DNA of 64,000 nucleotides. It comes from a bacterium (lineage in GTDB: Bacteria; Patescibacteriota; Saccharimonadia; Saccharimonadales; AWTP1-31). Every line of letters starts with the position of its first letter. Position 1 is the first letter of the stretch. Location of the stretch: contig JAUHZB010000002.1 in the NCBI GenBank assembly GCA_030426125.1, positions 67,633 to 131,632 on the forward strand, in the 5' to 3' direction. Made by a program: the position numbers and the translations under genes. Of the stretch, positions 1 through 64,000 are shown piece after piece. The notes beneath the pieces are model-generated. The model made no database searches and was not told where the DNA came from. It saw only the letters and a list, made by a program, of their open reading frames with translations.

Positions 1-675
1 GAGCATCTGTACAATAGTATCGCTAGTAATTTTGGACTCGGTTCCAGCTATTTGATCAAGCAAGCTGATGCTATCGCGAAAACTACCATCACCATGACTA
101 GCTATTAATTGTAGGGCTGGCTCATCAATGTCTATTGATTCAGCGCTAGCTATGGTTTTTAAATGTCCAGCTAGACTATTTTCATCTATTGGTTTAAACG
201 TAAAGTGTTGAGTTCGGCTAATTATTGTATCTGGAAGTTTATGAGCCTCGGTAGTGGCTAAGATGAAGATTGCATGTTTTGGCGGTTCCTCCAAGGTTTT
301 TAATAAGGCATTAAAGGCTTCTCTGGTTAACATATGAACTTCATCGATGATGTAGACTTTATATTCTACTTGTGATGGTAAGACATTTACTTTGTCGCGT
401 AGTTCACGGATTTCTTCAATCCGGCGGTTGCTGGCAGCGTCAATTTCAATAATGTCTAGATGATTAGCCGATTCATCATATTCGATCTTATTTATTTCAT
501 GAGCCAAAATTCTGGCAATACTAGTTTTCCCGACGCCTCTTGGACCAGTTAGTAGATAGGCATGGCTTAGAGAGCCACTAGCTATAGCGTTACTAAGCGT
601 AGTAGTAATATGTTCTTGGCCAACAATCTCGCCGAGTTTTTTTGGCCTATATTTTCGGTATAATGCTTGCCCCAT
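1..675 (-). CDS. dnaX: DNA polymerase III subunit gamma/tau, N-terminal AAA+ part (3' end lies beyond the window start)
   Basis: Not in the ORF track because it runs off the window. Minus-strand translation from ATG 673-675 reads MGQALYRKYRPKKLGEIVGQEHI...LLTGPRGVGKTS (Walker A)...VYIIDEVHML (Walker B)...IISRTQHF, the clamp-loader signature. Confidence 0.85.
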   Translation of the reverse strand, partial: MGQALYRKYRPKKLGEIVGQEHITTTLSNAIASGSLSHAYLLTGPRGVGKTSIARILAHEINKIEYDESANHLDIIEIDAASNRRIEEIRELRDKVNVLPSQVEYKVYIIDEVHMLTREAFNALLKTLEEPPKHAIFILATTEAHKLPDTIISRTQHFTFKPIDENSLAGHLKTIASAESIDIDEPALQLIASHGDGSFRDSISLLDQIAGTESKITSDTIVQML

Positions 676-805
676 CTAATAATAAGCTAGCCACTGGCAA
701 CCAGCTTTATCCTCCTTGTCGTTATCTTATTATACGATGGATACTTAGCTCGACACAAATAAGATAGACAATTACAACAGTGCTTATCTATCTATCTCTA
801 AGATC

Positions 806-1315
806 TTATAGTGCAGCTTCTAGCGCAGCCCATTCAGTATTATCGTCATCCTCAGGGATGTTGATACTGACCTGATCACCTGGCTTGGCTTTAAAGTAAG
901 TTACGCTGGCTAGTAGCACTCGATATGATCTTTCACCGACAATAACAAAGTAATGACCATCTTTTAGTTCTAGATTTCCAACAACTTGTTTTCTTGGTAT
1001 TGGACCGATTTGCTTATAAAGGAAAGTGCCATCATCAGCGATGGTTAATTTGAGGATATCACCTTGGACTAACTTAGATTTAGAGGCATAGTTGGCTGGT
1101 ACTGGATACATTTTGCCGTCAGATCCAACCATGTTCTGGCCGTCAAAGACACCTTCGACAGACTTGCCGAGGTTGTCATCTTTAGCATGAGTAACAATAT
1201 TAGGATCTTCACCAACTAAACTAATCAGCAACTCTTTAACAGCTGCTAGGCTGGTTTCTGCTTCTTGAATTAAACTGCGCATTCTTTTTATTTGTTTTTC
1301 TGGTACGTCTGCCAT
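806..1315 (-). CDS. hypothetical protein (169 aa)
   Basis: ORF track gives 806..1408. I prefer ATG 1313-1315 (MADVPEKQIKRM...) because AAGGA lies 8 nt upstream and a TTGACA-17-TATTTT promoter sits inside the longer version. No family recognised. Confidence 0.55.
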   Translation of the reverse strand: MADVPEKQIKRMRSLIQEAETSLAAVKELLISLVGEDPNIVTHAKDDNLGKSVEGVFDGQNMVGSDGKMYPVPANYASKSKLVQGDILKLTIADDGTFLYKQIGPIPRKQVVGNLELKDGHYFVIVGERSYRVLLASVTYFKAKPGDQVSINIPEDDDNTEWAALEAAL

Positions 1316-1379
1316 TTTTGTATCCTTTTGTTTCTCCGTTAGTCCTCTTTTTAGTATTGTCTCATCAACACTTAACATA

Positions 1380-1408
1380 AAAATATCACGAATAGTTAAA
1401 CGTGTCAA
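1380..1408 (-). promoter_or_regulatory. candidate sigma70-type promoter of the 169-aa gene
   Basis: Minus strand TTGACA (1403-1408), 17 nt, TATTTT (1380-1385). It lies just downstream of the rplL terminator. Confidence 0.4.
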
Positions 1409-1438
1409 AAATGCAAGAGCTAAGGCTGTGGATAAACT

Positions 1439-1466
1439 AAAACAGAGACCCGGAAACAGGTCTCTG
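1439..1466 (-). terminator. rho-independent terminator after rplL
   Basis: Minus strand CAGAGACC-tgtttccg-GGTCTCTG followed by TTTT. 8-bp GC-rich stem. Confidence 0.7.
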
Positions 1467-1516
1467 TAATTTAGTGTTTCTTGTCTTAGAAGATCGTAAT
1501 CTTTTCTAAAATAAGA

Positions 1517-1900
1517 TTAAGCTAATTCTACGCTACAACCAGCATCTTCTAGAGATTTCTTAGCTGCTTCAGCGTCTTCTTTCTTAGCTTTTTCTAGAAT
1601 AGTCTTAGGAGCGCCGTCTACTAGAGCTTTTGCTTCACCAAGGCCTAGACCAGTGATTTCTTTAACAGCTTTAATAGCTGCTACTTTTTGTGAACCAGCG
1701 TCTTTTAGGACTACGTCGTATTCACTTTTCTCTTCTGCAGCTGCACCAGCGGCGTCATCGCCACCAGCTGGACCAGCTACGGCAACAGCAGCAGCTGCTG
1801 GTTCAATTCCGTATTCGTCTTTTAGTATGTTTCCTAGTTCGTTAACTTCAAGTACAGTTAGACCAACTAGTTGTTCTGCAAATTTCTTTAAGTCTGCCAT
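1517..1900 (-). CDS. rplL: 50S ribosomal protein L7/L12
   Basis: 127 aa. [11 protein letters not shown]..., Ala/Gly hinge, C-terminal domain [25 protein letters not shown]. Immediately follows rplJ. Confidence 0.95.
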
Positions 1901-1915
1901 TATTTATTCCTTTCG

Positions 1916-2440
1916 TTAATTGGAGGCTTTGGCCTCTAGGCTTTGTAATATTCCGTGTAAGTTTCCATTTAGGCCACTAAGCGCATTGTTCATTGGAGAA
2001 TTTAGCAGGTTAATAATACCAGCAACAATTTCGTTCTTGCTTGGAAGTTTAGCTAGAGCGCTAACTTCTTCAGCGGTCATGAACTTGCCTTCAGCACTAA
2101 AGCCACCTACAAATTGTAAGCTTTTGTTGGTTTTAGCGAACTCGGCTAATGATTTAGCTGGAGCTACTTCGTCTTTATCGTTAAAGGCATAAACTAACTG
2201 ACCGTTTAATTGGCTAGTATCGGCGTCTTTTAGAGTTTCATTACTCTGGATAGCCTTAATTACTAGACGGTTCTTTATGACTTTAACAGTAGTTCCCTCA
2301 GCTTTGGCATCTTTGCGCAATGCTTGCATGGCTTTAACAGTAGTTCCTGGATAGGAAGCGACAACTGTCATTTTGGAATCTTCTAGAAGCTGTTTAACAT
2401 CTTCTATTACTGATTGTTTCTTATCTTTTGTAAGAGCCAT
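1916..2440 (-). CDS. rplJ: 50S ribosomal protein L10
   Basis: 174 aa, L10-like N-terminal domain, 15-nt spacer to rplL. Canonical rplJL pair. Confidence 0.93.
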   Translation of the reverse strand: MALTKDKKQSVIEDVKQLLEDSKMTVVASYPGTTVKAMQALRKDAKAEGTTVKVIKNRLVIKAIQSNETLKDADTSQLNGQLVYAFNDKDEVAPAKSLAEFAKTNKSLQFVGGFSAEGKFMTAEEVSALAKLPSKNEIVAGIINLLNSPMNNALSGLNGNLHGILQSLEAKASN

Positions 2441-2610
2441 TAAATGTCCTTATTAGGGTTTTATTGTTTGTCAACTCGACCTGATTGACTCGTTACCGCT
2501 ACGTCTGTAGCGCAAGTCTGAAACAAATGTTTCTACCTAGGTAGCTGATTAAGTAATATTAATTTTTAAAAATTTATATCACGGCTACGGTCTTTGGTAA
2601 CGATGGAGGT
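2441..2610 (-). promoter_or_regulatory. rplJ 5' leader (possible L10/L12 autoregulatory leader)
   Basis: About 165-nt untranslated leader between the promoter and rplJ. It contains a CGCTAC-agac-GTAGCG hairpin (2497-2512). Assignment is by position only. Confidence 0.3.
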
Positions 2611-2639
2611 ATTTTACCTCTGTTGGGGTGGTTTGTCAA
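2611..2639 (-). promoter_or_regulatory. promoter of rplJ-rplL
   Basis: Minus strand TTGACA (2634-2639), 17 nt, TAAAAT (2611-2616). Confidence 0.6.
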
Positions 2640-2670
2640 TATACTCAGTTGTAATTATTTATGGATTGTT

Positions 2671-4194
2671 TTACAAGAATAATTCTATACTCTCTGAATC
2701 GACTTTGTGGTACTCATAATTAGTAGCTTTTAAAGATTCTTTTAATTCTGACCAGTCATTTCCCCTAAAGCCAATTAGTACCCGGCCTTTATCGGCACCT
2801 AGTCCGCGGTAATGGAACAAGCTGATGCTCCATTTCTGACTAATGGTGTCTAGGAACTTTAGCAACGCCCCTGGTTTCTCTGGAAAATTGACTTCCAGTA
2901 TCATCTCTTGATTTTTATCTTTACTTGGGCCACCAACCATATGTCTGATATGCTCTTTGGCAATTTCATCCAGGGTTAGATCATAGTAATTGTATCGATG
3001 CTTTGTTAGGTTAGCGATTAATTGGTTCTTGTCTTCTGCTTGATTTAAGTTAATCCCGATTAGTATAACTGCTTTGTCCTTGGTTGACTGGCTGGCTTTA
3101 TAGCGGTAGCTAAATTCACTAATTGAAAAACCATTAATTACGTCAAGACAAAGTTTTCTCAGGCTCCCGGCTTTTTCTGGTAGCTCAATAGCAAACAAAG
3201 CTTCTTTGCCGCTACCTATAAGTGTTCGCTCGGCTATGAACTGGAGCCTTTCAAAAGTCATGTTGGCTCCAGATAAAATACAGGCCACTTGCTTATTCTT
3301 CTCGGATTTAAGTTCAGAAAAGTATTTTGTGGCCCCAGCTACTGACAGAGCTCCAGCCGGCTCCACAATTGCTCGACTGTCTTCAAAGATTGCTTTAATG
3401 GCGGCACAGACTTGATCTACACTGACCGTGATTATTTCATCTACATATTGTTTGGCTAGTTGGTAAGTTAAGTCCCCAACTTGCTTAACTGCTACACCGT
3501 CAGCAAAAATACCGACATGGTCTAGCTGTAGTCTTTTATTTGTCGCAAGTGACTGTTGCATGGCATTACTGTCAGCCGGCTCAACGCCTATTACTTTTAT
3601 ATCTGGTCTCTTCTTTTTAACGTATTCTGCGACTCCAGCGATTAGTCCTCCGCCACCAACGGGGACGAAAATATAGTCAAGATCTGGGTGTTGCTCTAAG
3701 AGTTCTTTGGCTACCGTGGCTTGTCCATCAATAACCATACGGTCATCAAAGGGATGAATAAAAGTCATAGGACTGGCTTTCATTAGTTCTTGGCATTTTG
3801 CGTAGGCCTCGGAATAGTTATCGCCACTTAAGACTACTTTAGCCCCGTAGCTTTTTACAGCTTCAACTTTAATACTCGGCGTTGTTTCAGGCATCACTAT
3901 TACTGCTGGAATATCTAATTCCTTGGCACTTAAGGCCACGCCCTGAGCATGGTTGCCAGCACTGGCTGCAATTACTCCGGCCTTTTTCTGCTGATCACCC
4001 AGCGAAGCTATTTTGTTGTAGGCTCCTCTAATCTTGAAAGAGTGTATAGGCTGTAAGTCTTCACGCTTGAAATTTATTGATTGGCCAAGCTGCAAGCTTA
4101 GTTTGTTGACTTTTTGTAAGGGTGTTCTACTAACTAAATCATAAAAGCTCGGGTGAACTTTTAGAGCCGATTGTTGGGTCGATTGTTTTTTCAT
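2671..4194 (-). CDS. ilvA: threonine ammonia-lyase (threonine dehydratase), biosynthetic type with two C-terminal regulatory repeats
   Basis: 507 aa. PLP-lysine motif SFKIRGAYN, glycine loop VPVGGGGLIAG, and a long C-terminal region of two ACT-like repeats as in biosynthetic IlvA. Confidence 0.9.
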   Translation of the reverse strand: MKKQSTQQSALKVHPSFYDLVSRTPLQKVNKLSLQLGQSINFKREDLQPIHSFKIRGAYNKIASLGDQQKKAGVIAASAGNHAQGVALSAKELDIPAVIVMPETTPSIKVEAVKSYGAKVVLSGDNYSEAYAKCQELMKASPMTFIHPFDDRMVIDGQATVAKELLEQHPDLDYIFVPVGGGGLIAGVAEYVKKKRPDIKVIGVEPADSNAMQQSLATNKRLQLDHVGIFADGVAVKQVGDLTYQLAKQYVDEIITVSVDQVCAAIKAIFEDSRAIVEPAGALSVAGATKYFSELKSEKNKQVACILSGANMTFERLQFIAERTLIGSGKEALFAIELPEKAGSLRKLCLDVINGFSISEFSYRYKASQSTKDKAVILIGINLNQAEDKNQLIANLTKHRYNYYDLTLDEIAKEHIRHMVGGPSKDKNQEMILEVNFPEKPGALLKFLDTISQKWSISLFHYRGLGADKGRVLIGFRGNDWSELKESLKATNYEYHKVDSESIELFL

Positions 4195-4553
4195 AGTTTC
4201 TCAGCCACTGCCTCAATTTCCACCAATAGTTTATTATCTGCAACTCTAGGAAGTTCCTTAACACCAACGGTACTACGAGCTGGTCTACTTCCACTAGCCT
4301 CAAAAACTTCGGCGTAGACTTTATTCATAGCTTCAAAATCTTCAATATTGACTAAATAGACGGTTACTTTAATTACCTTAGATAAATCTGAGCCAGCTTG
4401 TTTAAGAACATCAGTTAGGTTTTGCAGGGCAAGTGTTGTTTGCTCGGTTATATTTTCTGGTGCTTTGCCTTCCTTAGCTCCAACTTGGCCAGCACTAAAT
4501 ACTAGATTTTTGCTATCTTGGTAACTTGCGTATGGTCCGTAAGTTTTTGGCAT
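4191..4553 (-). CDS. ridA: RidA/YjgF-family reactive enamine/imine deaminase
   Basis: ORF track gives 4191..4646. Start moved to ATG 4551-4553 (MPKTYGPY...) because GAAAGGAG lies 4 nt upstream and the longer version runs through a terminator hairpin. YjgF-family C-terminus (RPARSTVGV..LP...VEIEAVA). Its TGA stop overlaps the ilvA ATG (ATGA). Confidence 0.85.
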   Translation of the reverse strand: MPKTYGPYASYQDSKNLVFSAGQVGAKEGKAPENITEQTTLALQNLTDVLKQAGSDLSKVIKVTVYLVNIEDFEAMNKVYAEVFEASGSRPARSTVGVKELPRVADNKLLVEIEAVAEKL

Positions 4554-4603
4554 AGTTCTCCTTTCAATATTTGGTTTATTCTTGCTAGCTAAACTAGCTA
4601 AAC

Positions 4604-4632
4604 AAAAAAGACCTCTGCTTGGTAGAGAGGTC
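4604..4632 (-). terminator. attenuator terminator in the ridA-ilvA leader
   Basis: Minus strand GACCTCT-ctaccaagc-AGAGGTC followed by TTTTTT, about 50 nt upstream of the ridA Shine-Dalgarno site. Confidence 0.7.
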
Positions 4633-4656
4633 GTTTTATAAGACAATTAGCGACAT

Positions 4657-4707
4657 CTACCGCGTAAGCGGGTCAATAATGTCAATAATTGCTACTATTT
4701 TGTTCAT
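4657..4707 (-). CDS. putative attenuator leader peptide, Ile-rich (16 aa, MNKIVAIIDIIDPLTR)
   Basis: ATG 4705-4707 to TAG 4657-4659. 5 Ile and 1 Val in 16 codons (ATT ATT GAC ATT ATT GAC). No Shine-Dalgarno site; the ATG is 8 nt after a -10 box. The stop codon lies inside the antiterminator segment. Confidence 0.6.
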   Translation of the reverse strand: MNKIVAIIDIIDPLTR

Positions 4708-4715
4708 ACCTTAAG

Positions 4716-4743
4716 ATATTACTCTTTGTTCTGGCTCTGTCAA
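4716..4743 (-). promoter_or_regulatory. promoter driving the Ile leader peptide and ridA-ilvA
   Basis: Minus strand TTGACA (4738-4743), 16 nt, TAATAT (4716-4721), then 8 nt to the leader ATG. Confidence 0.6.
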
Positions 4744-5012
4744 GACAGTCGCCGTTGCTCAATGGTAAGTGGCTGAATATCTTGGTTGTAGTCGTCAGTT
4801 TTAAAAGGATGACCATCACGCCCACTGGCTAGGTGTTCACCAATTATTCTTAGTTCTGGTATTGTGCTGGCCAGATAATTTGAAATTTCCGGACAAACTA
4901 TTCGACCTGGATTAGATTCAGTTTGTATTGGTCTTTCCGGTACTTCGTCTAATCCAAAAGGATCGACTTCGCTAGTTCTCCAACCTAACCAACCATCAGG
5001 ATTTGCTTTCAT
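4740..5012 (-). CDS. hypothetical small protein (90 aa)
   Basis: ORF track gives 4740..5039. ATG 5010-5012 (MKANPDGWLGW...) is preferred because AAGGAG lies 9 nt upstream. No family recognised. TGA stop. Confidence 0.5.
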   Translation of the reverse strand: MKANPDGWLGWRTSEVDPFGLDEVPERPIQTESNPGRIVCPEISNYLASTIPELRIIGEHLASGRDGHPFKTDDYNQDIQPLTIEQRRLS

Positions 5013-5061
5013 CTTTCTTTGCTCCTTTATTCTTATCAATTATTATCTTATCTGAATTATT

Positions 5062-5355
5062 CTAGATGCCTTGGCTTAATGGATCTATAGTTCTAGTACT
5101 TTGGATATCACTACTCTGTGTTTGCTGTAATGCTTCATCGATTGGCGTAGCAGTCATTGAGTAGCCAACTTCACTATCATGAATTAACTCTAATACAACA
5201 GTTGGTCCAACAATTATCCCTTTATTAGCTAATGTTTGATATACCTCAGTAATAACCTCACCGCTATAATCTTGTCCATTAAAATAGACATCTTCAGCTA
5301 TCTCTTCGAAGATTATTGGGTATTTTCGTTCTAATTGTTCAATGTCTTGGCTCAT
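5062..5355 (-). CDS. hypothetical small acidic protein (97 aa)
   Basis: ORF track ORF. AAAGGAA Shine-Dalgarno site about 7 nt upstream of the ATG. First gene after the Leu/Ile/Val attenuator. No family recognised. Confidence 0.55.
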   Translation of the reverse strand: MSQDIEQLERKYPIIFEEIAEDVYFNGQDYSGEVITEVYQTLANKGIIVGPTVVLELIHDSEVGYSMTATPIDEALQQTQSSDIQSTRTIDPLSQGI

Positions 5356-5373
5356 TAAATATTCCTTTAAGTT

Positions 5374-5398
5374 AAAATTCAGGCTATTGAAGCCTGAA
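5374..5398 (-). terminator. attenuator terminator upstream of the 97-aa gene
   Basis: Minus strand TTCAGGCT-tcaat-AGCCTGAA followed by TTTT. Its left arm plus loop (TCAGGCTTCAAT) is perfectly complementary to 5429-5440. Confidence 0.65.
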
Positions 5399-5428
5399 CT
5401 ATGTGGGCTGTGTTGGCGTTAGTAACGC

Positions 5429-5542
5429 TCAGGCTTCAATATATTTTGGACACAGCCCTTTAAGATTAAGAATATCTAAAACCAGCAGCAGATTATTGCT
5501 TCCGTACGCGACGATCCGATTAGCTGTTGCTGTGTTATGCAT
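5429..5542 (-). CDS. putative attenuator leader peptide, Leu/Ile/Val-rich (37 aa)
   Basis: ATG 5540-5542 to TGA 5429-5431: MHNTATANRIVAYGSNNLLLVLDILNLKGLCPKYIEA. 7 Leu, 3 Ile, 2 Val. No Shine-Dalgarno site; the ATG is 7 nt after an extended -10. The last four codons (ATT GAA GCC TGA) form the antiterminator segment. Confidence 0.55.
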   Translation of the reverse strand: MHNTATANRIVAYGSNNLLLVLDILNLKGLCPKYIEA

Positions 5543-5549
5543 CAGTACT

Positions 5550-5578
5550 GTTATAGCACGACGTTTAATCGACCGCAA
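5550..5578 (-). promoter_or_regulatory. promoter of the Leu/Ile/Val leader transcription unit
   Basis: Minus strand TTGCGG (5573-5578), 17 nt, TGcTATAAC (5550-5558), then 7 nt to the leader ATG. Confidence 0.55.
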
Positions 5579-5601
5579 TAGCTAATAGAAAGCCTACTTC
5601 G

Positions 5602-7929
5602 CTAATTTATTTGCTGAAGTTTGAACTGGGTATATTTTTCAGCTGCAAGTCTGGTTAGTTCGGCGTCTTCGGAGGTGTTAACAAAACGCATCGCTTCAGC
5701 CAGCATTGGGTGTTGCTCGGCCAGCTTTTGATGCATCTGCATTACGAGTTTACGGTATCCGGGGTGGCCTTGAGGGCTAGTTCTTAGTTCATGCAGATGG
5801 AATGCTTCACGGGCATTGTAGGTTATCTTCCAGCGCATTTTATGCCCAAGTAAAGTAGCGTACTGTGCTTCGATCTCGTATCCAGCACTTATTAACTGGC
5901 TATGCAGGTTGAGGCTTAGGTCGAAGCAATCTTGGAATAGTTCTTCTAGTCCAGCTTCCTCTACTAGTTCTGGAACTTCATAACCATAGCGAGGGGTCAA
6001 TGCTTGCCACTCTAGATCATCAACCATTCTGTGTCGTTGTAGGTCTCTAAATATTCCGTAGTCGCACATTAGATCCCAGCTATAGTGAGCTTTTTCTAAA
6101 GCTCGACCCGGTTTGTGACGACGATTTAATCTTTCACCCATGTATTTATTAAATACTTCAGTTTTTTGCTTATAGCTCCATTTACTTACTTCCTGCTCTA
6201 TTTCAGCTAATGAAAGATGGCTGTGTTCATAGAGCATGTCCGGTAGTAGGTCTAGCTCGTTCTTTGGCCAGCAATCACTTAAGACCACTGCTTCATCCTG
6301 TTGACCATAATTTGGAGGTAGGTATTTATCGGCAACCTCTTGCATAGCCGAGTGGGTGTTGGCTCGGTAAGCAATTATGGCTCCGCCACGATCTGGTCGG
6401 TCGGCTCGCTCTAGGAAGGTTGGAATAATCTTCCGGGCTTCTTGCAGTAGTCGGTCTCCAGTCTGGACTGCTTCTGGTAGCTTATCGCTTTGCAGGTGCA
6501 TAATTAAACTTTCTAGAGCTTGACCTGAGGCGTAGATACCAACTGTAGCTTTAGTGGCTACCGGCAACACTGGCCTGATAGCATCACAGGCTTGGGCTCT
6601 AGTGGCACCTTTCCAAGCGATATCTTGCTCTTCTTTTGGGGTGCTAGAGTTACTTCGTACATAGTCGGTTAATTTTCTAACCATTTCAGAGTATTTGTCG
6701 AAAATGGTGTCCATTGTTTTAACGTAGCTTTGCTTAATGTCTTCGCTGAAGTGATCCGGCACTAGGTATTTATATTTGCCATCTTTATCTTTCTGATCAA
6801 AGTAGATATAGCGAGTCGATTGTTCTAGGTAAGCTGCTAATCTTCCCCACTCTAGTTTCTTGGTTAGTAGGTTAGATGCATTTTCAACTACCAGGTGGAT
6901 ACCAACTAATTGTTGAACGGAATCATCGCCGTAAGCAGTAATTACTCTTTGCAGTAGCTTTTCATCCTTAGAGGTTTTTCCGGCGAATTCATCAAGCAGG
7001 GTTATACGCATATCGTCACCACGACGACTTAGTCTAGCCATGGCGGCGGCTATCATGGTGGTGCTTAGATTGTCAGTGAAAGCATAGACATTGTCTTGAT
7101 TATTGGTCACAGATTTGTTTAAGAATTGCTCACCGGCAGTGGTAATAGTGTATTCACCAGTGCTGGCTTTTAGTAGTAACGGTCCTTGGTTATCTTCTGC
7201 TATTTTCGACTTTTCTTTAGTTGGTAGTATTGGCAAAACAGTCTCCCATAGTAAGTTATTAATTGTTTCAATATCTAATAATTCTCCGCCTCGTACGCAA
7301 TCGATTTGCTGGAAGTCTTCGGGGAACATGCTACATAGATCATCATATACCTGTACAGACTTAGTTAGGTGGTTAAGATCAGCTTCGTGGATGTCACGTT
7401 TTTTATCGGTGTAATCACGTTTTTCTTTTTGATCAACCAGCTTTTGGGCTGTTTCAGCCGGTACTCGAAGCACAATATTGCGATCTGGCCTAGGGATCTT
7501 TAGCATTTCAAACTCAAGGTTATCTAGCCAAATAAAGTAGCCTTTTCTTTCCTGCTGGTTATTGAACTTAGTTCCTTGATGAGCCATGTTACTGCCAGTA
7601 AAGCGATTGGCCAAAACAATATGGCCTTTATCCAGTGCGGCTCGTATTTCGGGCGCTGCTTGGTAGCGATCTAAGGCATAGAACAAAGAGCCGGTGTAGG
7701 GTCCGACCTCTTCAGCGGTGCCGTATTTAGCATTTAAATACTCCCGGACAAAGAAACTAGATTCGTTTTGGTACTGTGGGAAGTCAAAAACAGACACTGG
7801 AAAGCCATTATCCTCCAAGCGTTTTTTTAGCAGTTTAAACTGAGTGCCCTTTCCGGAACCATCAGTTCCTTCAATAACTATGAACACTCCGTTGTCTTTG
7901 TTGTCGTTGGTTTGACTATTTTGCTTCAT
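5602..7929 (-). CDS. fusion protein: dTMP kinase (N-terminal) + tandem-repeat flavin-dependent thymidylate synthase ThyX-like (C-terminal)
   Basis: 775 aa. Residues about 1-230 look like thymidylate kinase (P-loop FIVIEGTDGSGKGTQ). The rest holds two ThyX-like halves (..ARLSRRG...EQSTRY.. and ..FRDLQRHRMV...LTPRYGY..), matching ThyX RHR and S-x-RY type motifs. Confidence 0.75.
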   Translation of the reverse strand: MKQNSQTNDNKDNGVFIVIEGTDGSGKGTQFKLLKKRLEDNGFPVSVFDFPQYQNESSFFVREYLNAKYGTAEEVGPYTGSLFYALDRYQAAPEIRAALDKGHIVLANRFTGSNMAHQGTKFNNQQERKGYFIWLDNLEFEMLKIPRPDRNIVLRVPAETAQKLVDQKEKRDYTDKKRDIHEADLNHLTKSVQVYDDLCSMFPEDFQQIDCVRGGELLDIETINNLLWETVLPILPTKEKSKIAEDNQGPLLLKASTGEYTITTAGEQFLNKSVTNNQDNVYAFTDNLSTTMIAAAMARLSRRGDDMRITLLDEFAGKTSKDEKLLQRVITAYGDDSVQQLVGIHLVVENASNLLTKKLEWGRLAAYLEQSTRYIYFDQKDKDGKYKYLVPDHFSEDIKQSYVKTMDTIFDKYSEMVRKLTDYVRSNSSTPKEEQDIAWKGATRAQACDAIRPVLPVATKATVGIYASGQALESLIMHLQSDKLPEAVQTGDRLLQEARKIIPTFLERADRPDRGGAIIAYRANTHSAMQEVADKYLPPNYGQQDEAVVLSDCWPKNELDLLPDMLYEHSHLSLAEIEQEVSKWSYKQKTEVFNKYMGERLNRRHKPGRALEKAHYSWDLMCDYGIFRDLQRHRMVDDLEWQALTPRYGYEVPELVEEAGLEELFQDCFDLSLNLHSQLISAGYEIEAQYATLLGHKMRWKITYNAREAFHLHELRTSPQGHPGYRKLVMQMHQKLAEQHPMLAEAMRFVNTSEDAELTRLAAEKYTQFKLQQIN

Positions 7930-7970
7930 TGATTAACCTTTCCCCACCGGTTGTTGCTGGTGAGTTTGGA

Positions 7971-8684
7971 TTAATCACCTCGGAGTCCTTTAATTTTTGT
8001 TGGTTTGGAGCGTTTGTCTAGGTAGGCTTTAGGTAGCATTAATTCCGGCTTCCAGTTCTTTATAAGGTCTTTTAGTTCTGTACCGGATTGGTATTTTCCG
8101 CTAAATCCGCTGTCTCTTCCCTGACCATAGCTACCTTCAACTTCGCCTGTTTCATAAAAAACAGCTTGAGCGATTCGCTCACCAACTGGTAACAGCACTG
8201 TTTTGTGTTGGTTTAGGTTGAAGACTTCCAGGGTAAGTCGGTTAATATAGCCAGGGTCTATCCAGCCAGCGTCAAAGCAAACTGCGATTCCATTTCTTCC
8301 CCAACTGGAGCGTGATTTAATTTCGCAGGCTCCGGGAGGCAGAATGCCAAAGAACTCATGAGTATGAGCTAGTATTCTTTCTCCAGGACGCAAAGGAATG
8401 ACCGGATGGTCACCAGGTATCCCTTTGAGAAGTTTATGGCCATTGTTGTCGCACCACTCTTTGTGGGTGACGGCCTTGTGCGGTCCATCGAAGTATTTGT
8501 TGACCGATGCTTCATCAAAAGGGTTGTAGATGGTGTTTTCTCCCACCCTATCAGTACGGTAGTAATAGTAGCCAAGAGTGACGTCCAGGCTGGCCTGACT
8601 TACTTGTTTAGCATTAAATGGTTCACAGATAATATGGCCATCTTTTAAGGCCTGACGAATCTGGATATTGCTGTATACTCCCAA
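7971..8684 (-). CDS. dcd: dCTP deaminase family protein (possibly bifunctional dCTP deaminase/dUTPase)
   Basis: ORF track gives 7971..8714. I prefer TTG 8682-8684 because GGAGGGAG lies 6 nt upstream. Family motifs: IICEPF..., ASLDVTLG, AGWIDPGYINRLTLEVFN. Confidence 0.75.
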   Translation of the reverse strand: MGVYSNIQIRQALKDGHIICEPFNAKQVSQASLDVTLGYYYYRTDRVGENTIYNPFDEASVNKYFDGPHKAVTHKEWCDNNGHKLLKGIPGDHPVIPLRPGERILAHTHEFFGILPPGACEIKSRSSWGRNGIAVCFDAGWIDPGYINRLTLEVFNLNQHKTVLLPVGERIAQAVFYETGEVEGSYGQGRDSGFSGKYQSGTELKDLIKNWKPELMLPKAYLDKRSKPTKIKGLRGD

Positions 8685-8799
8685 AACTGACTCCCTCCGT
8701 AATCTTCCATACATTGTACGAAGTTTTAGCGTTTAGGACAAACAAAATGGCTAATATTACATCACATTTTATGCCTAAAGAATCAGTGTAGTGATCTGC

Positions 8800-9741
8800 T
8801 TAGTTTAAGTCAGAAAGTACGACTTTTACGCTAGGTCCCATAGAGCTGCTTAAGTACATAGACTTAAAATAGTTGCCCTTGATGCCAGTAGGCTTACTGG
8901 TCTTAATGCTTGAGAGAACGGTGTCAATATTTTGTTTTAGCTTGTCATCTTCAAAGCTAACTTTTCCAACTCCGAGGTGCACTATTCCGGTGCTATCCAC
9001 TCTAAACTCAACTTTACCAGCCTTAGATTCCTTGATTGCTTTAGCTACGTTGGCAGTAACCGTACCGCTTTTTGGGTTTGGCATTAGACCGCGTGGTCCA
9101 AGAACTCGAGCGTGCTTACCTAGTTTGGCCATTAGCATTGGAGTGGCAACTAGAACGTCAAAATCTAGGTTGCCTTTAGCGATCTTATTCTCAATTTCTT
9201 CAGTTCCAACTATGTCAGCTCCAGCTTTTTTGGCTTTCTCGACATCGTCACCGTCAACGTAAGCTGCAATAGTTAGAGTTTTTCCAGTACCAGCTGGAAG
9301 CGTTACGTTACCGCGAATGTTCTGATCTGCTTGGCGCGGATCGACGTTAAGGCGGACGTGTAGTTCGACAGTAGCATCGAATTTAGCAGGATTGGTTTTC
9401 TTAGTTAGGGCTATAGCTTCCACTAAGCTGTATTCTTTACTAGAATCAATATTTTCAGCAGATTTGCGGTATTTTTTGCCACGTCGTTCTAATAGACTTC
9501 GAGTCTTTGGCGCTGGTTTGGCCTTCTTGGCGGCTTCATCTTTGTCAGCTTCTTTGCTTTGAGCTTTACGCTCTTCTTTAGCTTCTTTTTCGGCTTGTTC
9601 TTTTAGGGCCTTAGCGCTACGCTTTCCGGCTTTAGCAGTTGCTTCTTTAGCGACTTCAGGTTTATCTGTGGAAGCGTCTGAAGATTTTACTGTCGCTTCT
9701 GCTTCGGTATTATCTAATTTAGTTTTCTTATCTTCTGCCAT
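8800..9741 (-). CDS. rplA: 50S ribosomal protein L1 with ~85-aa Lys/Ala/Glu-rich N-terminal extension
   Basis: 313 aa. The L1 core starts near [19 protein letters not shown] Shine-Dalgarno site before ATG 9741 supports the extension. Follows rplK. Confidence 0.9.
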
Positions 9742-9807
9742 TGTATTCCTTTCGTGGTGCTAGCGAGTTTCCTCTTCCACAAATTAAGTATTACTATTTG
9801 TTGTTAA

Positions 9808-10239
9808 TTACTGCTCAATCTCAACACCCATACTTCGGGCTGTTCCTGCTACCATCTTCTTAACAGCGTCAACATCGTCAGTGTTCATATCATTAGCTTT
9901 AGTCTCAGCTATTTCAGTTAAAGCTGAATCAGATAGTTTCTTACTGATCTTTTCACTGTTAGGCTTACCAGATCCTTTTTGGATTCCAAGCTTAGCTCGA
10001 ATTAGATCATCCGTTGGGGCACCAACTACTCTAAAGTCCATAGAACGATCGTCATAGATTGTAATATGGGCGGTTACTGTAGCACCTTGCATGTCTTTTG
10101 TAGCGTCATTGAATGGATTAATGAAATCCATCATGTTTACACCGTATTGACCAAGGGTGCTACCAACTGGTGGTGCTGCACTAGCTCTTCCAGCTGGAAT
10201 TTTCATCTTTAAATTTGCTTTTACTTTCTTTTCTGCCAT
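9808..10239 (-). CDS. rplK: 50S ribosomal protein L11
   Basis: 143 aa. KMKIPAGRASAAPPVGSTLGQYGVNMMDF is the L11 N-terminal signature. Confidence 0.95.
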   Translation of the reverse strand: MAEKKVKANLKMKIPAGRASAAPPVGSTLGQYGVNMMDFINPFNDATKDMQGATVTAHITIYDDRSMDFRVVGAPTDDLIRAKLGIQKGSGKPNSEKISKKLSDSALTEIAETKANDMNTDDVDAVKKMVAGTARSMGVEIEQ

Positions 10240-10335
10240 TTGTTCTCCACTACTTTTGTTATTAACGGATGAAGCTGGCCATTAATAACTAATATTTATG
10301 ATTGCGCCTGCATTAGCAGCGCTTGTAACTTGGAT

Positions 10336-10365
10336 ATTATACTATAAAGCTACACTTGTTGTCTA
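10336..10365 (-). promoter_or_regulatory. candidate promoter of rplK-rplA
   Basis: Minus strand TAGACA (10360-10365), 18 nt, TATAAT (10336-10341). About 95-nt leader with a GCGCTGC..GCAGGCGC hairpin (a possible L1-binding leader, by position only). Confidence 0.45.
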
Positions 10366-10408
10366 GAAATAGTCTAGGAATAGACAACAAATTTTAAAAG
10401 GAGTATTG

Positions 10409-10954
10409 TTAAACTCTTTTAACTTGCAGACTGTCGAGTTCTACGGGTGTTTCTCGGCCAAACATGTTTACTAGTACTTTTAGCTTACCTTTAGCAGAGT
10501 CAATTTCATTGATAGTTCCATCAAAACTCTTGAAAGGTCCGTCGGTAATGTTGACGACATCGCCAACTTTGTAGTCAATTTTGTGTTTAGGTTGCTCTAG
10601 GCCCATTCGCTTGTTGATTTTTTCCATCTCTTCGTCAGCGATTGGTGTTGGATCTGTACCGGTACCCACAAAGCCAGTAACTCCTGGAGTGTTTCGGACA
10701 ATATACCAAGCATCTTCGCTAAGCTTCATTTGAACAATAACGTAACCTTGGAAAATTCGCTTTTCAACTACTTTACGTTTACCGTTCTTAATTTCGATCA
10801 TCTTTTCTTTAGGAACTAAGATCTGATTGATCTTATCCTTCATATCTAAACTTTCAGCTCTTTGCCGAATGCTTTCCGCTACTTTTTCTTCATAGCCACT
10901 GTAGGTATGGATGGCATACCATTGTTTAGTTGTGTTATATCTTTTCTTCATCAT
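10409..10954 (-). CDS. nusG: transcription termination/antitermination factor NusG
   Basis: 181 aa. N-terminal domain KQWYAIHTYSGYEEKV and KOW motif GDVVNITDGPFKSFDGTINEID. Follows secE. Confidence 0.95.
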   Translation of the reverse strand: MMKKRYNTTKQWYAIHTYSGYEEKVAESIRQRAESLDMKDKINQILVPKEKMIEIKNGKRKVVEKRIFQGYVIVQMKLSEDAWYIVRNTPGVTGFVGTGTDPTPIADEEMEKINKRMGLEQPKHKIDYKVGDVVNITDGPFKSFDGTINEIDSAKGKLKVLVNMFGRETPVELDSLQVKRV

Positions 10955-10964
10955 CTCTCCTTAG

Positions 10965-11399
10965 CTACTCAACTAGTACTGCTCTAAATATTTTATCTAA
11001 TCCATAATCTGCCACCGTGATTAAAGCTCCGAAAATAAAGGCAAACATGAATACCGCGAAGGTTAATTGCCAGGTCTGCTTACGGTTAGGCCAAGTAACT
11101 AGCTTTAGCTCTTGCCATGATTCTATGAAGTATCTGGGCATTAAACTACGACGTTTGTTTAAGAACCGGCCAAATTTGTTGTCTGGCAGTGGCAGATAGA
11201 TTTCTTTTTTGCCGATTCTAACTAGATTGCTAAAAAATGCACTAATCTTACTTCGTAGCTTACCGAATAACGTAGATTTTCCGGCCTTAGTAGCTGCTTT
11301 GCTATTTCGCTCCCGAACAGTTTCAACTTTTCGAACCCGTCTTTTTTTAGTCGGGTTGCCCTTTTTTGCAGAGCTAGGTTTCTGTGTCTTGTCAGCCAA
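10965..11399 (-). CDS. secE: preprotein translocase subunit SecE with long basic N-terminal extension
   Basis: 144 aa. TTG start with GAGGAA 5 nt upstream. C-terminal ELKLVTWPNRKQT plus a single TM helix typical of SecE. Synteny secE-nusG. Confidence 0.8.
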   Translation of the reverse strand: MADKTQKPSSAKKGNPTKKRRVRKVETVRERNSKAATKAGKSTLFGKLRSKISAFFSNLVRIGKKEIYLPLPDNKFGRFLNKRRSLMPRYFIESWQELKLVTWPNRKQTWQLTFAVFMFAFIFGALITVADYGLDKIFRAVLVE

Positions 11400-11417
11400 T
11401 TTATTTCCTCACAAATT

Positions 11418-11443
11418 AAAAAAGAACTGATAATCTTCAGTTC
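11418..11443 (-). terminator. intrinsic-terminator-like hairpin inside the secE-nusG leader
   Basis: Minus strand GAACTGA-agatta-TCAGTTC followed by TTTTTT. It ends about 18 nt before the secE TTG, with only about 8 nt left before the Shine-Dalgarno site, leaving no room for a promoter. Confidence 0.6.
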
Positions 11444-11453
11444 CGTCAAGTCA

Positions 11454-11483
11454 ACTTTACCAGAGAATTGCTGTAATTGTCAA
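11454..11483 (-). promoter_or_regulatory. candidate promoter upstream of the secE leader hairpin
   Basis: Minus strand TTGACA (11478-11483), 18 nt, TAAAGT (11454-11459). Confidence 0.4.
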
Positions 11484-11490
11484 TCTATTT

Positions 11491-12186
11491 CTAGAAACTA
11501 GGTTGAAATTGTCGAATCTGACGTCTTAGTTGTTTGGCATCAGGTAATACAGCTTCGAAGACTGCCCAGAAATCCTTACCGTGATCCATAGCTTTGGTGT
11601 GCGACAACTCGTGAAGAATTACGTAATCTATTAGCTCCCACGGCAGAAGCATAAGGTATAGATTTAGAGTAATCTCTTTTTTTGAATTACAGCTACCCCA
11701 GCGTGCTTTTAGGTTGCGAATAGCGATGCTTTTGACCTCAAATTGGTGTTGGGCAGCTAGATCACGCAAGCGGTCTGGCAATACATCTTCAGCTTGTAGG
11801 CGAAGGGCCTTAACAGCCAGTGACCTGGCTTTGTCCTGAACCTCAGGTGAGCTTGCGCTAAGTCTGGCAGGATGTTTCAGATTTAGCTGATTGTCTTTTA
11901 TTCTACTGCTGATATTAGATACTTCCTTAGAAGCAATTAATCTTAGTTGGTGACTTTTTCCTATTAGCTGATTGTCCTTAAATAGTGTTTGTTCTTTTTT
12001 GTTTTTAGCGATCCAGTTTCGTTTGCTGATAACGAATTTAACTATCATGGGCATTGGTACCCATTTGGGAGACGTTACTCTGATTTCACCATTAGCGGCT
12101 AGAGAAATGCGAATTGCTTTGGAGCTAGCTCGTTTTGTTAACTTTACGTTTCCGACTTCTGGGATCTGGATGATTCGACTGGCCAT
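11491..12186 (-). CDS. DUF45/YgjP-type HExxH metallopeptidase-fold protein
   Basis: 231 aa. WGSCNSKKEITLNLYLMLLPWELIDYVILHELSHT matches the DUF45 (M48-like) pattern. Confidence 0.7.
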   Translation of the reverse strand: MASRIIQIPEVGNVKLTKRASSKAIRISLAANGEIRVTSPKWVPMPMIVKFVISKRNWIAKNKKEQTLFKDNQLIGKSHQLRLIASKEVSNISSRIKDNQLNLKHPARLSASSPEVQDKARSLAVKALRLQAEDVLPDRLRDLAAQHQFEVKSIAIRNLKARWGSCNSKKEITLNLYLMLLPWELIDYVILHELSHTKAMDHGKDFWAVFEAVLPDAKQLRRQIRQFQPSF

Positions 12187-12205
12187 TATTCAGGGTATTT
12201 TTCAA

Positions 12206-12868
12206 TTAGCGGATATAGATGTCTCGCCTGGATTCATCAACCCGTCCGTTTTTTAGCTGGTTTGGTATTAAGTTAACTAACCCTGGCTTCACAACACTTG
12301 AAGCGGCACTAAGACGATTAATTATTCCTAGGTCCAGTAGTTTTTTAATAACTGCATTGGTTTGCATTTTGCTGGTATGTTTTCCGCTAATTACGATATA
12401 GTCTTCGTCTTTAGGGTTTTGCATTTTATGAATATATTCTTTGAAAGACTTTTCGCTGTAATCTTTGGCGTATTTATCGTCAGATTTTCGTTTATCACGT
12501 CGGTTTAGGCGAGCTTGGGCGCTGGCTGAATCGATTTGTAGCCAGACCAGAATAGATTCTGCTTTAGCGCTACTAGCAACGTTTCTTAGCTCACGGCGTT
12601 GAGCTAGACGAGCTGCATTGGTGTCATAGATCACGCTCATTCCAGCATTTAGGAATTCCTCAGCCATGTAGATCATTAGATGATCGATTAACTCATCTTC
12701 TTGCTTGTCATATTGTGGCTTCTCAAATAGTTCACCGCGTAGTTTATCGGCTTGCAGATGGGCAGCGCCAAGAGTTTTACTAAGCTGTCGAGCGAAGTAA
12801 GACTTACCCGCTCCAGGATAGCCGTACAATAGCATTAACACCGGCTTGGTGGTGGTGATTTTACTCAT
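12206..12868 (-). CDS. P-loop kinase-fold protein (AAA_33/zeta-toxin-like), function unknown
   Basis: ORF track gives 12206..12889. ATG 12866-12868 (MSKITTTKPVLMLLYGYPGAGKSYFARQL, Walker A) chosen as the first ATG. Confidence 0.6.
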   Translation of the reverse strand: MSKITTTKPVLMLLYGYPGAGKSYFARQLSKTLGAAHLQADKLRGELFEKPQYDKQEDELIDHLMIYMAEEFLNAGMSVIYDTNAARLAQRRELRNVASSAKAESILVWLQIDSASAQARLNRRDKRKSDDKYAKDYSEKSFKEYIHKMQNPKDEDYIVISGKHTSKMQTNAVIKKLLDLGIINRLSAASSVVKPGLVNLIPNQLKNGRVDESRRDIYIR

Positions 12869-12948
12869 AGTAGGTATATTGTATAGCAAACCTGTTACAA
12901 TCTAAAGAGGTAAACTTAGTTTTTACAACTGTTAACTCAAGCAATTAC

Positions 12949-12957
12949 TGGTATAAT
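12949..12957 (+). promoter_or_regulatory. extended -10 promoter of tRNA-Trp
   Basis: TGgTATAAT, 16 nt upstream of the mature tRNA 5' end. Confidence 0.55.
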
Positions 12958-12973
12958 TAGGTAGTTCTTTTAT

Positions 12974-13048
12974 AGGGGTATAGTACAACGGCTAGTATAA
13001 AGGTCTCCAAAACCTTAGATCGTGGTTCGATTCCACGTACCCCTGCCA
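12974..13048 (+). tRNA. tRNA-Trp (anticodon CCA), CCA-3' encoded
   Basis: Cloverleaf read by eye: acceptor AGGGGTA/TACCCCT, anticodon arm AAGGT-CTCCAAA-ACCTT, T arm CGTGG-TTCGATT-CCACG. Confidence 0.93.
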
Positions 13049-13092
13049 ATTATTCTATGCTTATCTGAATTTGTAATCTTGCTTTATATATT

Positions 13093-13130
13093 AAATCACC
13101 AGAAGACAGTGAGGAGCTTGCTGGTGATTT
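13093..13130. terminator. hairpin between convergent tRNA-Trp and the Rpf-like gene (possible bidirectional terminator)
   Basis: AAATCACCAG...CTGGTGATTT 10-bp inverted repeat with an 18-nt loop. A/T-rich flanks on both sides. Confidence 0.45.
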
Positions 13131-13165
13131 ATCCTTTGATAGTTTAGTTTTCTTTATCTTACGAC

Positions 13166-13828
13166 TTAGCGCAGACCTAGCATGCTAGAACAGGCTGGCC
13201 ATTGTCCCCAGCCACTTCGGGCCTGAAGAATTTGAGCTCGTTTTATTTGTTCAGCTTTACTGTGTTGGTGCGGTAAACCAGTTCCACCAACTGCACGCCA
13301 GGTTGCGGCACTAAACTGCACACCACCGTAGTAACCATTGCCAGTATTTATTGACCAGTTTCCACCTGATTCACAACTAGCTAGTCGATCCCATACACTA
13401 CCACTAACCGCGTTACTACTAACAGCTGGCGCTGGGGTTGGCGTAGTTGCTGGAGCTTGATAGCTTTGCTGACTGCTACTTGAAGTCGATTGAACTCTTG
13501 TCTGTGGCTTTGGCGCTTGGTTGCTTGGAATAGCTCGTTTCTTTAGCTTTTCGGATTTGCTAGGAATCCGTAATTTATCTCCTGGGTGAATAATGTCAGG
13601 ATCAGCGATTGATTTGTTAGCGTAGAAAATTCGCTGGTAAGTTGTTTTTTTCTTGTTAGCAATTTTAGATAAGCTATCGCCTGGTTGCACTTCAACCACT
13701 ACTTTAGCTGGTTTTTTATTAGTTTTGGTTTGCTCAGCAGCTTCTACTGCTTTGGTGCTTGGTCCACCGAAAAATAGGCCGACAGCCAGAGCAAAGCTCG
13801 CTAAAAAAGCGATTTTTTTGATTGACAT
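13166..13828 (-). CDS. secreted LysM-domain protein with C-terminal Rpf-type (resuscitation-promoting-factor-like) transglycosylase domain
   Basis: 220 aa. Signal peptide MSIKKIAFLASFALAVGLFF. LysM (VQPGDSLSKIA...IHPGDKLRIP). Rpf signature WDRLASCESGGNWSINTGNGYYGGVQFSAATW. Strong Shine-Dalgarno site GGAGGAG. Confidence 0.8.
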   Translation of the reverse strand: MSIKKIAFLASFALAVGLFFGGPSTKAVEAAEQTKTNKKPAKVVVEVQPGDSLSKIANKKKTTYQRIFYANKSIADPDIIHPGDKLRIPSKSEKLKKRAIPSNQAPKPQTRVQSTSSSSQQSYQAPATTPTPAPAVSSNAVSGSVWDRLASCESGGNWSINTGNGYYGGVQFSAATWRAVGGTGLPHQHSKAEQIKRAQILQARSGWGQWPACSSMLGLR

Positions 13829-13937
13829 AAATATACTCCTCCTTTTGTCCCAAAGTGCCCTGCATGATATTAATATTGTTTATTGGCAGGTTGGGATTTG
13901 CTCCACTTTTTCCTCACAAAAAAATGGCACAAGGACT

Positions 13938-13965
13938 ATCTTACATGCTGGTATTTATATGTCAA
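13938..13965 (-). promoter_or_regulatory. candidate promoter of the Rpf-like gene
   Basis: Minus strand TTGACA (13960-13965), 16 nt, TAAGAT (13938-13943). About 100-nt leader. Confidence 0.5.
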
Positions 13966-14009
13966 ACCTAACAGATTACAAAAAATGTTGTAATTTTAAT
14001 TGGTCGTGC

Positions 14010-15566
14010 TTATAAGGTGTTTGGATATCGTCTGGCGATATATTCATTTGATTCATAAATTTGACGGGACTGAACGTGATTAATACCAAGAGCCATGGTT
14101 GTCATTGAACCGTATTCTCTGTCCGGTATTTCAACGGTCTTGGCTTTTAATGATCCAGTTATAATGGCTGGTTGCCTGGAATCATGTCTTATAGTCATAC
14201 GGTTTTGATCAAAATAGTGTACTTCTGTTTGTCGAGAAATATCTATAGTCTGTTCGGAGTTATCTGAGAATGTATAAGTGTCATTCCCCCAGGCTACGGC
14301 TGTAACTTCACCTCCGGGATTCCTGATTAGGATTGGCGACTCAACATGTTGAGACTCAATATTGAAAGGATTATCTATTTCTAGGACACCATTACTTAGA
14401 ATTTCTAGATGTAGGCCTAGTTTTTTGGCGCGGGTTAATATCTCATGTCCAGATAATTGTTCGTCTGGGAATAGCTCAGAGCTAATATATAGATCCAATT
14501 CGTTGTAGACGCCGTCTATACCGCGGTAGTTATAGTTATGGGCAACTCCACTACGCAGTAGATCAGTTCTTTGCTCAATGAACTGTATTGTTCCGGGGCA
14601 AAGATCTTCAAGGCGGGATAATAGCTCTGCTTGTTTCTGGGCTAGTGGCGAATTTGCATCAGGATCGGTTGGTTGGATTATCCCCCGATCGACTAGTGTC
14701 CACTCCAGTATCGTGGCTCGATCCTCAGAAACATTAGTTGCACCGTAGTCGTTAACGAATACTCTGTTTTCGGAGGGTAGAATGTATTTATCTTCTATAG
14801 TTTCTTCAAACCCCCTAAATCCTTGGTAGTTTATTGTATTGTATTGCTCAATAGCTAAGTCTACGTCGACGTCGGTACTACCACATAGTAGCTGAGCATC
14901 TATAGCATGGATTAATTCGTGTACTACAACGGCAGTGGTTTCGCTAAAGAATGTTGAATTATCTATTGCACTAGCCATATCAACATAGATTTTACCTTCG
15001 GCTAAATCGTACATGCCTCCAGCTATTTCTAGGCTGTCCTGATTATCATTAAATTCTGCTTTACGACTAATATTTTTTACATAGATAATTTCTGGTGCAT
15101 CCAGGGCTCTTATTAAGTTTGGTGAAAACAGCTGTAAGGCCTCCATGAGACTTTGCAGGTTAGTGGTTACTGCGCTACGCATTGCTTCATCGTCACCCGC
15201 TAGGGTTTCATATTGATAAATAGATACTTCTGACGGTTCATCGGGAAAACTTACTCTTATCCCATACTCTTGATCGATGCTGTCTATGATTTCTAGTGTA
15301 GATTGCTGGTTTAAATAACCGTCCATCGGTCTTAAGTAATTTGAAAAAATATCTTCTTGAGTTTCGGCGACTAACTGACTTACCTGAAATTCTCCAACGC
15401 TAAGGTCGGCTGTCGTACATAAATTGTCATCTTGGCCAGGCGGTTGTTCCCAGTATTCGTTTTGTTGAGTACCCAGTTCGGGGTTACTGCATCCAAGCAC
15501 CAGTGAGCCGGCGAGCAGTGGAGCCGCCAAGTATTTGATCGGATGGATACGATTGTTGGCTGACAT
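14010..15566 (-). CDS. lipoprotein with HExxH zinc-metallopeptidase motif (gluzincin, ATLF/PPEP-like; tentative)
   Basis: 518 aa. Lipobox LAGSLVLGC. VVHELIHAID plus downstream YGATNVSEDRATILE (third-ligand Glu pattern). Confidence 0.55.
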   Translation of the reverse strand: MSANNRIHPIKYLAAPLLAGSLVLGCSNPELGTQQNEYWEQPPGQDDNLCTTADLSVGEFQVSQLVAETQEDIFSNYLRPMDGYLNQQSTLEIIDSIDQEYGIRVSFPDEPSEVSIYQYETLAGDDEAMRSAVTTNLQSLMEALQLFSPNLIRALDAPEIIYVKNISRKAEFNDNQDSLEIAGGMYDLAEGKIYVDMASAIDNSTFFSETTAVVVHELIHAIDAQLLCGSTDVDVDLAIEQYNTINYQGFRGFEETIEDKYILPSENRVFVNDYGATNVSEDRATILEWTLVDRGIIQPTDPDANSPLAQKQAELLSRLEDLCPGTIQFIEQRTDLLRSGVAHNYNYRGIDGVYNELDLYISSELFPDEQLSGHEILTRAKKLGLHLEILSNGVLEIDNPFNIESQHVESPILIRNPGGEVTAVAWGNDTYTFSDNSEQTIDISRQTEVHYFDQNRMTIRHDSRQPAIITGSLKAKTVEIPDREYGSMTTMALGINHVQSRQIYESNEYIARRYPNTL

Positions 15567-15597
15567 GATAGATTTTAGTTACCAATAAATTGGTTAA

Positions 15598-15795
15598 CTA
15601 TTTCTTTACTTCGTTACGTCCTAGAGATTTCTTGGTTTCACTGTACCAAGTGTGTTTACGTAGAATAGGGTTATACTTTCTAAGCCGTAGCTTGTCTGGA
15701 GTATTCATAGTATTTTTGGACGTGTAGTAATGACGGTGTCCGGTTTCTTCGCACACTAGTCCAAGAATCTTGCGTTTATCGGTTTTCTTTGCCAT
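15598..15795 (-). CDS. rpmG: 50S ribosomal protein L33
   Basis: 65 aa. MAKKTDKRKILGLVCEETGHRHYYTSKN...LRLRKYNPILRKHTWYSE, typical L33. Confidence 0.9.
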   Translation of the reverse strand: MAKKTDKRKILGLVCEETGHRHYYTSKNTMNTPDKLRLRKYNPILRKHTWYSETKKSLGRNEVKK

Positions 15796-15803
15796 AGGAA
15801 TTT

Positions 15804-15812
15804 ATTTTAACA
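15804..15812 (-). promoter_or_regulatory. extended -10 box 8 nt upstream of the rpmG ATG (leaderless candidate)
   Basis: Minus strand TGtTAAAAT, then aaattcct, then ATG. No Shine-Dalgarno site. Confidence 0.45.
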
Positions 15813-15867
15813 GATTGACTGATAATTTACCAGTCTTAAATTATAGATAATTACAAACTGGTTTGTA

Positions 15868-15942
<75 letters not shown>

Positions 15943-15993
15943 TTAACTTGGCCTATTATACCTGTTATTTTGACTTTTTCCAAAGACCCAAGA

Positions 15994-16386
15994 CTAGTTT
16001 TTTGGCTTAAACCGAAAATCTGGAGTTGGCTCTTTAGGCATGGATGCTGTTACTGGTTCAATATATACGGCACTAATCAGGACTACTATAGGTACCTCTT
16101 CTTCTTCCTCTTCTTCTTTTTCCCATTTGGGATGAAATAGTAGGCTATAGGGCGGTTTTTCTAGTTCGTTTGTATTGACTAATGTTCCTCCATTAACTCT
16201 AGGATGATCGGGAGTTAGAATCTGTTGCTCAGGATAGCCTCCCAGGAAGCTAGCATACGAACAAACAGCCAATCGTGCTGCCGTGGCTTCTGGAGCTCGA
16301 ACATCCCAAACTGATGAGGATTGAGTAGGCTGGTCTGAAACTTCAACACGCCAAAATCTATCAGGGGTTCGATCGCTCTCGGGCAT
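15994..16386 (-). CDS. hypothetical protein (130 aa) with poly-Glu tract
   Basis: ORF track gives 15994..16398. ATG 16384-16386 (MPESDR...) is preceded by GGAGGA at only 3 nt, so the start is uncertain. TGcTAATAT promoter upstream. No family recognised. Confidence 0.4.
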   Translation of the reverse strand: MPESDRTPDRFWRVEVSDQPTQSSSVWDVRAPEATAARLAVCSYASFLGGYPEQQILTPDHPRVNGGTLVNTNELEKPPYSLLFHPKWEKEEEEEEEVPIVVLISAVYIEPVTASMPKEPTPDFRFKPKN

Positions 16387-16495
16387 AGTCCTCCACAAAC
16401 TTATTACTTATCTTTAATAGAATATTAGCATAAGAGATATTTTCTGTATACGAATTTTGGTATGTAAAATTAGCAATGACTTATATAGATAAAGC

Positions 16496-16945
16496 TCACT
16501 TGGCTACTTCGATAGTAGGAGGATCTAAGTTGAACTCTGGGCCTGTAACTATGTCTGAACTTTTCTTGAAATCACCTAGTATCACGCACAGCGCTGTTTC
16601 AGCCTGGACTTCTTTGTACATGTAGTAAGAGCTGTAGTCATCACTCATAATGAATTTATTATCTTTTTGATAGACAAACAGCTCAGGCGGTTTGAGATTT
16701 AAATAGCCTTTTAGGAAATCTGCTCTAAATTTACTGCTAATTTCTGGTTTAAAATCTGAAAAAGGCTGGATTAAATCCAACTTCACAACTGCTCTTCGGC
16801 ATTTAATCTTTGCTTGGTAGGCGTCTTTTAGGATAGACATCAATTCTTCGTCTTTTGGTGGGTGTTGCCCGCCGAATTGAATATTGATGTCATCAATATT
16901 TATACTAGACCTTTTGTCGTTCGGATCTGTTGTATCGCTGGTCAT
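16496..16945 (-). CDS. hypothetical protein (149 aa)
   Basis: ORF track gives 16496..16951 (GTG). ATG 16943-16945 lies 7 nt after TAGACT (16953-16958), fitting the leaderless pattern. Weak resemblance of ..KFIMSDDYSSYYMYKEV.. to the ParB/Srx fold; not a call. Confidence 0.45.
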   Translation of the reverse strand: MTSDTTDPNDKRSSINIDDINIQFGGQHPPKDEELMSILKDAYQAKIKCRRAVVKLDLIQPFSDFKPEISSKFRADFLKGYLNLKPPELFVYQKDNKFIMSDDYSSYYMYKEVQAETALCVILGDFKKSSDIVTGPEFNLDPPTIEVAK

Positions 16946-16981
16946 TGTCACTAGTCTACACGAAATAAATGATCTTTATGC

Positions 16982-17005
16982 AAAAAACCCTCACTGTAGG
17001 GTTTT
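16982..17005 (-). terminator. rho-independent terminator after the tRNA-Thr/tRNA-Tyr pair
   Basis: Minus strand AAAACCCT-acagtg-AGGGTTTT running into a U tract. Confidence 0.65.
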
Positions 17006-17019
17006 GTATGTTCGTAGTA

Positions 17020-17105
17020 TGGTGCAGGGTGTAGGATTCGAACCTACGAAGGCATATGCCAACAGATTTACAGTCTGTCGTGTTTGACCGCTTCACTAAC
17101 CCTGC
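17020..17105 (-). tRNA. tRNA-Tyr (anticodon GTA), long variable arm, CCA-3' encoded
   Basis: Reverse complement GCAGGGTTAGTGAAGCGGTCAAACACGACAGACTGTAAATCTGTTGGCATATGCCTTCGTAGGTTCGAATCCTACACCCTGCACCA. Confidence 0.93.
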
Positions 17106-17106
17106 A

Positions 17107-17183
17107 TGGAGCCGCCTATCGGATTCGAACCGATGACCTACGGTTTACAAAACCGTCGCTCTAACCAGCTGAGCTAAGGCGGC
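17107..17183 (-). tRNA. tRNA-Thr (anticodon TGT), CCA-3' encoded
   Basis: Reverse complement GCCGCCTTAGCTCAGCTGGTTAGAGCGACGGTTTTGTAAACCGTAGGTCATCGGTTCGAATCCGATAGGCGGCTCCA. 1-nt spacer to tRNA-Tyr. Confidence 0.95.
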
Positions 17184-17219
17184 AGGAATTAACACTAGAT
17201 AAGTGTAGCATTACAGGGG

Positions 17220-17873
17220 TTAAATTACAACGCGTTTCGGACGAGCTACTTTTTTTGGTTTGCCTGAAGGTACGATTAATTTTTTTAGTTTTTGTTCTAT
17301 TTCATCCGCCTCTATTTGCATATCGCTCTGGGTGTAGGCTTTATGTAGGAGCTCATAGGTTTCTTTATTCGGTTCAAGCTCGGCTGCTTTTTTTAGTTCG
17401 GATATCATTAACTTACTGTTACCAAGTTGTTCTTGGACTTTAGCGTAGGCAATGTGTCGAGCGGCTAGCTTATCTTCTAGCTTCAAGGCTTGTTCGAAGG
17501 CAATAGCAGCTTTTTCATAATTTTCGGTCTCGTAGTAGATTAGTCCTAGGTTGTGAAGGCTCGATGGGGTTGACTCGATACTGGAGGCAATCTCAAAGCA
17601 GTCAATAGCATCTTTAAATTCTTTTTGTTTGGCGTAAAGAATTCCTAGTCGGTTGTAGGCGGCAGCGTTTCTAGTATCTATTTTTAGAATAGTTAGCAAG
17701 GCTTTCTCGGCGCGCAAGAATCGGTTTTCACGCATTCCTTGATGGGCAACATCCCACAACTTTCCTACTTTGTCGGTGATTTTTCGTGGCAAGGCACCGA
17801 ATTCATCATCGTCACCTTTAGTGGTTCGGATAACTAGAAAGCCGAAGAATACTAGAATTAATAGTTCTAACAT
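17220..17873 (-). CDS. membrane-anchored TPR-repeat protein
   Basis: 217 aa. N-terminal TM helix MLELLILVFFGFLVI, then about 4 TPR-like repeats (AAAYNRLGILYAKQKEFKDAIDCFEIA...). Confidence 0.7.
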   Translation of the reverse strand: MLELLILVFFGFLVIRTTKGDDDEFGALPRKITDKVGKLWDVAHQGMRENRFLRAEKALLTILKIDTRNAAAYNRLGILYAKQKEFKDAIDCFEIASSIESTPSSLHNLGLIYYETENYEKAAIAFEQALKLEDKLAARHIAYAKVQEQLGNSKLMISELKKAAELEPNKETYELLHKAYTQSDMQIEADEIEQKLKKLIVPSGKPKKVARPKRVVI

Positions 17874-17920
17874 TGCGTCTATTATACGTTAGTTGCTGTA
17901 TTTAGTAAAAACTACCAGCT

Positions 17921-18790
17921 TTAGAGGTTAATAAATAGATTAACCAATAAAAGCTTACTGTTTGGGTTGTGTTGAATACATTCTTGAGACTGTAGGATTA
18001 ATTTGAGGCGTTCTTTCCAGGCAGGTACGGTGTTATCATTACGTTTTGCTGAGCTTACTAGTGCTGCATGACTTATTCGTTCTAGGGCTAGTAGTAAACC
18101 AGGGATGTCTTTATCTTTGGCAATTCCATCGACCATGTTCAGGCGTTCAAAAACAGTCTTGGAATAGATATCCTTAGCAGTTGCAATATTTTTTACTAGG
18201 GGGTGGTCGCTTTGGTTTTCTAGGAGAGCTGTCATTAAGCCGGTAGCCCCTTCAGACAATAAAAATGCTTTATTTATGGCTCGATGGTCAAATTTGTCAC
18301 TGAAATATTCCGTGGCATCTTTTTGACTGGCGGGCAGAACTTTAATGCGCTGCACCCTAGATAGTATAGTTGACATGATTTGGTTGGTGTTGCTACAAGT
18401 GAGGATAATGACAGTGTCGCTGGGCGGTTCTTCGAGGTTTTTTAGAAATGCGTTTTGGGCTTCGTGGCCCATTTGCTCAGCGTTTTCTATTATTACAGCT
18501 CGGTTGTAGGGTTGGTTGTGGATAGATTTTAGCACTAGGAATTTATTTATTTCACGGATTGATTCAATAGAAATAGATTTAGACTTTGTGTCTTCAGTTG
18601 ATCTAACAATTTTTAGTTTTGAATTCTTAAGAAGAGTTGCGGTATCGCTATCAAGTACGTTGGAGGCGATGTGCTTGGCCAAGGTGCTCTTTCCGCCTCC
18701 AGCTACGCCTTCCAATATTAAAGCGTGACTGGGTTTTTTGATAAAACGCTCAACATCAATTCTAGTCTTGGAATTAAGCAAAAGTTCCAC
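17921..18790 (-). CDS. holB: DNA polymerase III delta-prime-like clamp-loader subunit
   Basis: 289 aa. GVAGGGKSTLAKHIA, IIENAEQM, AQNAFLKNLEEPP, ILSRVQ: the clamp-loader AAA+ pattern. Confidence 0.65.
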   Translation of the reverse strand: MELLLNSKTRIDVERFIKKPSHALILEGVAGGGKSTLAKHIASNVLDSDTATLLKNSKLKIVRSTEDTKSKSISIESIREINKFLVLKSIHNQPYNRAVIIENAEQMGHEAQNAFLKNLEEPPSDTVIILTCSNTNQIMSTILSRVQRIKVLPASQKDATEYFSDKFDHRAINKAFLLSEGATGLMTALLENQSDHPLVKNIATAKDIYSKTVFERLNMVDGIAKDKDIPGLLLALERISHAALVSSAKRNDNTVPAWKERLKLILQSQECIQHNPNSKLLLVNLFINL

Positions 18791-18793
18791 GGG

Positions 18794-19645
18794 TTATACC
18801 TTTTCTTCAAAATATTTGGGTAGTGGGGCTGAGAATTCTTTATCTTTTTTGCTTGGTAGTTGAAGTTTTAGTTTTCTGGCGTGTAAATAGGTTCTGTCTG
18901 CAGGCTGGCCGCCATAGAGGGTATCGCCTACGATAGGGTGACCGATTTGAGATAAATGCACCCTTAGCTGGTGGGTTCTGCCGGTTTCTGGATATAGCTC
19001 TACTAGGCAATATTGATCATTGCTACGGATTACCTTATAACGGGTCTTAGCCGGCTTGCCGTTAGGTCCAACCCGGAAAGTTTGCGGTTTTTTGGGGTTT
19101 CGCTCGATAGGCATATCTATAATTGCTTCTAGGTTACTAGGGGTTCCTTCTATTACGGCGACGTAGGTTTTTTCTACTTTACGCTCGGCAAATTGACGCT
19201 GTAAAAAGTCCATAGCAGATTGTTGCTTAGCGCAGATTAGAAGTCCGGAGGTAACCCGGTCTAGTCGATGTACTATTCCGCCTCTATTATCTGACATGCC
19301 TGTAGTGAAAGGACGAATGAAGCTAGATACCGTAGCTTCCGGATTAAACCTGCCTTTACTATGCGTCAGTACCCCTTCTGGCTTGATAACTACCAAACAG
19401 TCATCGTCTTGGTATATTATATCCAGTTTGATGTCTTCAACTGTTGGCTTGGTTTCAAAGTCATAGTCTATTTCGATACGGTCACCATCTTTCACCTTTA
19501 TGGATGGCTTGTATTTGGTTGTGTTATTTAGCTGGACTTTTCCTTGGTCGCAGAGGGCGCTAATAAAAGAACGACTTAAATCCTCTATATTGTCTGAAAT
19601 ACAGAGGTCTAATCGAGGATAGTCTTTGTTAGCTATGATCTTCAT
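18794..19645 (-). CDS. RluA-family 23S rRNA pseudouridine synthase (RluD-like)
   Basis: 283 aa. S4-like N-terminus, catalytic motif HRLDRVTSGLL, and ..GRTHQLRVH... Confidence 0.85.
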   Translation of the reverse strand: MKIIANKDYPRLDLCISDNIEDLSRSFISALCDQGKVQLNNTTKYKPSIKVKDGDRIEIDYDFETKPTVEDIKLDIIYQDDDCLVVIKPEGVLTHSKGRFNPEATVSSFIRPFTTGMSDNRGGIVHRLDRVTSGLLICAKQQSAMDFLQRQFAERKVEKTYVAVIEGTPSNLEAIIDMPIERNPKKPQTFRVGPNGKPAKTRYKVIRSNDQYCLVELYPETGRTHQLRVHLSQIGHPIVGDTLYGGQPADRTYLHARKLKLQLPSKKDKEFSAPLPKYFEEKV

Positions 19646-19659
19646 AATATATCTGCCAG

Positions 19660-20685
19660 TTACTGTCTGAGCCCTACGGCTTTTTGGGCTTTGGCTAGTG
19701 TTTGGTTAGCTAACTGATTCACCTCTTTTTCAGATTGGCTAATTTTATCCAGGCATAGTTGGTCGTCAACAGCTTGAAGCTTATTGTTAAAATCTTTTAG
19801 GAAGTTCACTACAGCGTCGGCAACATCCTTTTTGAATTCGCCGTATTGGCTTAAGCCTTGGTATTTTTGCTGGACGTCGGCAAGTGGTGTTCCGCTCAGT
19901 GCTGACAATATATCCATTAAGTTACTAATACCAGGGCGAGTTTCATGATCATAGGCTATTTCACCGAAGCTATCGGTAGTAGCGGATAGTATCTTTTTGC
20001 GGGCCACTTCTGGATCATCACCGAGGAAAATTATGCCTTTGTCACTACCTGCTGATTTACTCATCTTTTTACTGGGATCTTGTAAATCCTTGATGCGTAA
20101 ACGGTTGGTAGAGTGAGCGAACTCAATCTGCTGTTTTTCAGCCTCCGGTAATACAAATATGTCACCAAATTTGTTATTGAAGCGAATAGCTATGTCCCTA
20201 GCTAGCTCAACGTGCTGAGTCTGATCGGCTCCGACCGGCACATATTTGGCACCGTACAGTAGAATGTCAGCAGCCATTAGTACTGGATAGTCGAATAGCC
20301 CGACAGAAACGCTCGATTGTCCACTGCCCTTTTCCTTGAATTGGGTCATTCTACTAAGTTCCCCCATGTAGGTGAAGCTGTTTAATATGACCGTTAGTTC
20401 ACTATGTGCCGGAACAAAACTTTGACGATAGATATAGGTATCCTGATCCTTAATGTCTAGCCCTGCTGCTATAAACAGCCTAATATTGTTTAAAGACTGT
20501 TCATAGAGCTTACTGTGGTCAATAGGTGTGGTGAAACTATGTAGATCAGGTACAAACAGGTTAATCTGATACTGACCAGCGTATTGCTTCTGTAATTTAA
20601 CAATAGGGAGCAAGGCACCTAGGTAATTACCAAGGTGGAGTTGGTTATTGGCCCGTAGACCGGTTAATATTACTGGTTTACTCAT
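19660..20685 (-). CDS. trpS: tryptophan--tRNA ligase
   Basis: 341 aa. Class I motifs LHLGNYLG (HIGH variant) and KMSKS. TrpRS-length single domain. Confidence 0.9.
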   Translation of the reverse strand: MSKPVILTGLRANNQLHLGNYLGALLPIVKLQKQYAGQYQINLFVPDLHSFTTPIDHSKLYEQSLNNIRLFIAAGLDIKDQDTYIYRQSFVPAHSELTVILNSFTYMGELSRMTQFKEKGSGQSSVSVGLFDYPVLMAADILLYGAKYVPVGADQTQHVELARDIAIRFNNKFGDIFVLPEAEKQQIEFAHSTNRLRIKDLQDPSKKMSKSAGSDKGIIFLGDDPEVARKKILSATTDSFGEIAYDHETRPGISNLMDILSALSGTPLADVQQKYQGLSQYGEFKKDVADAVVNFLKDFNNKLQAVDDQLCLDKISQSEKEVNQLANQTLAKAQKAVGLRQ

Positions 20686-20770
20686 AGTTCTCTCTCTATC
20701 TATTAGTTACTGAGCTATCCTGCATTACGTTATCTATTATACATAGACAACTTCTCTATTAATATGTTGT

Positions 20771-21955
20771 TTATTGCAACACTTCATCAACAGATGATAG
20801 CACTGTAGAAAGTTGTCTAGGGTTAAGCTGAGGATCAATATTCCCAGGGTGAGTTGGGGTCTGATCTGGACTGTCCACGCACTCAAGGCGGCTATTGTCT
20901 GCCATAGCCTCAACATGTATTCCATTAAGCATCCGTCCGCTAAAGTTCATTTCCTCTGCTACTGTTTCAACTTCTTCAACGAAACCGGATACACTACGGA
21001 TCTTTTGACCAGCTTGGTTAGTAGTGGTGTTGCCATGCTGATCAACAACTACGATCGATTCAGGACAGTACTTATTTATAGCATCGATGGTGTTTCGCAG
21101 TTCATCGATGTACTGTTTGCCGAAACGAAGCATTAATACTAGTTTACCTAGTTCTTGTTCAGGATTTAATACTTCGGTTAACCGTTCAACCTGTTCGGCT
21201 GTGGTGTTTGGTCCCAGCTTGACGCCAACTGGATTTTCGATACCCGACAGCATTGAAGCAATTGGTCCGTCCGCTGAGTTGGTGCGGTAGCCAATCCACG
21301 GCATGTCAGTTGATAGTAGAAACTTTTTGCCAGCATGTCTAGCTATGAAAGGTTGTTCGTAGGCAATATTCAAGGCTTCGTGAGCGAAGAATATCATTTG
21401 TTGCCCATTAGCTTGACGCAAAGCCTCAGCAGTTGCCCGAGACTGTAAAGCTCCGGCTAATAGTCTGTTGGGATCAGGTTGTCTGTCTGTTGGGTCAGTG
21501 CCATTAACACCCTGTCCCATATGTGAGACGATTTTTCTTCCATCGTCTAGTTCTTCAAATTCGTTAGATCTTGGTTTGGTGAACTGACCACAACTTCGTA
21601 GTACATGAACTCCGTCTGGAATGGCGTCTACCATACGATCTAGAAGTAGTTGGTTCTCAGCTGTCTTCTTATCGTAGTCTGCTGGGTCAACCAGCGGCTC
21701 CGAGCAGTTGCCCGCTATTATTAGTGGCCCCGACTCACCAGAGGCTACCATTGCTAAATTACTGCGCAGTTTAGTGATGTTGGTTGGTCTGGTTACTGGT
21801 TGCGCAGTCCGAAGTTCATCCAGTACTTTGAGCAGCTGCTCGCTGTCAGTGTAGTCTGGCTGGAAAGTTTCGTGGTATGGGCCAGCAGGCAGGCCGTGCA
21901 TTATTGATCTTGTTGTGTGAGCTCTAGGTCCTATCTCTGGTGTTGTGGTATTCAT
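20771..21955 (-). CDS. 3-deoxy-7-phosphoheptulonate (DAHP) synthase, class II-like, short form
   Basis: 394 aa. Class II landmarks in order: AGNCSEP (Cys ligand), GQFTKPRS, FFAHEALNIAYE, WIGYRT, NPVGVKLGP, DQHGNT (His), IHVEA (Glu), ECV, IDPQLN (Asp). Confidence 0.7.
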   Translation of the reverse strand: MNTTTPEIGPRAHTTRSIMHGLPAGPYHETFQPDYTDSEQLLKVLDELRTAQPVTRPTNITKLRSNLAMVASGESGPLIIAGNCSEPLVDPADYDKKTAENQLLLDRMVDAIPDGVHVLRSCGQFTKPRSNEFEELDDGRKIVSHMGQGVNGTDPTDRQPDPNRLLAGALQSRATAEALRQANGQQMIFFAHEALNIAYEQPFIARHAGKKFLLSTDMPWIGYRTNSADGPIASMLSGIENPVGVKLGPNTTAEQVERLTEVLNPEQELGKLVLMLRFGKQYIDELRNTIDAINKYCPESIVVVDQHGNTTTNQAGQKIRSVSGFVEEVETVAEEMNFSGRMLNGIHVEAMADNSRLECVDSPDQTPTHPGNIDPQLNPRQLSTVLSSVDEVLQ

Positions 21956-21994
21956 ATCTTTTCCTGTTATTGTCTCTTCTTATTCTTTTACATT

Positions 21995-22023
21995 AAAAAA
22001 CCGCCCCTTTTTTTTGGACGGTT
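21995..22023 (-). terminator. attenuator terminator in the DAHP-synthase leader
   Basis: Minus strand AACCGTCC-aaaaaaaag-GGGCGGTT followed by TTTT. One stem position is a G-U pair that exists only in the minus-strand RNA. Confidence 0.65.
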
Positions 22024-22045
22024 ACGTTTTCTGAGCAAAAATTAA

Positions 22046-22114
22046 CTATGCTGAATAAACCGTCCAAGATTGTCCGGTAAACCAATAAGCCTTATTAATT
22101 CGTTTTCTCAACAT
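22046..22114 (-). CDS. putative attenuator leader peptide with Tyr-Trp-Phe triplet (22 aa, MLRKRINKAYWFTGQSWTVYSA)
   Basis: ATG 22112-22114 to TAG 22046-22048. 5 of 22 codons are aromatic; codons 10-12 are TAT TGG TTT. No Shine-Dalgarno site. Codons 17-19 form the antiterminator arm. Confidence 0.65.
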   Translation of the reverse strand: MLRKRINKAYWFTGQSWTVYSA

Positions 22115-22124
22115 AACGTTATAG

Positions 22125-22153
22125 ATAATACATTATGTTGCCAAGTATTGCAA
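22125..22153 (-). promoter_or_regulatory. promoter of the aromatic leader peptide and DAHP synthase
   Basis: Minus strand TTGCAA (22148-22153), 17 nt, TATTAT (22125-22130), then 10 nt to the leader ATG. Confidence 0.6.
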
Positions 22154-22172
22154 ATGTCTTGTTAGCTTCTCT

Positions 22173-22201
22173 TTGGCCTGTGTGTTAGCTCAAGGTATAC
22201 T
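22173..22201 (+). promoter_or_regulatory. promoter of the 107-aa plus-strand gene (leaderless candidate)
   Basis: TTGGCC (22173-22178), 17 nt, TATACT (22196-22201), then 7 nt to ATG 22209. No Shine-Dalgarno site. Divergent from the DAHP-synthase promoter. Confidence 0.5.
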
Positions 22202-22208
22202 TATATAG

Positions 22209-22532
22209 ATGAAACAGACTGTAGCTTTGGAAATACTATCACCTCAGCAGCTTATTCATGATTTGCCGGGCGGTATTCGTTCTGACCAGCAAATTCAGCA
22301 AATTGATGTCTGTGGAGCCAATTGTCCAGATAGACAGCCAGTCGTAAATGACTTATTAAGGTTATCTCAGGAGCTTGGCTTTGAAGTTCGAATCATATCT
22401 AGTGGTTGTCACGGAGCGATCGGCGGATGTGCAGTAAACGGGGCGCTGGAATGCGGTGCTTATGTGACCATACCAGTTTCGTCAGCAACTGGCGTAGTAG
22501 ATTCTGAAGTAATTGTTCGCTCTCGGTCTTAG
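22209..22532 (+). CDS. hypothetical Cys/Gly-rich small protein (107 aa)
   Basis: Only plus-strand gene within a roughly 38-kb minus-strand run (tRNA-Trp at 13.0 kb to clpP at 51.5 kb). It has its own promoter and a terminator hairpin. 5 Cys (CGANC, GCHGAIGGC, EC). No family recognised. Confidence 0.5.
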   Translation: MKQTVALEILSPQQLIHDLPGGIRSDQQIQQIDVCGANCPDRQPVVNDLLRLSQELGFEVRIISSGCHGAIGGCAVNGALECGAYVTIPVSSATGVVDSEVIVRSRS

Positions 22533-22542
22533 CTTTAGTAAG

Positions 22543-22570
22543 AAAAAACACCGGCTGTGGACCGGTGTTT
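22543..22570. terminator. bidirectional terminator between the 107-aa gene (+) and rpsI (-)
   Basis: ACACCGG-ctgtgga-CCGGTGT. The A6 run upstream gives a U6 tail on the minus strand; the plus-strand tail is TTTAT. Confidence 0.75.
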
Positions 22571-22595
22571 ATCTGTTCTGTGAATCCGTTCTGGA

Positions 22596-23006
22596 TTAAC
22601 GCTTTGTAAACTGACGTTGTTTACGAGCTCCCTTAAGACCGTATTTCTTACGTTCTTTTTCTCTTGGGTCACGTCCAAGTAGATCGGCTCTTCGAAGAGT
22701 TTGCTTATAATCTTCATTTACAAGAACAAGGGCTTTAGCAATAGCAAGACGTATAGCAATCGCTTGACCACTCATTCCGCCACCAGATACTACAACGCTA
22801 ACGTCGAACTTGTTGTTTTGTTCAAGCACGTTAAAAGGTTTTGTTAGTTCGTATAGAAGAGGTTTGCTGTTAGCAAAGTATTCTTCTGCCGGCTTAGAAT
22901 TAACAGTTATGTTTCCTTTACCAGTCATAAGTCTGGCTCGAGCAGTTACGCTTTTACGTCGACCTAGTGCATAGAAGTAGTTTTTTGGTTTTGCAGTAGT
23001 TGCCAT
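22596..23006 (-). CDS. rpsI: 30S ribosomal protein S9
   Basis: 136 aa. YFYALGRRKSVTARARL and C-terminal GLKGARKQRQFTKR. UAAUG-coupled to rplM. Confidence 0.95.
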   Translation of the reverse strand: MATTAKPKNYFYALGRRKSVTARARLMTGKGNITVNSKPAEEYFANSKPLLYELTKPFNVLEQNNKFDVSVVVSGGGMSGQAIAIRLAIAKALVLVNEDYKQTLRRADLLGRDPREKERKKYGLKGARKQRQFTKR

Positions 23007-23491
23007 TATTTAGTCTCCTTCTGTTGGTCGTTAATTGCTTGGGCATGCTTTAGCTTGTACTCAATTGGTGATTGAGCTTGGTGTTGGTGGTTGTCATCAG
23101 TGTAGATCTTTAGGCGTTTTAGTCTTTCAGCTCGGAGTTTATTAACTGGTAGCATTCCACGAACAGCCTTGTATAGGACCCTAGTAGAGTCTTTTTCCAT
23201 TTGATCTTTAAGGGTTGCAGACTTTAAACCACCTGGGTAGTTACTGTGCTTGTAGTAGACTTTGTCGCTTAGCTTTTTACCAGTGGCTACTAGTTTGTCG
23301 GTGTTGGTAATAACTACATAGTCACCACAGTCAATATGTTGGGTAAACATTGGCTTTCCCTTACCGGTTAGTAGCATTGCTACTTCAGTTGCCACACGAC
23401 CGATAGGAGCCTGTGAAGCGTCAACTACGTACCATTTTCTAACTACGTCGCTAGGCTTGGCACTAAATGTCTTTGCAGGTTTACTATTCAT
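23006..23491 (-). CDS. rplM: 50S ribosomal protein L13
   Basis: 161 aa. VVRKWYVVDASQAPIGRVATEVAMLLTGKGKP is the L13 signature. Confidence 0.95.
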   Translation of the reverse strand: MNSKPAKTFSAKPSDVVRKWYVVDASQAPIGRVATEVAMLLTGKGKPMFTQHIDCGDYVVITNTDKLVATGKKLSDKVYYKHSNYPGGLKSATLKDQMEKDSTRVLYKAVRGMLPVNKLRAERLKRLKIYTDDNHQHQAQSPIEYKLKHAQAINDQQKETK

Positions 23492-23958
23492 TATTTCTTC
23501 TCCTTGGCGACAGTTTTCTTGGCGGTGGTTTTGGTAGCCTTGGGCTTAGCAGTTGATACCTTTGGCTTTGATTGATCTTTGGATACTGGTGCTTCGCTGA
23601 GGTCATCGACAAAAGATACTTTAGCCATTAATGTGTTATCGCCACGACGGGCTTCTAGTTTAGTTATTCGTAGGTGTCCACTATCTCTTCCCTTTAGCTT
23701 AGGAGCAATTTCGTCTACTAGTTTATGGCTACTCTCGATAGTTTGTAGACCATTAATAACCTGCCTTCGATTATGCAGGTCACCTTTCTTAGCCTTAGTG
23801 ATTAGTTTTTCTACATAAGGAACTAGTTCTTTGGCTTTGGAGATAGTGGTCTTAATAGAGCCATCACGAACTAGAGATTCAGCTAGGCCTTTAATTAGGG
23901 CTGATCTCTGGGCAGTTTCTCTGCCGAATTTACGACCTTTGTATGCGTTACGATGCAT
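23491..23958 (-). CDS. rplQ: 50S ribosomal protein L17 (basic C-terminal tail)
   Basis: 155 aa. MHRNAYKGRKFGRETAQRSALIKGLA, L17 N-terminus. Follows rpoA. Confidence 0.93.
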   Translation of the reverse strand: MHRNAYKGRKFGRETAQRSALIKGLAESLVRDGSIKTTISKAKELVPYVEKLITKAKKGDLHNRRQVINGLQTIESSHKLVDEIAPKLKGRDSGHLRITKLEARRGDNTLMAKVSFVDDLSEAPVSKDQSKPKVSTAKPKATKTTAKKTVAKEKK

Positions 23959-24900
23959 TTATAGCTCCAACTCCGCCATCTTATCTTTAACTTCGTCTAA
24001 TGCTTTACTACCAAAGCCTTTTAGATCACGTAGCTCAGCATCGTTAAGATCGAATAGATCCTTTAGGGTGTGAATTTCGTTATTTACTAAGGCGTTTGTT
24101 GTACGAGCAGATAGATTTAAGTCTTCGATAGAAGTCATTAGCTCAGCGGGCTCATCGCTTTCACTGGCTGTGTCTTCAGGGCTGGCATTCTCTTCAGGCT
24201 TAATTACTTCAACTCTGGTTTGTCCAGCTAGAGCGGTGTATTGGTTAACTAAAATAGCTGCTGCTTCTTCAAAAGCATCACGTGGGGTAATTGAACCGTC
24301 AGTTTCGATAGTAATGTGTAGTTTATCTAGATCAGTCATTTGACCAACACGGGTGTTTTCAACCTTGTAGCGCACTCGGCTAACAGGTGTAAATACAGCG
24401 TCTAGGGCGATCATATCGCTTTGTTTCTTGTGAGCTGACTCATCCATTGTTCGATAGCCACGTCCTGTTTCAACAACCATGTCGATAACTAGTTTGGTTT
24501 TATCGTCATCAAGAGTAGCAATTTGATGCTTTGGGTTTACGATTTCAACATCAGCGTTAGTTTCGATGTCTTTAGCAGTAACTTTACCTTTGCCAGATTT
24601 AGTTAAGCGTAGGGTCTGTGGTTCACTGCTGTAAACTTTGAAACGAACACCTCGAAGAGCTAGCATAATATCTACAATATCTTCTTTAACGCCTTTAACA
24701 GTAGTGAACTCGTGAGTAGCACCTTCAATTTTGAACGAGGTTATAGCAGCTCCAGCAATGCTGGATAGAAGTACACGTCGCATAGAGTTACCAAGAGTCA
24801 TTCCATAGCCAGAGTGAAGTGGTTCAATGGTAAAAGTTGCTGAATTATCTTTATGATCGTCGATGTTTACGAGACCTGGGGTGTGAATCATTTTTGACAT
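23959..24900 (-). CDS. rpoA: DNA-directed RNA polymerase subunit alpha
   Basis: 313 aa. N-terminal dimerisation domain (FTIEPLHSGYGMTLGNSMRRVLLSS) and C-terminal HhH domain (LNLSARTTNALVNNEIHTLKDL). Confidence 0.95.
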   Translation of the reverse strand: MSKMIHTPGLVNIDDHKDNSATFTIEPLHSGYGMTLGNSMRRVLLSSIAGAAITSFKIEGATHEFTTVKGVKEDIVDIMLALRGVRFKVYSSEPQTLRLTKSGKGKVTAKDIETNADVEIVNPKHQIATLDDDKTKLVIDMVVETGRGYRTMDESAHKKQSDMIALDAVFTPVSRVRYKVENTRVGQMTDLDKLHITIETDGSITPRDAFEEAAAILVNQYTALAGQTRVEVIKPEENASPEDTASESDEPAELMTSIEDLNLSARTTNALVNNEIHTLKDLFDLNDAELRDLKGFGSKALDEVKDKMAELEL

Positions 24901-24914
24901 ATATTTATCGCCTC

Positions 24915-25535
24915 CTAGCGTGAATAATATTCTACTATTAATTGTTCGTTGATATCTTGTTCAGCATCATCGCGTGATGGTGTGCTTGCTACAGTAACTT
25001 TGAATTTCTTACGGTCTACTTTTAGCCAGCTCGGTACGGTATCTGAAGAAGCAGGGCTAAGATCGTCAATATTCTTGAAGTATTCATTTTTCTTAGCCTT
25101 GTCACGTAGGACTATTTCGTCACCGACTTTCAAGCGAATTGATGGAATATCTACTCGTTGACCATTTAGCTGAAAATGGCCGTGAGTGACAAGCTGACGG
25201 GCTGCACGACGACTAACTGCAAGACCACTGCGGTAGATTGCGTTATCTAGACGTCGTTCTAGAAGTTGAAGTAGAATTTCACCAGACTGACCAGTCTTAC
25301 GGTTGGCTTCAGCCATTAGACGGGCGAACTGTTTTTCTAGAAGCCCATAAAGCCGTTTAACTTTCTGTTTCTCGCGAAGTTGTAGGCTATACTGGCTAGG
25401 TTTGTTCCTTGGATTCATGCCACCGGCAGCACCTGGTTTATTAGTTCGCTTAACTAAAGCTTTGTGAGCTTTAGGATGAAGGGCGTAACCTTCACGACGA
25501 CTCATTTTTACAATAGATTGTGTATCTCTAGCCAT
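24915..25535 (-). CDS. rpsD: 30S ribosomal protein S4
   Basis: 206 aa. YSLQLREKQKVKRLYGLLEKQF and an S4 RNA-binding domain (RLDNAIYRSGLAVSRRAARQLVTHGHF). Confidence 0.95.
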   Translation of the reverse strand: MARDTQSIVKMSRREGYALHPKAHKALVKRTNKPGAAGGMNPRNKPSQYSLQLREKQKVKRLYGLLEKQFARLMAEANRKTGQSGEILLQLLERRLDNAIYRSGLAVSRRAARQLVTHGHFQLNGQRVDIPSIRLKVGDEIVLRDKAKKNEYFKNIDDLSPASSDTVPSWLKVDRKKFKVTVASTPSRDDAEQDINEQLIVEYYSR

Positions 25536-25537
25536 GA

Positions 25538-26035
25538 TTAGACCCTTCTCGCTTTCCTTGGACGAACGCCACCATGGGCAACACCAGTTACGTCTTTTAT
25601 TGATTCTACGGTAATACCAAGACCGTTAATGGTTCGGATTGCCGACTCTCGTCCTAGACCGATTCCTTTTACGTAAACATCTGCTTTAGCAAAACCAAAT
25701 TGCTGTTGGGCTATCTGGCCAGCTTTTTCAGCTGCTACTTGAGCTGCGTAAGCGGTACCTTTCTTTGATCCTCTAAAGCCGCAGGCTCCTGAGCTGGATG
25801 CTGAAAGAGCTCCACCACTTGGGTCAGTGAAAGTAACTATAGTGTTGTTGAACGATGCGTAAATGTGCACTTGGCCGTAAGGAACGGCTCGCTTAACTTT
25901 CTTGCGCCGGGTTACCTTCTTAACTTCAGGAGTATCTTGTCCGTCAGTTTTCGGGGTATCGACACTAGAGTCAGCTGGTTTAGTAGCTTTTTCGGTAGTT
26001 GTTTGGGTTGAATTATTTGATTTATCTTCAGTCAT
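25538..26035 (-). CDS. rpsK: 30S ribosomal protein S11 with ~35-aa N-terminal extension
   Basis: 165 aa. GQVHIYASFNNTIVTFTD...GVAHGGVRPRKARRV. Confidence 0.95.
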   Translation of the reverse strand: MTEDKSNNSTQTTTEKATKPADSSVDTPKTDGQDTPEVKKVTRRKKVKRAVPYGQVHIYASFNNTIVTFTDPSGGALSASSSGACGFRGSKKGTAYAAQVAAEKAGQIAQQQFGFAKADVYVKGIGLGRESAIRTINGLGITVESIKDVTGVAHGGVRPRKARRV

Positions 26036-26057
26036 AATATTCCTTTTAGGCCATTCT

Positions 26058-26444
26058 TTAGGTCTTAGCCGCTACTTTCTTGGCGGTACCACCGACAGTA
26101 ACTTTCTTACCTCGCCTGGTTCGGGCGTTGGTTTTAGTTCGTTGGCCCCGTGACGGAAGATTATGCTTGTGACGTAAGCCGCGGTAAGCATTGATATCTT
26201 TTAGCCGTTTGATGTTGCTGGTTACGATTCTTTGCAGTTCACCTTCAACGGTTAAAGTGTCATTGATGACATCTTGAATCTTAGATATTTCTGCGTCAGT
26301 TAGGTTTTTGACACGAACAGTTTCATCAATTTTAGCGCTAGCTAGGATGTCTTTGCTAGTTTTAGGGCCAATACCGTAGACATAAGTAAGGGCCACATGG
26401 ATTTGTTTTTCTGAAGGTATAGTTACACCGGATATTCTAGCCAT
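26058..26444 (-). CDS. rpsM: 30S ribosomal protein S13
   Basis: 128 aa. MARISGVTIPSEKQIHVALTYVYGIG. Confidence 0.95.
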   Translation of the reverse strand: MARISGVTIPSEKQIHVALTYVYGIGPKTSKDILASAKIDETVRVKNLTDAEISKIQDVINDTLTVEGELQRIVTSNIKRLKDINAYRGLRHKHNLPSRGQRTKTNARTRRGKKVTVGGTAKKVAAKT

Positions 26445-26446
26445 GC

Positions 26447-26563
26447 TTAACCCTGCCTTTGCTTGTGCTTAGGTTTAAATTTGTTAATAACGTAGACCTT
26501 ACCTTTACGGCGGACTATCTTGTCGTCTGGACTGATTTTTTTGACGCTAGCACGTACTTTCAT
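26447..26563 (-). CDS. rpmJ: 50S ribosomal protein L36
   Basis: Too short for the ORF track. Minus-strand ATG 26561-26563 to TAA 26447-26449 gives [38 protein letters not shown]. Canonical infA-rpmJ-rpsM position. Confidence 0.9.
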
Positions 26564-26631
26564 ACGGATCATGTTCCTTTCTGGAATTCACAACACACTG
26601 CTTAAATTAATAATATATAACTTTGTAAAAG

Positions 26632-26853
26632 TTATGATTTGCGATAGGTGATTCTTCCCTTCGTAAGATCGTAAGGGGTCAACTCGACCGTCACGCTGTC
26701 ACCGGGCACGATGCGGATATAATGTTTCCTCATCTTTCCAGCAACATGAGCTATAATTTTATGACCGTTTTCAAGTTCGACACGAAACTGAGTCCCAGGT
26801 AGAGTCTCTACTATTGTCCCAGTTAGTTCGATTACTTCCTTGTTTACTGCCAT
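26632..26853 (-). CDS. infA: translation initiation factor IF-1
   Basis: 73 aa. S1-like fold, [42 protein letters not shown]. Confidence 0.95.
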
Positions 26854-26871
26854 AAATATAACTAAGAGCCA

Positions 26872-26900
26872 ATTATAACAGATAGACTTCGCAAATGTAA
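26872..26900 (-). promoter_or_regulatory. promoter of infA-rpmJ-rpsM...
   Basis: Minus strand TTACAT (26895-26900), 17 nt, (TGt)TATAAT (26872-26877), 18 nt before the infA ATG. No Shine-Dalgarno site in the short 5' UTR. Confidence 0.6.
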
Positions 26901-26920
26901 AGAGTTTTTCTGTTTTTTCT

Positions 26921-28441
26921 TTACTTTTTTGACTTGGTACTGTCTTTTGGTGGTTTTTTGAGGCGATTAGGTATGAATCTTAATCGTCTCGCGCCAGTGG
27001 CGGCTTGGGCCGGTTCACTGGAATCATAGAAAAAATCTTCTTCGGTATACTGATCGTAGGTCGCCATTAGGGCCCGTGACTCTATTTGACGTAGTGTCTC
27101 CAGAGCAACAGATACTAAGATCAGGATACTGGTTCCACCAAGTGAAATATTGGTGGTTAAGAACTTTTGACCAAGTATCGGCATTAGGGCTAAGAGACCC
27201 AATGCGAGAGCCCCAAATAATGTTAGACGGTTAACTACCTTGCTTAGATACTTTTCGGTTTGTTTACCAACCCGGACGCCTTCAATGAAGCCACCTTGCT
27301 TTTGGAGGTTTTCAGCGATATCTTTGGAGTTAAATGCAATCGATGTATAGAAGAAAGTAAAGGCAAAGACTAGTAGAAAGTATACTGCTGGATAAACATA
27401 TGGCTCCCAGCCTGGTTGTTGGAAGGTCTCAGCTGTTGGGTTCTGGAAAAGTTGAACTAAGTTCTGCCCAATCTCTTGGACTCTAGGGTTGCTTGAGGCG
27501 GTCATAAGCTGTCCAGCAAAGCTAGGAACGCTTAAGAAAGCTACCGCGAAGATGATCGGGATTACACCAGCGGTAATCAGCTTAACGGGCAGTTTGGTAG
27601 TAACACCTCCATAGCTACGATTTCCTTGAACGCGCTTAGCATAGTTTACTGTTAAGTTACGTGAAGCTTCATTCAGCTTCACAACCAACACTGTAACCAG
27701 GGTTACTACGGCCACTATAATCGAGGTATATATTAGACCTTGAGTATCAATCGGTAGTTGTCTGCCGAGGACGTTTATCTTCTCATTATCGTTAATTATG
27801 CTACTAAGCAGGCTTCCAATGGTCCCAGGTAAACTACTTACAATTCCAACGGTAATGATTAAAGAGATACCGTTTCCAACGTTACGCTCTGTAATTAATT
27901 CACCAAGCCACATTAGAATCATCGAGCCGCCAGTTAGGGCGCAGATCATTAGTACCCATTGCATCAATGAAGTATTGGCGGTAATGTCACCAAGACCACC
28001 GATGCTAGAAGCTGACTGCCTTACCAGGTAGATAGCACCGATTGACTGCATGATGGCTAACGGTAGTGTTAAGAGCCTGGTGTACTGATTGATCTTCTTC
28101 CGACCGAACTCACCTTCTTTGTTTAGGGCTTCTAGTTTTGGAATAGCCTTGGTTAGAAGTTGCATTATGATCGAAGCATTAATGTAGGGGCCCAGTCCAA
28201 CTAGCATAATTGAGAAGTTAGCAAGTGCACCACCAGATAAAACATTAATAAAACTAAATAGTTCTGGGGTTTCACTGGAGGCGAAAACGTTATCTAGGAT
28301 TTGTTTTAGGGTAGCAGGATCAGCTAGAGGTACTGGAATGTGGGCAAAAATACGGAATACAAACAACATGCCTAGCACCGCTAACAAGCGATTGCGCATG
28401 TCTGAACTTTTCAGTGATGACCAAATTACTTTCCAACTCAT
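26921..28441 (-). CDS. secY: preprotein translocase subunit SecY with basic C-terminal tail
   Basis: 506 aa multi-pass membrane protein. [15 protein letters not shown]. Follows rplO. infA follows directly, with no adk or map. Confidence 0.93.
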
Positions 28442-28449
28442 TTTAGACT

Positions 28450-28455
28450 ATTCTA
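28450..28455 (-). promoter_or_regulatory. -10 box 8 nt upstream of the secY ATG (internal promoter, leaderless candidate)
   Basis: Minus strand TAGAAT, then agtctaaa, then ATG. 109-nt Shine-Dalgarno-less gap after rplO. Confidence 0.35.
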
Positions 28456-28550
28456 CATTAAATTTATGTTTGTAACTAGTTAGAAAATACATCAGTTTAC
28501 TAGTAACAACTTAAAGTTAACTACCCTCGCATAGATTACTTGTTAGATAA

Positions 28551-29015
28551 TTATTTTTTATCTGTTTTTTTCGGCTGACCGATTCTAGGTACAATTTCTA
28601 GACTTCCACCAGCTTTTTTTACAGCTTCAATAGCGCTTGCTGATGCACCTTGCAAACTTACAGTATGTTTTTTCTTAACTTCGCCATTACTAATTAGTTT
28701 TACGCTAACGTAAGGGCTACTAATTAATCCAGCTTGGTGTAATGTATGGTTATCTACCTTGATAGCTAGTTGATCAAGATCACCAGTTTTGACGGTTTCT
28801 GGTTTAGTTCTATGTGATTTAAAGCCCCGTAGTTTTGGGAAGCGCTGCATTAGTGGGTTTTGACCACCTTCAAAACCTGGTCGTAAGCTGAAACCAGTTC
28901 GAGCTTTTTGACCCTTGGTACCACGACCAGCAGTTTTACCTTGACCGGCTGAAATACCACGACCAACTCGGTTCTTGGATTTCTTAGATGTGATGTTTAA
29001 TTTGTTGTAACTCAT
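28551..29015 (-). CDS. rplO: 50S ribosomal protein L15
   Basis: 154 aa. GRGISAGQGKTAGRGTKGQKAR. Its start overlaps the rpsE stop (UAAUG), leaving no space for rpmD. Confidence 0.95.
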   Translation of the reverse strand: MSYNKLNITSKKSKNRVGRGISAGQGKTAGRGTKGQKARTGFSLRPGFEGGQNPLMQRFPKLRGFKSHRTKPETVKTGDLDQLAIKVDNHTLHQAGLISSPYVSVKLISNGEVKKKHTVSLQGASASAIEAVKKAGGSLEIVPRIGQPKKTDKK

Positions 29016-29587
29016 TATTTAGCCTCTTTTTTGGCTTTAGACTTTGTTGATTTAGCAGTAGCTGTTTCTGACTTCTTAGTTACCGGCTTGCTTGTCACCC
29101 AGTCTTTGGCTGGCACCATGCTGCTAAGTCCTTCGATGACTGCGTAAGCAGTGTTAGTCTTGTTGCTAGAACCTAGTGATTTACTAAGAGCGTTATGCAC
29201 ACCAGCAACTTCAAGGATTGTTCGGACTACACCACCAGCGATTAGACCAGTACCAGGGCTAGCTGGCTTAAGTAGAATGTTAGCACCCCCAACTTTGGTT
29301 AATGAATCGTGTGGCAGAGTGCCTTTGTATAGAGTTACGTTGATCATGTTTTTCTTAGCAACATCAACAGCCTTGGATACAGCGGTAGATACGTCAGCTC
29401 CTTTAGCTGAGCCAACACCTACACGGTTCTTTTTGTCGCCAACGACTACTAGTGCTCGGAATCTAAATCTTCGACCACCTTTAACTACTCGAGCAACACG
29501 ATCGATAGTTAGAACTCGTTCGTCGAATTGTTTTTCTTCTTGATCAATTTTACGGTTCATAGCTTTAGTATTTTGTGAATCTACCAT
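29015..29587 (-). CDS. rpsE: 30S ribosomal protein S5 (basic C-terminal tail)
   Basis: 190 aa. RVARVVKGGRRFRFRALVVVGD. Confidence 0.95.
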   Translation of the reverse strand: MVDSQNTKAMNRKIDQEEKQFDERVLTIDRVARVVKGGRRFRFRALVVVGDKKNRVGVGSAKGADVSTAVSKAVDVAKKNMINVTLYKGTLPHDSLTKVGGANILLKPASPGTGLIAGGVVRTILEVAGVHNALSKSLGSSNKTNTAYAVIEGLSSMVPAKDWVTSKPVTKKSETATAKSTKSKAKKEAK

Positions 29588-29941
29588 TTAGAACTCCAAT
29601 CCATTCTTACGAGCTGCTTCGGCCAAAGCTTTGATACGACCATGGTATTGTCGGCCATTGCGATCAAATACTACAGAACTTATCTTGGCTTTTTTAGCTT
29701 TCTTAGCAATTTCTTCACCAGCTAACGTAGCTAACTCAGTCATAGTAGCTTTTTGTTTGCTACCTACAGTAGTAGTTGCTGCCAGTGTGCGCTTAGCCTC
29801 ATCATCGATTAGCTGAACAGATACATGTCGGTTGCTAATGTATACAGACATGCGTGGACGATCAGCGGTACCAGAAATAGTAGACCGCACTCGGGCTTTA
29901 CGATGCTTTAGATTTAACTGTTTTTTCTTCAATCTATCCAT
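29588..29941 (-). CDS. rplR: 50S ribosomal protein L18
   Basis: 117 aa. RPRMSVYISNRHVSVQLIDD...FDRNGRQYHGRIKALAEAARKNGLEF. Confidence 0.95.
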   Translation of the reverse strand: MDRLKKKQLNLKHRKARVRSTISGTADRPRMSVYISNRHVSVQLIDDEAKRTLAATTTVGSKQKATMTELATLAGEEIAKKAKKAKISSVVFDRNGRQYHGRIKALAEAARKNGLEF

Positions 29942-30480
29942 TATTTTTCCTTACCTGACTTACCAGATTTACGTAGGATTCTTTCACCGACGTACATAAT
30001 TCCCTTACCTTTATAAGGCTCTGGTTTTTTAATTGCCCTAATTTCGGCTGCAACTTGACCAACCTGTTGACGGTTAATTCCTGATACAGTGATTACTGTA
30101 CCCTGAATATCTACTTTAATTCCCTGAGGAACTGGGTAGTTAATAGCATGTGAATAACCAACGTTTAGCTTGAGGTCTGTTCCAGCTTGAGCTACTCGGT
30201 AACCAACACCTTTAATCTCTAATTGTTTAGAAAAGCCTTCAGATACTCCGACGACCATGTTGTTGATTAGAGCTCGCATTAGTCCATGCTTAGCACGCAC
30301 TTTCGGCATGTCATTTGCTCTAGTTACCGTCACGACGTTGTCTTCTTGAGATACTTTAATATCTTCTAGCTGTGGTTCAGATAGTGTACCTTTAGAGCCA
30401 GCCACTGTAATTAGATCATCAGTGATTGATACGGTTACTCCGGAAGGTATGGTTATTGGTGATTTTCCTACACGACTCAT
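29941..30480 (-). CDS. rplF: 50S ribosomal protein L6
   Basis: 179 aa. MSRVGKSPITIPSGVTV...GVGYRV... Confidence 0.95.
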   Translation of the reverse strand: MSRVGKSPITIPSGVTVSITDDLITVAGSKGTLSEPQLEDIKVSQEDNVVTVTRANDMPKVRAKHGLMRALINNMVVGVSEGFSKQLEIKGVGYRVAQAGTDLKLNVGYSHAINYPVPQGIKVDIQGTVITVSGINRQQVGQVAAEIRAIKKPEPYKGKGIMYVGERILRKSGKSGKEK

Positions 30481-30481
30481 C

Positions 30482-30883
30482 TTAAAATACCTTACATATT
30501 AATTCACCACCAACACCAGCCTTTTTAGCATCACTGCCGCTCATCATACCTTTTGAGGTAGAGATAATAACTAGACCGCGTCCACTTTTTACGGTTGGGA
30601 TATCTTTAGCAGCTACATAGTAGCGTCTACCGGGGGTGCTTAGGCGGCTGATCTGATTGATCTTGGCATTGCTATCTTCGTGATTGATTGTTAGGTGGAT
30701 AGTTTTACCAATACTGGCATCAGCAATAGTAACTTTGTCTAGGAAGTTGTTTTTAACAAGCAACTTGGCCACTGATTCTTTTACTTTGCTGTGGGGTAGT
30801 ACTACATCAGTCTTCCGTACGGCAATAGCATTACGGATTCTGGTTAGCATATCTGAAATTGGATCGGTTGATGTCATTGTCAT
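30482..30883 (-). CDS. rpsH: 30S ribosomal protein S8
   Basis: 133 aa. DPISDMLTRIRNA...GGELICKVF. Confidence 0.95.
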   Translation of the reverse strand: MTMTSTDPISDMLTRIRNAIAVRKTDVVLPHSKVKESVAKLLVKNNFLDKVTIADASIGKTIHLTINHEDSNAKINQISRLSTPGRRYYVAAKDIPTVKSGRGLVIISTSKGMMSGSDAKKAGVGGELICKVF

Positions 30884-31152
30884 TACCAGCTCGCTTTCGT
30901 TACGCCAGGGATTTCACCCTTTGAGGCGTGTTCTCTAAATGCTATACGGGAAAGACCAAAAGTCCGCATGTAGGCGTGTGGTCGACCGGTTTCCACGCAA
31001 CGGTTTTTTAATCTAGTCGGTGAAGAATTCTTTGGCAGTAAGTGTAGACCTTCAAAGTCGCCTAGCTTTTTAAGCTCGGCTCGCTTGGCAGCATACTTGG
31101 CGTGCATTTTTGCTCGTTTTTTATCTCGGGCGATATTCGATTTTCTAGCCAT
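30883..31152 (-). CDS. rpsN: 30S ribosomal protein S14 (long, non-zinc form)
   Basis: 89 aa. [43 protein letters not shown]. Confidence 0.93.
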
Positions 31153-31718
31153 TACTTATTCTCCTTCTTTTTCTCAAACGGCATTCCTAGTTTTTCTAGT
31201 AGTGCTTTAGATTGCTCCGGGTTATTCGCTTTAATAACGAACACAGCTTGCAATCCGTGGGCGGTGGTTGTTTCTTCGTAAGATAATTCTGGGAAGACAG
31301 ATTGATCAGTGAAGCCAATACTATAGTTACCAGACTTGTCGAAAGCACTGTTCTTTACACCATGGAAGTCACGCAAACGAGGTATGACGATGTTTATTAA
31401 GCGATCAGCAAATTCATACATTCGGTTACCTCTAAGAGTAACTTTTAGTCCAATCTTATTACCTTCACGTAGCTTAAAACCAGCAATAGAGTTTTTAGCT
31501 AAGGTATCGACTGGTTGTTGAGCAGTGATCTTGCGTAGCGTGTTGTTAGCGACTTCTAGCATTTTCTTATCGTCTTTAGATCGACCTAGTCCAATGTTGA
31601 CGACGATCTTGTCTAGTTTTGGAACTTGGTTGATATTATCTAGCTTAAGTTCTTCCTTCAATTCTTTTCTATAGGTCTTTTGGTAGAGATCTTTTAGACG
31701 TGCAGTATATTCAGCCAT
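31152..31718 (-). CDS. rplE: 50S ribosomal protein L5
   Basis: 188 aa. [14 protein letters not shown]...[13 protein letters not shown] pattern. Confidence 0.95.
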
Positions 31719-32083
31719 TACTTGATCTCCTTTCCGCTAGACTTATAGACTCTAACTTTTTCGTTTTTAGCATTGAACTTGTAGCCAATTCGAGTTGGTT
31801 TTTTGGTGCTCGGATCAACAATACCAACTTTAGAAACATCAATCGGTTTAGTGATTGAAATGATTCCACCTTGTGGGTTCTGTCGATTAGGCTTGATATG
31901 TTTCTTGACGATATTTAGGCCTTCAACAGTAACTTTGTTTAGGCTTGGGTGAGTGGCCGAAATTTTGCCAGTCTTACCTTTATTCTTCCCAGATAGTAGC
32001 ATTACTAGGTCGCCTTTTTTAAGACGAATTTTCACTACGTTCTTAGGTTTTGCGTGATCTTTAATGCTCATAGGTTTACTCAT
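31718..32083 (-). CDS. rplX: 50S ribosomal protein L24
   Basis: 121 aa. KOW motif LKKGDLVMLLSGKNKGKTGKI. Confidence 0.93.
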   Translation of the reverse strand: MSKPMSIKDHAKPKNVVKIRLKKGDLVMLLSGKNKGKTGKISATHPSLNKVTVEGLNIVKKHIKPNRQNPQGGIISITKPIDVSKVGIVDPSTKKPTRIGYKFNAKNEKVRVYKSSGKEIK

Positions 32084-32451
32084 TATAGGACCTCCGGTGC
32101 AAGTGAAATAATCTTAGCAAAACCAAGTTCTCGAAGTTCTCTAGGTACTGGTCCGAAGATACGAGTAGCTCGAGGTAATTTATCGTCGCCAATAACTACA
32201 GCAGCGTTGTCATCAAACTTGATAGTTGATCCATCTTTGCGCTTAATTACATTTTTCGTTCTAACAACTACAGCTCGAACAACGGTCTTTTTCTTAACTG
32301 TTCCGTTAGGGGCTGCTTCTTTTACGGTAGCAACGATAGTGTCACCGACTCTAGCGTATCGCTTGCGAGTACCACCAAGCACACGTATGCAAAGAAGTTC
32401 CTTCGCACCGCTGTTGTCACAGACTCCTAATCTTGATTCTTGCTGTATCAT
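32083..32451 (-). CDS. rplN: 50S ribosomal protein L14
   Basis: 122 aa. [27 protein letters not shown]. Confidence 0.97.
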
Positions 32452-32759
32452 TACTTATCTTCCTCTAATATTTCTTCAGCTTCTGGGCTGATAGCTTCAA
32501 CGCTGTTATTCTGAGATATCTTAGCTTTGCTTACAATTTTGTTTAGTTTGTGTCGTTTACGAGCACTAAGTGGAATTGTCTCTTCAATTATTACGCTGTC
32601 GCCAACTTTTGCTTTGTTGTCTTCATCGTGAGCCATGAACTTCTTGTTAGTCGCATAGGCTTTTTTGTATAGTGGGTGGGTTTTATGAGTAGCAACAGAG
32701 ACCACGATAGTCTTATCGGTGATATCGGAAACTACAACTCCTGTTAGGGTCTTAGCCAT
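32451..32759 (-). CDS. rpsQ: 30S ribosomal protein S17
   Basis: 102 aa. [18 protein letters not shown]...HPLYKK...[22 protein letters not shown]. Confidence 0.93.
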
Positions 32760-32959
32760 TATTCGGTCTCCTTGTAAATCTGTTCGCCAAGTACGGTCAG
32801 TATTCTGGCAAGATCTTTTCGCTTATTTCTTATCTGTCGAACGTTTGTTGTTTCGCCCATATGAACGCGTCGTTTTAGCTCAGCTATTTCTTCGCGTAGT
32901 TTAACGGACTCAACAGTTAACTTCTCGGTAGATAGTTTTCGAATTTCTAACATCTGCAT
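32759..32959 (-). CDS. rpmC: 50S ribosomal protein L29
   Basis: 66 aa helical. Position between rplP and rpsQ. LREEIAELKRRVHMGETTNVRQIRNKRKDLARI. Confidence 0.9.
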   Translation of the reverse strand: MQMLEIRKLSTEKLTVESVKLREEIAELKRRVHMGETTNVRQIRNKRKDLARILTVLGEQIYKETE

Positions 32960-32960
32960 A

Positions 32961-33374
32961 CTACACCTCGTCCTTAACTAAGAATTTAGTTTTCACTGGT
33001 AGTTTATGACTAGCTAGTCGCATTGCTTCTCTAGCAATAACTTCATCAACGCCTTGCATTTCAAATAGGATAGTTCCAGGACGGACTTTGGCTACGAAGA
33101 ATTCTGGGTTACCTTTTCCACTTCCCATTTTTACGTCTTGTGGTTTACGTGAAACTGGGATATGGGGGAAGATTCGAATCCAGATTTTACCACCACGCTT
33201 AATATAGCGGGTCATGGCTTGACGAGCAGCTTCGATTTGCCGAGAAGTGATACGTTCTGAGCCTAGGCTTTGCAGGGCGTAATCACCAAAAGCAATATAG
33301 TTACCACTAGTAGCGACACCGGTAATTCTACCTTTCATAGCTTTTCGGAATTTTTGTCGTTTAGGCATTAACAT
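32961..33374 (-). CDS. rplP: 50S ribosomal protein L16
   Basis: 137 aa. [16 protein letters not shown]... Confidence 0.96.
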
Positions 33375-33375
33375 A

Positions 33376-34005
33376 TTAACTTACCTCACCTTTGTAAATC
33401 CAAACCTTAACACCAATAATTCCTTTAGCTGTGTTAGCTGGAACACTAGCAAAGTCAATGTCAGCACGGATAGTGTGTAGCGGTACGCTGCCTTGGATTT
33501 CTTTTTCTCGTCTGGACATGTCGGCACCGTTTAAGCGTCCAGCAACTTCAATTCGGATTCCTTTTGCACCAGCCCGCATTGTGGCTGCAGCAGTAGATTT
33601 AACAGCTCGACGGAATGAAATTCGTCTTTCGATTTGGTGAGCGATATTTTCGGCTACTAGCTTCGCGTGCAATTCTGGTTTCTTAACTTCTTCGATGTTA
33701 ACTCGGGTTTGAGATTTGTAGATATTCTCGATTGCTGCTTTAAGCTCTTGGGCTCCTGTACCACCACGTCCTATAACAACACCAGCTTTGGCGGTATAGA
33801 TAGTTACAGTCACCATATTAGGAGATCGTTCAATATCTACTTTATTAATAGCAGCACGACTACCAAGTTTGTTTTTGATGAGCTTACGAACCTCTAGATC
33901 TTTAGCTAGATAGTCAGCGTATTCGCGTTTTCCAACAAACCATTTACTGCGCCAATCTTTATTGACCTGAAGTCGCATGCTGATAGGATTAACTTTTTGT
34001 CCCAT
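33376..34005 (-). CDS. rpsC: 30S ribosomal protein S3
   Basis: 209 aa. [25 protein letters not shown] domain. Confidence 0.96.
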
Positions 34006-34406
34006 TACTTCTTCCCTTTCTGCGGCTTACTTGTTTTGGCATCAACAGTCTTCTTAGTGCTTTTTGGTTTACGAACTTCACCGTCGACTATTACTCGGAT
34101 ATGGCTACTGCGCTTGATGTATGAAGCAGCTGAACCTCTAGCTTGTGGTCGGAAACGCTTTAGACGCATTCCTGGTGTAATGCTGATTTCAGTGATAACT
34201 AAGCTATCTGGTTTGTAGTTGTGGTTGTGGTCGGCGTTAGCCTTAGCACTCTCAATTGCTTTGCGAACAGGAATAGCCGATGCGCGAGGAGTGTGCTCTA
34301 GGATTACTAGGGCATCAGCTACAGTTCGCCCACGCACTAGACTAGCTACCTCACCTACTTTGCGAGGGCTAATGGAGACGTTTTTAGCGATTGATTTAAC
34401 ACTCAT
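34005..34406 (-). CDS. rplV: 50S ribosomal protein L22 (basic C-terminal tail)
   Basis: 133 aa. ISPRKVGEVASLVRGRTVADALVILEHTPR. Confidence 0.95.
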   Translation of the reverse strand: MSVKSIAKNVSISPRKVGEVASLVRGRTVADALVILEHTPRASAIPVRKAIESAKANADHNHNYKPDSLVITEISITPGMRLKRFRPQARGSAASYIKRSSHIRVIVDGEVRKPKSTKKTVDAKTSKPQKGKK

Positions 34407-34681
34407 TATTTCTGTCCTTTAGCTAGTTTACCGCCGTGGCTTCGGAATTTACGGGTTGGAGAAAATTCACCAAGCTTATGGCCAACCATGTTTTCAGTAA
34501 TAAATACTGGAACGTGTACTTTACCATTGTGAACGGCAATTGTTCGGCCAACGAATTCAGGGGCAATAGTTGACGATCGAGCCCAGGTTTTGATTATGGT
34601 ACGGTCTTCAGCACCTAGAGCACTAACCTTCTTGGCTAGTTTAGGGTCGATAAATGGTCCTTTTTTCAGTGATCTACTCAT
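34406..34681 (-). CDS. rpsS: 30S ribosomal protein S19
   Basis: 91 aa. [15 protein letters not shown]...[13 protein letters not shown]. Confidence 0.97.
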
Positions 34682-34691
34682 AGTCTATTCC

Positions 34692-35528
34692 TTATTTTCT
34701 CTTGGCCTGATGACGGCTTCTAATTATATTCTTATTAGTACTCTTACGACGTCTGGTCTTGTAGCCAAGTGTCTTTTGACCCCATGGTGTGCGTGGCGCT
34801 TTAGCCATACGGTGTCTACCACCATCACCACCACCGTGTGGGTGATCAACAGCATTCATAACTACACCACGAACGCCCGGTCGTTTACCTTTAAGACGAT
34901 TTCGTCCAGCTTTACCAACTTTGATGTTCTGGTGTTGTTCGTTGCCGACACGTCCCAGACTGGCGCTACATTCTAGAAGTACGATACGTACTTCACCACT
35001 TGGCATTCTAATTTGAGCATGGCCGTCTTCTTTAGCCATTAGCTGAGCGCTAGTTCCGGCTGATCGTACCATTTGAGCACCTCTACCTGGTGTTAGTTCG
35101 ATTCCGTGAATAAGGCTACCAACTGGTATGTTCTTTAGAGCTAGACGGTTTCCAGTTTCAATAGCAGCTTCTTCTCCAGAAGAAATTTTTTGGCCAACCT
35201 TCATTCCTTTAGCGGCTAGAATGTAGTGGTAGGTACCGTTAGATTCTTTAATTCTAGCAATCCGAGCTGAACGGTTAGGGTCGTACTCAATAGCTTCAAT
35301 TGTGGCTTGGCTTCCAGGAGCAAGCTTGAAGTTCATAAGTCGGTAGAATTGTTTTACTCCACCACCTTGGTGACGAGTAGTAATTCGGCCTTGGTTGTTG
35401 CGTCCCGCATTCTTAGACTTTTTAACTAGCAAAGACTTGATCGGCTTCTTAGCGGTAATTTCACTCATGTCCTGACTAGACATGCCACGACGGCCTGGTG
35501 TAGTTGGTCGGTATAGTTCAATAGCCAT
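34692..35528 (-). CDS. rplB: 50S ribosomal protein L2
   Basis: 278 aa. VRGVVMNAVDHPHGGGDGG. Confidence 0.97.
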   Translation of the reverse strand: MAIELYRPTTPGRRGMSSQDMSEITAKKPIKSLLVKKSKNAGRNNQGRITTRHQGGGVKQFYRLMNFKLAPGSQATIEAIEYDPNRSARIARIKESNGTYHYILAAKGMKVGQKISSGEEAAIETGNRLALKNIPVGSLIHGIELTPGRGAQMVRSAGTSAQLMAKEDGHAQIRMPSGEVRIVLLECSASLGRVGNEQHQNIKVGKAGRNRLKGKRPGVRGVVMNAVDHPHGGGDGGRHRMAKAPRTPWGQKTLGYKTRRRKSTNKNIIRSRHQAKRK

Positions 35529-35884
35529 TATTTAGTCTCCGCCTTTTCTGACTTTTTGGTCTTAGCTTTCTTCTTATTGCTGTTTTCTTCTTCAGATTCA
35601 AAGATGGTGATGCTATCGCCAGCTTTTAGGGTGACGTAAGCTTTCTTAATGTCAGCTCGGTTGACTTTGATTGGTCGAGCTCGTCGGTGACGACTACTGA
35701 CAGCTTTACCACTCTGAATCACGGTGCGAACTTTAGTAACGCTAACATCAAACTGAGCTTCTACAGCCTTCTTAATAGTCATCTTATTAGCATCAACCGG
35801 CACTACAAATACGTAAACATTGCTAGTAGTACTTTGTTGGTAAGCTTTTTCGCTCATTCGAGGCTTAAGGATAAGATCTTTCAT
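35528..35884 (-). CDS. rplW: 50S ribosomal protein L23 (basic C-terminal tail)
   Basis: 118 aa. ILKPRMSEKAY...FVVPVDANKMTIKKAVE. Confidence 0.93.
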   Translation of the reverse strand: MKDLILKPRMSEKAYQQSTTSNVYVFVVPVDANKMTIKKAVEAQFDVSVTKVRTVIQSGKAVSSRHRRARPIKVNRADIKKAYVTLKAGDSITIFESEEENSNKKKAKTKKSEKAETK

Positions 35885-36597
35885 TATTTTGCCTCTCCTT
35901 TAGCGGTATCTTTAGCGGTATTAGTAGCAGTAGCTTTCTTGGCTGGTGCTGGTTTATCGCTGTTACTTGGATTTAGCCAGCTAGAAATTGTATCTAGGGC
36001 CTTTTTCTCGATAATGATGTTATAGGCATTAACTACGTCAAAGACGTTTAGGTAATTTGGTTGAACAACTTTAACTTCACTTAGGTTTGCACTAGCTCGA
36101 CTTATTTTTTGATCAATGTCAGCTACAACAAGTAGGGTCTGTCGTTTAGCGCCAAGTTTGTTTAGTAGTTTTGCTAGCTCGTTAGTTTTAGCTTCTTTTA
36201 GGCTAATAGAGTCAATAACAGATACTTGTTTTTGGTTAGCAGCAAGGCTCAGAGCTTGTCGAATAGCTTGTCGCTTAGCTTTAACATGCATTTTCTTAGA
36301 GTAGTTTTCTTGGCCAGTTGGACCGAAAGTGATACCACCACCTCGCCATAATGGAACCCGGATAGAACCGAAACGGGCTCGGCCGGTGCCTTTTTGACGC
36401 CATGGTTTTTTACCACCACCACGAACTAGTCCTCTAGTCTTAGTCACAGCTAGATTCTCTCGGCCGTTAGCTAGGTACATAGTGTAGGCCTGCTTGATAA
36501 GCTCATGATTGTCCACATCTAGGCCAAACACAGCCTTATCTAGAGTGGTGTTAGTGCTAGCCTTAGTTCCAGATTTGGTATAAGTTAAAGCATTCAT
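35884..36597 (-). CDS. rplD: 50S ribosomal protein L4 (Lys/Ala-rich C-terminal tail)
   Basis: 237 aa. GGGKKPWRQKGTGRARFGSIRVPLWRGGG. Confidence 0.95.
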   Translation of the reverse strand: MNALTYTKSGTKASTNTTLDKAVFGLDVDNHELIKQAYTMYLANGRENLAVTKTRGLVRGGGKKPWRQKGTGRARFGSIRVPLWRGGGITFGPTGQENYSKKMHVKAKRQAIRQALSLAANQKQVSVIDSISLKEAKTNELAKLLNKLGAKRQTLLVVADIDQKISRASANLSEVKVVQPNYLNVFDVVNAYNIIIEKKALDTISSWLNPSNSDKPAPAKKATATNTAKDTAKGEAK

Positions 36598-37232
36598 TAT
36601 TTATTACCCCCAGATTTGCTGGATATAGCTCGAACTAAGACTAGGCTTTTTCGAGGACCAGGCACTGCACCCTTAACACCAATAATGTTATTCTCAGTGT
36701 CAACTAAGGCAATTTCTTGGTTTAGGACGCTAACTTTAGCGTTGCCCATACGTCCAGCCATCTTCTTACCTTTAAAGATGTGCTGTGGGTACATAGATCC
36801 AATAGATCCTGGTTGACGAGTATTTCCTTTACCACCGTGGGTTTTTCTTTGGCGGTGGAAGTTGTGACGCTTAATTGTACCTGCGAAACCTTTACCTTTG
36901 GAAGTTCCCTGGACGTTGACTTTGTCGCCAATTGAAAAGACCTCTGCGGTCAGTTCAGATCCGACGCTGAGGTCTTCTTCTTTATCTTCTAGTCTAAATT
37001 CACGAATCACTTTGCTACTGGCTTTAGAAGGCTTTAGATGTCCTAGAAGGCTTTTATTGTTCTTGTTTGCCACTTCAGTACCAACTTGAATTGCGTTATA
37101 GCCATCTATTTCAGTGGTCTTTACTTGAGTTACAGTGTTTGGTTGAGCTGAAAGTAGGGTAACAGGACAGATAGCACCATCTTCCATTATGATGCTGGTC
37201 ATTCCAATTTTGCGGGTAACTAGTGCTTTCAT
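36597..37232 (-). CDS. rplC: 50S ribosomal protein L3
   Basis: 211 aa. KGKGFAGTIKRHNFHRQRKTHGG. Confidence 0.96.
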   Translation of the reverse strand: MKALVTRKIGMTSIIMEDGAICPVTLLSAQPNTVTQVKTTEIDGYNAIQVGTEVANKNNKSLLGHLKPSKASSKVIREFRLEDKEEDLSVGSELTAEVFSIGDKVNVQGTSKGKGFAGTIKRHNFHRQRKTHGGKGNTRQPGSIGSMYPQHIFKGKKMAGRMGNAKVSVLNQEIALVDTENNIIGVKGAVPGPRKSLVLVRAISSKSGGNK

Positions 37233-37400
37233 CTATCCTCTTGTTTTACTTTTTATCTCTAGGCTCTAGAAATAAAAACATTTGGCCGTAAATGGTTTTC
37301 ATCTGTTATAGCAAGCATTACTGGATATTAACTACCCTTTTACTTAACTGATGAACCTACTTACCAACCAATTTATTATTGATACCAATAAAGAGTAACA

Positions 37401-37431
37401 TTTATAAGCTACATCTGTCAATATGTTGCAA
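37401..37431 (-). promoter_or_regulatory. weak candidate promoter for rplC and downstream genes
   Basis: Minus strand TTGCAA (37426-37431), 19 nt, TATAAA (37401-37406); spacing is suboptimal. It sits inside the 248-nt gap between the 104-aa gene and rplC. Confidence 0.3.
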
Positions 37432-37480
37432 AAACCACACCATATTTTCATTCTTCTCTGTTATGCGTTTTGGGCCATTT

Positions 37481-37795
37481 CTAGATCACGACAGTTAGTC
37501 CAGCCGGTAAAAAATAGCCTATAAACATCGATACTAGTATGACTGCGTACTCTATTTTACGGTCAATTTTTAAGCGGTCATGGGTGGCAAGCAAGATAGC
37601 AGCTATCGCTCCCAGCGGTAATGATATTGTCGGTTTACCAGCTTGGTTCACGAAATGAACCCACTGACTACCTAGTATTAGATATACAGTTAATTTAAGT
37701 ATGTATATAGAATCTAGTGATTTGTTACTAGAACTAGATCTAGTAATTGGTTTGTTTACTGATTTCTTTTTTGTAGCTTTTTTATTTTTAGGCAT
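37481..37795 (-). CDS. hypothetical small membrane protein (104 aa, basic N-terminus, ~3 TM helices) inserted between rpsJ and rplC
   Basis: ORF track ORF. Hydrophobic segments YILKLTVYLILG, LPLGAIAAILLA, AVILVSMFIGYFLPAGL. TATACT (37804-37809) lies 8 nt before the ATG, with no Shine-Dalgarno site. Confidence 0.55.
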   Translation of the reverse strand: MPKNKKATKKKSVNKPITRSSSSNKSLDSIYILKLTVYLILGSQWVHFVNQAGKPTISLPLGAIAAILLATHDRLKIDRKIEYAVILVSMFIGYFLPAGLTVVI

Positions 37796-37823
37796 TAGCT
37801 ATAAGTATACACTATAGCAATAA

Positions 37824-38156
37824 TTACATCTTAATTTCAGCGTCACAACCGGCTGGTAAGCTGATATTCATAAGACTATCAATTGTCTTTGGTGTCGGAT
37901 CTAGAACGTCAATTAGACGTTTGTGAACCCGCATTTCAAACTGTTCACGACCTTTCTTATACACATGTGGGCTTTTTACGACTGTATAAGTAGTTTTCCT
38001 TGTAGGAAGCGGGATTGGACCAGCTATTACGGCACCGTTTCTAAGAGCGGTATCGACTATTTGTTTAGCAGCCTGATCTATCACTTTGTGATCATAGGCT
38101 TTTAGGCGGATACGAATCCGCTGTTTTGAATTTGAATCTTTTTTGGCTTCAGCCAT
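37824..38156 (-). CDS. rpsJ: 30S ribosomal protein S10
   Basis: 110 aa. [26 protein letters not shown]...RLIDV. Confidence 0.96.
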
Positions 38157-38242
38157 TTCTTCTCCTTGTAATGTAACATCCCTAGAAAGCTATATGAGCG
38201 AAACTAGTGACTTTTAGTCATTACGATTAATTTACAGAGGAT

Positions 38243-38271
38243 ATAGTAACCTACTATCAGGGATTTGTCTA
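38243..38271 (-). promoter_or_regulatory. candidate promoter of rpsJ
   Basis: Minus strand TAGACA (38266-38271), 17 nt, TACTAT (38243-38248). About 80-nt leader with a GGAG Shine-Dalgarno site before rpsJ. Confidence 0.5.
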
Positions 38272-38273
38272 CA

Positions 38274-38735
38274 CTAGTCTTTATGGTACAGTTGGCCTTC
38301 AGTTATCTTAACAGGTATCTCTGGAATTTCTGTCATCATTGCGCGTCCAATATCTTTAAAATTGCGGCTGAGCGGGTGGTTGCAAAAATAGTCTCCAGTT
38401 TCTTCATCCTTAGGGGTTGGTTCCGTTGTACATTCCTCAAGTTCGGCTAGAGACTTTATCATACTAATAGCATCTTTACGAGCTGTTTTTTCACCCCAAA
38501 GTTCTCCAAGTTCTTCAGTCTTTTTTTTGATTTTCCTAAGATTTTCTCGGGTTGGGCATGTAGCACACAGGCCTTCTTGTGCTGTGGGCTCTTGTTCTGG
38601 AGATTTTTTTGCTTTTTTTCCTGAAGATTTGTCTTTTATTCTCCTCCCAGGTGTAAACCCTTGGTCTCTCCATGTACCAACTGGCGCCACAGAATTTGAT
38701 CCAATTCCGACTGGGGGTCTCCACTCTCTACTCAT
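38274..38735 (-). CDS. hypothetical protein (153 aa), Lys/Glu-rich with CxxC...CxH
   Basis: ORF track ORF. GGAG lies 5 nt before the ATG. TAGAAT -10 at 38767-38772. No family recognised. Lies between tuf and rpsJ. Confidence 0.5.
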   Translation of the reverse strand: MSREWRPPVGIGSNSVAPVGTWRDQGFTPGRRIKDKSSGKKAKKSPEQEPTAQEGLCATCPTRENLRKIKKKTEELGELWGEKTARKDAISMIKSLAELEECTTEPTPKDEETGDYFCNHPLSRNFKDIGRAMMTEIPEIPVKITEGQLYHKD

Positions 38736-38900
38736 AACATCTCCTGTATTAATTGCAATGTGAGTAATTCTACAATAAATCTATGGCCTAGGCAACTTTA
38801 CGTCTGTTTGCTTGGCCATAGCGATTAATTCTGCGTTAACAATTAATAACTTGTCTTCTAGCGATCTTTTACTGAACGATTCGTCAGTTGTACTTGCAGA

Positions 38901-39032
38901 TTAGCGATCGGAAAGTATTTCATAGATTTCTTTAACATCATTTGAAAGAGTCTCAACAGAACCTCTCAGCGGCATCAGCTCGTCTGAAATAATTTGTCTA
39001 ATATCTTGAAGATCGTCGGATGATAAACTCAT
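38901..39032 (-). CDS. candidate small protein (43 aa, MSLSSDDLQDIRQIISDELMPLRGSVETLSNDVKEIYEILSDR)
   Basis: Below the ORF-track size cutoff. The ATG lies 6 nt after extended -10 TGaTACACT (39039-39047), immediately downstream of the tuf terminator. Predicted helical and acidic. Confidence 0.35.
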   Translation of the reverse strand: MSLSSDDLQDIRQIISDELMPLRGSVETLSNDVKEIYEILSDR

Positions 39033-39061
39033 ATGTACAGTGTATCATTTCAAAATAGTGT

Positions 39062-39090
39062 AAAAAAAGACCCGGATTTCTCCGGGCCTT
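39062..39090 (-). terminator. rho-independent terminator after tuf
   Basis: Minus strand GCCCGGA-gaaa-TCCGGGTC followed by TTTTTTT. Confidence 0.8.
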
Positions 39091-39111
39091 TACTTAAGCT
39101 TGGTTGCTAGA

Positions 39112-40296
39112 TTATTTACTAATCTTGGTAACAACACCAGCACCTACGGTTCGACCACCTTCACGGATAGCGAATCGAAGTCCTTGTTCCATAGCAATTG
39201 GAGCAAGTAGTTTTACCTTGAAAGTGACAGTGTCACCAGGCATAACCATTTCTTTGTCAGCTGGTAGTTCAACTTCTCCGGTCACGTCAGTGGTTCGGAA
39301 GTAGAACTGTGGCTTATATCCCTTGAAGAAAGGAGTATGTCGTCCACCTTCTTCTTTGGTTAGGATATATACTTCAGCGTCAAATTCGGTGTGTGGAGTA
39401 ACTGATCCTGGCTTAGCAAGAACCTGTCCACGTTCGATGTCGTCACGCTCAATTCCTCGAAGTAGGATACCAACGTTATCTCCAGCTTGTCCTTGGTCAA
39501 GATTCTTCTTGAACATTTCAACGCCAGTAACAGTAGACTTAGTAGTCTTCTTAATACCTACGATTTCGACTTCTTCACCAACCTTAACAACACCTTGTTC
39601 AACACGACCAGTAGCAACGGTACCACGACCTTTAATGCTGAATACATCTTCAATAGGCATTAGGAAAGATTTGTCTAGTTCACGCTTTGGTTCTGGGATG
39701 TAGTCATCCATAGCCTTAACTAGTTCCATGATAGCTTCTTCATCTTCTGCAGAACCATCAAGAGCCTTCGTGGCTGATCCCTTGATGATAGGAGCGTTTT
39801 CGTCAAAACCATTCTTAGATAGTAGTTCACGAATATCCATTTCAACTAGTTCAACTAGCTCTGGGTCGGCAAGGTCCATTTTGTTCATGAATACGATGAT
39901 GCTTGGTACACCAACCTGCTTTGCAAGAAGAACGTGTTCACGAGTTTGTGGCAATGGTCCGTCATTTGCACCAACAACTAGGATAGCGCCGTCAATTTGA
40001 GCAGCACCGGTAATCATGTTCTTAACATAGTCGGCGTGTCCTGGCATATCTACGTGAGCGTAGTGACGCTTTTCACTTTCGTATTCCTGGTGAGAAGTAG
40101 CGATGGTTATACCACGAGCCTTTTCTTCAGGTGCGTTGTCGATTTGGTCATAAGCGACCAACTTGTTGACATCGCTAGGTAGCTTCTTAGCTAGTACTGA
40201 AGTAATAGCAGCTGTTAGTGTTGTTTTTCCATGGTCAACGTGTCCCATGGTACCGACGTTTACGTGCGGTTTGCTTCGATCAAAATTGTCTGCCAT
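39112..40296 (-). CDS. tuf: elongation factor Tu
   Basis: 394 aa. [22 protein letters not shown]. Confidence 0.98.
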
Positions 40297-40379
40297 ATGG
40301 TTAGACTCCTATTTATTGAATTACAAATTATTAAATATTTCTTGCATTAGGTTACAGAACCCATGCGAGTTACCGATAT

Positions 40380-40407
40380 ATATTATCTAAATCGTAACTG
40401 TTTGTAA
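40380..40407 (-). promoter_or_regulatory. candidate promoter of tuf
   Basis: Minus strand TTACAA (40402-40407), 16 nt, TAATAT (40380-40385). Confidence 0.45.
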
Positions 40408-40419
40408 AGTGTTTATTTG

Positions 40420-42504
40420 TTATTTTGTGTTGCTTGCAATGATCGCTTCAGCGACGTGATTTGGTACGTCAGCATAGTGATCTAGTTCCATGCTAGAGCT
40501 AGCTCGTCCCTGGGTTGTGCTACGTAGGTTGGTAGTGTAGCCAAACATTTCTCCAAGTGGTACGAAAGCGGTGATTTCTTTTACGCCAGCGCTAAGGTCT
40601 TCCATTGATTCAATACGACCACGTTTACTGTTTAGGTCACCAATTACATCACCCATGAATTCTTCTGGAGTTACAACCACTACTTTCATGACTGGCTCCA
40701 TTAGCACAGCATTGGCGTTTTTAACACCAGCCTGAAGGGCCATGCTACCAGCAATCTTGAAGGCCATTTCATTAGAGTCAACATCGTGGAAACTTCCATC
40801 GTATAGCTCGGCCTTAATGTCTACGACTGGGTATCCAGCCAACACACCGTTAGCCATGGCTTCTTTAATACCTTCAGATACTGGCTTAATATATTCACTA
40901 GGGATCACACCGCCTTTAATTGAGTTAATGAACTCAAAACCTTCACCAGATTCATTCTGGCTAAGTCGGATCCAGACATGACCGTACTGACCACGTCCAC
41001 CAGATTGTTTAATGAACTTACCTTCAGCTTCAACAGCATCTTTCCTAATTGTTTCACGGTAAGCAACTTGTGGTTGACCAATATTAGCTTCAACTTTGAA
41101 CTCACGTTTCATTCTATCTACTAGAATTTCTAGGTGAAGCTCACCCATACCGCTAATAATGGTTTGTCCGGTCTCATCGTCAACCTTAACCCTAAAAGTA
41201 GGATCCTCTTCAGCTAGACGTTGCAGAGCGGTGCTCATCTTTTCCTGGTCCGCTTTAGTCTTCGGCTCAATAGCAATACTTACTGGTGGTTCAGGGAAAG
41301 TAATGCTTTCTAGAATGATTGGTTTGCTTTGTTCACAAAGCGTATCACCAGTTGTCGTTCCTTTTAGACCCACGATAGCAGCGATATCTCCAGCATCTAC
41401 CTCGTCTACTTCTTCACGCTTGTCAGCTTGCATTCGTACAATACGCCCGACACGTTCTTTTTCACCAGTTGAGCTATTAAGTACATAACTACCAGATTTT
41501 AGTTTTCCAGAATATACCCGGAAGTAAGCTAGCTTACCAACGAAAGGATCAGTTGCGATCTTGAAGGCTAGGCCAGCAAATGGTTCAGCTACATCTGGTT
41601 TTCGTTCCAGCTTATCGCCAGATTTTGGATCAGTTCCCCAGTTGGAGCCACGATCTACTGGGCTAGGCAGTAGTTCGTTTACTAGATCTAGGATCTTCTC
41701 AACAATTACACCACGACCGTCTCCACCAGTTACGGCAAAGAAGTTTGAGGTAAGAACTGCGCTTCGAATAGCTTGTTTAATTTCTTCTTCACTAAGGCCG
41801 TCTTCACCAACTTCGAAGTATTTCTCAAGCATCGCTTCGTCTTCGGCCACGGCATTTTCTATAAGTAGGCTTCGGTATTTCTTAACCTTATCCAGCATAT
41901 CCTCAGGTATTTCACCCTCAATTAGGGTTTTATCTGTGAATTCTTTGTAGGTGTAGGCTTTCATAGAAACTAGGTCGACTACTCCATTAATGCCTTGTTC
42001 GAAGCCAATTGGCAGGTGGATTGGGAAAGCCCGTTTATTAAGACGAGCATGAATAGTATCTAGTGACTTATAGAAATCTCCACCAGTTTGGTTGATCTTG
42101 TTAATAAAACAAATACGTGGAACATTATATTTGTCAGCTTGGCGCCAAACAGTTTCAGACTGCGATTCTACACCCATTTTACCGTCAAATACTACGATAG
42201 CACCGTCAAGAACACGCAATGAGCGTTCTACTTCAACTGTAAAGTCGATGTGCCCTGGTGTATCGATGATGTTGATCTGGTGATCTTTCCAATAACAAGA
42301 AACAGCGGCAGACACAATAGTAATACCACGTTCACGTTCTTGGGCCATCCAGTCAGTAGTTGTTTCACCGTCATGAACAGCACCAATTTTGTGCTTTAGC
42401 CCAGTACGATACAGAATTCCTTCTGTAGTTGTAGTCTTACCAGCATCAATGTGTGCGATAATTCCGATGTTTCTAATCTTGCCTAGTGGGTATTTTTTTG
42501 CCAT
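40420..42504 (-). CDS. fusA: elongation factor G
   Basis: 694 aa. [20 protein letters not shown], five-domain length. Confidence 0.98.
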
Positions 42505-42517
42505 TTATTGTTCCTTA

Positions 42518-42814
42518 TTAAACTGCACCTTCATGCATTTTTATTAATTCTTGGTCAGTGAACATTACTCTTACTAATGCACCGCCTAGCCTTTGGTATT
42601 CTTCACTCATAGTTTCTAGTACTGTTCTGTCGTTTGCAATTTCCAGGGCAACTGGTTTATAGCTAGGGTTAGCAAAATAAGGATTTTCGCGTAAATAGTC
42701 TGCCCAGCTTGCTGGCTGAGGTCGATCCTGACCTTGTAATGGAAACAAACTAAAGGCATCCGGTAGCATGCCTAACATTTCTCTTGTTGCTGATGCCGTG
42801 TCATGTAGTTGCAT
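42518..42814 (-). CDS. hypothetical protein (98 aa) embedded between rpsG and fusA
   Basis: ORF track ORF. Starts 2 nt after the rpsG stop codon and ends 13 nt before the fusA start. No family recognised. Confidence 0.5.
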   Translation of the reverse strand: MQLHDTASATREMLGMLPDAFSLFPLQGQDRPQPASWADYLRENPYFANPSYKPVALEIANDRTVLETMSEEYQRLGGALVRVMFTDQELIKMHEGAV

Positions 42815-42816
42815 TG

Positions 42817-43296
42817 CTAGAACCTTGCAAAGTGAGCAAATGCTCGGTTAGCATCGGCCATCTTATGAACATCTTCACGTTTCTTAACAGCACTACCAGC
42901 ACCGTTGTAGGCTTCAACTAGTTCAGCTGCAATTTTATCTTCCATAGAGATGCCTTTGCGTGAACGAGCAGCAGCTACGAACCACATGATTGTTAGGTGG
43001 TTTTGGCGTTGACCTTTTACTTCAAAAGGGATCTGGTAGTTAGCGCCACCAACTCGTCGTGAACGGGTTTCGACGTGTGGTCGAATGTTTTTCAGAGCTT
43101 GATCAAAAACGTCTAGTGGATTATCTATCTTTAATTTTTTAGCGGCTTTTTGCATTCCACCGTAGACCAATCTTTCGGCTAGCTGTTTCTTACCGTTTAG
43201 CATTACTCGGTTAATTACTTTTTGAACCATGACGCTGTTGTATACACGGTCAGGTTGGATATCTCGAACTAAGGCTTTAGTTACTTTACGAGGCAT
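42817..43296 (-). CDS. rpsG: 30S ribosomal protein S7
   Basis: 159 aa. [37 protein letters not shown]. Confidence 0.96.
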   Translation of the reverse strand: MPRKVTKALVRDIQPDRVYNSVMVQKVINRVMLNGKKQLAERLVYGGMQKAAKKLKIDNPLDVFDQALKNIRPHVETRSRRVGGANYQIPFEVKGQRQNHLTIMWFVAAARSRKGISMEDKIAAELVEAYNGAGSAVKKREDVHKMADANRAFAHFARF

Positions 43297-43709
43297 TATT
43301 TACTCGCTTTCTTGGTGCCGTACTTAGAGCGACTCTTTTTACGGTCACTAACACCTTGAAGGTCAAATGAACCTCGCACGATATGGTAACGAACACCAGG
43401 AAGGTCTTTTACTCGACCACCACGGATCAACACAACGGCGTGTTCTTGAAGGTTATGACCTTCTCCGCCAATGTAAGCCCAAACTTCGTGACCGTTAGTT
43501 AGACGAACACGAGCAACTTTACGAAGTGCTGAGTTTGGTTTCTTTGGTGTTTTGGTGGTTACTTTGACACAAACCCCACGCTTGAATGGTGAAGGCTTTT
43601 CATAGTTGCGAGTTTTTAGGTTATTTACCACGCGCTGAAGATGTGGTGACTTAGACTTCTTAGTCGCCTTGGCTCGTGGCTTTCTTACTAATTGATTAAT
43701 TGTTGGCAA
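43296..43709 (-). CDS. rpsL: 30S ribosomal protein S12
   Basis: 137 aa. TTG start with AAGGAAG upstream. [12 protein letters not shown]...[16 protein letters not shown]. Confidence 0.96.
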
Positions 43710-43815
43710 TTCTTTTCTTCCTTAAATTTAGGGAGATTGCTAGCGTTTATGATCAGCACGGTCTATAAACCCTAGCATCTACCTCTTATGTTTACTAATT
43801 GAAACTCTGGACAAT

Positions 43816-43824
43816 ATTCTAACA
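43816..43824 (-). promoter_or_regulatory. extended -10 promoter of rpsL-rpsG-...
   Basis: Minus strand TGtTAGAAT just after the rpoC stop. About 100-nt leader with an imperfect GCTAGGGTTTAT/ATAAACGCTAGC hairpin. Confidence 0.45.
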
Positions 43825-43830
43825 GATTAA

Positions 43831-46800
43831 CTATATCGCTGCAACCTCTTGGATGGCCTCATCTTCAACTTCCACCTCAGCTTCAGGGTCCTCAAAACCG
43901 GTTCCAACTGGTATGCGCCGTCCTAGAATTACGTTTTCTTTTAGACCGTAAAGTTGATCTACTTTACCGCTAGTAGCAGCTGCTATAAGGACACGAGTGG
44001 TGTCTTGGAAGCTGGCAGCACTTAGGAAGGAGTCGGTAGATAGTGAGGCTTTAGTGATACCAAGTAGCAATTGGTCATATTTAGCAGGCTTCTTGTTTGC
44101 CTTAACTAGGGCTTCATTAGCCTCAGCTACGGCTAGCTTACTAACAATATCTCCAGTTACGAAGTCACTATCGGCAGCATCTTCGATTTGAACTCGGCTA
44201 AACATCTGACGAACAATGATCTCAAGGTGCTTATCGGCAATGTTTTGTCCCTGTGAAGCAAAGATACTCAAGATTTCATTCATGATGTAGCGTTGGGTAG
44301 CTTCTACACCTTTTAGTTCAATCAGTTCATGTAGATTTATTGAACCGTTGGTTAGAAGATCACCGGCTTTAACCTTGTCGCCATCATTGACTACAACCTG
44401 CTTGAAGTTTGGAATTTCGTACTTAACAACACTTTGCTTAGCTGGTGTTATTATTACCTGCTTATCGGTAATCTCGGCAGTTCCAGCAATTGGTGATATT
44501 AGCGGATTAGCGCCGTCATCGTTGGCAGCTACTACATCGCCAATAGCAATTTCACTTCCGCTAGCAATTTGTGGGGTTCGGCCCTTTAGCGACAATTCTT
44601 TCTTGCTGTTTTTGTCGGTAGTAATCTGAACTACATACTTGTTGCCGTCTTCCCAGGTGCTGACAGTTCCGTCAATCTCAGCTAAGAAGGCTTGACCTTT
44701 TGGAGTCCGGACTTCAAACAACTCTTCTACACGTGGTAGACCGGTAGTAATGTCATCTCCAGCGACACCTCCTGAGTGGAAGGTCTTTAGAGTTAACTGG
44801 GTACCTGGCTCACCGATACTCTGTGCAGCAATCACACCGATTGGGTGATGTTGGGCCACTAGCTTACCGGTAGCAGGGTCAATTCCGTAAGATTTACGGC
44901 CGACACCACGTACACTTGTGCTACTTAGGGCGCTCATTATTTTTACGCCATCAATTTTACTATCTGCTTCAATCTTCTCAGCAATTTCGGCAGTTATTAG
45001 TTCACCGCGTTTGACATATTTAGCGACGTCTTCAGCAGCAAAACGACCACGAAGTCTTGAGCTGTATGGAACACCAATGACTTCAGCGTCAGAGCGGAAG
45101 ATTGCAAAGCCTGGATCATCTTCATCCTCATCGATAGTGAAGACATCTTGAGAGACATCGACTAGACGACGGGTTAGGTAACCAGAGTCAGCTGTTTTAA
45201 GAGCAGTATCGATCATACCTTTTCGGGCACCACGGGTTGCGGTGAAGTATTCTAGCGGTGTAATACCACCTTTATAGTTGGAGCGAATAGGTAACTCAAT
45301 AGCCTTACCAGTGGCGTCGGTCTGTAGACCTAGCATACCAACGGCGGTCATAACCTGACCAATGTTTCCACGAGCACCAGACACAACAGCGATAGACATT
45401 GAACTATCTTCTTTAACGAACTGATCACTAAGTTCACTTTGAACTTTGTTAACAGCGTTTTGCCAGCTCTCCACTGTTAGGCGATACCTTTCCTCTTCAG
45501 TTATTAGACCTTCGTCATACTGATCGCTAATAGTGACTGCTTTTTCTTCACCTTCATTGATCATCTGATCTAGGTTGTCGATTTCTCTAAAGTCATCCAT
45601 TCCCATAGATAGACCAGACTTGGTGGCAAATTGGAAAGCGATGTCTTTAATAGCATCAGCAATCTTAGCAGTAACCGCTTGTCCATACATGTCGTAGGCC
45701 TTAGACATAACCCCAGCAATTTTCTTCTTGGTCATTACATCATTTTGGAATGGGAAGTCTTCAGGGAATATTTCGTTGAACAGTATTCGACCTAGTGTAG
45801 AGGTTCGTTTACTGCCTCGGAAATTAACCGTAACAGGGCTCTGTAGTTGGATAGAACCTTCGTCTAGAGCCATGATAGCTTCATCTACGCTGGTGTAGTG
45901 CTTAACAGTTTCTTGAACACCAGGACGGTCATAGGTTAGGTAGTAACAACCCAGTACAATATCTTGTTCGATATGTAGAATTGGTGAACCGTCAGCTGGT
46001 TTTAGCAAGTTCATGCTGGCTGACATGATGTTCTTAGCCTCATCTTGAGCTGCATCACTTAGTGGCAAGTGAACAGCCATTTGGTCACCATCAAAGTCGG
46101 CGTTAAAGCCCTTACATACTAGAGGGTGAAGCTGAATAGCTTTTCCTTCAATCAGTACTGGTTGGAAGGCTTGAATACTTAGTCGGTGCAGACTTGGTGC
46201 TCGGTTTAGCAGTACGTACTTTCCTTTAATGACTTCATCAAGAGCGTCCCAAACTTCAGTTTCGCCAGCGTCTATCATTCGAGAGGCTGAGCGGATGTTG
46301 TGAGCGTATTCTTGAGCAATTAAATGACCAATAACGAATGGTTTAAATAGCTCTAGGGCCATCATCTTTGGAAGACCACACTGGTGGATCTTAAGCTCTG
46401 GTCCAGATACAATTACCGAACGACCAGAATAGTCGACACGTTTACCAAGTAGGTTCTGACGGAATCGACCTTGCTTCCCTTTAAGCATATCACTTAGGGA
46501 TTTTAGTCGACGTCGTTGGCCAGTAGCGGCTACTGCACGGCCAGAACGAGCGTTGTTGTTGTCAATTAAAGCGTCAACTGCCTCTTGAAGCATACGCTGT
46601 TCGTTACGACGAATTACTTCAGGAGCGTTTAGATCGATTAATTTCTTCAAGCGATTATTTCGGTTGATGACTCTTCGGTAAAGATCGTTAAGGTCACTAG
46701 TAGCGAATCGGCCACCAGTAAGTTGAACCATTGGTCGAAGATCTGGTGGGATTACTGGTAGAACAGTTACACACAGTGAGCTAGGTGTAATACCAGCTCG

Positions 46801-47652
46801 TTGCATGTTTTCTAGAAGCCTTAATCGCTTCATGATCTTCTTCTTGCGCATGCCCTTAGTTGAATCAGCTTCTTTATTTAGCTCAGCAATTACGTCTTCC
46901 AGTTTTACTTCGTCTAGTAGTTCTTTAAGAGCTGTTCCACCCATACCAACTTTTATTAGGCTACGGAATTCACTAGGAAGGTCACGGTAATCGTTTTCGC
47001 TAATAAGTTGTAGTTTGTTTAGCGAGCTTAGCTGGTTTTGAACTTCTTCAAATTCAACACTTAGTTCTTCAAGTTCTTTAGTTTGCAGTTCGGCAAGTTC
47101 TTTAATGTTGGCGTTTTCTTCTTTGCCCATAGCTTCAAAGCGAAGTTTAATAGCTTCTTTAGCTGCATTAAACTCTGCTTCACGATCAGCCATTAATTGG
47201 TCGCGCTTCTCAGTATCTACCTCTTTTATAATGTAGTTAGCAAAGTAGGCAACGCGCTCTAAGTTTTTAACTGTCATGCCCAGAACTAGACCCATGGCAC
47301 TTGGAGTTCCTCTAAGGAACCAAATATGTGCAACGGGGCTGGCTAGACTAATATGCGCCATTCGTTCACGACGTACGATGGATTTAGTAACCACTTCACC
47401 GTTTTTATCTACTGCTGCTTCGCGTGATCGAACACCTTTATATTTAGCATCATGAGGACTAATATCTTTTACTGGTCCAAAAATCCGCTCACAAAAGAGA
47501 CCATCGCGTTCTGGCTTCTGGGTTCGGTAGTTAATTGTTTCTGGTTTGGTAACTTCGCCATGTGACCAGTCTAGAATATCGCTAGGGCTGGCTACGGCTA
47601 GTCTGACTGCATCAAAGTCAGCAATATCTGTTCCTGAAGTATAGCGACGCAT
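43831..47652 (-). CDS. rpoC: DNA-directed RNA polymerase subunit beta-prime
   Basis: 1273 aa. Catalytic NADFDGDQM. The ATG overlaps the rpoB stop (UAAUG). Confidence 0.98.
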   Translation of the reverse strand: MRRYTSGTDIADFDAVRLAVASPSDILDWSHGEVTKPETINYRTQKPERDGLFCERIFGPVKDISPHDAKYKGVRSREAAVDKNGEVVTKSIVRRERMAHISLASPVAHIWFLRGTPSAMGLVLGMTVKNLERVAYFANYIIKEVDTEKRDQLMADREAEFNAAKEAIKLRFEAMGKEENANIKELAELQTKELEELSVEFEEVQNQLSSLNKLQLISENDYRDLPSEFRSLIKVGMGGTALKELLDEVKLEDVIAELNKEADSTKGMRKKKIMKRLRLLENMQRAGITPSSLCVTVLPVIPPDLRPMVQLTGGRFATSDLNDLYRRVINRNNRLKKLIDLNAPEVIRRNEQRMLQEAVDALIDNNNARSGRAVAATGQRRRLKSLSDMLKGKQGRFRQNLLGKRVDYSGRSVIVSGPELKIHQCGLPKMMALELFKPFVIGHLIAQEYAHNIRSASRMIDAGETEVWDALDEVIKGKYVLLNRAPSLHRLSIQAFQPVLIEGKAIQLHPLVCKGFNADFDGDQMAVHLPLSDAAQDEAKNIMSASMNLLKPADGSPILHIEQDIVLGCYYLTYDRPGVQETVKHYTSVDEAIMALDEGSIQLQSPVTVNFRGSKRTSTLGRILFNEIFPEDFPFQNDVMTKKKIAGVMSKAYDMYGQAVTAKIADAIKDIAFQFATKSGLSMGMDDFREIDNLDQMINEGEEKAVTISDQYDEGLITEEERYRLTVESWQNAVNKVQSELSDQFVKEDSSMSIAVVSGARGNIGQVMTAVGMLGLQTDATGKAIELPIRSNYKGGITPLEYFTATRGARKGMIDTALKTADSGYLTRRLVDVSQDVFTIDEDEDDPGFAIFRSDAEVIGVPYSSRLRGRFAAEDVAKYVKRGELITAEIAEKIEADSKIDGVKIMSALSSTSVRGVGRKSYGIDPATGKLVAQHHPIGVIAAQSIGEPGTQLTLKTFHSGGVAGDDITTGLPRVEELFEVRTPKGQAFLAEIDGTVSTWEDGNKYVVQITTDKNSKKELSLKGRTPQIASGSEIAIGDVVAANDDGANPLISPIAGTAEITDKQVIITPAKQSVVKYEIPNFKQVVVNDGDKVKAGDLLTNGSINLHELIELKGVEATQRYIMNEILSIFASQGQNIADKHLEIIVRQMFSRVQIEDAADSDFVTGDIVSKLAVAEANEALVKANKKPAKYDQLLLGITKASLSTDSFLSAASFQDTTRVLIAAATSGKVDQLYGLKENVILGRRIPVGTGFEDPEAEVEVEDEAIQEVAAI

Positions 47653-50600
47653 TATTTGACCTCCGTTTCTTGATCTTTGGTTGTTTCAGCTGACTCTTCG
47701 GCTGGTTGTTCTGAGCTTTCCGGTTTATGATCATCAAGCTCTAATATTTCAAATTCATCTTCAACGCTATCGGTTGTAACATCAACAGTTGAGGCTTCCG
47801 GTTCTGGGACGTCAACAGTTGATTGGTGCTCGCCTTCGTCTTTAATGCTTTTAGATAGGATATTTTCGGCATCCACTGATTCACCTGAAGAAATAAGGTC
47901 AACCTTTAGGTTCAGTCCTTGTAGTTCTTTAACTAGAACGTTGAAGCTTTCTGGGACTTTTGGTCCTACTATCTCGGTACCCTTAATGATAGATTCGTAG
48001 GCCTTAGAACGACCGAATACATCATCAGACTTAATGGTTAGCATTTCTTGTAGAGTGTTGCTTGCGCCATAAGCTTCAAGCGCCCAAACTTCCATCTCTC
48101 CGAAACGCTGACCACCGTTTTGAGCTTTACCGCCAAGTGGTTGCTGAGTAACCATAGTATATGGTCCAGTAGACCGAGCGTGAATCTTGTCGGCAATCAT
48201 GTGGTTTAGCTTGATCATGTACATGCTACCAACAGTTGTCTTTTCGCTGAATGGTTCACCGGTTCGACCATCATATAACTGTTGCTTACCATCTTCAGGT
48301 AAGCCAGCTTCACTAAGCATTGACTTAATCTTATCGGTTTCAACTCCGTTAAATGGTGGGGTTGCGACTTTAATTCCGAGAGCTTTAGCAGCCATTCCCA
48401 GGTGAGTTTCAAACAATTGTCCAATGTTCATACGACTTGGCACACCTAGTGGGTTTAAGACGATATCTACAGGTGTTCCGTCTTCATTGAATGGCATGTC
48501 TTCGACTGGTAGGATTCTAGCAATAACACCCTTGTTACCGTGACGTCCACCAAGTTTGTCGCCAACTGCGATTTTGCGCATTTGAGCTACAAAGATTTGG
48601 ATTTGCATGATCACGCCGGCTTTTAGTTCATGGCCGTTTTCGCGACTGAATACTTTGACTCCAACGACTTTACCGTGTTTACCGTTACTCATTCGCTGAG
48701 AGGTGTCACGAACTTCTTTGGCTTTTTCACCGAAGATAGCACGTAGTAGTCTTTCTTCACTACTTAGCTCTTGTTCACCTTTAGGTGTAATCTTACCAAC
48801 TAAGATGTCACCGGGGTGAACTTCAGCACCGATTCGAACAATGCCGTCTTCATCAAGATGCCTTAGAGCATCTTCAGAAACATTTGGTATATCTTGGGTT
48901 ACAATCTCAGGTCCTAACTTTGTTTCACGGACTTCAGTCATGTAGTCAACGATATGGATACTAGTAAGACTATCGTCTTCTACTAGTTTTCGGCTCAGGA
49001 TGATAGCATCTTCGAAGTTATAGCCATTCCAAGGCATGAAAGCTGTTAGTAAGTCTTTTCCAAGAGCTAGTTCACCATCAGCAACGGACATTCCTTCAAT
49101 AAGAATGTCGCCAGCTTTTACTTTATCTCCAGTGTTGACCCGGACTTTCTGGTTGATACAAGTACCTTCGTTACTGCGAACAAAGTGTAGGGCGCTATAG
49201 GTCTTTGAACCTTTGGCGTATTTAACTACTACTTCATTAGCGTTAGCCTTAGTTACTTCACCACTGGCTTCAGCGGTTACTAATTGGCCAGTATTACGTG
49301 CTACTTCGCCTTCCATACCAGTCCCAACAATTGGAGACTGTGGATTTATAAGCGGTACAGCCTGACGTTGCTGGTTACTGCCCATCAAAGAGCGATACAC
49401 ATAGTTCTTTTCAATGAATGGGATTAGAGCAGCGCTAGAACCGATAATTTGACGTCTAGATGCATCAATGTGAGTGATGTCGTTAGAATCAACCTCACCA
49501 GCAACTAGGTAGTTACGGGCACTGACACGTTCTTTTAGGAAGTATCCGTTTTCGTCTATTGCTTCACTTGCTCCGGCGATAACCGCTTTTTCTTCTTCAG
49601 CAGCATCAAGATACTCAATGGTTTTACTAACCTGAGCTTTAACTGGCCAGGTTGCTTGAGATTTAATTTTTTCTAGTTTTTTAGCAGCAGCTTCAGTGAT
49701 GGTTTTTCCTTTTTCGACGATCACTTTTCCAGATTCGTCCTCTAGGTTATAGCTGGCTACATGCCCAGCTAGCTTTTTGGCTGGTAGGGCGTTGATTACC
49801 TTAAGATATGGCGTTTCTACAAAACCATAGTCGTTAATTCGGGCATAGCTGGCTAAGTTTAGTACTAATCCAATGTTGGCACCTTCTGGAGTTTCTACAG
49901 TACAGATACGTCCATAGTGGGTAGCGTGAGCGTCACGAACTTCGAATCCAGCTCTTTCCCTAGATAGTCCACCAGGACCCATAGAGCTTAGTCGTCGTTT
50001 GTGCGCTAATTCACTAAGTGGGTTAATCTGATCCATGAACTGCGATAGCTGTGAGCTGGCGAAGAATTCTCGCACTGCTGCAACTATAGGACGAGCATTA
50101 ATAAGTTGTCCTGGAGTTACGGTTTCAATTTCGCACATACTCATGCGATCTTTGGTATTGCGCTCCATGCGAAGTAGACCGATTCTAAATTGTCGCTGAA
50201 CTAATTCACCGACTAGTTTTACACGGCGGTTAGCGAGGCTATCGATATCGTCGGCTGGCTCTCCAGTGTTTGATAAGCGAATAATCTCAGCAATGATTGC
50301 TTTTAGATCTTCTAGCCGCATTACTCGGTTCTTAGTAGTGTTTGGCACATCAAGATCAAGTCGTTTGTTGATCTTATAACGGCCAACGCGGGAGAAATCG
50401 AAGCGCTTGAAGTTATAGAACATGTTTTCTATAAGGCTTCGGGCGTTGTCTACAGTAGCTAAGTCGCCAGGTCGAAGTCGTCTATATACTTCAATTAGGG
50501 CATCATTAGTTCCCTTAGAAGGATCTTTATCTAGAGTAGTTTGGATATAGCTGGTCTTGCCAGTGTCAACATGGGCGAAAGCTTCTTTCATCTGCGCTTC

Positions 50601-51203
50601 ATTCATACCAAGAGCACGTAGTAAGGTGGTAACTGCAATCTTTCGTTTTCGGTCAATCTTTACAAACAAAGCACCGTTGGCAGCTGTTTCGAATTCTAAC
50701 CATGCACCACGGCCAGGAATTACTTTAGCGCCGTAGCGTTTGGTGGCTGTAGAGTTATCTAGAGTAAAGAAAACACCAGCTGAGCGAATTAGCTGGCTAA
50801 CTACTACTCGTTCAGCGCCGTTGATTACAAAAGTTCCACGTTCGGTCATCCATGGATAGTCACCAAGATAGATTTCTTGTTCTTTTACTTCACCAGTTAC
50901 TTTGTTGGTTAATTCAACAGTAGCCTTTAGAGGTGCGTCGTAGCTGACGTTGTTTTCTCGGGCTTCGGCTTCTGTTAGTTTTGGTTTTTCAAAGCTATAG
51001 TCTTTAAAAGATAGTGATAGCTTGGTTCCGGTATAGTCATCGATTGGACTGATCTCAGCTAGTAGTTCGCCAAGGCCCTCCTCTACTAGCCAGTCCCATG
51101 ATTTGTTTTGGTGATCAACCAGATTTGGTAGATCAACAATATTTTTTGATTCATTAAATTGAATTCTTTTACCAGAATTCTTAGTAACCGAACTTTTCGC
51201 CAT
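47652..51203 (-). CDS. rpoB: DNA-directed RNA polymerase subunit beta (acidic ~90-aa C-terminal tail)
   Basis: ORF track gives 47652..51215 (GTG). ATG 51201-51203 (MAKSSVTK...) is preferred because the GTG overlaps the only GGAG. Start uncertain by 4 codons. Confidence 0.95.
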   Translation of the reverse strand: MAKSSVTKNSGKRIQFNESKNIVDLPNLVDHQNKSWDWLVEEGLGELLAEISPIDDYTGTKLSLSFKDYSFEKPKLTEAEARENNVSYDAPLKATVELTNKVTGEVKEQEIYLGDYPWMTERGTFVINGAERVVVSQLIRSAGVFFTLDNSTATKRYGAKVIPGRGAWLEFETAANGALFVKIDRKRKIAVTTLLRALGMNEAQMKEAFAHVDTGKTSYIQTTLDKDPSKGTNDALIEVYRRLRPGDLATVDNARSLIENMFYNFKRFDFSRVGRYKINKRLDLDVPNTTKNRVMRLEDLKAIIAEIIRLSNTGEPADDIDSLANRRVKLVGELVQRQFRIGLLRMERNTKDRMSMCEIETVTPGQLINARPIVAAVREFFASSQLSQFMDQINPLSELAHKRRLSSMGPGGLSRERAGFEVRDAHATHYGRICTVETPEGANIGLVLNLASYARINDYGFVETPYLKVINALPAKKLAGHVASYNLEDESGKVIVEKGKTITEAAAKKLEKIKSQATWPVKAQVSKTIEYLDAAEEEKAVIAGASEAIDENGYFLKERVSARNYLVAGEVDSNDITHIDASRRQIIGSSAALIPFIEKNYVYRSLMGSNQQRQAVPLINPQSPIVGTGMEGEVARNTGQLVTAEASGEVTKANANEVVVKYAKGSKTYSALHFVRSNEGTCINQKVRVNTGDKVKAGDILIEGMSVADGELALGKDLLTAFMPWNGYNFEDAIILSRKLVEDDSLTSIHIVDYMTEVRETKLGPEIVTQDIPNVSEDALRHLDEDGIVRIGAEVHPGDILVGKITPKGEQELSSEERLLRAIFGEKAKEVRDTSQRMSNGKHGKVVGVKVFSRENGHELKAGVIMQIQIFVAQMRKIAVGDKLGGRHGNKGVIARILPVEDMPFNEDGTPVDIVLNPLGVPSRMNIGQLFETHLGMAAKALGIKVATPPFNGVETDKIKSMLSEAGLPEDGKQQLYDGRTGEPFSEKTTVGSMYMIKLNHMIADKIHARSTGPYTMVTQQPLGGKAQNGGQRFGEMEVWALEAYGASNTLQEMLTIKSDDVFGRSKAYESIIKGTEIVGPKVPESFNVLVKELQGLNLKVDLISSGESVDAENILSKSIKDEGEHQSTVDVPEPEASTVDVTTDSVEDEFEILELDDHKPESSEQPAEESAETTKDQETEVK

Positions 51204-51392
51204 AAGCTGTAGCACTCCGTTTTTTATTGATTTATAAATTTATTGCTAATAACCGAAGTTATTGCTGTTACTGTTTATTATCTTTTTCTATCTTTTACTC
51301 TTGGTATTGAGAAGATATTCTAAGAGGGTCAATACAATGCATTATTATTTTTGATAACACAGCAGTGCCCGCTAACGCTACTTCTTATATAG

Positions 51393-51421
51393 ATAGTACT
51401 GTTTTAAGTCGCTCAATGCAA
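51393..51421 (-). promoter_or_regulatory. candidate promoter of rpoBC
   Basis: Minus strand TTGCAT (51416-51421), 17 nt, TACTAT (51393-51398). About 185-nt leader containing an AATAAC-UUCG-GTTATT tetraloop hairpin (51248-51263). Confidence 0.45.
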
Positions 51422-51479
51422 GTTATTAACAGCTGTGTTGTTTATACTACTACGGCAACAATGTTTCTAGCACTCACTA

Positions 51480-51508
51480 TTGACGAGTGCTAATTTTTTG
51501 CATACTAT
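51480..51508 (+). promoter_or_regulatory. promoter of clpP (leaderless candidate)
   Basis: TTGACG (51480-51485), 17 nt, TACTAT (51503-51508), 6 nt, ATG 51515. No Shine-Dalgarno site. Confidence 0.55.
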
Positions 51509-51514
51509 TAAATT

Positions 51515-52126
51515 ATGAATAAACCAACCAATGCAACTTTAGTACCAACAGTTATTGAAAGTGATGGCCGTGTCGAACGAGCCTACGATATATATAGTCG
51601 TCTATTAAAAGATCGAATCATCTTTTTAGGTGATGCTGTAAATGAGCACACCGCTAACTTAGTCGTCGCTCAGCTATTATTCCTTCATGCTGAGGACCCC
51701 AAGAAAGACATTAATTTCTATATCAATAGTCCAGGAGGGGTTGTTTACGACGCTCTAGCTATCTATGACACTATGCAATATATATCTAACGACATTCAAA
51801 CCGTCGGTATCGGTGTACAAGCCTCGGCCGCCGCTTTTCTACTAAGTTCTGGCACCAAGGGCAAGCGTGTCGCGTTGCCAAATGCAACTATCATGGTTCA
51901 CCAACCAAGTAGCGGTACTAGAGGTAAGGTTACCGATATGGAGATTGACCTAAAAGAATCACTCAGGATTAAGCAAAGACTTAATGAAATAATGGCCAAG
52001 AATACTGGTCAAACCGTTAAGAAAATCCAAGCCGATATGGAGCGTGACTATTGGATGAATGCTGAAGAATCTGTAAAATACGGTATTGTTGACAAGATTG
52101 TTAAAAGCTTGAAAGAAGTTAAATAA
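51515..52126 (+). CDS. clpP: ATP-dependent Clp protease proteolytic subunit
   Basis: 203 aa. [19 protein letters not shown], catalytic Ser region [16 protein letters not shown]. Confidence 0.96.
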
Positions 52127-52143
52127 ATTCTTATTTAATTTAA

Positions 52144-53433
52144 TTAGGATTTTTTCTTAGTAACAATATCAACTAGTTTCTGAACAATCTTCTCAGAACG
52201 TAATCTGGAGGCTATATCTTGCCGACCTTGGTCTGAGTCTAGCTCAGCTTGCATCTTCGGATCTTGGTACTGACCTTTTAGAAGCTGCATTCGCACTTCT
52301 AGTTCCTCTGGGGTGACATTAATTTTTTCCTTATCGCCAATTGCACCAATAATGATACCAATTTTAACTTGCTCTTCGGCTTCTGGGCGTTTACTCTCCG
52401 AGTGCTGTTCAGCTGTTTGACCTTCGGCTTCCAAGTGTTCTTGCCAGGTTTGCCCACGGTAGATTAGGTTTTGCTTTTCGTTTTCTTCAATGCGCTTTAT
52501 TTGATCATCGATTACTGCTTTTGGTATAGCTACTGTCGTTTTCTTTGCAATTTCTTGTAACAGCTCATTTTCGAATTTACGATCAACTTCCGTTTGTTGC
52601 TCTATTTCAAGTTGTTGCTTGATGTTCTTCTTTAGCTCCTCAAGAGTTTTGAACGGTCCGGCTTTAGCGGCAAATTGATCATCTAGTTTTGGTAGGATTA
52701 ATTGGTTTACGGCTTTTACGGTTATATCGAAAGTAACTTTCTTGTTCTGAAGAGCCTTCACTTGGTAGCTTTTTGGGAAAGTAAGTGTGAACTTTTTCTT
52801 TTCTTTGGCCTTCAGTCCAATTAGGTTTTCTTCGAATCCTGGTATAAAAGTGTTACTTCCAAGAACTAGTGGATAATCTTTACCTTCAGCTCCATTAACC
52901 GGTTCACCCTTACTGTCGCTACCTTTAAAGTCGATACTAATTTCATCGCCATCTTTAGCTGGTTTATCTGATGGTTTTTTCTCTGCGCTTCGAGTTCGGA
53001 GGCTTTCAAGCACTCCATTTACGTCTTTTGCAGTCACTTTTACGCTAGGTTTGGTTTTGCTGATTTTGCTATAGTCGGCTAGTTTAACTTCACCAAGGAC
53101 ATCGGCTGTAATTTCGAAATCGAATGTTGTGAAGGGAACGAACTTTTTTAGGTTTACGGAAGGTTGCCCGATAACCCGTAAATTTTCTTTGGTTATGGCT
53201 TCGACGTAGAAGTGGTTAAGGGTAGCGTCAATAAATTCGCTTTGCAGGGTGTTCTGGTCAAGGTTCTTTTCGATAACCTCCATCGGCGCTTTGCCTTCAC
53301 GGAAGCCAGCAACCTTGGTGTTTTTGCCAAGTCTTTTGACGGTAGCTTGTTTAATTTTATTTAAGGTTTCAGCGTCTGCTGAGATACTTAGTGTTACGTT
53401 AGTTGGGTTGTTGTGAGTTAATTTAATTTGCAT
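52144..53433 (-). CDS. tig: trigger factor
   Basis: ORF track gives 52144..53442 (TTG). ATG 53431-53433 (MQIKLTH...) is preferred: it sits 8 nt after TGtTATAAT. Has an FKBP-type middle domain. Confidence 0.9.
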   Translation of the reverse strand: MQIKLTHNNPTNVTLSISADAETLNKIKQATVKRLGKNTKVAGFREGKAPMEVIEKNLDQNTLQSEFIDATLNHFYVEAITKENLRVIGQPSVNLKKFVPFTTFDFEITADVLGEVKLADYSKISKTKPSVKVTAKDVNGVLESLRTRSAEKKPSDKPAKDGDEISIDFKGSDSKGEPVNGAEGKDYPLVLGSNTFIPGFEENLIGLKAKEKKKFTLTFPKSYQVKALQNKKVTFDITVKAVNQLILPKLDDQFAAKAGPFKTLEELKKNIKQQLEIEQQTEVDRKFENELLQEIAKKTTVAIPKAVIDDQIKRIEENEKQNLIYRGQTWQEHLEAEGQTAEQHSESKRPEAEEQVKIGIIIGAIGDKEKINVTPEELEVRMQLLKGQYQDPKMQAELDSDQGRQDIASRLRSEKIVQKLVDIVTKKKS

Positions 53434-53441
53434 AAGTTGCA

Positions 53442-53450
53442 ATTATAACA
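53442..53450 (-). promoter_or_regulatory. extended -10 promoter of tig (leaderless candidate)
   Basis: Minus strand TGtTATAAT, then tgcaactt, then ATG. No Shine-Dalgarno site. Confidence 0.55.
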
Positions 53451-53474
53451 GATGAGCGAACTGTTTGCTACTAT

Positions 53475-54776
53475 TTAGGCAGTTCTTTGAATGGTGCTTA
53501 CTATGCTTTGAGGACTTAATTTCTCTTCCTGTTGGCTTTGAAGATTCTTTAGGTTAAATTGATTACCCTCTAATTCCTCTGGTCCGATAAATAGAGCGTA
53601 TTTGATATCTTTTTTCAGGGCAGTCTTAATTTTTGCCGGAATCTTGCGGTCGGTGCTATCAACTGCAATGCGCAAACCTTGGCTTCTAAGATCGGCTATT
53701 AGCGATTGTGCTTGGTTGTATACATCGCCTACTAAAACGGCATAGACATCGGTTTGTGAGGCTACTGTTGGTAGTAGTTTATGGGTATTTAGAAAATCTT
53801 TGAGGGTTACATCACCCCAGCCAAAACCAACTGTGGCTATTGGTTCAACTCCGAACAGACCAACTAATCCATCATAACGGCCACCGCCCATAATTGATCT
53901 AGGATTATCGGGATCAGTGTCGTTCATTTCGAAAACAATGCCGGTATAGTAATCAAATCCGCGCATGATGCTAATGTTGAAATTAACGTTAGCTAGTCCA
54001 CTATCTGTAAGACTGTCAATTAGTTCTTGGAGTTCTTTAGCTGGTTGGCTATCAGCGACTTCGCTTGGTAAGTCGGATATCTGGCTGATCTGCAGTAGAT
54101 CGAGTAATTTTTTATCTAGCTGGTTAGTCAGTTGACCTTGATCAAGGCAATCTTTTAAGGCTGAAGCAAAATCTTCAGGGCTAATTTTATTCATTTTATC
54201 GATAAGTTTGGCAATCTTATGAGCTTGCTCACTGTTTAGTTGTAGGTAGCTATCAAAAATATAGTCCATTAGACCACGGTGATTTAGGCTGAACTTATAC
54301 ATGCTTTGCTGAGCCCCGAATTGATTCATTATTCTATCAGCCAGCAGAATTAGTTCATGCTCTGCCTGGTTGTTTTCGATTCCGAATATATCGACGTTTA
54401 GTTGCCAGTGTTCACGTAGTCGCCCGCGTTGTGGTCGTTCATAGCGCCACAGTACTGGAATACTATACCAGCGCAGTGGATAGCCCAATTCTTGACGGCG
54501 GCCAGCTACTAGTCTGCTGACAGAGGGGGTCATTTCCGGTCGAATAACCACTTCACGATCGCCACGATCTTTGAAGGTATAGGTTTGTTCATTAACGATC
54601 TCTTCGCCAGATTTGGCTTTGTATAGCTCGATATTCTCCAGAATAGGGGCGTCGTATTCCTCGTAACCAAAACTTTCAGCTACAGAACGAAAAGTAGAAA
54701 AGATATAGTTTTGAAGGCGTTTATCCTCAGGGTAGAAATCGCGAGCTCCTTTGTATGCTTGTGTCGATAAACTCAT
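53475..54776 (-). CDS. hisS: histidine--tRNA ligase
   Basis: 433 aa. Class II motifs (RPEMTPSVSR, GGGRYDGL) and a C-terminal anticodon-binding domain. Confidence 0.93.
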   Translation of the reverse strand: MSLSTQAYKGARDFYPEDKRLQNYIFSTFRSVAESFGYEEYDAPILENIELYKAKSGEEIVNEQTYTFKDRGDREVVIRPEMTPSVSRLVAGRRQELGYPLRWYSIPVLWRYERPQRGRLREHWQLNVDIFGIENNQAEHELILLADRIMNQFGAQQSMYKFSLNHRGLMDYIFDSYLQLNSEQAHKIAKLIDKMNKISPEDFASALKDCLDQGQLTNQLDKKLLDLLQISQISDLPSEVADSQPAKELQELIDSLTDSGLANVNFNISIMRGFDYYTGIVFEMNDTDPDNPRSIMGGGRYDGLVGLFGVEPIATVGFGWGDVTLKDFLNTHKLLPTVASQTDVYAVLVGDVYNQAQSLIADLRSQGLRIAVDSTDRKIPAKIKTALKKDIKYALFIGPEELEGNQFNLKNLQSQQEEKLSPQSIVSTIQRTA

Positions 54777-54839
54777 GAATTTTTCCCTAGTGACAAATAC
54801 CCTTTAGTTTAGGTTGTATGATTAATTTTGTAATAAATT

Positions 54840-54924
54840 TGGTACGGATGAGAGGACTTGAACCTCCACGCCTTGCGGCACTAGCTCCTAAGGCTAGCGT
54901 GTCTACCAATTCCACCACATCCGC
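54840..54924 (-). tRNA. tRNA-Leu (anticodon TAG), long variable arm, CCA-3' encoded
   Basis: Reverse complement GCGGATGTGGTGGAATTGGTAGACACGCTAGCCTTAGGAGCTAGTGCCGCAAGGCGTGGAGGTTCAAGTCCTCTCATCCGTACCA. Confidence 0.93.
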
Positions 54925-54962
54925 CTAACTGAATGGTTATCCATTGGATTAACAGTGATATT

Positions 54963-55499
54963 TTACGCAATTTTTCGATAAAATACCAGCTTTGCATTAC
55001 TAAACTGTTTTTCTGCTAATATTTCGAACTGGTCTGGGGCGATTCTGACATCATTACTAGCTGGCAAGGAGAGTACTCCGACGGCACCTATTTTGCTGTG
55101 ATGCATTATTTTTTCTACTAAACTTTCCTGGACATTATTATATGGTGGATCGCATAACACAATATCGAATAATTGATCAGGATTGTTGTTGTGCCAGGTC
55201 TTGGCATTTATCGCCTGGAGGTTAGCTTGTTTAGTTAGGTCCAGGTCATAAATATTTTGCTTGATAATTTTCACCGCTTGACGGTTGTCTTCTAAAATTA
55301 AGGCCGTTTTAGCACCTCGGCTAATAGCCTCAAAACTAAGCGCTCCACTACCACCAAATGCATCCAGAATGCTAAGGCTGGTAATATCGCCTAAGGTGTC
55401 AAACAGTGCAGTCCGGACTTTATCGCCCATTGGATGGGTGGCAAAACCTTTAGGCGATTTAAATATTCGACCCTTTAAGTTGCCAGAGACAATACGCAC
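54963..55499 (-). CDS. rsmD: 16S rRNA (guanine966-N2)-methyltransferase RsmD family
   Basis: 178 aa. GTG start. LDAFGGSGALSFEAISRGA and DPPY motifs. Confidence 0.85.
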   Translation of the reverse strand: MRIVSGNLKGRIFKSPKGFATHPMGDKVRTALFDTLGDITSLSILDAFGGSGALSFEAISRGAKTALILEDNRQAVKIIKQNIYDLDLTKQANLQAINAKTWHNNNPDQLFDIVLCDPPYNNVQESLVEKIMHHSKIGAVGVLSLPASNDVRIAPDQFEILAEKQFSNAKLVFYRKIA

Positions 55500-55502
55500 C
55501 TG

Positions 55503-56348
55503 TTATTTTCCTTTGCTTGTTCTTTGCTGGTGTTTTTTGGGTTTATTAGCTTCTTGGTAGGCACTATACCAAGCTAAGGTTACAGTTTTAATTATCATAG
55601 GGATAAGTTTGTTGCGCACATCCAAGGTAAGCCTTGTAGTCCAACCTCTTTGATAGTAGCGGGTATACATATCTAGCACGGCAATCTCTCGAGTTGTTCT
55701 TTTGAAATATTCGCCGATTTTTAAATCATTAAACTCTTCTATATCACTAGCCGACGGAGCGCTGTCGCTAAAGGATAGTGGAGCCATAATAGAGGCTACT
55801 CCTAGTTCAAACATGCCATGGGTTGATATTAGGCCCTTGAATCCCCACATTTTCCAGTTGTTTTTTACTTGATCGCGCCGAGTGATACCGGGAACAATTA
55901 GCTTGTCTTTGATGCTACTACGGGTTTCATTTCCCTCCCCGCCCCGCAGCTCACTAAGTTTTTCTTCGTATGGGTAATGATGTGCTGGGGTTAAACCATC
56001 GACTAGGGCATGAGACAGCCAAGCTGCTTCAAAGGCTGCTTTTTCGGCCTGCTCTTCTTTCAAGGCTCTGATAAGTAGCTTATGGTGTTTGGTGATCAGG
56101 TCCATAAGAGTAGTATCATTGTCATCGAAAGGATTTAAAAAATGCCACGGTTCGTTAACCGAAGGACTTTTTCTCTTGATGCCGTCAGGTCCATTTTTGC
56201 CTTCAAAGTGTAGGATACTCTTAATAGCTGGAAACCTTTGATCATCGATTTCTAGTTTGCTGAGATTAAGTCTAGACACCCGATCAATCTTTTGATGGGC
56301 ACCCAGAATCCCACCAGATTTATTGGTTAAAGTTGTTCCAGCGTACAT
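55503..56348 (-). CDS. hypothetical protein (281 aa); His-rich motif faintly like the Zn-dependent phospholipase C/P1-nuclease fold
   Basis: ORF track ORF. WLSHALVDGLTPAHH and an early GAHQKID. The fold assignment is tentative. Confidence 0.5.
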   Translation of the reverse strand: MYAGTTLTNKSGGILGAHQKIDRVSRLNLSKLEIDDQRFPAIKSILHFEGKNGPDGIKRKSPSVNEPWHFLNPFDDNDTTLMDLITKHHKLLIRALKEEQAEKAAFEAAWLSHALVDGLTPAHHYPYEEKLSELRGGEGNETRSSIKDKLIVPGITRRDQVKNNWKMWGFKGLISTHGMFELGVASIMAPLSFSDSAPSASDIEEFNDLKIGEYFKRTTREIAVLDMYTRYYQRGWTTRLTLDVRNKLIPMIIKTVTLAWYSAYQEANKPKKHQQRTSKGK

Positions 56349-56398
56349 TATTTACCGCGGTATGTATTAGCTATATTATTAATCATTTACTTATTCGA

Positions 56399-58438
56399 TT
56401 AGTTAAGAGTCGTTACTTTTAATAACTGCTCTAGACGTTTAGAAAGATGACTATATTGTAGCAGATTTTCTTGTTTATCTATAAACTGCTGGGCGCAGGC
56501 TCGAGCTTGATTTACAAGCTTAAGATCAGCCAGATCAGCAACTGATAAATCTAAAGCTCCGTGCTGGGCGGAGCCGTATATTGCGCCTGGTCCTCTTATT
56601 TTTAGGTCTAACTCACTCAATTCAAAGCCGTCGTTAGTCGATTCCACAGCTCTCAGTCGACTGCTAGGTGTACTAGAATCGGTTGGCACTAGATAGCAGT
56701 AAGATTGATGTTGACCACGACCAACTCGACCGCGAAGTTGATGAAGTTGTGCTAAGCCAAATCGGTCGGCATTTTCAATGACCATTATGTTGGCATTAGG
56801 GACGTCAACGCCAACTTCTACAACTGTAGTAGAGACCAGCACATCTATTTTTTTCTCCAGGAATTGTTTCATGACTGTTGTCTTGTCTTCAGGGCTTAGT
56901 TTGCCGTGCATTAGACCTACGCGATAATCTTTGAAATCCGTGGATTGCAGTTTTTGTTGCAATGTAGTGGCCGACTGCAGGTCTGGTTGTAAATCGGAAT
57001 CGGACACCAGAGGACAAACTATAAAGGCTTGTCGACCTAGACTGAGCTGATGTTTGATCTTAGTGTAAAGCGAGGCCCGCGAATTTGGCGAGCTAATCTC
57101 TGTGTGTATGGTCTGTTGATGTTTAGGCTTCTGCTGAATTATGGAAACATCCATTTCGCCAAAAAGGGTCAAACTTAGACTTCTTGGTATTGGTGTGGCA
57201 GTCATTGTTAACACGTGCGGCATTTTGTCGGCCTTGGAAAGGAGCTGTTTGCGCTGAGAAACCCCAAAGCGATGTTGTTCATCAATTATTATTAACCCTA
57301 GCTTCTTGATGGCAACTTTTTCTTGGATCAAAGCATGGGTTCCAATTATGAACTGCATATCGCCACTACTAATGTGACGGTGAGAGTGCTTTTTTGAGGA
57401 CGCCTTCATCTTACCGGTCAGTAGACCTACTTTACTATGAAGTCCTAGCGGCTTCAGCAAATTATAGATAGTGTCGGCATGCTGTTTGGCTAGTATCTCC
57501 GTTGGGGCCATCAATGCTACTTGGTAGCCTTGATTTAAGACCATAAGCGCAGCCATGGTCGCTACCACGGTCTTCCCAGAACCAACATCACCCTCAAGTA
57601 ACCTGTTCATAGGTTTGCTTGCCGTTAGATCTTGATAAATAGTCCAGATCACCTTGCGTTGATCATTGGTTAATTCAAATGGCAAATGACCGACGAAGTC
57701 TTTAGCTAGCTGTTCCTTGAATTGTATTTTTTGGGCAGATAGTTGGCTGTTGTCTTGTTTTAAATTTAAGGCAGCTAGCGAGAGCTCAAATACTTCCTCG
57801 AAACCGAGACGCTGTTTAGCTTTTTCTATTTCATCGCTTCTCTTTGGATAATGGATGAGGTATAAAGCCTTAGCTCTACTAACTAGTTTTTCCTGCTTAA
57901 CAATCCAGTTAGGTAGAGTCTCTTCAGTTTTTTGGATTGTCGGCAATACCTGCCGAATAATTTTGCGGATCTGATTAGACTTTAGTCCTTTCGTTTGCCG
58001 ATACACTGGAAGTATGCGGGCAGCATTGGTTGGTAGGTCACTTTCTAGCTCGCAGGCCGGGTTGATCATTGAAAACTTCTGATGACGCAGTTCAAACTGA
58101 CCAGATATTAAATAGGTTTTGTTAGTCGCTAGTGACTTAGCTCGATACGGTTGATTAAACCAGATTATTCGGGCACTGCCAGTAGTATCACTAACTATTG
58201 CTTCTGTGATGTGTAGTCCGCGCCGGGCATATCGACTGCTGACCTGTGAAATTTTTCCGCGTACGCTGTACTGTCCAGTTTGGAGCTGTTTAATCGGGGT
58301 TATCTTGGAATAATCCTGATAAGACCGAGGGTAAAACGAAATTAGGTCATTAACGGTGTATAGTCCCAGTCTATGAAACTTTTTACTTAGCGCCTCACCT
58401 ACCCCTTTAATCTGATCAATCGGATCTTCTAGATTCAT
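56399..58438 (-). CDS. recG: ATP-dependent DNA helicase RecG
   Basis: 679 aa. Wedge domain, GDVGSGKT (Walker A), DEQHRFG, QLRGRVGRG. Confidence 0.95.
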   Translation of the reverse strand: MNLEDPIDQIKGVGEALSKKFHRLGLYTVNDLISFYPRSYQDYSKITPIKQLQTGQYSVRGKISQVSSRYARRGLHITEAIVSDTTGSARIIWFNQPYRAKSLATNKTYLISGQFELRHQKFSMINPACELESDLPTNAARILPVYRQTKGLKSNQIRKIIRQVLPTIQKTEETLPNWIVKQEKLVSRAKALYLIHYPKRSDEIEKAKQRLGFEEVFELSLAALNLKQDNSQLSAQKIQFKEQLAKDFVGHLPFELTNDQRKVIWTIYQDLTASKPMNRLLEGDVGSGKTVVATMAALMVLNQGYQVALMAPTEILAKQHADTIYNLLKPLGLHSKVGLLTGKMKASSKKHSHRHISSGDMQFIIGTHALIQEKVAIKKLGLIIIDEQHRFGVSQRKQLLSKADKMPHVLTMTATPIPRSLSLTLFGEMDVSIIQQKPKHQQTIHTEISSPNSRASLYTKIKHQLSLGRQAFIVCPLVSDSDLQPDLQSATTLQQKLQSTDFKDYRVGLMHGKLSPEDKTTVMKQFLEKKIDVLVSTTVVEVGVDVPNANIMVIENADRFGLAQLHQLRGRVGRGQHQSYCYLVPTDSSTPSSRLRAVESTNDGFELSELDLKIRGPGAIYGSAQHGALDLSVADLADLKLVNQARACAQQFIDKQENLLQYSHLSKRLEQLLKVTTLN

Positions 58439-58444
58439 TCTTTA

Positions 58445-58453
58445 ATACTAGCA
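58445..58453 (-). promoter_or_regulatory. extended -10 promoter of recG (leaderless candidate)
   Basis: Minus strand TGcTAGTAT, then taaaga, then ATG. No Shine-Dalgarno site. Confidence 0.45.
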
Positions 58454-58492
58454 GAAGGCAGATTGTCTTCGACCTAAATTTTATGTTATTAG

Positions 58493-59284
58493 CTATTTAT
58501 CGCTATGTTCAGTTCTAGCATGTTTTACCAAGAAGAAAACGCTAGGTCCAAAGTAGGTCTTGGCTAGTTTGGCTTGAAGGAATGATTCTACTTTTAGCAT
58601 GGCCCCGATTGGCACTATCTTTTTTAGACCTGGTGAGCGTAGATTGGAAACCGATAATACTTTTTCGACTTTTAGGCCAGCATGAGCTAGTTGGCGAATT
58701 ACAGTTTTAGGGTTATGGTTTACGAAAGGAATTTCTTTCTTGTTCTGGTTTTTCTTGGAGCGGATATCTACTGGTTTTTCGGGTAGTTTCTGGGCTTTAA
58801 GAATATGTTTGATGCGGTTTCGAGCGTGTGAGTAGTTGGCTAGCTCTAAGATTAAATAACCGTCTTTGCTGAGAACTCGCTTGATTTCCTTGAATTCTTG
58901 ACTTGGATCTGGCAAGTGATGCATTACTCGAATCATAGTTATTAGATCCAGGCTATTATCCTTAAATTTGAGGTCGTCTGCTTGGGTTAGCTTTTTGTCT
59001 ATTTCAGGGTGATCTTTCAAAAATTCTTTAGCTATATCTAGCTGTTGCTGGCTGGGTTCGGCTAGCGTTACTTTATCGGCATAGTTTTCTAGAAAAATAC
59101 AAAGCCGTCCAAAACCACCGCCGATGTCAGCGGCATTTTTGAAGTGCTTGCCTTTTAATAGGCGTTTGATTGCTATTCTTTCAGCTTGGTTTTCGTAGTC
59201 TCTACCGTCCCAATACTTTAGATAGTTGTGCTTCGGGTCATTGTATTGATCGGACTTTTTTTTGGCAGATTTAGGTGCAGGCAT
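58493..59284 (-). CDS. class I SAM-dependent methyltransferase
   Basis: 263 aa. Motif I ADIGGGFGRL. Methyltransf_11-like length. TGcTATACT promoter upstream. Confidence 0.75.
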   Translation of the reverse strand: MPAPKSAKKKSDQYNDPKHNYLKYWDGRDYENQAERIAIKRLLKGKHFKNAADIGGGFGRLCIFLENYADKVTLAEPSQQQLDIAKEFLKDHPEIDKKLTQADDLKFKDNSLDLITMIRVMHHLPDPSQEFKEIKRVLSKDGYLILELANYSHARNRIKHILKAQKLPEKPVDIRSKKNQNKKEIPFVNHNPKTVIRQLAHAGLKVEKVLSVSNLRSPGLKKIVPIGAMLKVESFLQAKLAKTYFGPSVFFLVKHARTEHSDK

Positions 59285-59360
59285 TTTAAGATTTTCTTTC
59301 CTATTTTTAGTTAATATTTATTGGAATGAAGGTAGTATAGCACGGGCAATTTATATATAG

Positions 59361-60623
59361 CTATTTGCTAACAAGCAGTAATTTATTCTTACCACGCTTA
59401 ACGATAAGATGGTTATTTATGAAGCTGAACTCGTTATTTTCAATGTCCTCGGAGGATATTTTCTGTCCATTAATCTGGATAGCACCTTCGCTAACAAAGC
59501 GGCGGGCTTCAGTCTTACTGCTAGCCAACTGGCCTTCTATTAAAACATCTAAGAAGTTTTTATCACCTAGACTAAGGTGCGGAATTTCGCGGGCTAGTAG
59601 TGCAAAGTCATCTTGGCTTAACTCTTGGTAGTTTTCGCTAAATAGTAGGTCAGTGATCTTGATTATTTGTTCAGTAATCTGCTGGCCATGAACCAGGGTA
59701 GTTACTTCGCTGGCCAATGTTTTTTGTGCTACTCTGGTGGCTTTGTTGGAGTTAAATTCTTCCATGATCTGATCAATTTCGTTTTTATCCAGTTCGGTGT
59801 AGGTTTTCAAGTAGCCTTCAACTCCTTGGTCATCGACATTTAACCAGAACTGGTAAAACTGGAATGGGGAGGTTAGCTCGGCATCTAGCCACACCGCTCC
59901 GTCTTCAGACTTACCGAATTTCTTTCCAGTTTGAGAATTAATAATTAGCGGAATAGTTAGGGCGTGTACTTCTTTGGAGCGAGTCCTTCGAATTAGATCG
60001 ACCCCAGATAAACAGTTACCCCACTGGTCGGAGCCCCCGATTTGTAGTTGGCAGTTGTATTTATCGAACAGGTGTAAGTAGTCCATCCCTTGTAATAAGG
60101 TGTAGCTGAACTCAGCGTAAGTGATTCCACTGCCTCCTTGGTTCATTCGTTTGGCAATGAAATCTCGCTGGACTAGCGGTGTCATACTGTAGTGTTTACC
60201 AATGTCTCTTAAAAAGTCGATAACCTTTAAGTCTTTGGTCCAGTCCAGGTTGTTTACTAGTTGGAATTGATGACCACGGTAAATATTATTAAACTGTTTT
60301 TCGGCTTGCTTAATATTGTTAGCTATTGTTTCTAGAGACTGTAGTTCACGCTCACTGTCCTTGCCTCCTGGATCGCCGATCAGACTGGTTGCTCCCCCAG
60401 CTAGAATAATGGCTTTGTGGCCATGACGTAGGAATACTTTATCGATCATCATGGCTGCTAGATTACCGATGGTTTGTGATGGTGCGCTAGCGTCAAAACC
60501 GTGGTAGAAAGTCCATTGCTGTTTGTCTAATTGGCCAATATCTTTAAAGGTGCTTTGGTTAATAAAACCACGCCACTGTAGCTCTTCTGAAAGGGTCATC
60601 TGCTGTTTATTACTTTTGCTCAT
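59361..60623 (-). CDS. tyrS: tyrosine--tRNA ligase
   Basis: 420 aa. GFDASAPSQTIGNL (degenerate HIGH), KFGKS (KMSKS variant), C-terminal S4-like domain. Confidence 0.92.
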   Translation of the reverse strand: MSKSNKQQMTLSEELQWRGFINQSTFKDIGQLDKQQWTFYHGFDASAPSQTIGNLAAMMIDKVFLRHGHKAIILAGGATSLIGDPGGKDSERELQSLETIANNIKQAEKQFNNIYRGHQFQLVNNLDWTKDLKVIDFLRDIGKHYSMTPLVQRDFIAKRMNQGGSGITYAEFSYTLLQGMDYLHLFDKYNCQLQIGGSDQWGNCLSGVDLIRRTRSKEVHALTIPLIINSQTGKKFGKSEDGAVWLDAELTSPFQFYQFWLNVDDQGVEGYLKTYTELDKNEIDQIMEEFNSNKATRVAQKTLASEVTTLVHGQQITEQIIKITDLLFSENYQELSQDDFALLAREIPHLSLGDKNFLDVLIEGQLASSKTEARRFVSEGAIQINGQKISSEDIENNEFSFINNHLIVKRGKNKLLLVSK

Positions 60624-60630
60624 GAAACGT

Positions 60631-60636
60631 ATTATA
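60631..60636 (-). promoter_or_regulatory. -10 box 7 nt upstream of the tyrS ATG (leaderless candidate)
   Basis: Minus strand TATAAT, then acgtttc, then ATG. No Shine-Dalgarno site and no T-box. Confidence 0.5.
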
Positions 60637-60728
60637 CATTAAGATCTATGGAATCCTTGTCGTAGTTCTAAGATAGGGTATCGGTAATAATAACTTATGT
60701 TTATATATGGATTTATTTTAGTGTTATT

Positions 60729-60737
60729 TGCTATAAT
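60729..60737 (+). promoter_or_regulatory. extended -10 promoter of the PBP1A gene
   Basis: TGcTATAAT, 33 nt upstream of ATG 60771. Confidence 0.5.
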
Positions 60738-60770
60738 AATGTAATTGATTGGAGTAACAACAATATATAT

Positions 60771-63764
60771 ATGAAGTCATCAAAGTCTAACAATAAACGA
60801 AGAAGCCCACGCAAGAGTAAAAACACTCACGTAACCCGTAGCGGTAAGAGCCTGAAGATCAATCAAAGCATTGGTCAGAAGCTTAAATCTCGCAAGAATG
60901 CTAAAGCCTCGCGTAAAGCAGAACGCTTAGCTGGACTACCCAAAGGCAGAGTTAAACGATTCTTTTATCACTTCCAGCCAAAGCGAATGTATAAATACTG
61001 GTTTAGCCGTGACGGCGCTATTATGGCCCTTAAAATTACCGGCGTTGGTTTAGCTGTAGCCTTCCTATTATTGTTGGGCTTATTTGCTTATTTTAGAAAA
61101 GATCTTCCTAACCTGCGCGATATCTCCGGAAACAACTTTGGTGGAAGCGTCCGTTATTATGACCGTACTGGTGAGACGCTACTGTGGGAAGACTATGATG
61201 CTATAAAAAGAATCCCGGTAGAGGATGAAAAGATTAGCCAGTACATGAAAGATGCAACCGTGGCTATCGAGGATAAGGACTTTTTCAAGCACGGCGGTTT
61301 TGACCTAAGAGGAATCCTTAGGGCTGGAGTTAACAATGCTGTTGGTAGCAGTAGTACTCAAGGTGGTTCTACTATCACTCAGCAATTAGTGAAATTAACT
61401 CAGAATTGGACCAAAGATAGGAGCTATACTCGAAAAGCTAAAGAGTTAATATTATCGGTTGAGCTAGAGCGAACATATTCTAAAGACGAGATATTAGCGG
61501 GATATCTAAACACTGCTCCTTACGGAAATGTCCAGTATGGTGTTGAAGCAGCCACTCGAGATTACTTCCAGAAGTCAGCCAAAGATTTAACTATCGCTGA
61601 AGCAGCATTCCTAGCCGCTATTCCAAAGTCCCCATCATTCTATTCTCCTTACGGTGCCTACTATAAAGCTAATCAGAAAGAGTCCCGTGAAGCTCTGATT
61701 GGACGTCAACACTATGTACTTGATCTAATGGCCGAGCAAGGCATGATAACCAACGAAGAGCGCGATAAAGCCAAAAAAGTTGAAATACTAGCCAAAGTTA
61801 AAGAACCGCAAGCTAAGTACGCAGGCATAAAAGCACCATGGTTTGTTCTGGCCGCCAAAAAACAGCTTGAACTGGAGAGAGGCGTTGATTCAGTTAAGGT
61901 GGGTGGATGGACAGTAACCACTACTCTAGATCTGGAGAAACAAAAGTTGGCTGAAGAACAAGTAGCCAATGGCCTACCTCAGATCCTGGCACAAGGTGGA
62001 GATACTGCAGCCTTCGCAGCCGAAGATGTTACAACTGGTCAGATGGTTGCCCTCGTCGGTGGAGTGGATTTTAAAAACAAAGAATTCGGTCAGTTTAATT
62101 ACGCCAACCGACCGCTTCCTCCAGGTTCTAGCTTCAAACCTTATGACTATGTTTCCCTAATTGAACATAGCGATAATGTTGGCGCTGGCTCAGTGCTATA
62201 TGACACCCAGGGTCCAATAACCGGCTGGCCTTGTACTAATAAAGCTAACCCGGAGCAAGGCGGTAACTGTCTATGGAATTATGATTTCCGCTATCCTGGA
62301 CCAATGACGCTGCGTTATGCGCTTGGTGGTTCACGTAACGTGCCAGCTGTTAAGGCAATGTTGGCAACTGGTATAGATAAGACTATCGCTACTGCTGAAA
62401 AACTAGGTCTAAAGAGTGGCTATAAATGTTATGAAGATGAAGCTAATACTGTAGAAGGTCCTTGCTATGGTTCCTCAGCTATTGGAGATGGAGCATTTCT
62501 TAATCTAGACGAGCACGTGCATGGATACAGTAGTTTAGCTAGAAATGGTCTGAATATTCCACAAACATATATTCTAAAGATCACAAACTCTTCCAATAAA
62601 GTAATCTCTGAGTGGAAGCCAAGCAAAGGTACTCAGGCTGTCCGACCAGATTCAGCATATATAGTTTCAGACATGTTAAAAGATCCAAATGCTAGCTACT
62701 TCCCTGCAGGCCGTAAGCCACATCGCTATAACGGGTGGAAATTTGCAATGAAGACTGGAACAACTAACGACGGTAAAGACGGATGGATGATGGGCTTCTC
62801 AGCTAAGTATGCAGCTGGTGTCTGGGTCGGGTACCACACTAGGGAGCGAGTCATGAGTGGAACTATGGAGGCTATGACCCAACCAATTTGGCAGGGATGG
62901 ATGAACGGTGCTCACGATGGTGAGAAAGTCATAGAACAACCAAAACCAGAAGGCGTGAAGACTGCTCCAGCCTATATCGTACGTAGTCATGTAGGAATTG
63001 GTTCAGTTGAGCCTAGTCCTTCAACCGATCTTGTACCTTCATGGTATAAAGCTCCGAATCGATCTTCAGAGAATCAAGTGATCGATAAGGTATCCAAGAA
63101 AATTGCTACCGAGTGTACTCCTGAACGAGCTAAAGACAAGGTCACTGGTGGTTCGGCCAATCAGTTCTCAGTAGATCCTTTCGTCGGTGGCGGAGGTGGT
63201 GGTAATAACAGCGACAAGGACGATGTTCATAAATGTGATGATGCTAAGCCTAAAGTCTCGCTAAATATAACAACTACTAGTAATGGCTATAATCTATCGG
63301 TTAATGTAACTCAAGGTACTCACCCGATATCTAGCGATAAGTTCAAAGGCACCATTAACTACATCCTTAACGGTGAAACTATTAAGAGCTTTACCATAGA
63401 TGGACCTGGCAATAACCAAGCGAGATTTAGCTATAAGCCGGCTTATAGTGGTTCGCGAAAGATATACGCCGAAGTAATCGATAGCGTGCTCTACGACTCA
63501 ACTTCACAGCAAGGCTCATTGTCCGGTTCTTCCAATAACTCCAATTCCTCAAATCTATCAGTATCAGCTAGTAGCTTAGGTGGCAATAACTATAAGTTTA
63601 CCTGGACTGGAGCCTCTGGATCAGTCACGATTTATCGCTCAGATAATGATGATGAGATTTGTAGCGGTTCGGGAGCATCTGGAAGTTGTACCGATGCAGT
63701 CATGTCCTATAGTGGCGCTTACGCAAAAGACGACGACAAGACTGTTACAGTATCTGGTCCGTAA
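60771..63764 (+). CDS. class A penicillin-binding protein (PBP1A-type glycosyltransferase/transpeptidase) with ~190-aa C-terminal extension
   Basis: 997 aa. Basic cytoplasmic tail plus TM. GT51 motifs EDKDFFKHGGFD and GGSTITQQL. Transpeptidase motifs SSFKP (SxxK), SRN (SxN), KTGTT (KTG). Confidence 0.92.
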   Translation: MKSSKSNNKRRSPRKSKNTHVTRSGKSLKINQSIGQKLKSRKNAKASRKAERLAGLPKGRVKRFFYHFQPKRMYKYWFSRDGAIMALKITGVGLAVAFLLLLGLFAYFRKDLPNLRDISGNNFGGSVRYYDRTGETLLWEDYDAIKRIPVEDEKISQYMKDATVAIEDKDFFKHGGFDLRGILRAGVNNAVGSSSTQGGSTITQQLVKLTQNWTKDRSYTRKAKELILSVELERTYSKDEILAGYLNTAPYGNVQYGVEAATRDYFQKSAKDLTIAEAAFLAAIPKSPSFYSPYGAYYKANQKESREALIGRQHYVLDLMAEQGMITNEERDKAKKVEILAKVKEPQAKYAGIKAPWFVLAAKKQLELERGVDSVKVGGWTVTTTLDLEKQKLAEEQVANGLPQILAQGGDTAAFAAEDVTTGQMVALVGGVDFKNKEFGQFNYANRPLPPGSSFKPYDYVSLIEHSDNVGAGSVLYDTQGPITGWPCTNKANPEQGGNCLWNYDFRYPGPMTLRYALGGSRNVPAVKAMLATGIDKTIATAEKLGLKSGYKCYEDEANTVEGPCYGSSAIGDGAFLNLDEHVHGYSSLARNGLNIPQTYILKITNSSNKVISEWKPSKGTQAVRPDSAYIVSDMLKDPNASYFPAGRKPHRYNGWKFAMKTGTTNDGKDGWMMGFSAKYAAGVWVGYHTRERVMSGTMEAMTQPIWQGWMNGAHDGEKVIEQPKPEGVKTAPAYIVRSHVGIGSVEPSPSTDLVPSWYKAPNRSSENQVIDKVSKKIATECTPERAKDKVTGGSANQFSVDPFVGGGGGGNNSDKDDVHKCDDAKPKVSLNITTTSNGYNLSVNVTQGTHPISSDKFKGTINYILNGETIKSFTIDGPGNNQARFSYKPAYSGSRKIYAEVIDSVLYDSTSQQGSLSGSSNNSNSSNLSVSASSLGGNNYKFTWTGASGSVTIYRSDNDDEICSGSGASGSCTDAVMSYSGAYAKDDDKTVTVSGP

Positions 63765-63788
63765 TAGATAAGATAACAATCGTAGTCT

Positions 63789-64000
63789 TTAGTTAGATAA
63801 AAACTGATTTAAAGCATCACGAACGTTTTTGACGGAGTGAAGTCCAGCTGGTTTGCGTCCGCTTCGAACAATTGGACCTATGCCCCCGTCGAAGCCCAGC
63901 TTCTTAGCTTCCTTTAGCCGCTTGTCGATGTGGGGTACATGACGCACTTCCCCGCTTAGTCCGAGCTCACCGAAGACTACAGCATTCTTTTTCAGTTGCA
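63789..64000 (-). CDS. radA: DNA repair protein RadA/Sms, C-terminal fragment (5' part beyond window end)
   Basis: Not in the ORF track (runs off the window). The minus-strand frame ends ..VVFGELGLSGEVRHVPHIDKRLKEAKKLGFDGGIGP...NQFLSN* (TAA 63789-63791), a Lon-like RadA C-terminal domain. Confidence 0.75.
   Translation of the reverse strand, partial: QLKKNAVVFGELGLSGEVRHVPHIDKRLKEAKKLGFDGGIGPIVRSGRKPAGLHSVKNVRDALNQFLSN

Follow-up and report, generated by a model that had tools for sequence, protein, structure and literature searches.

How might transcription of ridA-ilvA respond to the isoleucine supply of the cell? The question is raised by a short leader that lies ahead of the two genes on the minus strand of a 64-kb stretch of DNA, which we refer to as the window. 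A first-pass annotation, made from the letters alone, had proposed an attenuator at this place, composed of a promoter, an Ile-rich leader ORF without a Shine-Dalgarno (SD) site, an antiterminator that spans the stop codon of this ORF, and an intrinsic terminator. The analysis reported here leads us to regard the element as very probably a ribosome-mediated leader-peptide transcription attenuator that is specific for Ile and controls ridA-ilvA.

The ridA-ilvA locus and its leader

All coordinates of the first-pass annotation proved correct when the minus-strand sequence was re-read. The features are listed below in the order of transcription.

4738-4743, minus strand: -35 hexamer TTGACA, from the sequence and the promoter scan
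4716-4721, minus strand: -10 hexamer TAATAT, spaced 16 nt from the -35 hexamer
4657-4707, minus strand: leader ORF MNKIVAIIDIIDPLTR plus TAG, 16 codons with 5 Ile and 1 Val, stop codon TAG at 4659-4657
4675-4689, minus strand: putative regulatory codons Ile7 Ile8 Asp9 Ile10 Ile11 (AUU AUU GAC AUU AUU)
4678-4692, minus strand: region 1, 5′ strand of P1, GCAAUUA-U-UGACAUU, nt 16-30 of the predicted transcript, from minimum free energy (MFE) folds and pair counts
4660-4671, minus strand: apical hairpin CCGC-UUAC-GCGG atop P1, from folds and recovered by RNAalifold
4651-4661, minus strand: 5′ strand of the antiterminator, GGUAGAUGUCG, spanning the stop codon
4643-4657, minus strand: region 2, 3′ strand of P1, GAUGUCG-C-UAAUUGU, beginning in the stop codon, from MFE folds and pair counts
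4621-4633, minus strand: 3′ strand of the antiterminator, CGACCUCUCUACC, equal to the left arm and loop of the terminator
4604-4632, minus strand: intrinsic terminator GACCUCU-cuaccaagc-AGAGGUC plus U6, hairpin alone -10.1 kcal/mol
4586-4603, minus strand: tandem 9-mer GTTTAGCTA, two copies, between the terminator and the SD of ridA
4191-4553, minus strand: ridA (Ribonuc_L-PSP, PF01042, 120 aa), ATG at 4553, SD AAGGAG at 4563-4558
2671-4194, minus strand: ilvA, threonine ammonia-lyase, 507 aa, with PF00291 and two PF00585 stretches (C-terminal regulatory domains)

The cognate gene had been named as ilvA behind ridA, and the matches to PF01042, PF00291 and PF00585 confirm this assignment; the start of ilvA overlaps the stop of ridA. 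The product of IlvA, 2-oxobutanoate, is a precursor specific to isoleucine. The window covers a ribosomal-protein / EF-Tu / SecY / RpoA region in which ridA-ilvA sits between a dcd plus tmk-thyX-fusion cluster and rplJ-rplL, an order that related contigs share. The best IlvA matches are annotated as Candidatus Saccharibacteria, Saccharimonadales or Patescibacteria, the nearest of them being only 66% identical, and, judging from these matches together with the common synteny, the host is a Saccharibacteria-like bacterium of the Candidate Phyla Radiation (CPR). No homologue of ilvB, ilvE or an HMGL-type (leuA/cimA-like) gene was found within the 64-kb window; genes of these types flank ilvA in some relatives. 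The small ORFs upstream of the leader (97 and 90 aa) were considered as leuA-like remnants and rejected, as BLASTP showed no similarity between them and the HMGL-like proteins found in relatives.

The proposed promoter, TTGACA-16 nt-TAATAT, was recovered with 10 of 12 positions in the consensus scan, and its TTGACA contains the TGA with which the 90-aa ORF upstream ends. Only 8 nt lie between TAATAT and the leader ATG (4707-4705, minus strand), which has no SD site, the sole purine run before it being AAGG at a distance of 1 nt. As read from this spacing, the leader ORF would be leaderless or preceded by a 5′ UTR of 0-3 nt. In read-through transcripts from the upstream operon, the leader AUG would be internal and SD-less.

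Of the 541 ORFs in the window, counted on both strands, that start with ATG and have 10-30 codons, only the leader ORF has 4 Ile within 5 consecutive codons; with Ile at 6.7%, as in the window genes, 5 or more Ile would be expected among 15 codons with a binomial probability of 0.002. The 118-nt leader folds with -32.8 kcal/mol, compared with -19.9 ± 3.3 kcal/mol for dinucleotide shuffles (z = -3.9), and none of 200 shuffles equalled it. By its Ile density and its fold z-score, the leader element is not explained by chance.

For the comparison with relatives we used 12 distinct ilvA loci, namely the window and 11 related Saccharibacteria-type contigs (IlvA about 59-66% identical), which have the synteny dcd / tmk-thyX / ... 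/ ilvA / rplJ / rplL in common. The element is found at nine of them (the window, L004, L009, L011, L012, L016, L017, L018 and L020), placed before ridA-ilvA or ilvA alone, with one extra ORF intervening in L017 and L018. Absence of the Ile-rich ORF in relatives had been named beforehand as an outcome that would speak against attenuation; it is present in 8 of the 11. The element is absent from L008, where ilvA follows a small ORF by 11 nt, and from L019 and L021, which have ilvB-ilvN-(ridA)-ilvA operons. The only ilvA loci obtained by a contig search with IlvA peptide patterns, which were poor ones, were three from outside the Saccharibacteria (L001-L003), most of them proteobacterial. Three further matches (L013-L015), obtained among metagenome contigs with the pattern GCGGNTRATG...GACCTCTC...AGAGGTC, were rejected as GC-rich chance matches.

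Mutually exclusive helices and the proposed switch

The anatomy of the element, its conservation, its mutually exclusive pairings and their covariation were established by computation. The terminator scan of the minus strand did not list the hairpin at 4604-4632, since the 9 nt of loop enclosed by its simple 7-bp stem exceed the 3-8 nt that the scan permits. In the ViennaRNA fold the loop shrinks to 4 nt and the stem, now bulged, has 9 bp. A GC-rich hairpin followed by U4-6 is present in all nine elements, with compensatory changes in L017; the motif, searched as a regular expression, occurs in one copy per locus. The antiterminator helix (2:3), which consists of GGUAGA:UCUACC and GUCG:CGAC, excludes this terminator and reaches -10.8 kcal/mol in the window sequence with the ribosome at Ile11. 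It is predicted in all nine sequences.

A third helix, the anti-antiterminator P1 (1:2), had been missed by the first-pass annotation. In the MFE fold its region 1 overlaps the Ile codons, which are thereby paired with the stop-codon region, and therefore the element has the complete classical 1:2 / 2:3 / 3:4 topology. The GAC codon between the two Ile pairs gives rise to a CGAC that mimics the CGAC of the terminator left arm.

According to our model, transcription would start at the AUG or no more than ~3 nt away from it, and the leader peptide would be translated from a leaderless mRNA, with transcription and translation coupled and P1 perhaps acting also as a pause hairpin. Ile codons 7, 8, 10 and 11 would form the 5′ strand of P1 and pair with region 2, which starts in the stop codon. 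With plentiful Ile-tRNA, the ribosome would reach the stop codon and cover GGUAGAUGUCG, so that the 3:4 terminator would form and the transcript would end ~104 nt from its start. If the leader were left untranslated, P1 would sequester region 2 and the terminator would form as well. When Ile-tRNA is scarce, the ribosome would stall on the Ile codons and hold region 1, and the free region 2 would pair with the emerging left arm and loop of the terminator, allowing RNA polymerase to enter ridA-ilvA. Expression of ridA-ilvA would thus respond to Ile.

This mechanism was modelled by ribosome-masked folds, in which the ribosome covers the A site plus 13 nt and the RNA is folded up to the position before the right arm of the terminator. 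In this equilibrium model, for which the footprint was taken as +12 to +15 nt, the antiterminator forms in 9 of 9 sequences when the A site is at the last Ile codon (-7.3 to -18.7 kcal/mol), and the left arm is unsequestered in 9 of 9 when the ribosome stands at the stop codon (0 to -1.6 kcal/mol). The earlier proposal that a stall at Ile frees the antiterminator and that a ribosome at the stop covers it is thus borne out in the modelled states. A per-codon scan of eight sequences showed that pairing of the left arm with upstream RNA is high until 1-3 codons past the last Ile and then collapses. Because the equilibrium always favours the terminator, the switch must be kinetic, as in classical attenuators.

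Pairing was further counted in an N-padded alignment of seven sequences (A2), a small sample with modest covariation. Because an unguided alignment lost P1 to indels, the sequences of A2 were placed in register manually, with the proposed helices as the guide, and its counts therefore lean towards these helices. In A2, 90.1% of the cells of the terminated-state structure are paired, compared with 28-53% in slid controls, and four pairs have double changes; helix 1 of P1 is 85.7% paired, with three such pairs, and the apical CCGC/GCGG is 100% paired in the seven sequences. For the antiterminator, 92.7% of the cells are paired, compared with 27-45% in slid controls. Its exchanges, U-A/C-G and A-U/U-A/U-G, join two nucleotides around the stop codon to the terminator loop, and its score in A2 was reached by only 5-6 of 500 shuffles. 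From an unguided MAFFT alignment of the nine leaders, RNAalifold retrieved the apical hairpin and the terminator alone, and not P1.

Helix sequences quite unlike those of the window come from L017, in which 1:2 is CUCGGAAC:GUUCUGAG, 2:3 is GGUUCUG:CAGAACG plus GCGG:CCGC, and 3:4 is CGGCCCCG:CGGGGUCG. The topology is kept in this locus, together with an Ile/Val-rich 18-codon ORF in the equivalent position.

The leader reading frame and competing explanations

The leader peptides given for the element loci are MVKQSAIIEIIAPPKR, MSKNIIIEIMIIRNCG, MGKQIIIDIITNRTSG, MFTLVVAAKIISRHCSG, MSQRIMASIMIRFCG, MTRNIILVVITTPRGARF (the peptide of L017), MTNSIIINIITNRSSG and MTNVTIIDHSTNRFCG. A core of I-I-(D/E/N)-I-I, with 3 to 5 Ile around it and with AUU/AUC/AUA variation, occurs in L004, L009, L011 and L018. 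Individual peptides contain 2-6 Ile, and pooled over the leaders Ile accounts for 35 of 137 non-start codons (~26%, compared with 6.7% in the window genes), with 24 AUU, 9 AUC and 2 AUA in a hand count. The Ile-poor leaders are those of L012 and L020, with 2 Ile each, and of L016, with 3 Ile and 3 Met.

The alternative that survives best, which we nevertheless consider improbable, is an untranslated attenuator, riboswitch-like or protein-binding, in which a ligand or protein would pick the structure and the ORF would be incidental. P1 and the apical CCGC/GCGG are highly conserved in their nucleotides, there is no SD, and L012 and L020 retain the structure with just 2 Ile. Because the Ile codons also form a helix strand, part of their conservation is structural, and that of AUUAU could be so. 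Against an incidental ORF stands the behaviour of the frame itself: in 9 of 9 elements an ATG without SD follows the -10 hexamer by 6-8 nt and opens 15-18 codons, the indels from the ATG to the Ile run are always multiples of 3, and the Ile codons vary synonymously. The stop codon lies in every element within GCGG-N-U(G/A)A-UG, that is, in the 5′ strand of the antiterminator, and it does so by two registers, with UAG in the window and L004 and with UGA one nucleotide later elsewhere, offset by a 2-nt linker difference. L017, furthermore, keeps its Ile/Val-rich ORF despite its other helix sequences. Taken together, the indels, the synonymous Ile variation, the stop placement and L017 indicate, at the level of sequence comparison, that the reading frame is under selection beyond the RNA alone. 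A known RNA family was also sought, with the Leu, Thr, His and Trp leaders and the T-box among the families covered: Rfam gave no credible match at E ≤ 10 in 3500-6000, the best being a spurious STnc370 with 24.7 bits against a gathering threshold of 54, and in the window and six relatives nothing reached gathering save tRNAs and the L10 leader. A like layout in Leu-rich and Tyr-Trp-Phe elements of the window, each before matching genes, further argues against an incidental ORF.

Very improbable, in our assessment, is that the hairpin merely terminates the operon of the upstream small ORFs and that ridA-ilvA has its own promoter downstream. The 90-aa ORF does end at 4740, 108 nt ahead of the hairpin, which would also stop upstream read-through, so that the terminator may double for that purpose. 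Also, the gap from the U-tract to the start codon of ridA is unusually long, at 50 nt. This length is due to the tandem insertion of two copies of GTTTAGCTA, which is specific to the window and not present in relatives; the eight relatives have a gap of 15-33 nt, into which the SD already falls and a promoter would not fit. A ridA promoter between 4554 and 4603 had been singled out as the observation that would favour such a simple terminator, and neither the promoter scan nor inspection by eye found anything of at least 9/12 in this interval. What is conserved is TTGACA-16/17-TAnnAT directly before the leader ORF, in all nine elements: the -35/-10 spacing is 16-17 nt and the -10 hexamer TAnnAT-like in 9 of 9, and TTGACA is invariant in 8 of 9, L020 having TTGACT. 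The covariation of the antiterminator with the terminator loop likewise speaks against a hairpin that only ends the upstream operon.

We give hardly any credence to a third explanation, according to which the product of the small ORF would be a functional micropeptide, or the ORF would work through translational coupling or reinitiation and not through the sensing of Ile-tRNA. The length of the ORF is conserved and so, in part, are its C-terminal residues (…NR.SG / …RFCG). The conserved C-terminal residues are encoded where the CCGC/GCGG hairpin and the antiterminator strand lie, and the RNA constraints on this overlap explain their conservation; outside the Ile run the peptides of the window and L004, of L017 and of L012 are widely different. 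Translational coupling is impossible because at least 100 nt and a terminator separate the stop codon from the start codon that follows.

T-box leaders of Firmicutes ilv and ileS genes bind uncharged tRNA directly, exceed 200 nt and contain a conserved T-box sequence. The attenuator proposed here would resemble them in sensing Ile-tRNA charging through a choice between terminator and antiterminator; unlike them, the ridA-ilvA leader is only ~104 nt long and has no Rfam T-box match (E ≤ 10, 3500-6000), and a T-box or other riboswitch was rejected for the missing Rfam match and the shortness of the leader.

Relation to known leaders and wider significance

The enterobacterial leaders of ilvGMEDA (ilvL) and ilvBN (ivbL) have an SD and 32 codons and are multivalent for Ile, Val and Leu. 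The likeness to them that the first-pass annotation had drawn holds for the classical 1:2 / 2:3 / 3:4 logic, with ribosome stalling and exclusive helices, and the ilvGMEDA operon includes ilvA; unlike these leaders, the ridA-ilvA leader has a 16-codon, Ile-specific ORF without SD, and the nearest analogue is to be sought elsewhere. In layout, the described leader that comes closest is that of ilvBNC in Corynebacterium, a near-leaderless one. In the passages on this leader in PMC11857589 (citing Morbach et al. 2000 and Narunsky et al. 2023), the C. glutamicum ilvBNC leader (ilvL) is a 292-nt RNA that encodes a 15-residue peptide, MTIIRLVVVTARRLP, without a ribosome binding site, is transcribed from a site 1 nt ahead of the start codon, is described by a three-hairpin model and responds to Val/Ile/Leu. 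Both systems have a branched-chain-rich peptide of the 15-codon class (MTIIRLVVVTARRLP; compare MTRNIILVVITTPRGARF of L017), lack a ribosome binding site, and place an anti-antiterminator, antiterminator and terminator before a branched-chain amino acid operon. The likeness is one of layout: the ridA-ilvA leader has ~104 nt to the terminator and is almost purely Ile, its target is ridA-ilvA and not ilvBNC, and it belongs to Saccharibacteria/Patescibacteria and not to Actinomycetota. A parallel by description is offered by the mycobacterial polycysteine ORFs, which, in the part of the bioRxiv report (10.1101/834739) that concerns them, are leaderless short ORFs that attenuate the downstream operon in response to Cys. 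Like them, the leader ORF is short, presumably leaderless and enriched in one amino acid, which is Ile here and Cys there.

The mechanism is already known; for attenuation biology the element would be a confirmation and not a surprise, and the main interest is phylogenetic. In a search of full-text literature, no paper was found to treat attenuation or leaderless leader peptides together with the CPR, Saccharibacteria or Patescibacteria. As far as this search shows, the element, if confirmed, would be the first attenuator described in the Candidate Phyla Radiation, and it would mean that episymbionts with reduced genomes regulate a committed biosynthetic step via Ile-tRNA charging. Confirmation would also argue that ilvA serves isoleucine supply and not threonine catabolism, and it would give near-leaderless attenuators a model that is compact (~104 nt) and comparatively well resolved. 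A CPR lineage would be seen to regulate the synthesis of an amino acid and, probably, to translate leaderless mRNA.

The usual portrait of Saccharibacteria-like CPR bacteria is one of amino-acid auxotrophs with minimal regulation. We lean slightly towards the view that they retain a small regulon of near-leaderless leader-peptide attenuators, at least three of them in the window, which would represent undescribed RNA families. Such a regulon, if true, would imply coupled transcription-translation, efficient leaderless initiation and the sensing of tRNA charging in this phylum, and the synthesis of branched-chain and aromatic amino acids would be retained and regulated in some of its lineages. 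The signature TTGACA-16/17-TAnnAT-ATG ... GCGGNUGAUGUCG ... CGACCUCUC-loop-GAGAGGUC-U4-6 can be converted to a covariance model for the annotation of Patescibacteria.

Two further candidates for leader-peptide attenuators lie in the window, one of a Leu type and one of an aromatic (Tyr-Trp-Phe) type. The Leu-type leader stands before leuA-like or ilvBN genes in relatives, and the Tyr-Trp-Phe leader stands before DAHP synthase and TrpRS.

Candidate Leu-type and aromatic leaders

Two further candidate leader-peptide attenuators in the window share the layout of the predicted isoleucine attenuator preceding ridA-ilvA (the Ile leader). The second in the window is of Leu type, with promoter, ORF and pairings read from the sequence:

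5374-5583, minus strand: candidate Leu-type leader-peptide attenuator

Its promoter, TTGCGG-17-TATAAC, is followed after 7 nt by an ATG at 5542 (minus strand), which opens an ORF encoding MHNTATANRIVAYGSNNLLLVLDILNLKGLCPKYIEA and a stop. In the terminator UUCAGGCUUCAAUAGCCUGAAUUUU the left arm is UCAGGCUUC, and the final codons and stop, GAAGCCUGA, are predicted to pair with it; the leader has a fold z (folding energy relative to shuffled sequences) of -3.1. An Rfam search of this leader gave no match. The peptide end GLCF.(Y/V)(I/V)EA-stop and the hairpins are kept in seven related contigs (L004, L008, L009, L011, L016, L017 and L018), and an eighth, L021, begins with just the 3′ part of the leader (…VEA, without a stop after it), placed ahead of ilvB. 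In relatives, the genes that follow the Leu-type leader are either HMGL-like (leuA/cimA-type) or ilvB-ilvN-ridA-ilvA.

The third candidate lies upstream of genes for DAHP synthase and TrpRS:

21993-22160, minus strand: candidate aromatic leader
21955-20771, minus strand: class-II DAHP synthase gene, downstream of the leader
20685-19660, minus strand: TrpRS gene, downstream of the leader

Here the promoter is TTGCAA-17-TATTAT and the ATG, 10 nt further on, is at 22114 (minus strand); the encoded peptide, MLRKRINKAYWFTGQSWTVYSA and then a stop, contains Tyr-Trp-Phe. The terminator, ACCGUCC-A8-GGGGCGGU-U6, has AACCGUCC as its left arm, with which the segment GGACGGUU, located at the second Trp codon, is predicted to pair. 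For the window sequence, fold z is -2.6.

Occurrence and variants of the Ile leader

Because some relatives carry ilvB-ilvN-(ridA)-ilvA as a single operon without the Ile leader (L019, 491-3997; L021, 131-4036), the comparison of loci suggests that this leader arose, or was retained, where ilvA stands apart from ilvBN. The Ile leader of L020 (about 2006-2056) has a 1-nt insertion relative to the window, GAU-C-AUU, so that the codons following Ile-Ile-Asp are read in another frame; His-Ser takes the place of the second Ile pair, giving the peptide MTNVTIIDHSTNRFCG. L020 retains the RNA helices and the position of the stop, and its leader could be a weakened form of the element or one in which just the structure is preserved.

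Between the U-tract of the Ile-leader terminator and the ridA Shine-Dalgarno site, the window has a repeat:

4586-4603, minus strand: perfect tandem 9-mer, GTTTAGCTA GTTTAGCTA

A GC directly after it makes the sequence partly palindromic (GCTAG...CTAGC). The tandem was found in no relative, where the gap from U-tract to gene is 15-33 nt; it may be the trace of an insertion or a site bound by a protein.

Small ORFs and neighbouring genes

Under the Leu-type leader, the place held in relatives by a leuA-like gene is occupied by two small ORFs:

5062-5355, minus strand: 97-aa ORF without Pfam family
4740-5012, minus strand: 90-aa ORF without Pfam family

Their conservation is confined to the nearest relatives, L004 (counterpart of 91 aa, 41% identity) and L008 (100 aa, sharing the motif LPELRIIGEHLxSGxDGHPF). 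Comparison with the HMGL-like proteins of relatives led us to reject the idea that they are HMGL-like gene fragments.

Three further genes have higher coordinates than the Leu-type leader:

5602-7929, minus strand: thymidylate kinase-ThyX fusion, 775 aa (PF02223 and PF02511)
7971-8714: dCTP deaminase-like gene, adjoining the fusion
8800-9741, minus strand: ribosomal protein L1 ORF, 313 aa

The fusion is kept in related contigs at about 766-783 aa. In the L1 ORF, the domain itself spans just residues 114-303, so that either the protein is extended at its N-terminus or the ORF has been called too long.

Five relatives have a ribosomal protein L10 leader (RF00557) between ilvA and rplJ: L009 (4022-4157), L011, L016, L017 and L018. 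In the ilvA-rplJ gap of the window (2441-2670, minus strand), RF00557 gave no match at the gathering score, and a promoter scan detected a strong promoter-like site, TTGACA-17-TAAAAT (2639-2611, minus strand).

Follow-up and report, generated by a model that had tools for sequence, protein, structure and literature searches.

Background

Leader-peptide attenuation is a textbook mechanism, and its enterobacterial examples, the leu, ilvGMEDA, ilvBN and trp attenuators, follow the Yanofsky-type model of 1:2, 2:3 and 3:4 pairings. Leaderless short ORFs reportedly act as attenuators too, as in the polycysteine uORFs of mycobacteria. [quoted passage not shown]

We analyzed a 64-kb stretch of DNA (hereafter, “the window”) from a Candidatus Saccharibacteria genome, in which an earlier note, made from the sequence alone, had described a Leu/Ile/Val-rich leader and a terminator/antiterminator switch on the minus strand, ahead of two ORFan genes. 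Saccharibacteria are episymbionts, usually of Actinobacteria, and are commonly regarded as reliant on the host for amino acids. A search of the accessible literature on Patescibacteria/CPR found no report of leader-peptide attenuation. Our analysis shows that the element is very probably a ribosome-mediated transcription attenuator that senses the charging of branched-chain, mainly leucyl, tRNA. The family of switches to which it belongs is undescribed, while the attenuation mechanism itself is familiar.

Results and discussion

Layout of the element in the window

Every element listed in the earlier note can be read directly in the sequence, on the minus strand, where that note had placed it. 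The promoter consists of a weak -35 box, TTGCGG (5573-5578, with three of six consensus matches), a 17-nt spacer and an extended -10 box, TGcTATAAC (5550-5558), which ends 7 nt before the leader ATG (5542-5540). There is no Shine-Dalgarno site before this ATG, and the 7-nt distance from the -10 box implies a leaderless transcript that starts at or adjoining the AUG. The sequence CTATTGCG of the -35 region is kept in three relatives (L001, L002 and L079), and most relatives carry TTGACA or TTGTCA at the equal offset.

The leader ORF (5429-5542) has 37 codons, MHNTATANRIVAYGSNNLLLVLDILNLKGLCPKYIEA, followed by a UGA stop at 5431-5429. Leu, Ile and Val account for 12 of its 37 residues, compared with ~22% in the long ORFs of the window; this enrichment alone is modest, and it is the comparative evidence presented below that is decisive for an attenuator. 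The Leu codons are biased to CTG, a minor codon. We assign the regulatory codon run to codons 18-30 (LLLVLDILNLKGL, 5453-5491) on the basis of masked folding and of a three-base conservation periodicity in the equivalent columns of the family; within this run, Leu27 occupies 5464-5462 and Leu30 occupies 5455-5453. The window leader carries an 11-codon insertion, and the leader of L002 and L003 differs from it by an in-frame 33-nt deletion.

The RNA that follows contains segments with competing partners. The 5’ arm of the anti-antiterminator helix P1 (GGGCUGUGU, 5450-5458), which spans codons Gly29-Leu30-Cys31, forms 9 bp with a 3’ arm (ACACAGCCC, 5405-5413), a pairing seen in the predicted fold and in family covariation. 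Enclosed by P1 are region 2 (UAUUGAAGCCUGA, 5429-5441), the 5’ strand of the antiterminator, which takes in the final codons of the leader together with its UGA stop, and a hairpin, P3 (GCGUU-ACU-AACGC, 5416-5428), recovered in the fold and replaced at the same place in relatives by hairpins of different sequence. An intrinsic terminator (5374-5398) stands beyond P1 and is composed of UUCAGGCU (5398-5391), the loop ucaau, AGCCUGAA (5385-5378) and UUUU (5377-5374); its stem of 8-10 bp contains GC pairs, and the U4 is 18 nt before the ATG of the first ORFan gene. The 5’ arm and loop of this terminator are at the same time region 3 (UCAGGCUUCAAUA, 5385-5397), the 3’ strand of the antiterminator, as indicated by complementarity and family covariation. 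Regions 2 and 3 pair perfectly over 13 nt in the window, so the 12 nt given earlier were one too few.

The family bears out the enclosing helix as the anti-antiterminator, and in most members an extra hairpin (GCUUCAG/UUGAAGC) also sequesters the antiterminator strand directly. The window copy is without this 1:2 hairpin (UCCAAA in place of UUGAAG), so that region 2 is unpaired inside P1 and only the enclosing helix is left, which would exclude the antiterminator by topology or kinetics only. P1 and the antiterminator could coexist as a pseudoknot in the window copy, and the switch may be leaky there.

For the 100-nt core (5366-5465), the predicted folding energy is -33.8 kcal/mol, versus -16.5 ± 3.3 kcal/mol for shuffled sequences (z = -5.24, with 0/200 as good), and the 194-nt stretch reaches z = -3.7 against shuffles. 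Folded separately, the antiterminator hairpin, the terminator hairpin and the P1 domain have energies of -22.7, -13.1 and -20.3 kcal/mol. A simple promoter/terminator scanner missed both signals in the window, because only 3/6 positions of the -35 box match the consensus and the U-run can be drawn into the terminator stem. The 64-kb window contains a single instance of the motif GGGCTGTG-N8-16-TTGAAGCC, none of 100 shuffles contains any, and the family covariance model also finds one copy in the window, at 5370-5506.

A family of related loci

Among 82 related genome loci, 46 contain the element; nhmmer and a covariance model (R1) located it at 47 places in 83 sources. A three-block DNA pattern retrieved at least 120 metagenome contigs with the element, and R1 scored 57-123 bits in every one of the 100 contigs searched with it. 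The total is at least 165 loci, drawn from genomes and from soil, rhizosphere, sediment and wastewater metagenomes. Across relatives, the usual place of the element is between tmk-thyX and rplJ; in the genome loci, all copies lie on the tmk-thyX strand, downstream of tmk-thyX. In the window, the thyX stop is at 5602, no terminator was detected between it and the element, and the wider neighborhood is L11-L1...L10-L7/L12. A further attenuator, of the Ile type, stands past the two ORFan genes and before ridA-ilvA.

The ribosomal protein genes nearby, together with a conserved three-way junction, are what one might expect of a leader RNA that binds a protein or a ligand (an L10 leader, a T-box or a riboswitch). 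However, Rfam gave nothing at gathering score for the window copy and no match at E <= 10 that overlaps 5370-5578, the weak matches within 4100-5900 being to unrelated families outside the element; for six typical members searched at E <= 1, the only overlap was a 24.6-bit chance match to Atu_C8. The L10 leader itself (RF00557) is found apart from the element, at a separate site directly upstream of rplJ in two loci (L155 and L152, 56-58 bits) and weakly in the window (23 bits) at 2513-2615 rather than at 5370-5542. Codon periodicity and a fixed reading frame are also unexpected of a riboswitch, and we regard a binding leader RNA as exceedingly improbable.

Covariation and codon constraint

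In the terminator conformation (P1, the 1:2 hairpin and the terminator), 94% of cells are paired and 12 of 21 pairs have changed on both sides, as counted in an alignment that was fitted to the terminator model. No shuffle out of 500 was as good, and controls in which the pairing was slid gave 33-48%. For P1, 98.9% of the cells in 47 sequences are paired and four of its eight pairs show both-side changes; for the terminator helix the figures are 88.5% and six of seven pairs. The antiterminator pairing was outside the fitted model; it is nevertheless paired in 87.9% of cells, versus 80.1% when shuffled and 18-46% when slid, and in 85.7% in the metagenome set. Both-side changes occur in 9 of its 13 pairs, amounting to 42 cells versus 13.9 expected, compensatory changes by which the pairing is kept. 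Two of the covarying column pairs, 76-174 (GC 18 / UA 10) and 77-173 (GC 30 / AU 8), connect the loop of the 1:2 hairpin with the loop of the terminator and are explained by the antiterminator only.

The constraint on the leader ORF has a different character along its length. The ORF is always in frame, almost every member has its ATG 14-19 codons upstream of P1, and a Leu or an Ile/Val run stands at a fixed distance from P1 across the family. Leaders are 20-30 codons long across the family (20-37 with the window included), and the stop falls inside region 2 or 1-8 codons past it, that of the window being the last triplet of region 2. Within the Leu/Ile run, entropy is 0-0.66 at second codon positions and 0.9-1.5 at third positions, whereas inside P1 the third positions are near-invariant (0-0.26); this pattern points to selection on the amino acids in the run and on the RNA in P1. 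Upstream is a sigma-70-type promoter, and in 126 of 153 members its best -10 box stops 6-10 nt short of the leader ATG, with a family score of 9.3/12 versus 7.4 in shuffles; a tetramer resembling a Shine-Dalgarno site precedes the ATG in only 6 of the 153. Comparison with ~165 loci thus supports the core of the reading made for the window: a leaderless, Leu/Ile/Val-rich leader ORF, a stop codon within an antiterminator strand in competition with the intrinsic terminator, and an enclosing helix that acts as anti-antiterminator. The frame and stop position of the ORF are kept even across the in-frame 33-nt indel, and the promoter has a fixed position relative to the ATG.

These data also bear on the idea that the ORF is simply a gene for a small hydrophobic protein that ends in an ordinary terminator, the alternative pairing being incidental. 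The ORF is indeed conserved and has its own promoter before it and a terminator after it. But region 2 and its upstream flank covary with the bases of the terminator loop, third codon positions are near-invariant in P1 and in regions 1 and 2, and every locus has a terminator followed by a strong Shine-Dalgarno site and a gene. The type of run is, moreover, associated with the downstream gene (see below), and there is next to no chance that such a protein gene is all that is present. Rfam, covariation and codon evidence led us to reject the L10 leader, riboswitch, T-box and small-protein readings.

Run type and the downstream gene

The first gene past the element is LeuA-like (HMGL-like + HCS_D2) in 14 loci, and other loci have ilvB-ilvN-ridA-ilvA downstream. 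A Leu-type run is followed by a LeuA-like gene in 13 of 13 cases, and 11 of 12 Ile/Val-type runs stand before ilvB, ridA or ilvA (Fisher p = 2.7e-6, a value that ignores shared ancestry). One locus (L059) has a Leu-type and an Ile/Val-type element in tandem. In the family, the type of codon run goes with the biosynthetic gene downstream, in support of the branched-chain sensing proposed for the element.

This association also helps to separate supply of particular amino acids from translation stress in general. Inducible resistance gene leaders respond to ribosome stalling, and the mechanism discussed here needs only a ribosome arrested before or in P1, so that whatever arrests the ribosome, antibiotics and global starvation included, could open the switch irrespective of Leu/Ile supply; the cargo is non-biosynthetic in most loci, and the C-terminal GLCF..VEA of the leader peptide is conserved across the family. 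The run is nonetheless Leu-rich or Ile/Val-rich according to whether the cargo is leuA-like or ilvBN/ilvA, none of the genes seen past the element is of a resistance type, and the conservation of GLCF..VEA reaches synonymous positions and coincides with the helices, which means that RNA structure explains it. We consider a general stress attenuator very unlikely.

Ribosome modelling and proposed mechanism

For the window, footprint modelling places Leu27 and Leu30 so as to open P1, whereas Leu25 is marginal and the LLL run (codons 18-20) is too far upstream to affect P1. Of the two stall codons named in the earlier note, Leu27 is thus retained, Leu25 becomes doubtful and Leu30 is added. In masked folding of the window RNA, even at full length, the antiterminator has the lowest energy when the A site occupies Leu27 or Leu30. 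Ribosome-masked equilibrium folding of full-length leaders otherwise had little discriminating power, since the terminator prevails as soon as region 4 is included; transcripts ended at region 3 were more informative. With a ribosome at the stop codon, only 1 of 44 such transcripts has the antiterminator as its minimum-energy fold, compared with 41-42 of 44 when the A site is at codons -1 to +1 from the start of P1. When no ribosome is present, 30 of the 44 still favor the antiterminator at equilibrium, and the untranslated off state would therefore depend on folding kinetics.

From these features we infer the transcription start site, leader translation, stalling, termination and read-through that make up the following scheme. 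Transcription from the extended -10 promoter would start at or adjoining the AUG, and the 37-codon leader would be translated as a leaderless ORF. With ample charged tRNA, the ribosome would reach the UGA at the 3’ end of region 2 and cover region 2, leaving region 3 to pair with region 4; the terminator (5398-5374) would form, and the polymerase would halt before the first ORFan gene. On RNA that carries no ribosome, P1 would close around region 2 and the terminator would again form. Read-through RNA from tmk-thyX would count as ribosome-free, as its AUG is internal and without a Shine-Dalgarno site. A ribosome stalled at Leu/Ile codons just before or in the 5’ arm of P1 (Leu27, Leu30) would block P1 and free region 2, which could then pair with region 3 over 13 bp and pre-empt the terminator. 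Both ORFan genes would be transcribed, and read-through transcription would proceed towards the second, Ile-type attenuator before ridA-ilvA.

The two ORFan genes

The two genes predicted from the sequence to be under control of the switch are on the minus strand and encode proteins of 97 aa (5062-5355, Shine-Dalgarno AAAGGAA at 5368-5362) and 90 aa (4740-5012, AAAGGAG before the ATG at 5012); there is no terminator between the 90-aa gene and the next promoter. Neither these proteins nor the 37-aa leader product has a match in Pfam or NCBIfam. A word-indexed homology search found one relative for each of the two proteins, and phmmer, run exhaustively against 1.8 billion representatives, returned four matches. 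One of the four, to a 4059-aa pentapeptide-repeat protein, was judged spurious, having aligned through the repeats. A profile of the 97-aa protein found seven relatives; the protein belongs to a small family, confined to Saccharibacteria, that has invariant residues and the C-terminal motif DP(I/L)(A/S)QG(I/V). The sole homologue found for the 90-aa protein is 51-52% identical and occurs in L002/L003, where the two ORFans are 24% and ~52% identical to those of the window and the element is retained. AlphaFold2 models of both are poor (pLDDT of 51.5 and 52.7), and a profile-profile comparison of the 97-aa family with a ‘..PYAGTE..NLPA’ ORFan family revealed no relationship.

As a conserved link, the suggestion that the ORFans form an amino-acid-linked module finds no support in this comparison: the pair occurs in L002 without ridA-ilvA, and unrelated, hypervariable ORFans fill the slot in other lineages, most loci having non-biosynthetic cargo. 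The two ORFans are fast-evolving and are not a conserved partner of ilv genes; the conserved part is the attenuator, not its cargo. As the window cargo is not biosynthetic, the usual codon-to-product logic is missing there. No leuA-like or ilvB remnants were detected by tblastn under the ORFans (4600-5400), and the whole 64-kb window lacks a leuA-like or ilvB gene.

One way to account for such cargo is that the window copy is a relic, inherited from a leuA/ilv operon whose biosynthetic gene was replaced by ORFans, and that it now serves mainly as a terminator for dcd-tmk-thyX plus a weak, partly constitutive promoter-leader, with no adaptive control by amino acids. The missing 1:2 hairpin, the -35 box with 3/6 matches, the 11-codon insertion in the leader, the stretch from the thyX stop to the element with no terminator and the hypervariability of the cargo between lineages would all fit. 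However, the promoter, ATG, frame, stop position, P1, perfect 13-bp antiterminator and terminator are all intact in the window; the parts of the element are retained in L002/L003 despite the divergence of the ORFans; and the complete element persists in ~100 further loci whose cargo is ORFans. Retention of the element over diverged or ORFan cargo argues for continuing selection on the switch itself, and we think a relic improbable.

A functional attenuator might alternatively derive from leuA/ilv operons and have been co-opted to sense, in a general way, the branched-chain amino-acid supply of the host, switching on hypervariable, lineage-specific small proteins (the 97-aa and 90-aa ORFans here, the ‘..PYAGTE..NLPA’ family elsewhere). 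We offer this as speculation whose chances are low. The small proteins driven by the attenuator might act on the host or on the cell’s own starvation response, and co-option, if true, would tie nutrient sensing to symbiosis through a leader peptide.

Implications

The family is abundant, strongly conserved and easily modelled. For annotation, it provides a ready covariance model and a rule that separates Leu-type from Ile/Val-type leaders, and it draws attention to the little-noted fact that many environmental Saccharibacteria hold regulated leuA-like, ilvBN, ridA and ilvA genes in one tmk-thyX/rplJ slot. For biology, it offers a testable handle on amino-acid sensing by an ultra-small, host-dependent bacterium, and dozens of small ORFan families that have no other functional lead gain a regulatory signal.

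Comparison with known attenuators

The Saccharibacterial element has in common with the enterobacterial attenuators a regulatory codon run, a stop that would let the terminating ribosome mask region 2, 2:3 and 3:4 pairings that exclude each other, a predicted termination of untranslated transcripts and a preference for uncommon Leu codons. The enterobacterial leaders, on the other hand, have a Shine-Dalgarno site and a 5’ UTR, and the Rfam leader models fail on the Saccharibacterial element; the enclosing P1 is particular to the Saccharibacterial family, and the window copy is without the 1:2 hairpin. With S. aureus ilv-leu, it shares a Leu-rich leader and probable attenuation of branched-chain genes, although S. 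aureus belongs to another phylum and adds control by CodY, and the two were compared by Rfam match only. As in the leaderless short-ORF attenuators of Actinobacteria, the codon content of a leaderless ORF would set downstream expression. Relative to C. glutamicum ilvBNC, there is no similarity at the level of sequence or Rfam; the Saccharibacterial anti-antiterminator is a long-range helix that encloses the antiterminator strand by closing a three-way junction, the leader has 20-37 codons with its stop in that strand, and the cargo in the window is two ORFans. The two systems are alike in their leaderless start (predicted for the Saccharibacterial element), their short leader rich in branched-chain residues and their three competing structures.

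Organization of the element in the window

The element is intergenic, lying on the minus strand between the tmk::thyX fusion gene (5602-7929) and a 97-aa ORF (5062-5355). All of the parts reported in the earlier note are present on our reading. A -35 box, TTGCGG (5578-5573), is separated by 17 nt from TGcTATAAC (-10; 5558-5550), and the leader ATG (5542-5540) follows 7 nt later, without a Shine-Dalgarno site. It opens a leader ORF of 37 codons, MHNTATANRIVAYGSNNLLLVLDILNLKGLCPKYIEA, with its UGA at 5431-5429. The terminator, UUCAGGCU-ucaau-AGCCUGAA-UUUU, occupies 5398-5374. The antiterminator, previously described as a perfect 12-nt complement, is indeed perfect, and its length is 13 nt: the end of the ORF (5441-5429) pairs with the terminator 5' arm and loop (5397-5385). 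By complementarity, a 9-bp helix, P1 (5458-5450 with 5413-5405), encloses the antiterminator 5' strand and also a small hairpin (5428-5416). The 100-nt core folds at -33.8 kcal/mol, versus -16.5 +/- 3.3 for shuffles (z = -5.2). A simple promoter/terminator scanner lists neither the promoter, whose -35 box is weak, nor the terminator, whose stem can run on into its own U-run. An Rfam scan of the window gives no match at the element, and none of the curated RNA families matches it.

Two further complementarities are seen on this strand. The leader Asp-Ile-Leu codons (5470-5478) match the Shine-Dalgarno region of the 97-aa gene (5356-5364) over 9 nt (89%), a pairing that is part of the minimum-energy fold of the 194-nt RNA; family-wide, the CUC-rich Leu run (CUCCUC) is also complementary to the downstream AAGGAG. 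This could be an extra translational layer, or chance in AT-rich sequence. Near the start of the leader ORF, ACACAGC (5529-5535) is a second copy of the P1 3' arm sequence; it is able to base-pair with the P1 5' arm and takes part in the truncated transcript's minimum-energy fold. This repeat is confined to the window lineage, which also bears an 11-codon insertion.

A family of elements downstream of tmk::thyX

The first comparisons came from contigs bearing homologues of the two ORFans downstream of the element (97 aa, and 90 aa at 4740-5012). In two such loci, L002 and L003, identity to the window is 84% for tmk::thyX, about 52% for the 90-aa protein and only 24% for the 97-aa protein. Despite the diverged ORFans, their element retains the -35/-10 boxes, the ATG, GGGCTGTG, TATATTGAAGCCTGAGCG, AACACAGCCC and the terminator, and relative to the window the leader ORF carries an in-frame 33-nt deletion. 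R1, a covariance model built from 42 copies after an nhmmer search, gave 47 matches in 83 sources (5 outside the training set), every one on the same strand as tmk::thyX and 3' of it, with one copy in the 64-kb window. A three-block DNA pattern was found in at least 120 metagenome contigs, and R1 matched 100/100 of those searched at 57-123 bits.

The 775-aa product of the upstream gene is a thymidylate kinase fused to a ThyX (Thy1) domain, the latter in two matched stretches. The fusion is shared at 48-84% identity by about 80 Saccharibacteria genomes, always with dcd adjacent, in the L11-L1 ... L10-L7/L12 region. Scanning with the protein, with confirmation by tBLASTn, yielded 80 loci, nearly all labelled Candidatus Saccharibacteria / Saccharimonadales or unclassified Patescibacteria.

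From 5' to 3', family members consist of a promoter, an AUG with about 10-14 codons, and a hydrophobic run, typically CUC CUC CUC GGC CUU (LLLGL) or AUU AUU AUU CUC GGC CUA (IIILGL). One codon past the run comes GGGCUGUG, the P1 5' arm, read as Gly-Leu-Cys, then CUUCAG (region 1), a short loop and (GG)UUGAAGCC(UGA), which is region 2. A variable hairpin (P3), CACAGCCC (the P1 3' arm) and a linker lead to (UC)AGGCUUCAACC (region 3), GAAGCCUG with a U-run (region 4), and AAUUUAAGGAG, 5-8 nt before the gene start. Hairpins 1:2 and 3:4 have 2:3 as their alternative. The layout is thus a classical attenuator plus helix P1, the closing helix of a three-way junction that encloses 1:2 and P3.

Covariation of the two conformations

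In a model-derived alignment of 47 sequences, 94% of cells are paired in the terminator conformation (P1, 1:2 hairpin and terminator), and 12/21 pairs changed on both sides; 0/500 shuffles equalled this and slid controls reached 33-48%, although the alignment was fitted to this conformation and hence leans towards it. The antiterminator is absent from the model, and 87.9% of its cells are paired, versus 80.1% when shuffled and 18-46% when slid. Both-side changes affect 9/13 of its pairs (42 such cells versus 13.9 expected). Two of these pairs link the 1:2-hairpin loop to the terminator loop (GC 18 / UA 10; GC 30 / AU 8), a covariation for which the predicted antiterminator is the sole account. 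In three loci (L012, L014, L009), UUGAAGCC is replaced wholesale by CUGAGGCC, and GGCUUCAA correspondingly by GGCCUCAG. In the metagenome set, which is biased by the search pattern, at least 90% of sequences pair across the 10-bp antiterminator core, and for the full pairing the figure is 85.7%.

Probable translation of the leader ORF

The frame, start and stop position of the leader are conserved in about 165 loci, as would be expected of the translated leader proposed earlier. From the ATG to P1 there are 14-19 codons in nearly all loci, but the window lineage has 28. The stop falls within region 2 or up to 8 codons beyond, always 5' of the P1 3' arm. Within the hydrophobic run, entropy is 0-0.66 at second codon positions and 0.9-1.5 at third positions, and first positions exchange C and A (Leu/Ile); third positions in P1 are nearly invariant (0-0.26). 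It follows that the constraint on the run acts on its amino acids or codons, and that on the GLCF..VEA part acts on the RNA.

The best sigma-70-type promoter places the end of its -10 box 6-10 nt 5' of the ATG in 126/153 copies, and scores 9.3 of 12 versus 7.4 for shuffles. A Shine-Dalgarno-like tetramer precedes the ATG in only 6/153 copies. Together, the spacing and the rarity of Shine-Dalgarno sites imply that translation is probably leaderless. In the window clade the -35 box is weak, yet TGn precedes TATAAC in every member. Leu codons of the window leader avoid CTA, the main Leu codon (42% of genome Leu), and use CTG (12%) four times; family-wide, CTC makes up 47% of run codons versus 16% in tmk::thyX.

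Downstream genes and amino-acid specificity

Among 140 first-downstream ORFs, the largest homologous group (14 loci) is an HMGL-like + HCS_D2 protein of 388-427 aa, the catalytic part only, whose best NCBIfam matches are 2-isopropylmalate synthases, below equivalog cut-offs. At other loci ilvB, ilvN (ACT small subunit), ridA or ilvA lie immediately 3' of the element; in L055 the order is element, leuA-like, ridA, ilvA. Leaders are Leu-type before 13/13 leuA-like genes and Ile/Val-type before 11/12 ilvB/ridA/ilvA genes (Fisher p = 2.7e-6, with loci counted as independent despite shared ancestry). Such a match bears the signature of amino-acid-specific regulatory codons. Tandem element pairs occur in L059 (8936-9076 and 10301-10447) and L094 (10000-10143 and 10418-10563); in L059, the Leu-type copy stands before a leuA-like gene, the Ile/Val-type copy before an 87-aa ORF and ilvB.

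Many environmental Saccharibacteria have genes for the leuA-like protein (catalytic domain only), ilvB, ilvN, ridA and ilvA under these attenuators, often with an M20 peptidase alongside. Such genes occupy the variable slot between tmk-thyX and rplJ in L029, L033, L038, L054, L055, L059, L065, L097, L109, L131, L141 and others.

In the majority of copies, the cargo consists of small, fast-evolving ORFans (43-172 aa, largely BLAST singletons), followed by rplJ with its own L10 leader. The window's two ORFans have good Shine-Dalgarno sites and conserved residues among their few homologues, and are therefore probably real proteins. Homology searches found almost no homologues, and neither protein could be placed in a family, given a fold or linked to a remote homologue. 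The exact 97-aa product was not found in a 5.8-billion-protein collection (nearest 92% identical), which includes the neighbouring 90-aa product at 100%, from NCBI; the deposited annotation may therefore lack a call for the 97-aa gene. The proposal that the pair forms an amino-acid-linked module is weakened by L002, in which the same two ORFans are present but a SNF2-type helicase comes next and there is no ridA-ilvA, so the pair is not consistently linked to ilv genes.

A loose family of small acidic ORFans is the first gene past the element in L008, L009, L010, L012, L026, L036, L041, L048, L051, L062 and L071. Their C-terminal module is ..(I/V)PYAGTE.., about 15 residues, then terminal (N)LPA; window-type ORFans end in DP(I/L)(A/S)QG(I/V) instead, and hhalign found no relation between the two groups. 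The conserved extreme C-terminus suggests a possible docking or degradation tag.

A second attenuator before ridA-ilvA

The minus-strand order in the window is L1, dcd, tmk::thyX, element, 97 aa, 90 aa, a promoter with Ile-rich leader and terminator, ridA, ilvA, then a promoter with a weak L10-leader match, L10 and L7/L12. There is no terminator 3' of the 90-aa gene, whose stop overlaps the -35 box of the next unit (TTGACA, 4743-4738), and read-through RNA would therefore reach the second, Ile-type attenuator before ridA-ilvA. The window thus has two tandem attenuators on one transcription path. The second belongs to an unrelated family directly 5' of ridA-ilvA, with a TTGACA-type promoter, a leaderless Ile-rich leader and a GC-rich terminator (window 4610-4745, minus strand; L001 5920-6120; L079 3860-4010; L010 9505-9660; L025 9455-9610). 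Its leaders read MNKIVAIIDIIDPLTR in the window, MVKQSAIIEIIAPPKR in L079, MISMVKSLILGLIIINPESGTTA in L010 and MAQNLIIVARINPRGVRF in L025. Just 5' of rplJ are an 11/12 promoter match (TTGACA, 17 nt, TAAAAT; 2611-2639, minus strand) and a sub-threshold L10 leader (RF00557; 2513-2615, minus strand; 23.4 bits, E = 0.07) that is clear in the relatives L155 and L152 (56-58 bits); rplJL is therefore a separate unit.

Switching model

In the window, predicted energies are -22.7 kcal/mol for the antiterminator hairpin, -13.1 for the terminator and -20.3 for the P1 domain. We folded masked RNAs at equilibrium, assuming a ribosome footprint of -15 to +12 nt around the A site. The full-length window RNA forms P1 and the terminator when it bears no ribosome, when Ile24 or Leu25 is in the A site, or when the ribosome is at the stop; placing Leu27 or Leu30 in the A site switches it to the antiterminator. 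Of the two stall sites suggested earlier, Leu27 thus opens the switch in these folds and Leu25 leaves it closed.

Across the family, RNAs truncated at region 3 have the antiterminator as their minimum-energy fold in 1/44 members with a ribosome at the stop, in 19-21/44 when codons -6 and -5 occupy the A site, and in 41-42/44 for codons -1 to +1. The antiterminator is also favoured at equilibrium in 30/44 with no ribosome, so the untranslated off state must depend on earlier co-transcriptional folding, in which P1 and 1:2 would form first. In the window copy, hairpin 1:2 has been lost (UCCAAA versus UUGAAG), leaving only P1 to hold region 2, in keeping with the restraining role first proposed for this helix. 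In the model, P1 might truly exclude the 13-bp antiterminator or coexist with it as a pseudoknot, either being possible.

Comparison with known systems

Strong comparative evidence supports the attenuator interpretation, and the element represents a new family within a well-known class of switches. Our full-text literature search turned up no article describing attenuation in Saccharibacteria or Patescibacteria. The interest of the element is moderate, residing mainly in its host lineage and in the genes attached to the switch. Its logic is that of the enterobacterial leu/ilv/trp attenuators. The closest match is the Corynebacterium glutamicum ilvBNC attenuator, which is leaderless and has three hairpins (PMC11857589); leader peptides have also been reported in C. 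glutamicum for leuA, ilvB and trpE (PMC3890552).

Follow-up and report, generated by a model that had tools for sequence, protein, structure and literature searches.

A layout with two modes of translation initiation, in which leaderless mRNAs stand beside mRNAs with Shine–Dalgarno (SD) sites, is well known from Actinobacteria, and ribosomes of other bacteria recognise the 5′-terminal AUG of leaderless mRNAs directly. The group C genomes of GeneMarkS-2, whose members include Mycobacterium tuberculosis, Corynebacterium glutamicum, Streptomyces and Deinococcus-Thermus, have the Pribnow box of first genes 6–8 nt away from the start codon, the remaining genes being served by SD sites, and roughly 25–50% of their transcription units are leaderless (PMC6028130). 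In C. glutamicum, leader peptides precede ilvBNC, leuA, trpE and aroF, that of aroF containing Phe-Tyr-Phe (PMC4046766), and the ilvB leader peptide was shown to be produced although it has no ribosome-binding site (PMC4046766 and its reference 42).

The window analysed here, a whole stretch of 64,000 nt, comes from a genome of Candidatus Saccharibacteria (TM7; class Saccharimonadia, Patescibacteria/CPR). It resembles group C genomes in the 6–8 nt Pribnow spacing and in the use of SD sites by internal genes and leadered first genes, the leaderless type accounting for about 15 of some 40 transcription units. It differs from them in lineage (Saccharibacteria/CPR), in a genomic G+C content of only about 42%, and in AT-rich promoters that often carry a TGn extension and have TATACT or TAnAAT as their core; moreover, group C includes model organisms with mapped transcription starts, whereas the layout described here comes from sequence and comparison alone. 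The Bacteroidetes non-SD motif (group B) is likewise A/T-rich and lies shortly upstream of SD-less starts, but it precedes both first and internal genes, whereas here the SD sites of internal genes are of the GGAG type and the motif bears the −35 and TGn features of a promoter.

We put at about 0.85 the probability that Candidatus Saccharibacteria combine leaderless first genes, including leader-peptide attenuators, with SD-led initiation of the rest. The leaderless-type units have a sigma-70-type promoter whose −10 hexamer ends 6–8 nt before the start codon, from which RNA polymerase would start at the A of the ATG or 1–3 nt before it, and the resulting mRNA would have no room for an SD site. 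Ribosomes would read such mRNAs directly at the 5′-terminal AUG, as in other bacteria. Internal genes and first genes with longer leaders (rpoB, tuf, rpsJ, rplK, ridA) would instead rely on an AAGGAG-type SD 7–10 nt upstream. Where exactly transcription begins and how ribosomes are recruited we infer from this layout.

The sequence-only reading had listed 13 starts preceded by −10-like hexamers, and when the sequence was re-read every ATG, hexamer and gap proved correct. Its statement that none of the 13 has an SD site is essentially true, the exceptions being incidental AAGG matches badly placed for SD function, one lying 1 nt away from the start codon of the Ile leader, the other within the promoter of a 107-aa ORF. 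The four SD-led examples that it set against them are all present: ridA, with GAAAGGAG (4551..4565, (−); SD 4558-4565) 4 nt before ATG 4553, downstream of the Ile attenuator; dcd, whose TTG start, inside the longest ORF, follows GGAGGGAG at a distance of 6 nt; the LysM/"Rpf-like" gene, with GGAGGAG; and a 153-aa ORF, with GGAG. When the window was scanned, the −10 spacing proved commoner than in shuffled sequence, and commoner in first than in internal genes: of 40 first genes, 9 have TANNNT at gap 6–8, where dinucleotide shuffles give 4.26 ± 1.92 (P = 0.02), and of 29 internal genes only 1 has it (first versus internal, Fisher P = 0.037). SD motifs occur in 24/29 internal and 20/40 first genes (P = 0.006), and among first genes −10 elements and SD sites are nearly mutually exclusive (P = 0.02). 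A generic −35/−10 scan gave 23 matches versus 27.5 in shuffles, which is the chance level. The window by itself lends only modest support to a leaderless layout. Public gene calls agree on the starts of clpP, tig, tyrS, recG, secY and the 104-, 149- and 107-aa ORFs.

In our reading, it is the comparison with related loci, not the window statistics, that decides for the leaderless layout. The comparison covered 160 related Saccharibacteria loci, which with the window make 161 sequences (2.1 Mb); those fetched with the tig and RpoA proteins bear, nearly all, the label Saccharibacteria, Saccharimonadales or Patescibacteria. TA[TC]A[AC]T at gap 6–8 was observed 82 times against 9.7 expected across the 161 sequences, counts that are non-independent because the loci are orthologous; this orthology inflates both the large motif counts and the orthologue test counts. 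The −10-like element peaks exactly at gap 6–8, and in species across the class the start codons of tig, recG, clpP, rpmG, tyrS, the 104-aa gene and a TPR-protein gene are preceded, at 6–8 nt, by an extended −10 (TGnTAnnnT) or TATACT. Proteins of species that keep the abutting −10 are only 44–85% identical, and intergenic sequence outside it is not conserved. Among 43 gene families in these loci the split is clean: seven are 40–78% leaderless-type, whereas in at least 27 the leaderless-type members make up 2% or less and the SD-type members 75% or more. Positions that had not been selected also show sigma-70 features in the orthologue set, namely A at hexamer position 4 (82%), TG at −15/−14 (50% and 59%) and a weak TnG (T..G) −35 at 17-bp spacing. 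Leaderless-type starts comprise 207 ATG, 5 GTG and 1 TTG, and SD-type starts 198 ATG, 18 GTG and 3 TTG; the ATG bias of the former fits the known dependence of leaderless initiation on AUG. These comparative data across Saccharibacteria loci support the two initiation modes that had been proposed.

Single gene families follow the same layout. The tig gene (53431..53450, (−)) has TGtTATAAT (hexamer 53442-53447) 8 nt before ATG 53433 and no SD, and 64 of 75 orthologues carry TGnTAnnnT 7–8 nt before the conserved MQ[IV]K N-terminus. The end of hisS lies only 41 nt upstream, and read-through from upstream would also give internal SD-less copies of leaderless-type starts such as that of tig. For recG (58436..58453, (−); TGcTAGTAT, hexamer 58445-58450, 6 nt, ATG 58438), 28/34 orthologues are leaderless-type, mostly with TATACT. 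The tyrS gene (60621..60636, (−)) has TATAAT at 60631-60636, 7 nt before ATG 60623, and its relatives have TATACT or TATAAT at 6–8 nt; 17 of 33 trpS orthologues are leaderless-type by the strict test. A gene for a 104-aa membrane protein between rpsJ and rplC (37793..37809, (−); TATACT 37804-37809, 8 nt, ATG 37795) has 30 homologues besides itself in Saccharibacteria, and of the four relatives inspected, three clearly have T[AG]TAtAAT or TACAAT at 7 nt from the ATG, whereas L170 is ambiguous. Two starts had been overlooked by the sequence-only reading. The TPR-protein gene (17871..17886, (−)) has TATAAT at 17881-17886, 7 nt before ATG 17873, and a TGnTATAAT-type element at 6–8 nt is seen by eye in nearly all 24 orthologues (18/24 by the strict test). 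A 220-aa ORF (12866..12883, (−); TGcTATACAAT, TACAAT 12878-12883, 9 nt, ATG 12868) is a possible further leaderless or near-leaderless start. At gaps of 8–10 nt the transcript may keep 1–3 nt of 5′ UTR.

Other genes, including clpP, alternate between leaderless and SD forms. The rpmG gene (15793..15812, (−)) has TGtTAAAAT (hexamer 15804-15809) 8 nt before ATG 15795; in 6 of 12 orthologues the aTCTGTTAaAaT motif is 7–8 nt away from the start codon, and in others it is found further upstream, followed by an SD. For secY (28439..28455, (−); TAGAAT 28450-28455, 8 nt, ATG 28441; no SD), the promoter is internal to the ribosomal-protein cluster, after rplO, and this rplO–secY promoter is conserved in relatives. 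The leaderless-type start is peculiar to the present genome: relatives keep the promoter 25–35 nt upstream, with an SD after it (a 25–35 nt leader with GAGGG in 30/39).

The clpP promoter (51468..51517, (+)) consists of TTGACG-17-TACTAT with the −10 at 51503-51508, 6 nt before ATG 51515, and a CIRCE-like inverted repeat, TAGCACTC-N9-GAGTGCTAA (51468-51493, (+)), encloses its −35 TTGACG. The CIRCE consensus, operator of the HrcA heat-shock system, is TTAGCACTC-N9-GAGTGCTAA. The repeat matches this consensus and overlaps the promoter, but here it precedes clpP rather than groESL or dnaK, and the −35 hexamer lies within the 9-nt spacer. About 66 loci share the CIRCE, the −35 and the −10, and the operator anchors the promoter, fixing its position independently. 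With this anchor the −10-to-start distance is bimodal: about 42 of 66 loci have a start 5–10 nt from the −10 and no SD, and in about 20 species the start is at least 20 nt away, every one with an SD-like motif. By the strict test, 18/24 orthologues have the abutting −10.

The SD-led mode is seen in the ribosomal-protein and rpoA clusters (22596..37232, (−)), where most internal genes have AAGGAG-type SD sites at a distance of 7–10 nt and their start codons mostly share 1 nt with the stop codon before them (TAATG), secY and infA being the exceptions; members of these families are 75–100% SD-type and 0% leaderless-type. As a leadered first-gene control, rpoB (51201..51218, (−)) has GGAG 11 nt upstream of ATG 51203, a start preferred over the rejected upstream GTG 51215. 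Among rpoB orthologues 45/50 are SD-only and 0/50 leaderless-type, and rplO (0/35) and rpsM (0/47) behave alike, giving no leaderless-type and 125 SD-only cases among 132 orthologues. In infA, the lineage conserves a leader of about 10 nt (GTTATATTT) that lacks an SD, with the promoter 17 nt upstream, so SD-independent leadered initiation probably exists as well.

Three leader peptides are predicted, from RNA folds and conservation, to be genuine ribosome-mediated attenuators. Each has terminator and antiterminator folds that are mutually exclusive (antiterminators, e.g., −22.7 and −17.7 kcal/mol) and recurs in relatives, for the most part in the same leaderless arrangement, and the regulatory residues and RNA segments are conserved or covary. 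The Ile attenuator (4604..4743, (−)), upstream of ridA-ilvA, has TTGACA-16-TAATAT (hexamer 4716-4721) 8 nt before ATG 4707, a leader ORF MNKIVAIIDIIDPLTR (4657-4707, (−)) containing AIIDII, an antiterminator segment GGTAGATGTCG (4651-4661, (−)) and a terminator GACCTCT..AGAGGTC-T6 (4604-4632, (−)). In one relative (L166) it reads TTGACA-16-TAGTAT-6-ATG and encodes the peptide MVKQSAIIEIIAPPKR, with an identical terminator and antiterminator; the −35 is a perfect TTGACA at 16 bp in both. The branched-chain (Leu/Ile/Val) attenuator (5374..5558, (−)), upstream of a 97-aa and a 90-aa ORF, has TGcTATAAC (hexamer 5550-5555) 7 nt before ATG 5542, a 37-aa leader (5429-5542, (−)) containing LLLVLDILNL, RNA segments GGGCTGTGT (5450-5458, (−)) and ACACAGCCC (5405-5413, (−)), an antiterminator TTGAAGCCTGA (5429-5439, (−)) and a terminator at 5374-5398 (−); its counterpart in L166 reads TGaTATAAC-7-ATG, encodes the peptide MQTQVLSIVRILSLDLPGLCFNHIEA and shares these RNA segments.

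The aromatic attenuator (21995..22153, (−)), upstream of a class II DAHP synthase gene (start 21955), has TTGCAA-17-TATTAT (hexamer 22125-22130) 10 nt before ATG 22114, a gap with which about 3 nt of 5′ UTR are probably retained. Its leader MLRKRINKAYWFTGQSWTVYSA (22046-22114, (−)) contains YWF and is accompanied by an antiterminator TTGGACGGTT (22058-22067, (−)) and a terminator AACCGTCC-A8-GGGGCGGTT-T6 (21995-22023, (−)), segments that covary among relatives; the related peptides contain YWF, YSFWF or WFYY..FYF, and L164 and L165 have TGcTAnnnT 7–8 nt before the ATG. No Rfam leader family scored above its gathering threshold. Like those of C. glutamicum, these short ORFs are rich in cognate amino acids and precede ilv genes and DAHP synthase; they differ in phylum and sequence, are known from sequence only, and the branched-chain one precedes two small proteins rather than ilvB or leuA. 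The leader peptides require translation and have no SD, and the abutting promoter is the only one.

The suggestion that the signature rescues doubtful small ORFs holds for four cases, the 104-aa ORF and the three leader peptides, through homologues or conserved attenuator parts. Three others are candidates only: a 43-aa ORF directly after the tuf terminator (39030..39047, (−); TGaTACACT, hexamer 39039-39044, 6 nt, ATG 39032), with no Pfam match, no homologue in the loci and no exact copy in the public protein collection; the 149-aa ORF (16943..16958, (−); TAGACT 16953-16958, 7 nt, ATG 16945); and the 107-aa ORF (22173..22211, (+); TTGGCC-17-TATACT, hexamer 22196-22201, 7 nt, ATG 22209), divergent from the aromatic attenuator. 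The latter two have no homologues in the comparison data.

Three other explanations were weighed. TANNNT is common in AT-rich intergenic DNA, so the 13 cases, picked by eye, might mean nothing, given that by chance the loose motif should precede about 4 of 40 first genes and generic promoter matches are at shuffle level; chance is nevertheless hardly credible and largely refuted by conservation in orthologues of tig and other genes despite the protein divergence, by the clpP distances and by the split of the families into two classes, together with the positional peak, the exclusion of SD sites and the consensus at unselected positions. It is also very improbable that translation really begins at other codons, served by ordinary ribosome-binding sites, and that the juxtaposition of −10 and ATG is an artefact of picking the wrong ATG. 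Longest ORFs do begin wrongly at rpoB (GTG 51215), ridA (TTG 4646) and dcd (ATG 8714), and the orphan ORFs offer no homologues for comparison, but similarity extends from residue 1 in dozens of species for tig, recG, trpS, TPR, clpP, rpmG and the 104-aa protein, with conserved N-termini such as MQ[IV]K, MSKPVIL and MPK..K, independent gene calls agree, and no SD-led alternative lies downstream within these N-termini.

Promoters could alternatively lie further upstream, with the A/T-rich element acting as an unstructured or S1-type translation enhancer in the manner of the Bacteroidetes non-SD sites. The SD-less leader of infA and possible read-through at tig, 41 nt after hisS, speak for such SD-independent leadered initiation, which we regard as unlikely: TG at −15/−14, a −35 at 16–17 bp and a CIRCE over the −35 would be meaningless for translation, and the same clpP promoter is accompanied by an SD once it lies at least 20 nt upstream. 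Group B motifs also occur before internal genes (PMC6028130), but internal genes here carry SD sites and only 1 of 29 has TANNNT at gap 6–8.

A literature search turned up no report that connects leaderless mRNAs with TM7, CPR or Patescibacteria. If leaderless first genes are read as proposed, this would be a known mechanism, the group C architecture of GeneMarkS-2, in a new lineage, in which translation of the Ile, Leu/Ile/Val and Tyr-Trp-Phe leaders should decide whether the antiterminator or the terminator hairpin forms upstream of ridA-ilvA, two small genes of unknown function and DAHP synthase, respectively.

Each of the 13 starts that the sequence-only reading had listed as leaderless-type, with a −10-like hexamer, often TGn-extended, just before the ATG, was re-examined, and its ATG, hexamer and spacing proved right. 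The four Shine–Dalgarno (SD) examples offered beside them (ridA, a LysM/Rpf-like gene, dcd and a 153-aa ORF) were all located as well, and the ridA and dcd starts lie inside their longest ORFs, precisely where the proposed SD sites predict. For an objective comparison, every ORF of the window with 70 aa or more was taken with its first ATG, and a gene was called first when its upstream gap was at least 25 nt. TANNNT at a gap of 6–8 nt was present at nine of the 40 first genes and at one of the 29 internal ones. The comparison with shuffled upstream regions proposed in that reading, run on the window, yielded 4.26 ± 1.92 first genes in dinucleotide shuffles against the nine observed (P ~0.02). 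SD-type tetramers are found before 24 of 29 internal genes and before 20 of the 40 first ones (P = 0.006), and the two signals are almost mutually exclusive among first genes (P = 0.02), with eight of the nine −10-bearing ones lacking an SD. Support from the window by itself is genuine and modest. A generic scan for sigma-70 promoters (−35/−10) and terminators across 50–64 kb returned 23 promoter-like sites versus 27.5 in shuffles and recovered only the clpP promoter among those of these genes; given such shuffle-level counts, it was dropped as evidence for leaderless promoters.

Internal genes of the window carry AAGGAG-type sites 7–10 nt upstream, usually together with a TAATG stop/start overlap, an arrangement consistent with translational coupling. 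In the region 22596–37232 (minus strand), about 20 ribosomal-protein genes follow one another in a row, each overlapping the previous stop by one base as TAATG and each with AAGGAG 7–10 nt before it. The G+C content of the window is 42%, and nearly every gene is on the minus strand. Its gene groups comprise rplJL, ridA-ilvA, a tmk-thyX fusion, dcd, rplKA and secE-nusG; rpmG with tRNAs, DAHP synthase-trpS, and the ribosomal-protein and rpoA clusters from rpsI to rpsJ; and tuf-fusA-rpsGL, rpoBC, clpP, tig, hisS, recG and tyrS. No gene for L30 lies between rpsE and rplO, nor do adk and map follow secY, absences that are typical of CPR genomes. The fusion is a 775-aa ORF at 5602–7929 (minus strand), an apparent thymidylate kinase-ThyX protein whose orthologue in the related Saccharibacteria locus L166 matches PF02223 and PF02511. 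A 98-aa ORF at 42518–42814 (minus strand) lies between rpsG and fusA; its start is 2 nt past the end of rpsG, and a weak AAGG precedes it.

Related loci were collected via the tig protein (80 genome loci) and the RpoA protein (80 metagenome loci); labelled records were nearly all Candidatus Saccharibacteria, Saccharimonadales or "Patescibacteria group" assemblies, with identities to the window proteins of 44–85% for tig and 67–78% for RpoA. Orthologue starts were anchored on the residue aligned with residue 1 of the window protein. At tig, 64 of 75 species have tcTGtTAnAnT ending 7–8 nt before ATG-CAA (MQ[IV]K), together with a −35 of the GCAA or GACA type some 17 bp farther upstream; the remaining region is without conservation. 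For recG, TATACT stands 6–8 nt before the start in 28 of 34 orthologues. A TPR-protein gene (ATG 17873), which was not among the 13 starts, has TGnTATAAT in nearly all of its 24 orthologues by eye and is leaderless-type in 18 of 24 by the strict test. Many species are also leaderless-type at trpS, rpmG, tyrS and hisS. Among orthologues of the control genes rpoB, rplO and rpsM, none of 132 is leaderless-type and 125 have an SD only.

In a first, crude positional profile the loose TANNNT motif gave a peak of only about two-fold, and because of this weak peak a stricter motif and a family-level analysis were adopted. Clustering of 2,133 ORFs from 161 sequences gave 43 families with alignable N-termini, a grouping that removes most of the non-independence of orthologous loci. 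Seven of these families are 40–78% leaderless-type (tig, recG, the TPR gene, clpP, a 263-aa gene at 58493, tyrS and trpS), and at least 27, essentially all the ribosomal-protein and rpo genes, have leaderless-type members at 2% or less and SD-type members at 75% or more. Across the 161 sequences the position of the −10 peaks at a gap of 6–8 nt. When leaderless-type sites were aligned on the hexamer, positions that had not been selected for showed A at hexamer position 4 (82%), T (50%) and G (59%) at −15/−14, T at −17, and T..G at −35 for a 17-bp spacer, in a matrix weighted toward tig because tig supplies many of its sites; these positions match a sigma-70 promoter. Leaderless-type starts use ATG in 207 of 213 cases versus 198 of 219 for SD-type starts, observations that are phylogenetically non-independent. 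The genes hisS (54776) and trpS (20685) are leaderless-type in many relatives and not in the window, where hisS follows a tRNA-Leu gene, trpS follows the DAHP synthase gene, and both have weak purine-rich SD-like sites. They were rejected as leaderless examples of the window on account of these sites and are further cases of gene-by-gene switching between start modes.

The clpP locus allows the promoter to be placed by an independent landmark. Upstream of this gene, at 51468–51493 (plus strand), we identified a CIRCE-like inverted repeat, TAGCACTC-N9-GAGTGCTAA, that matches the CIRCE consensus TTAGCACTC-N9-GAGTGCTAA at 8/9 and 9/9 bases, and the clpP −35 element TTGAC falls within its 9-nt spacer. 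This arrangement is kept in about 66 of the relatives L001–L080, so that the position of the clpP promoter is fixed independently of the start codon. From the −10, the distance to the first in-frame start is bimodal, being either 5–10 nt (about 42 species, a count that includes by-eye correction of a few mis-picked TANNNT hexamers giving 12–17 nt) or at least 20 nt (about 20 species). Most loci scored at 12–17 nt have, by eye, a TATAAT-type hexamer 6–8 nt before the ATG. The short form leaves no room for an SD, and in the long form a motif of the AAGG, GGAG or GAGG type directly precedes the start in every species. Alternation like that of clpP is seen for secY and rpmG, the window being the unusual leaderless-type member in the case of secY. 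Such an either/or pattern is hard to explain unless the short form is truly leaderless. The operator, which is conserved across Saccharibacteria, also suggests HrcA control of clpP; no hrcA gene was recognized among the genes of the window.

The infA gene shows what looks like a third type of start. At 26845–26902 (minus strand), a strongly conserved cTTTACA-17-TGnTAtAAT, present also in about 45 of the loci L081–L160, has its −10 ending 17 nt ahead of the ATG, and an almost invariant SD-less sequence, GTTATATTT, stands immediately before the start codon. This short conserved leader possibly has a regulatory role.

The three short minus-strand leader ORFs for isoleucine, branched-chain and aromatic amino acids (ATG 4707, 5542 and 22114) make convincing candidate attenuators. 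Codons for the cognate pathway precede pathway genes at the isoleucine leader (ridA-ilvA) and at the aromatic leader (DAHP synthase). The isoleucine leader has TTGACA-16-TAATAT-8-ATG and encodes MNKIVAIIDIIDPLTR with the motif AIIDII ahead of ridA-ilvA; its Ile codons pair with a segment 3′ of the stop codon, GGTAGATGTCG, and a terminator, GACCTCT..AGAGGTC-T6, follows ahead of ridA-ilvA. Its antiterminator, in which GGTAGATGTCG pairs instead with CGACCTCTCTACC in the 5′ half of the terminator, was recognized by reading the sequence only; the predicted folds contained the 1:2 hairpin and the terminator but lacked this pairing. The corresponding leader of L166 has TTGACA-16-TAGTAT-6-ATG, the peptide MVKQSAIIEIIAPPKR and matching RNA segments, upstream of an IlvA that is 66% identical. 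At the aromatic leader, the peptide MLRKRINKAYWFTGQSWTVYSA contains YWF and precedes a class II DAHP synthase; within the ORF, TTGGACGGTT complements the terminator's 5′ half, and a fold of the 3′ sub-fragment gives an antiterminator of −17.7 kcal/mol. Relatives (L163, L164 and L165) encode peptides with YWF, YSFWF or WFYY..FYF, two of them (L164 and L165) behind TGcTAnnnT 7–8 nt before the ATG, and covariation is seen between the paired segments, which read GGACGGTT/AACCGTCC in the window and GGCGGTT/AACCGCC in L165. The aromatic leader of the window has a gap of 10 nt between −10 and ATG and for this reason is suggested to keep a UTR of about 3 nt.

The branched-chain leader (TGcTATAAC-7-ATG) encodes LLLVLDILNL and has four RNA segments, with an antiterminator of −22.7 kcal/mol across the leader stop codon in a fold of the 3′ sub-fragment. 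Full-length folds of the leaders show the terminators. The counterpart of the branched-chain leader in L166 encodes MQTQVLSIVRILSLDLPGLCFNHIEA behind TGaTATAAC-7-ATG. In both genomes the −10 is TATAAC behind TGn (5550–5555, minus strand; L166, about 1142–1147), C replacing the usually invariant final T. This attenuator precedes two small proteins (4740–5355, minus strand; L166, 1305–1809) and no recognizable ilv or leu gene. The two proteins, of 97 and 90 aa in the window and 91 and 65 aa in L166, have no Pfam match; conserved stretches of the first are EDVY..GYS.E.IT, ATPIDE and a C-terminal QGI. An Rfam scan of the whole window at gathering threshold returned five tRNAs only and no leader, T-box or riboswitch family, and since no leader family matched, Rfam neither backs nor opposes the attenuators. 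Leader peptides would need to be translated to function; these have no SD, and their sole apparent promoter adjoins the ATG.

The suggestion that the −10 signature supports otherwise doubtful small ORFs held for the three conserved leader peptides and for the 104-aa ORF between rpsJ and rplC (37481–37795, minus strand), and the 43-, 149- and 107-aa ORFs stand as candidates only. Homologues of the 104-aa ORF number 30 in Saccharibacteria, itself not counted; the ORF occupies the equivalent position in all four genomes inspected, usually behind a NUDIX gene, and has a TATAAT- or TACAAT-type −10 7 nt before the ATG in three of four relatives, the fourth being ambiguous. With its counterparts in L169–L172 it forms a conserved Saccharibacteria-specific membrane protein of 83–108 aa in the rpsJ/rplC interval. 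The NUDIX hydrolase gene found in this interval in relatives, which the window does not have, is itself leaderless-type in three of four. For the 43-, 149- and 107-aa ORFs, tblastn against all comparison loci gave self-matches only and no Pfam family was found, and they are plausible candidate genes. A Pfam search of all the orphan ORFs (104, 43, 149, 107, 97, 90, 153, 130 and 98 aa) matched no family.

The sequences themselves show a conserved promoter geometry that excludes SD sites, a bias toward ATG, and alternative folds of the RNA. By analogy with leaderless mRNAs of Actinobacteria and Deinococcus, from which both steps are inferred, RNA polymerase would start with the A of the start codon, or 1–3 nt upstream where the gap is 8–10 nt, and ribosomes would recognize the 5′-terminal AUG without SD–anti-SD contact. 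GeneMarkS-2 distinguishes genomes in which a non-SD motif precedes first and internal genes alike (group B) from genomes with a Pribnow box 6–8 nt from the start of first genes and SD sites for the rest (group C). The former was rejected: internal genes here carry GGAG-type SD sites and have TANNNT at a gap of 6–8 nt in only 1 of 29 cases. The same layout as group C is found here, recognized from sequence and comparison, with a −10 about 6–8 nt before first-gene starts, no SD there and a preference for AUG. Sigma-70 identity is indicated by a −35 at 16–18 bp, the TGn extension and the CIRCE over the clpP −35. Group C accounts for 90% of Actinobacteria and 97% of Deinococcus-Thermus and is rare elsewhere (PMC6028130). 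In Corynebacterium glutamicum, leader peptides precede ilvBNC, leuA, trpE and aroF, and that of ilvB was shown to form without a ribosome-binding site (PMC4046766); the attenuator of the Saccharibacteria DAHP synthase is aroF-like in comparison with the C. glutamicum aroF leader. A literature search, which did not extend to the GeneMarkS-2 supplementary tables, found no report linking leaderless mRNAs to Saccharibacteria, TM7, Patescibacteria or CPR. A preprint on RNA-seq of TM7x mentions neither promoters nor transcription starts. Public gene callers already pick these starts. Taken together, the leaderless reading appears correct and well supported, as an ordinary mechanism in a lineage for which no report was found.

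A wider reading, in which first genes throughout the Saccharimonadia, and possibly across the CPR, are leaderless by an evolutionarily labile default, genes flip between a leaderless form and a short SD leader behind the same promoter, and attenuators are built on leaderless peptides, is speculative, and we consider it unlikely to hold. The expression grammar is common to this Saccharibacteria window and to Actinobacteria, on which cultivated Saccharibacteria live as epibionts. It could reflect shared Terrabacteria ancestry, and it could help the epibiont to acquire host genes in working form, for example a class II DAHP synthase with an aroF-like attenuator.

The value of the finding is practical and comparative, not conceptual. 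Nearly all genomes of CPR and Saccharibacteria have been assembled from metagenomes and annotated automatically, and with a predicted ~40% of transcription units starting at the ATG, start calling could be improved; the signature also rescues real small genes, namely the 104-aa membrane protein and the three leader peptides. Genetic manipulation of Saccharibacteria has become possible only recently, and a usable promoter grammar is now at hand (TTTACA/TTGACA, 17 bp, TGnTAtAAT/TATACT, 6–8 nt, ATG). CPR ribosomes are reduced, and a heavily leaderless lineage with such ribosomes would be a natural system for studying the minimal requirements of a bacterial ribosome in 5′-AUG recognition. IlvA, RidA and class II DAHP synthase are encoded by this and related Saccharibacteria, and IlvB/IlvN and prephenate dehydratase also by relatives (window, 2671–4194 and 20771–21955; L164, L167 and L168); this is more amino-acid biosynthetic capacity than Saccharibacteria are usually credited with, and dedicated attenuators accompany it. 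Conservation of the isoleucine, branched-chain and aromatic attenuators points to active control of amino-acid biosynthesis genes in these environmental Saccharibacteria, which bears on the true degree of auxotrophy in these bacteria.
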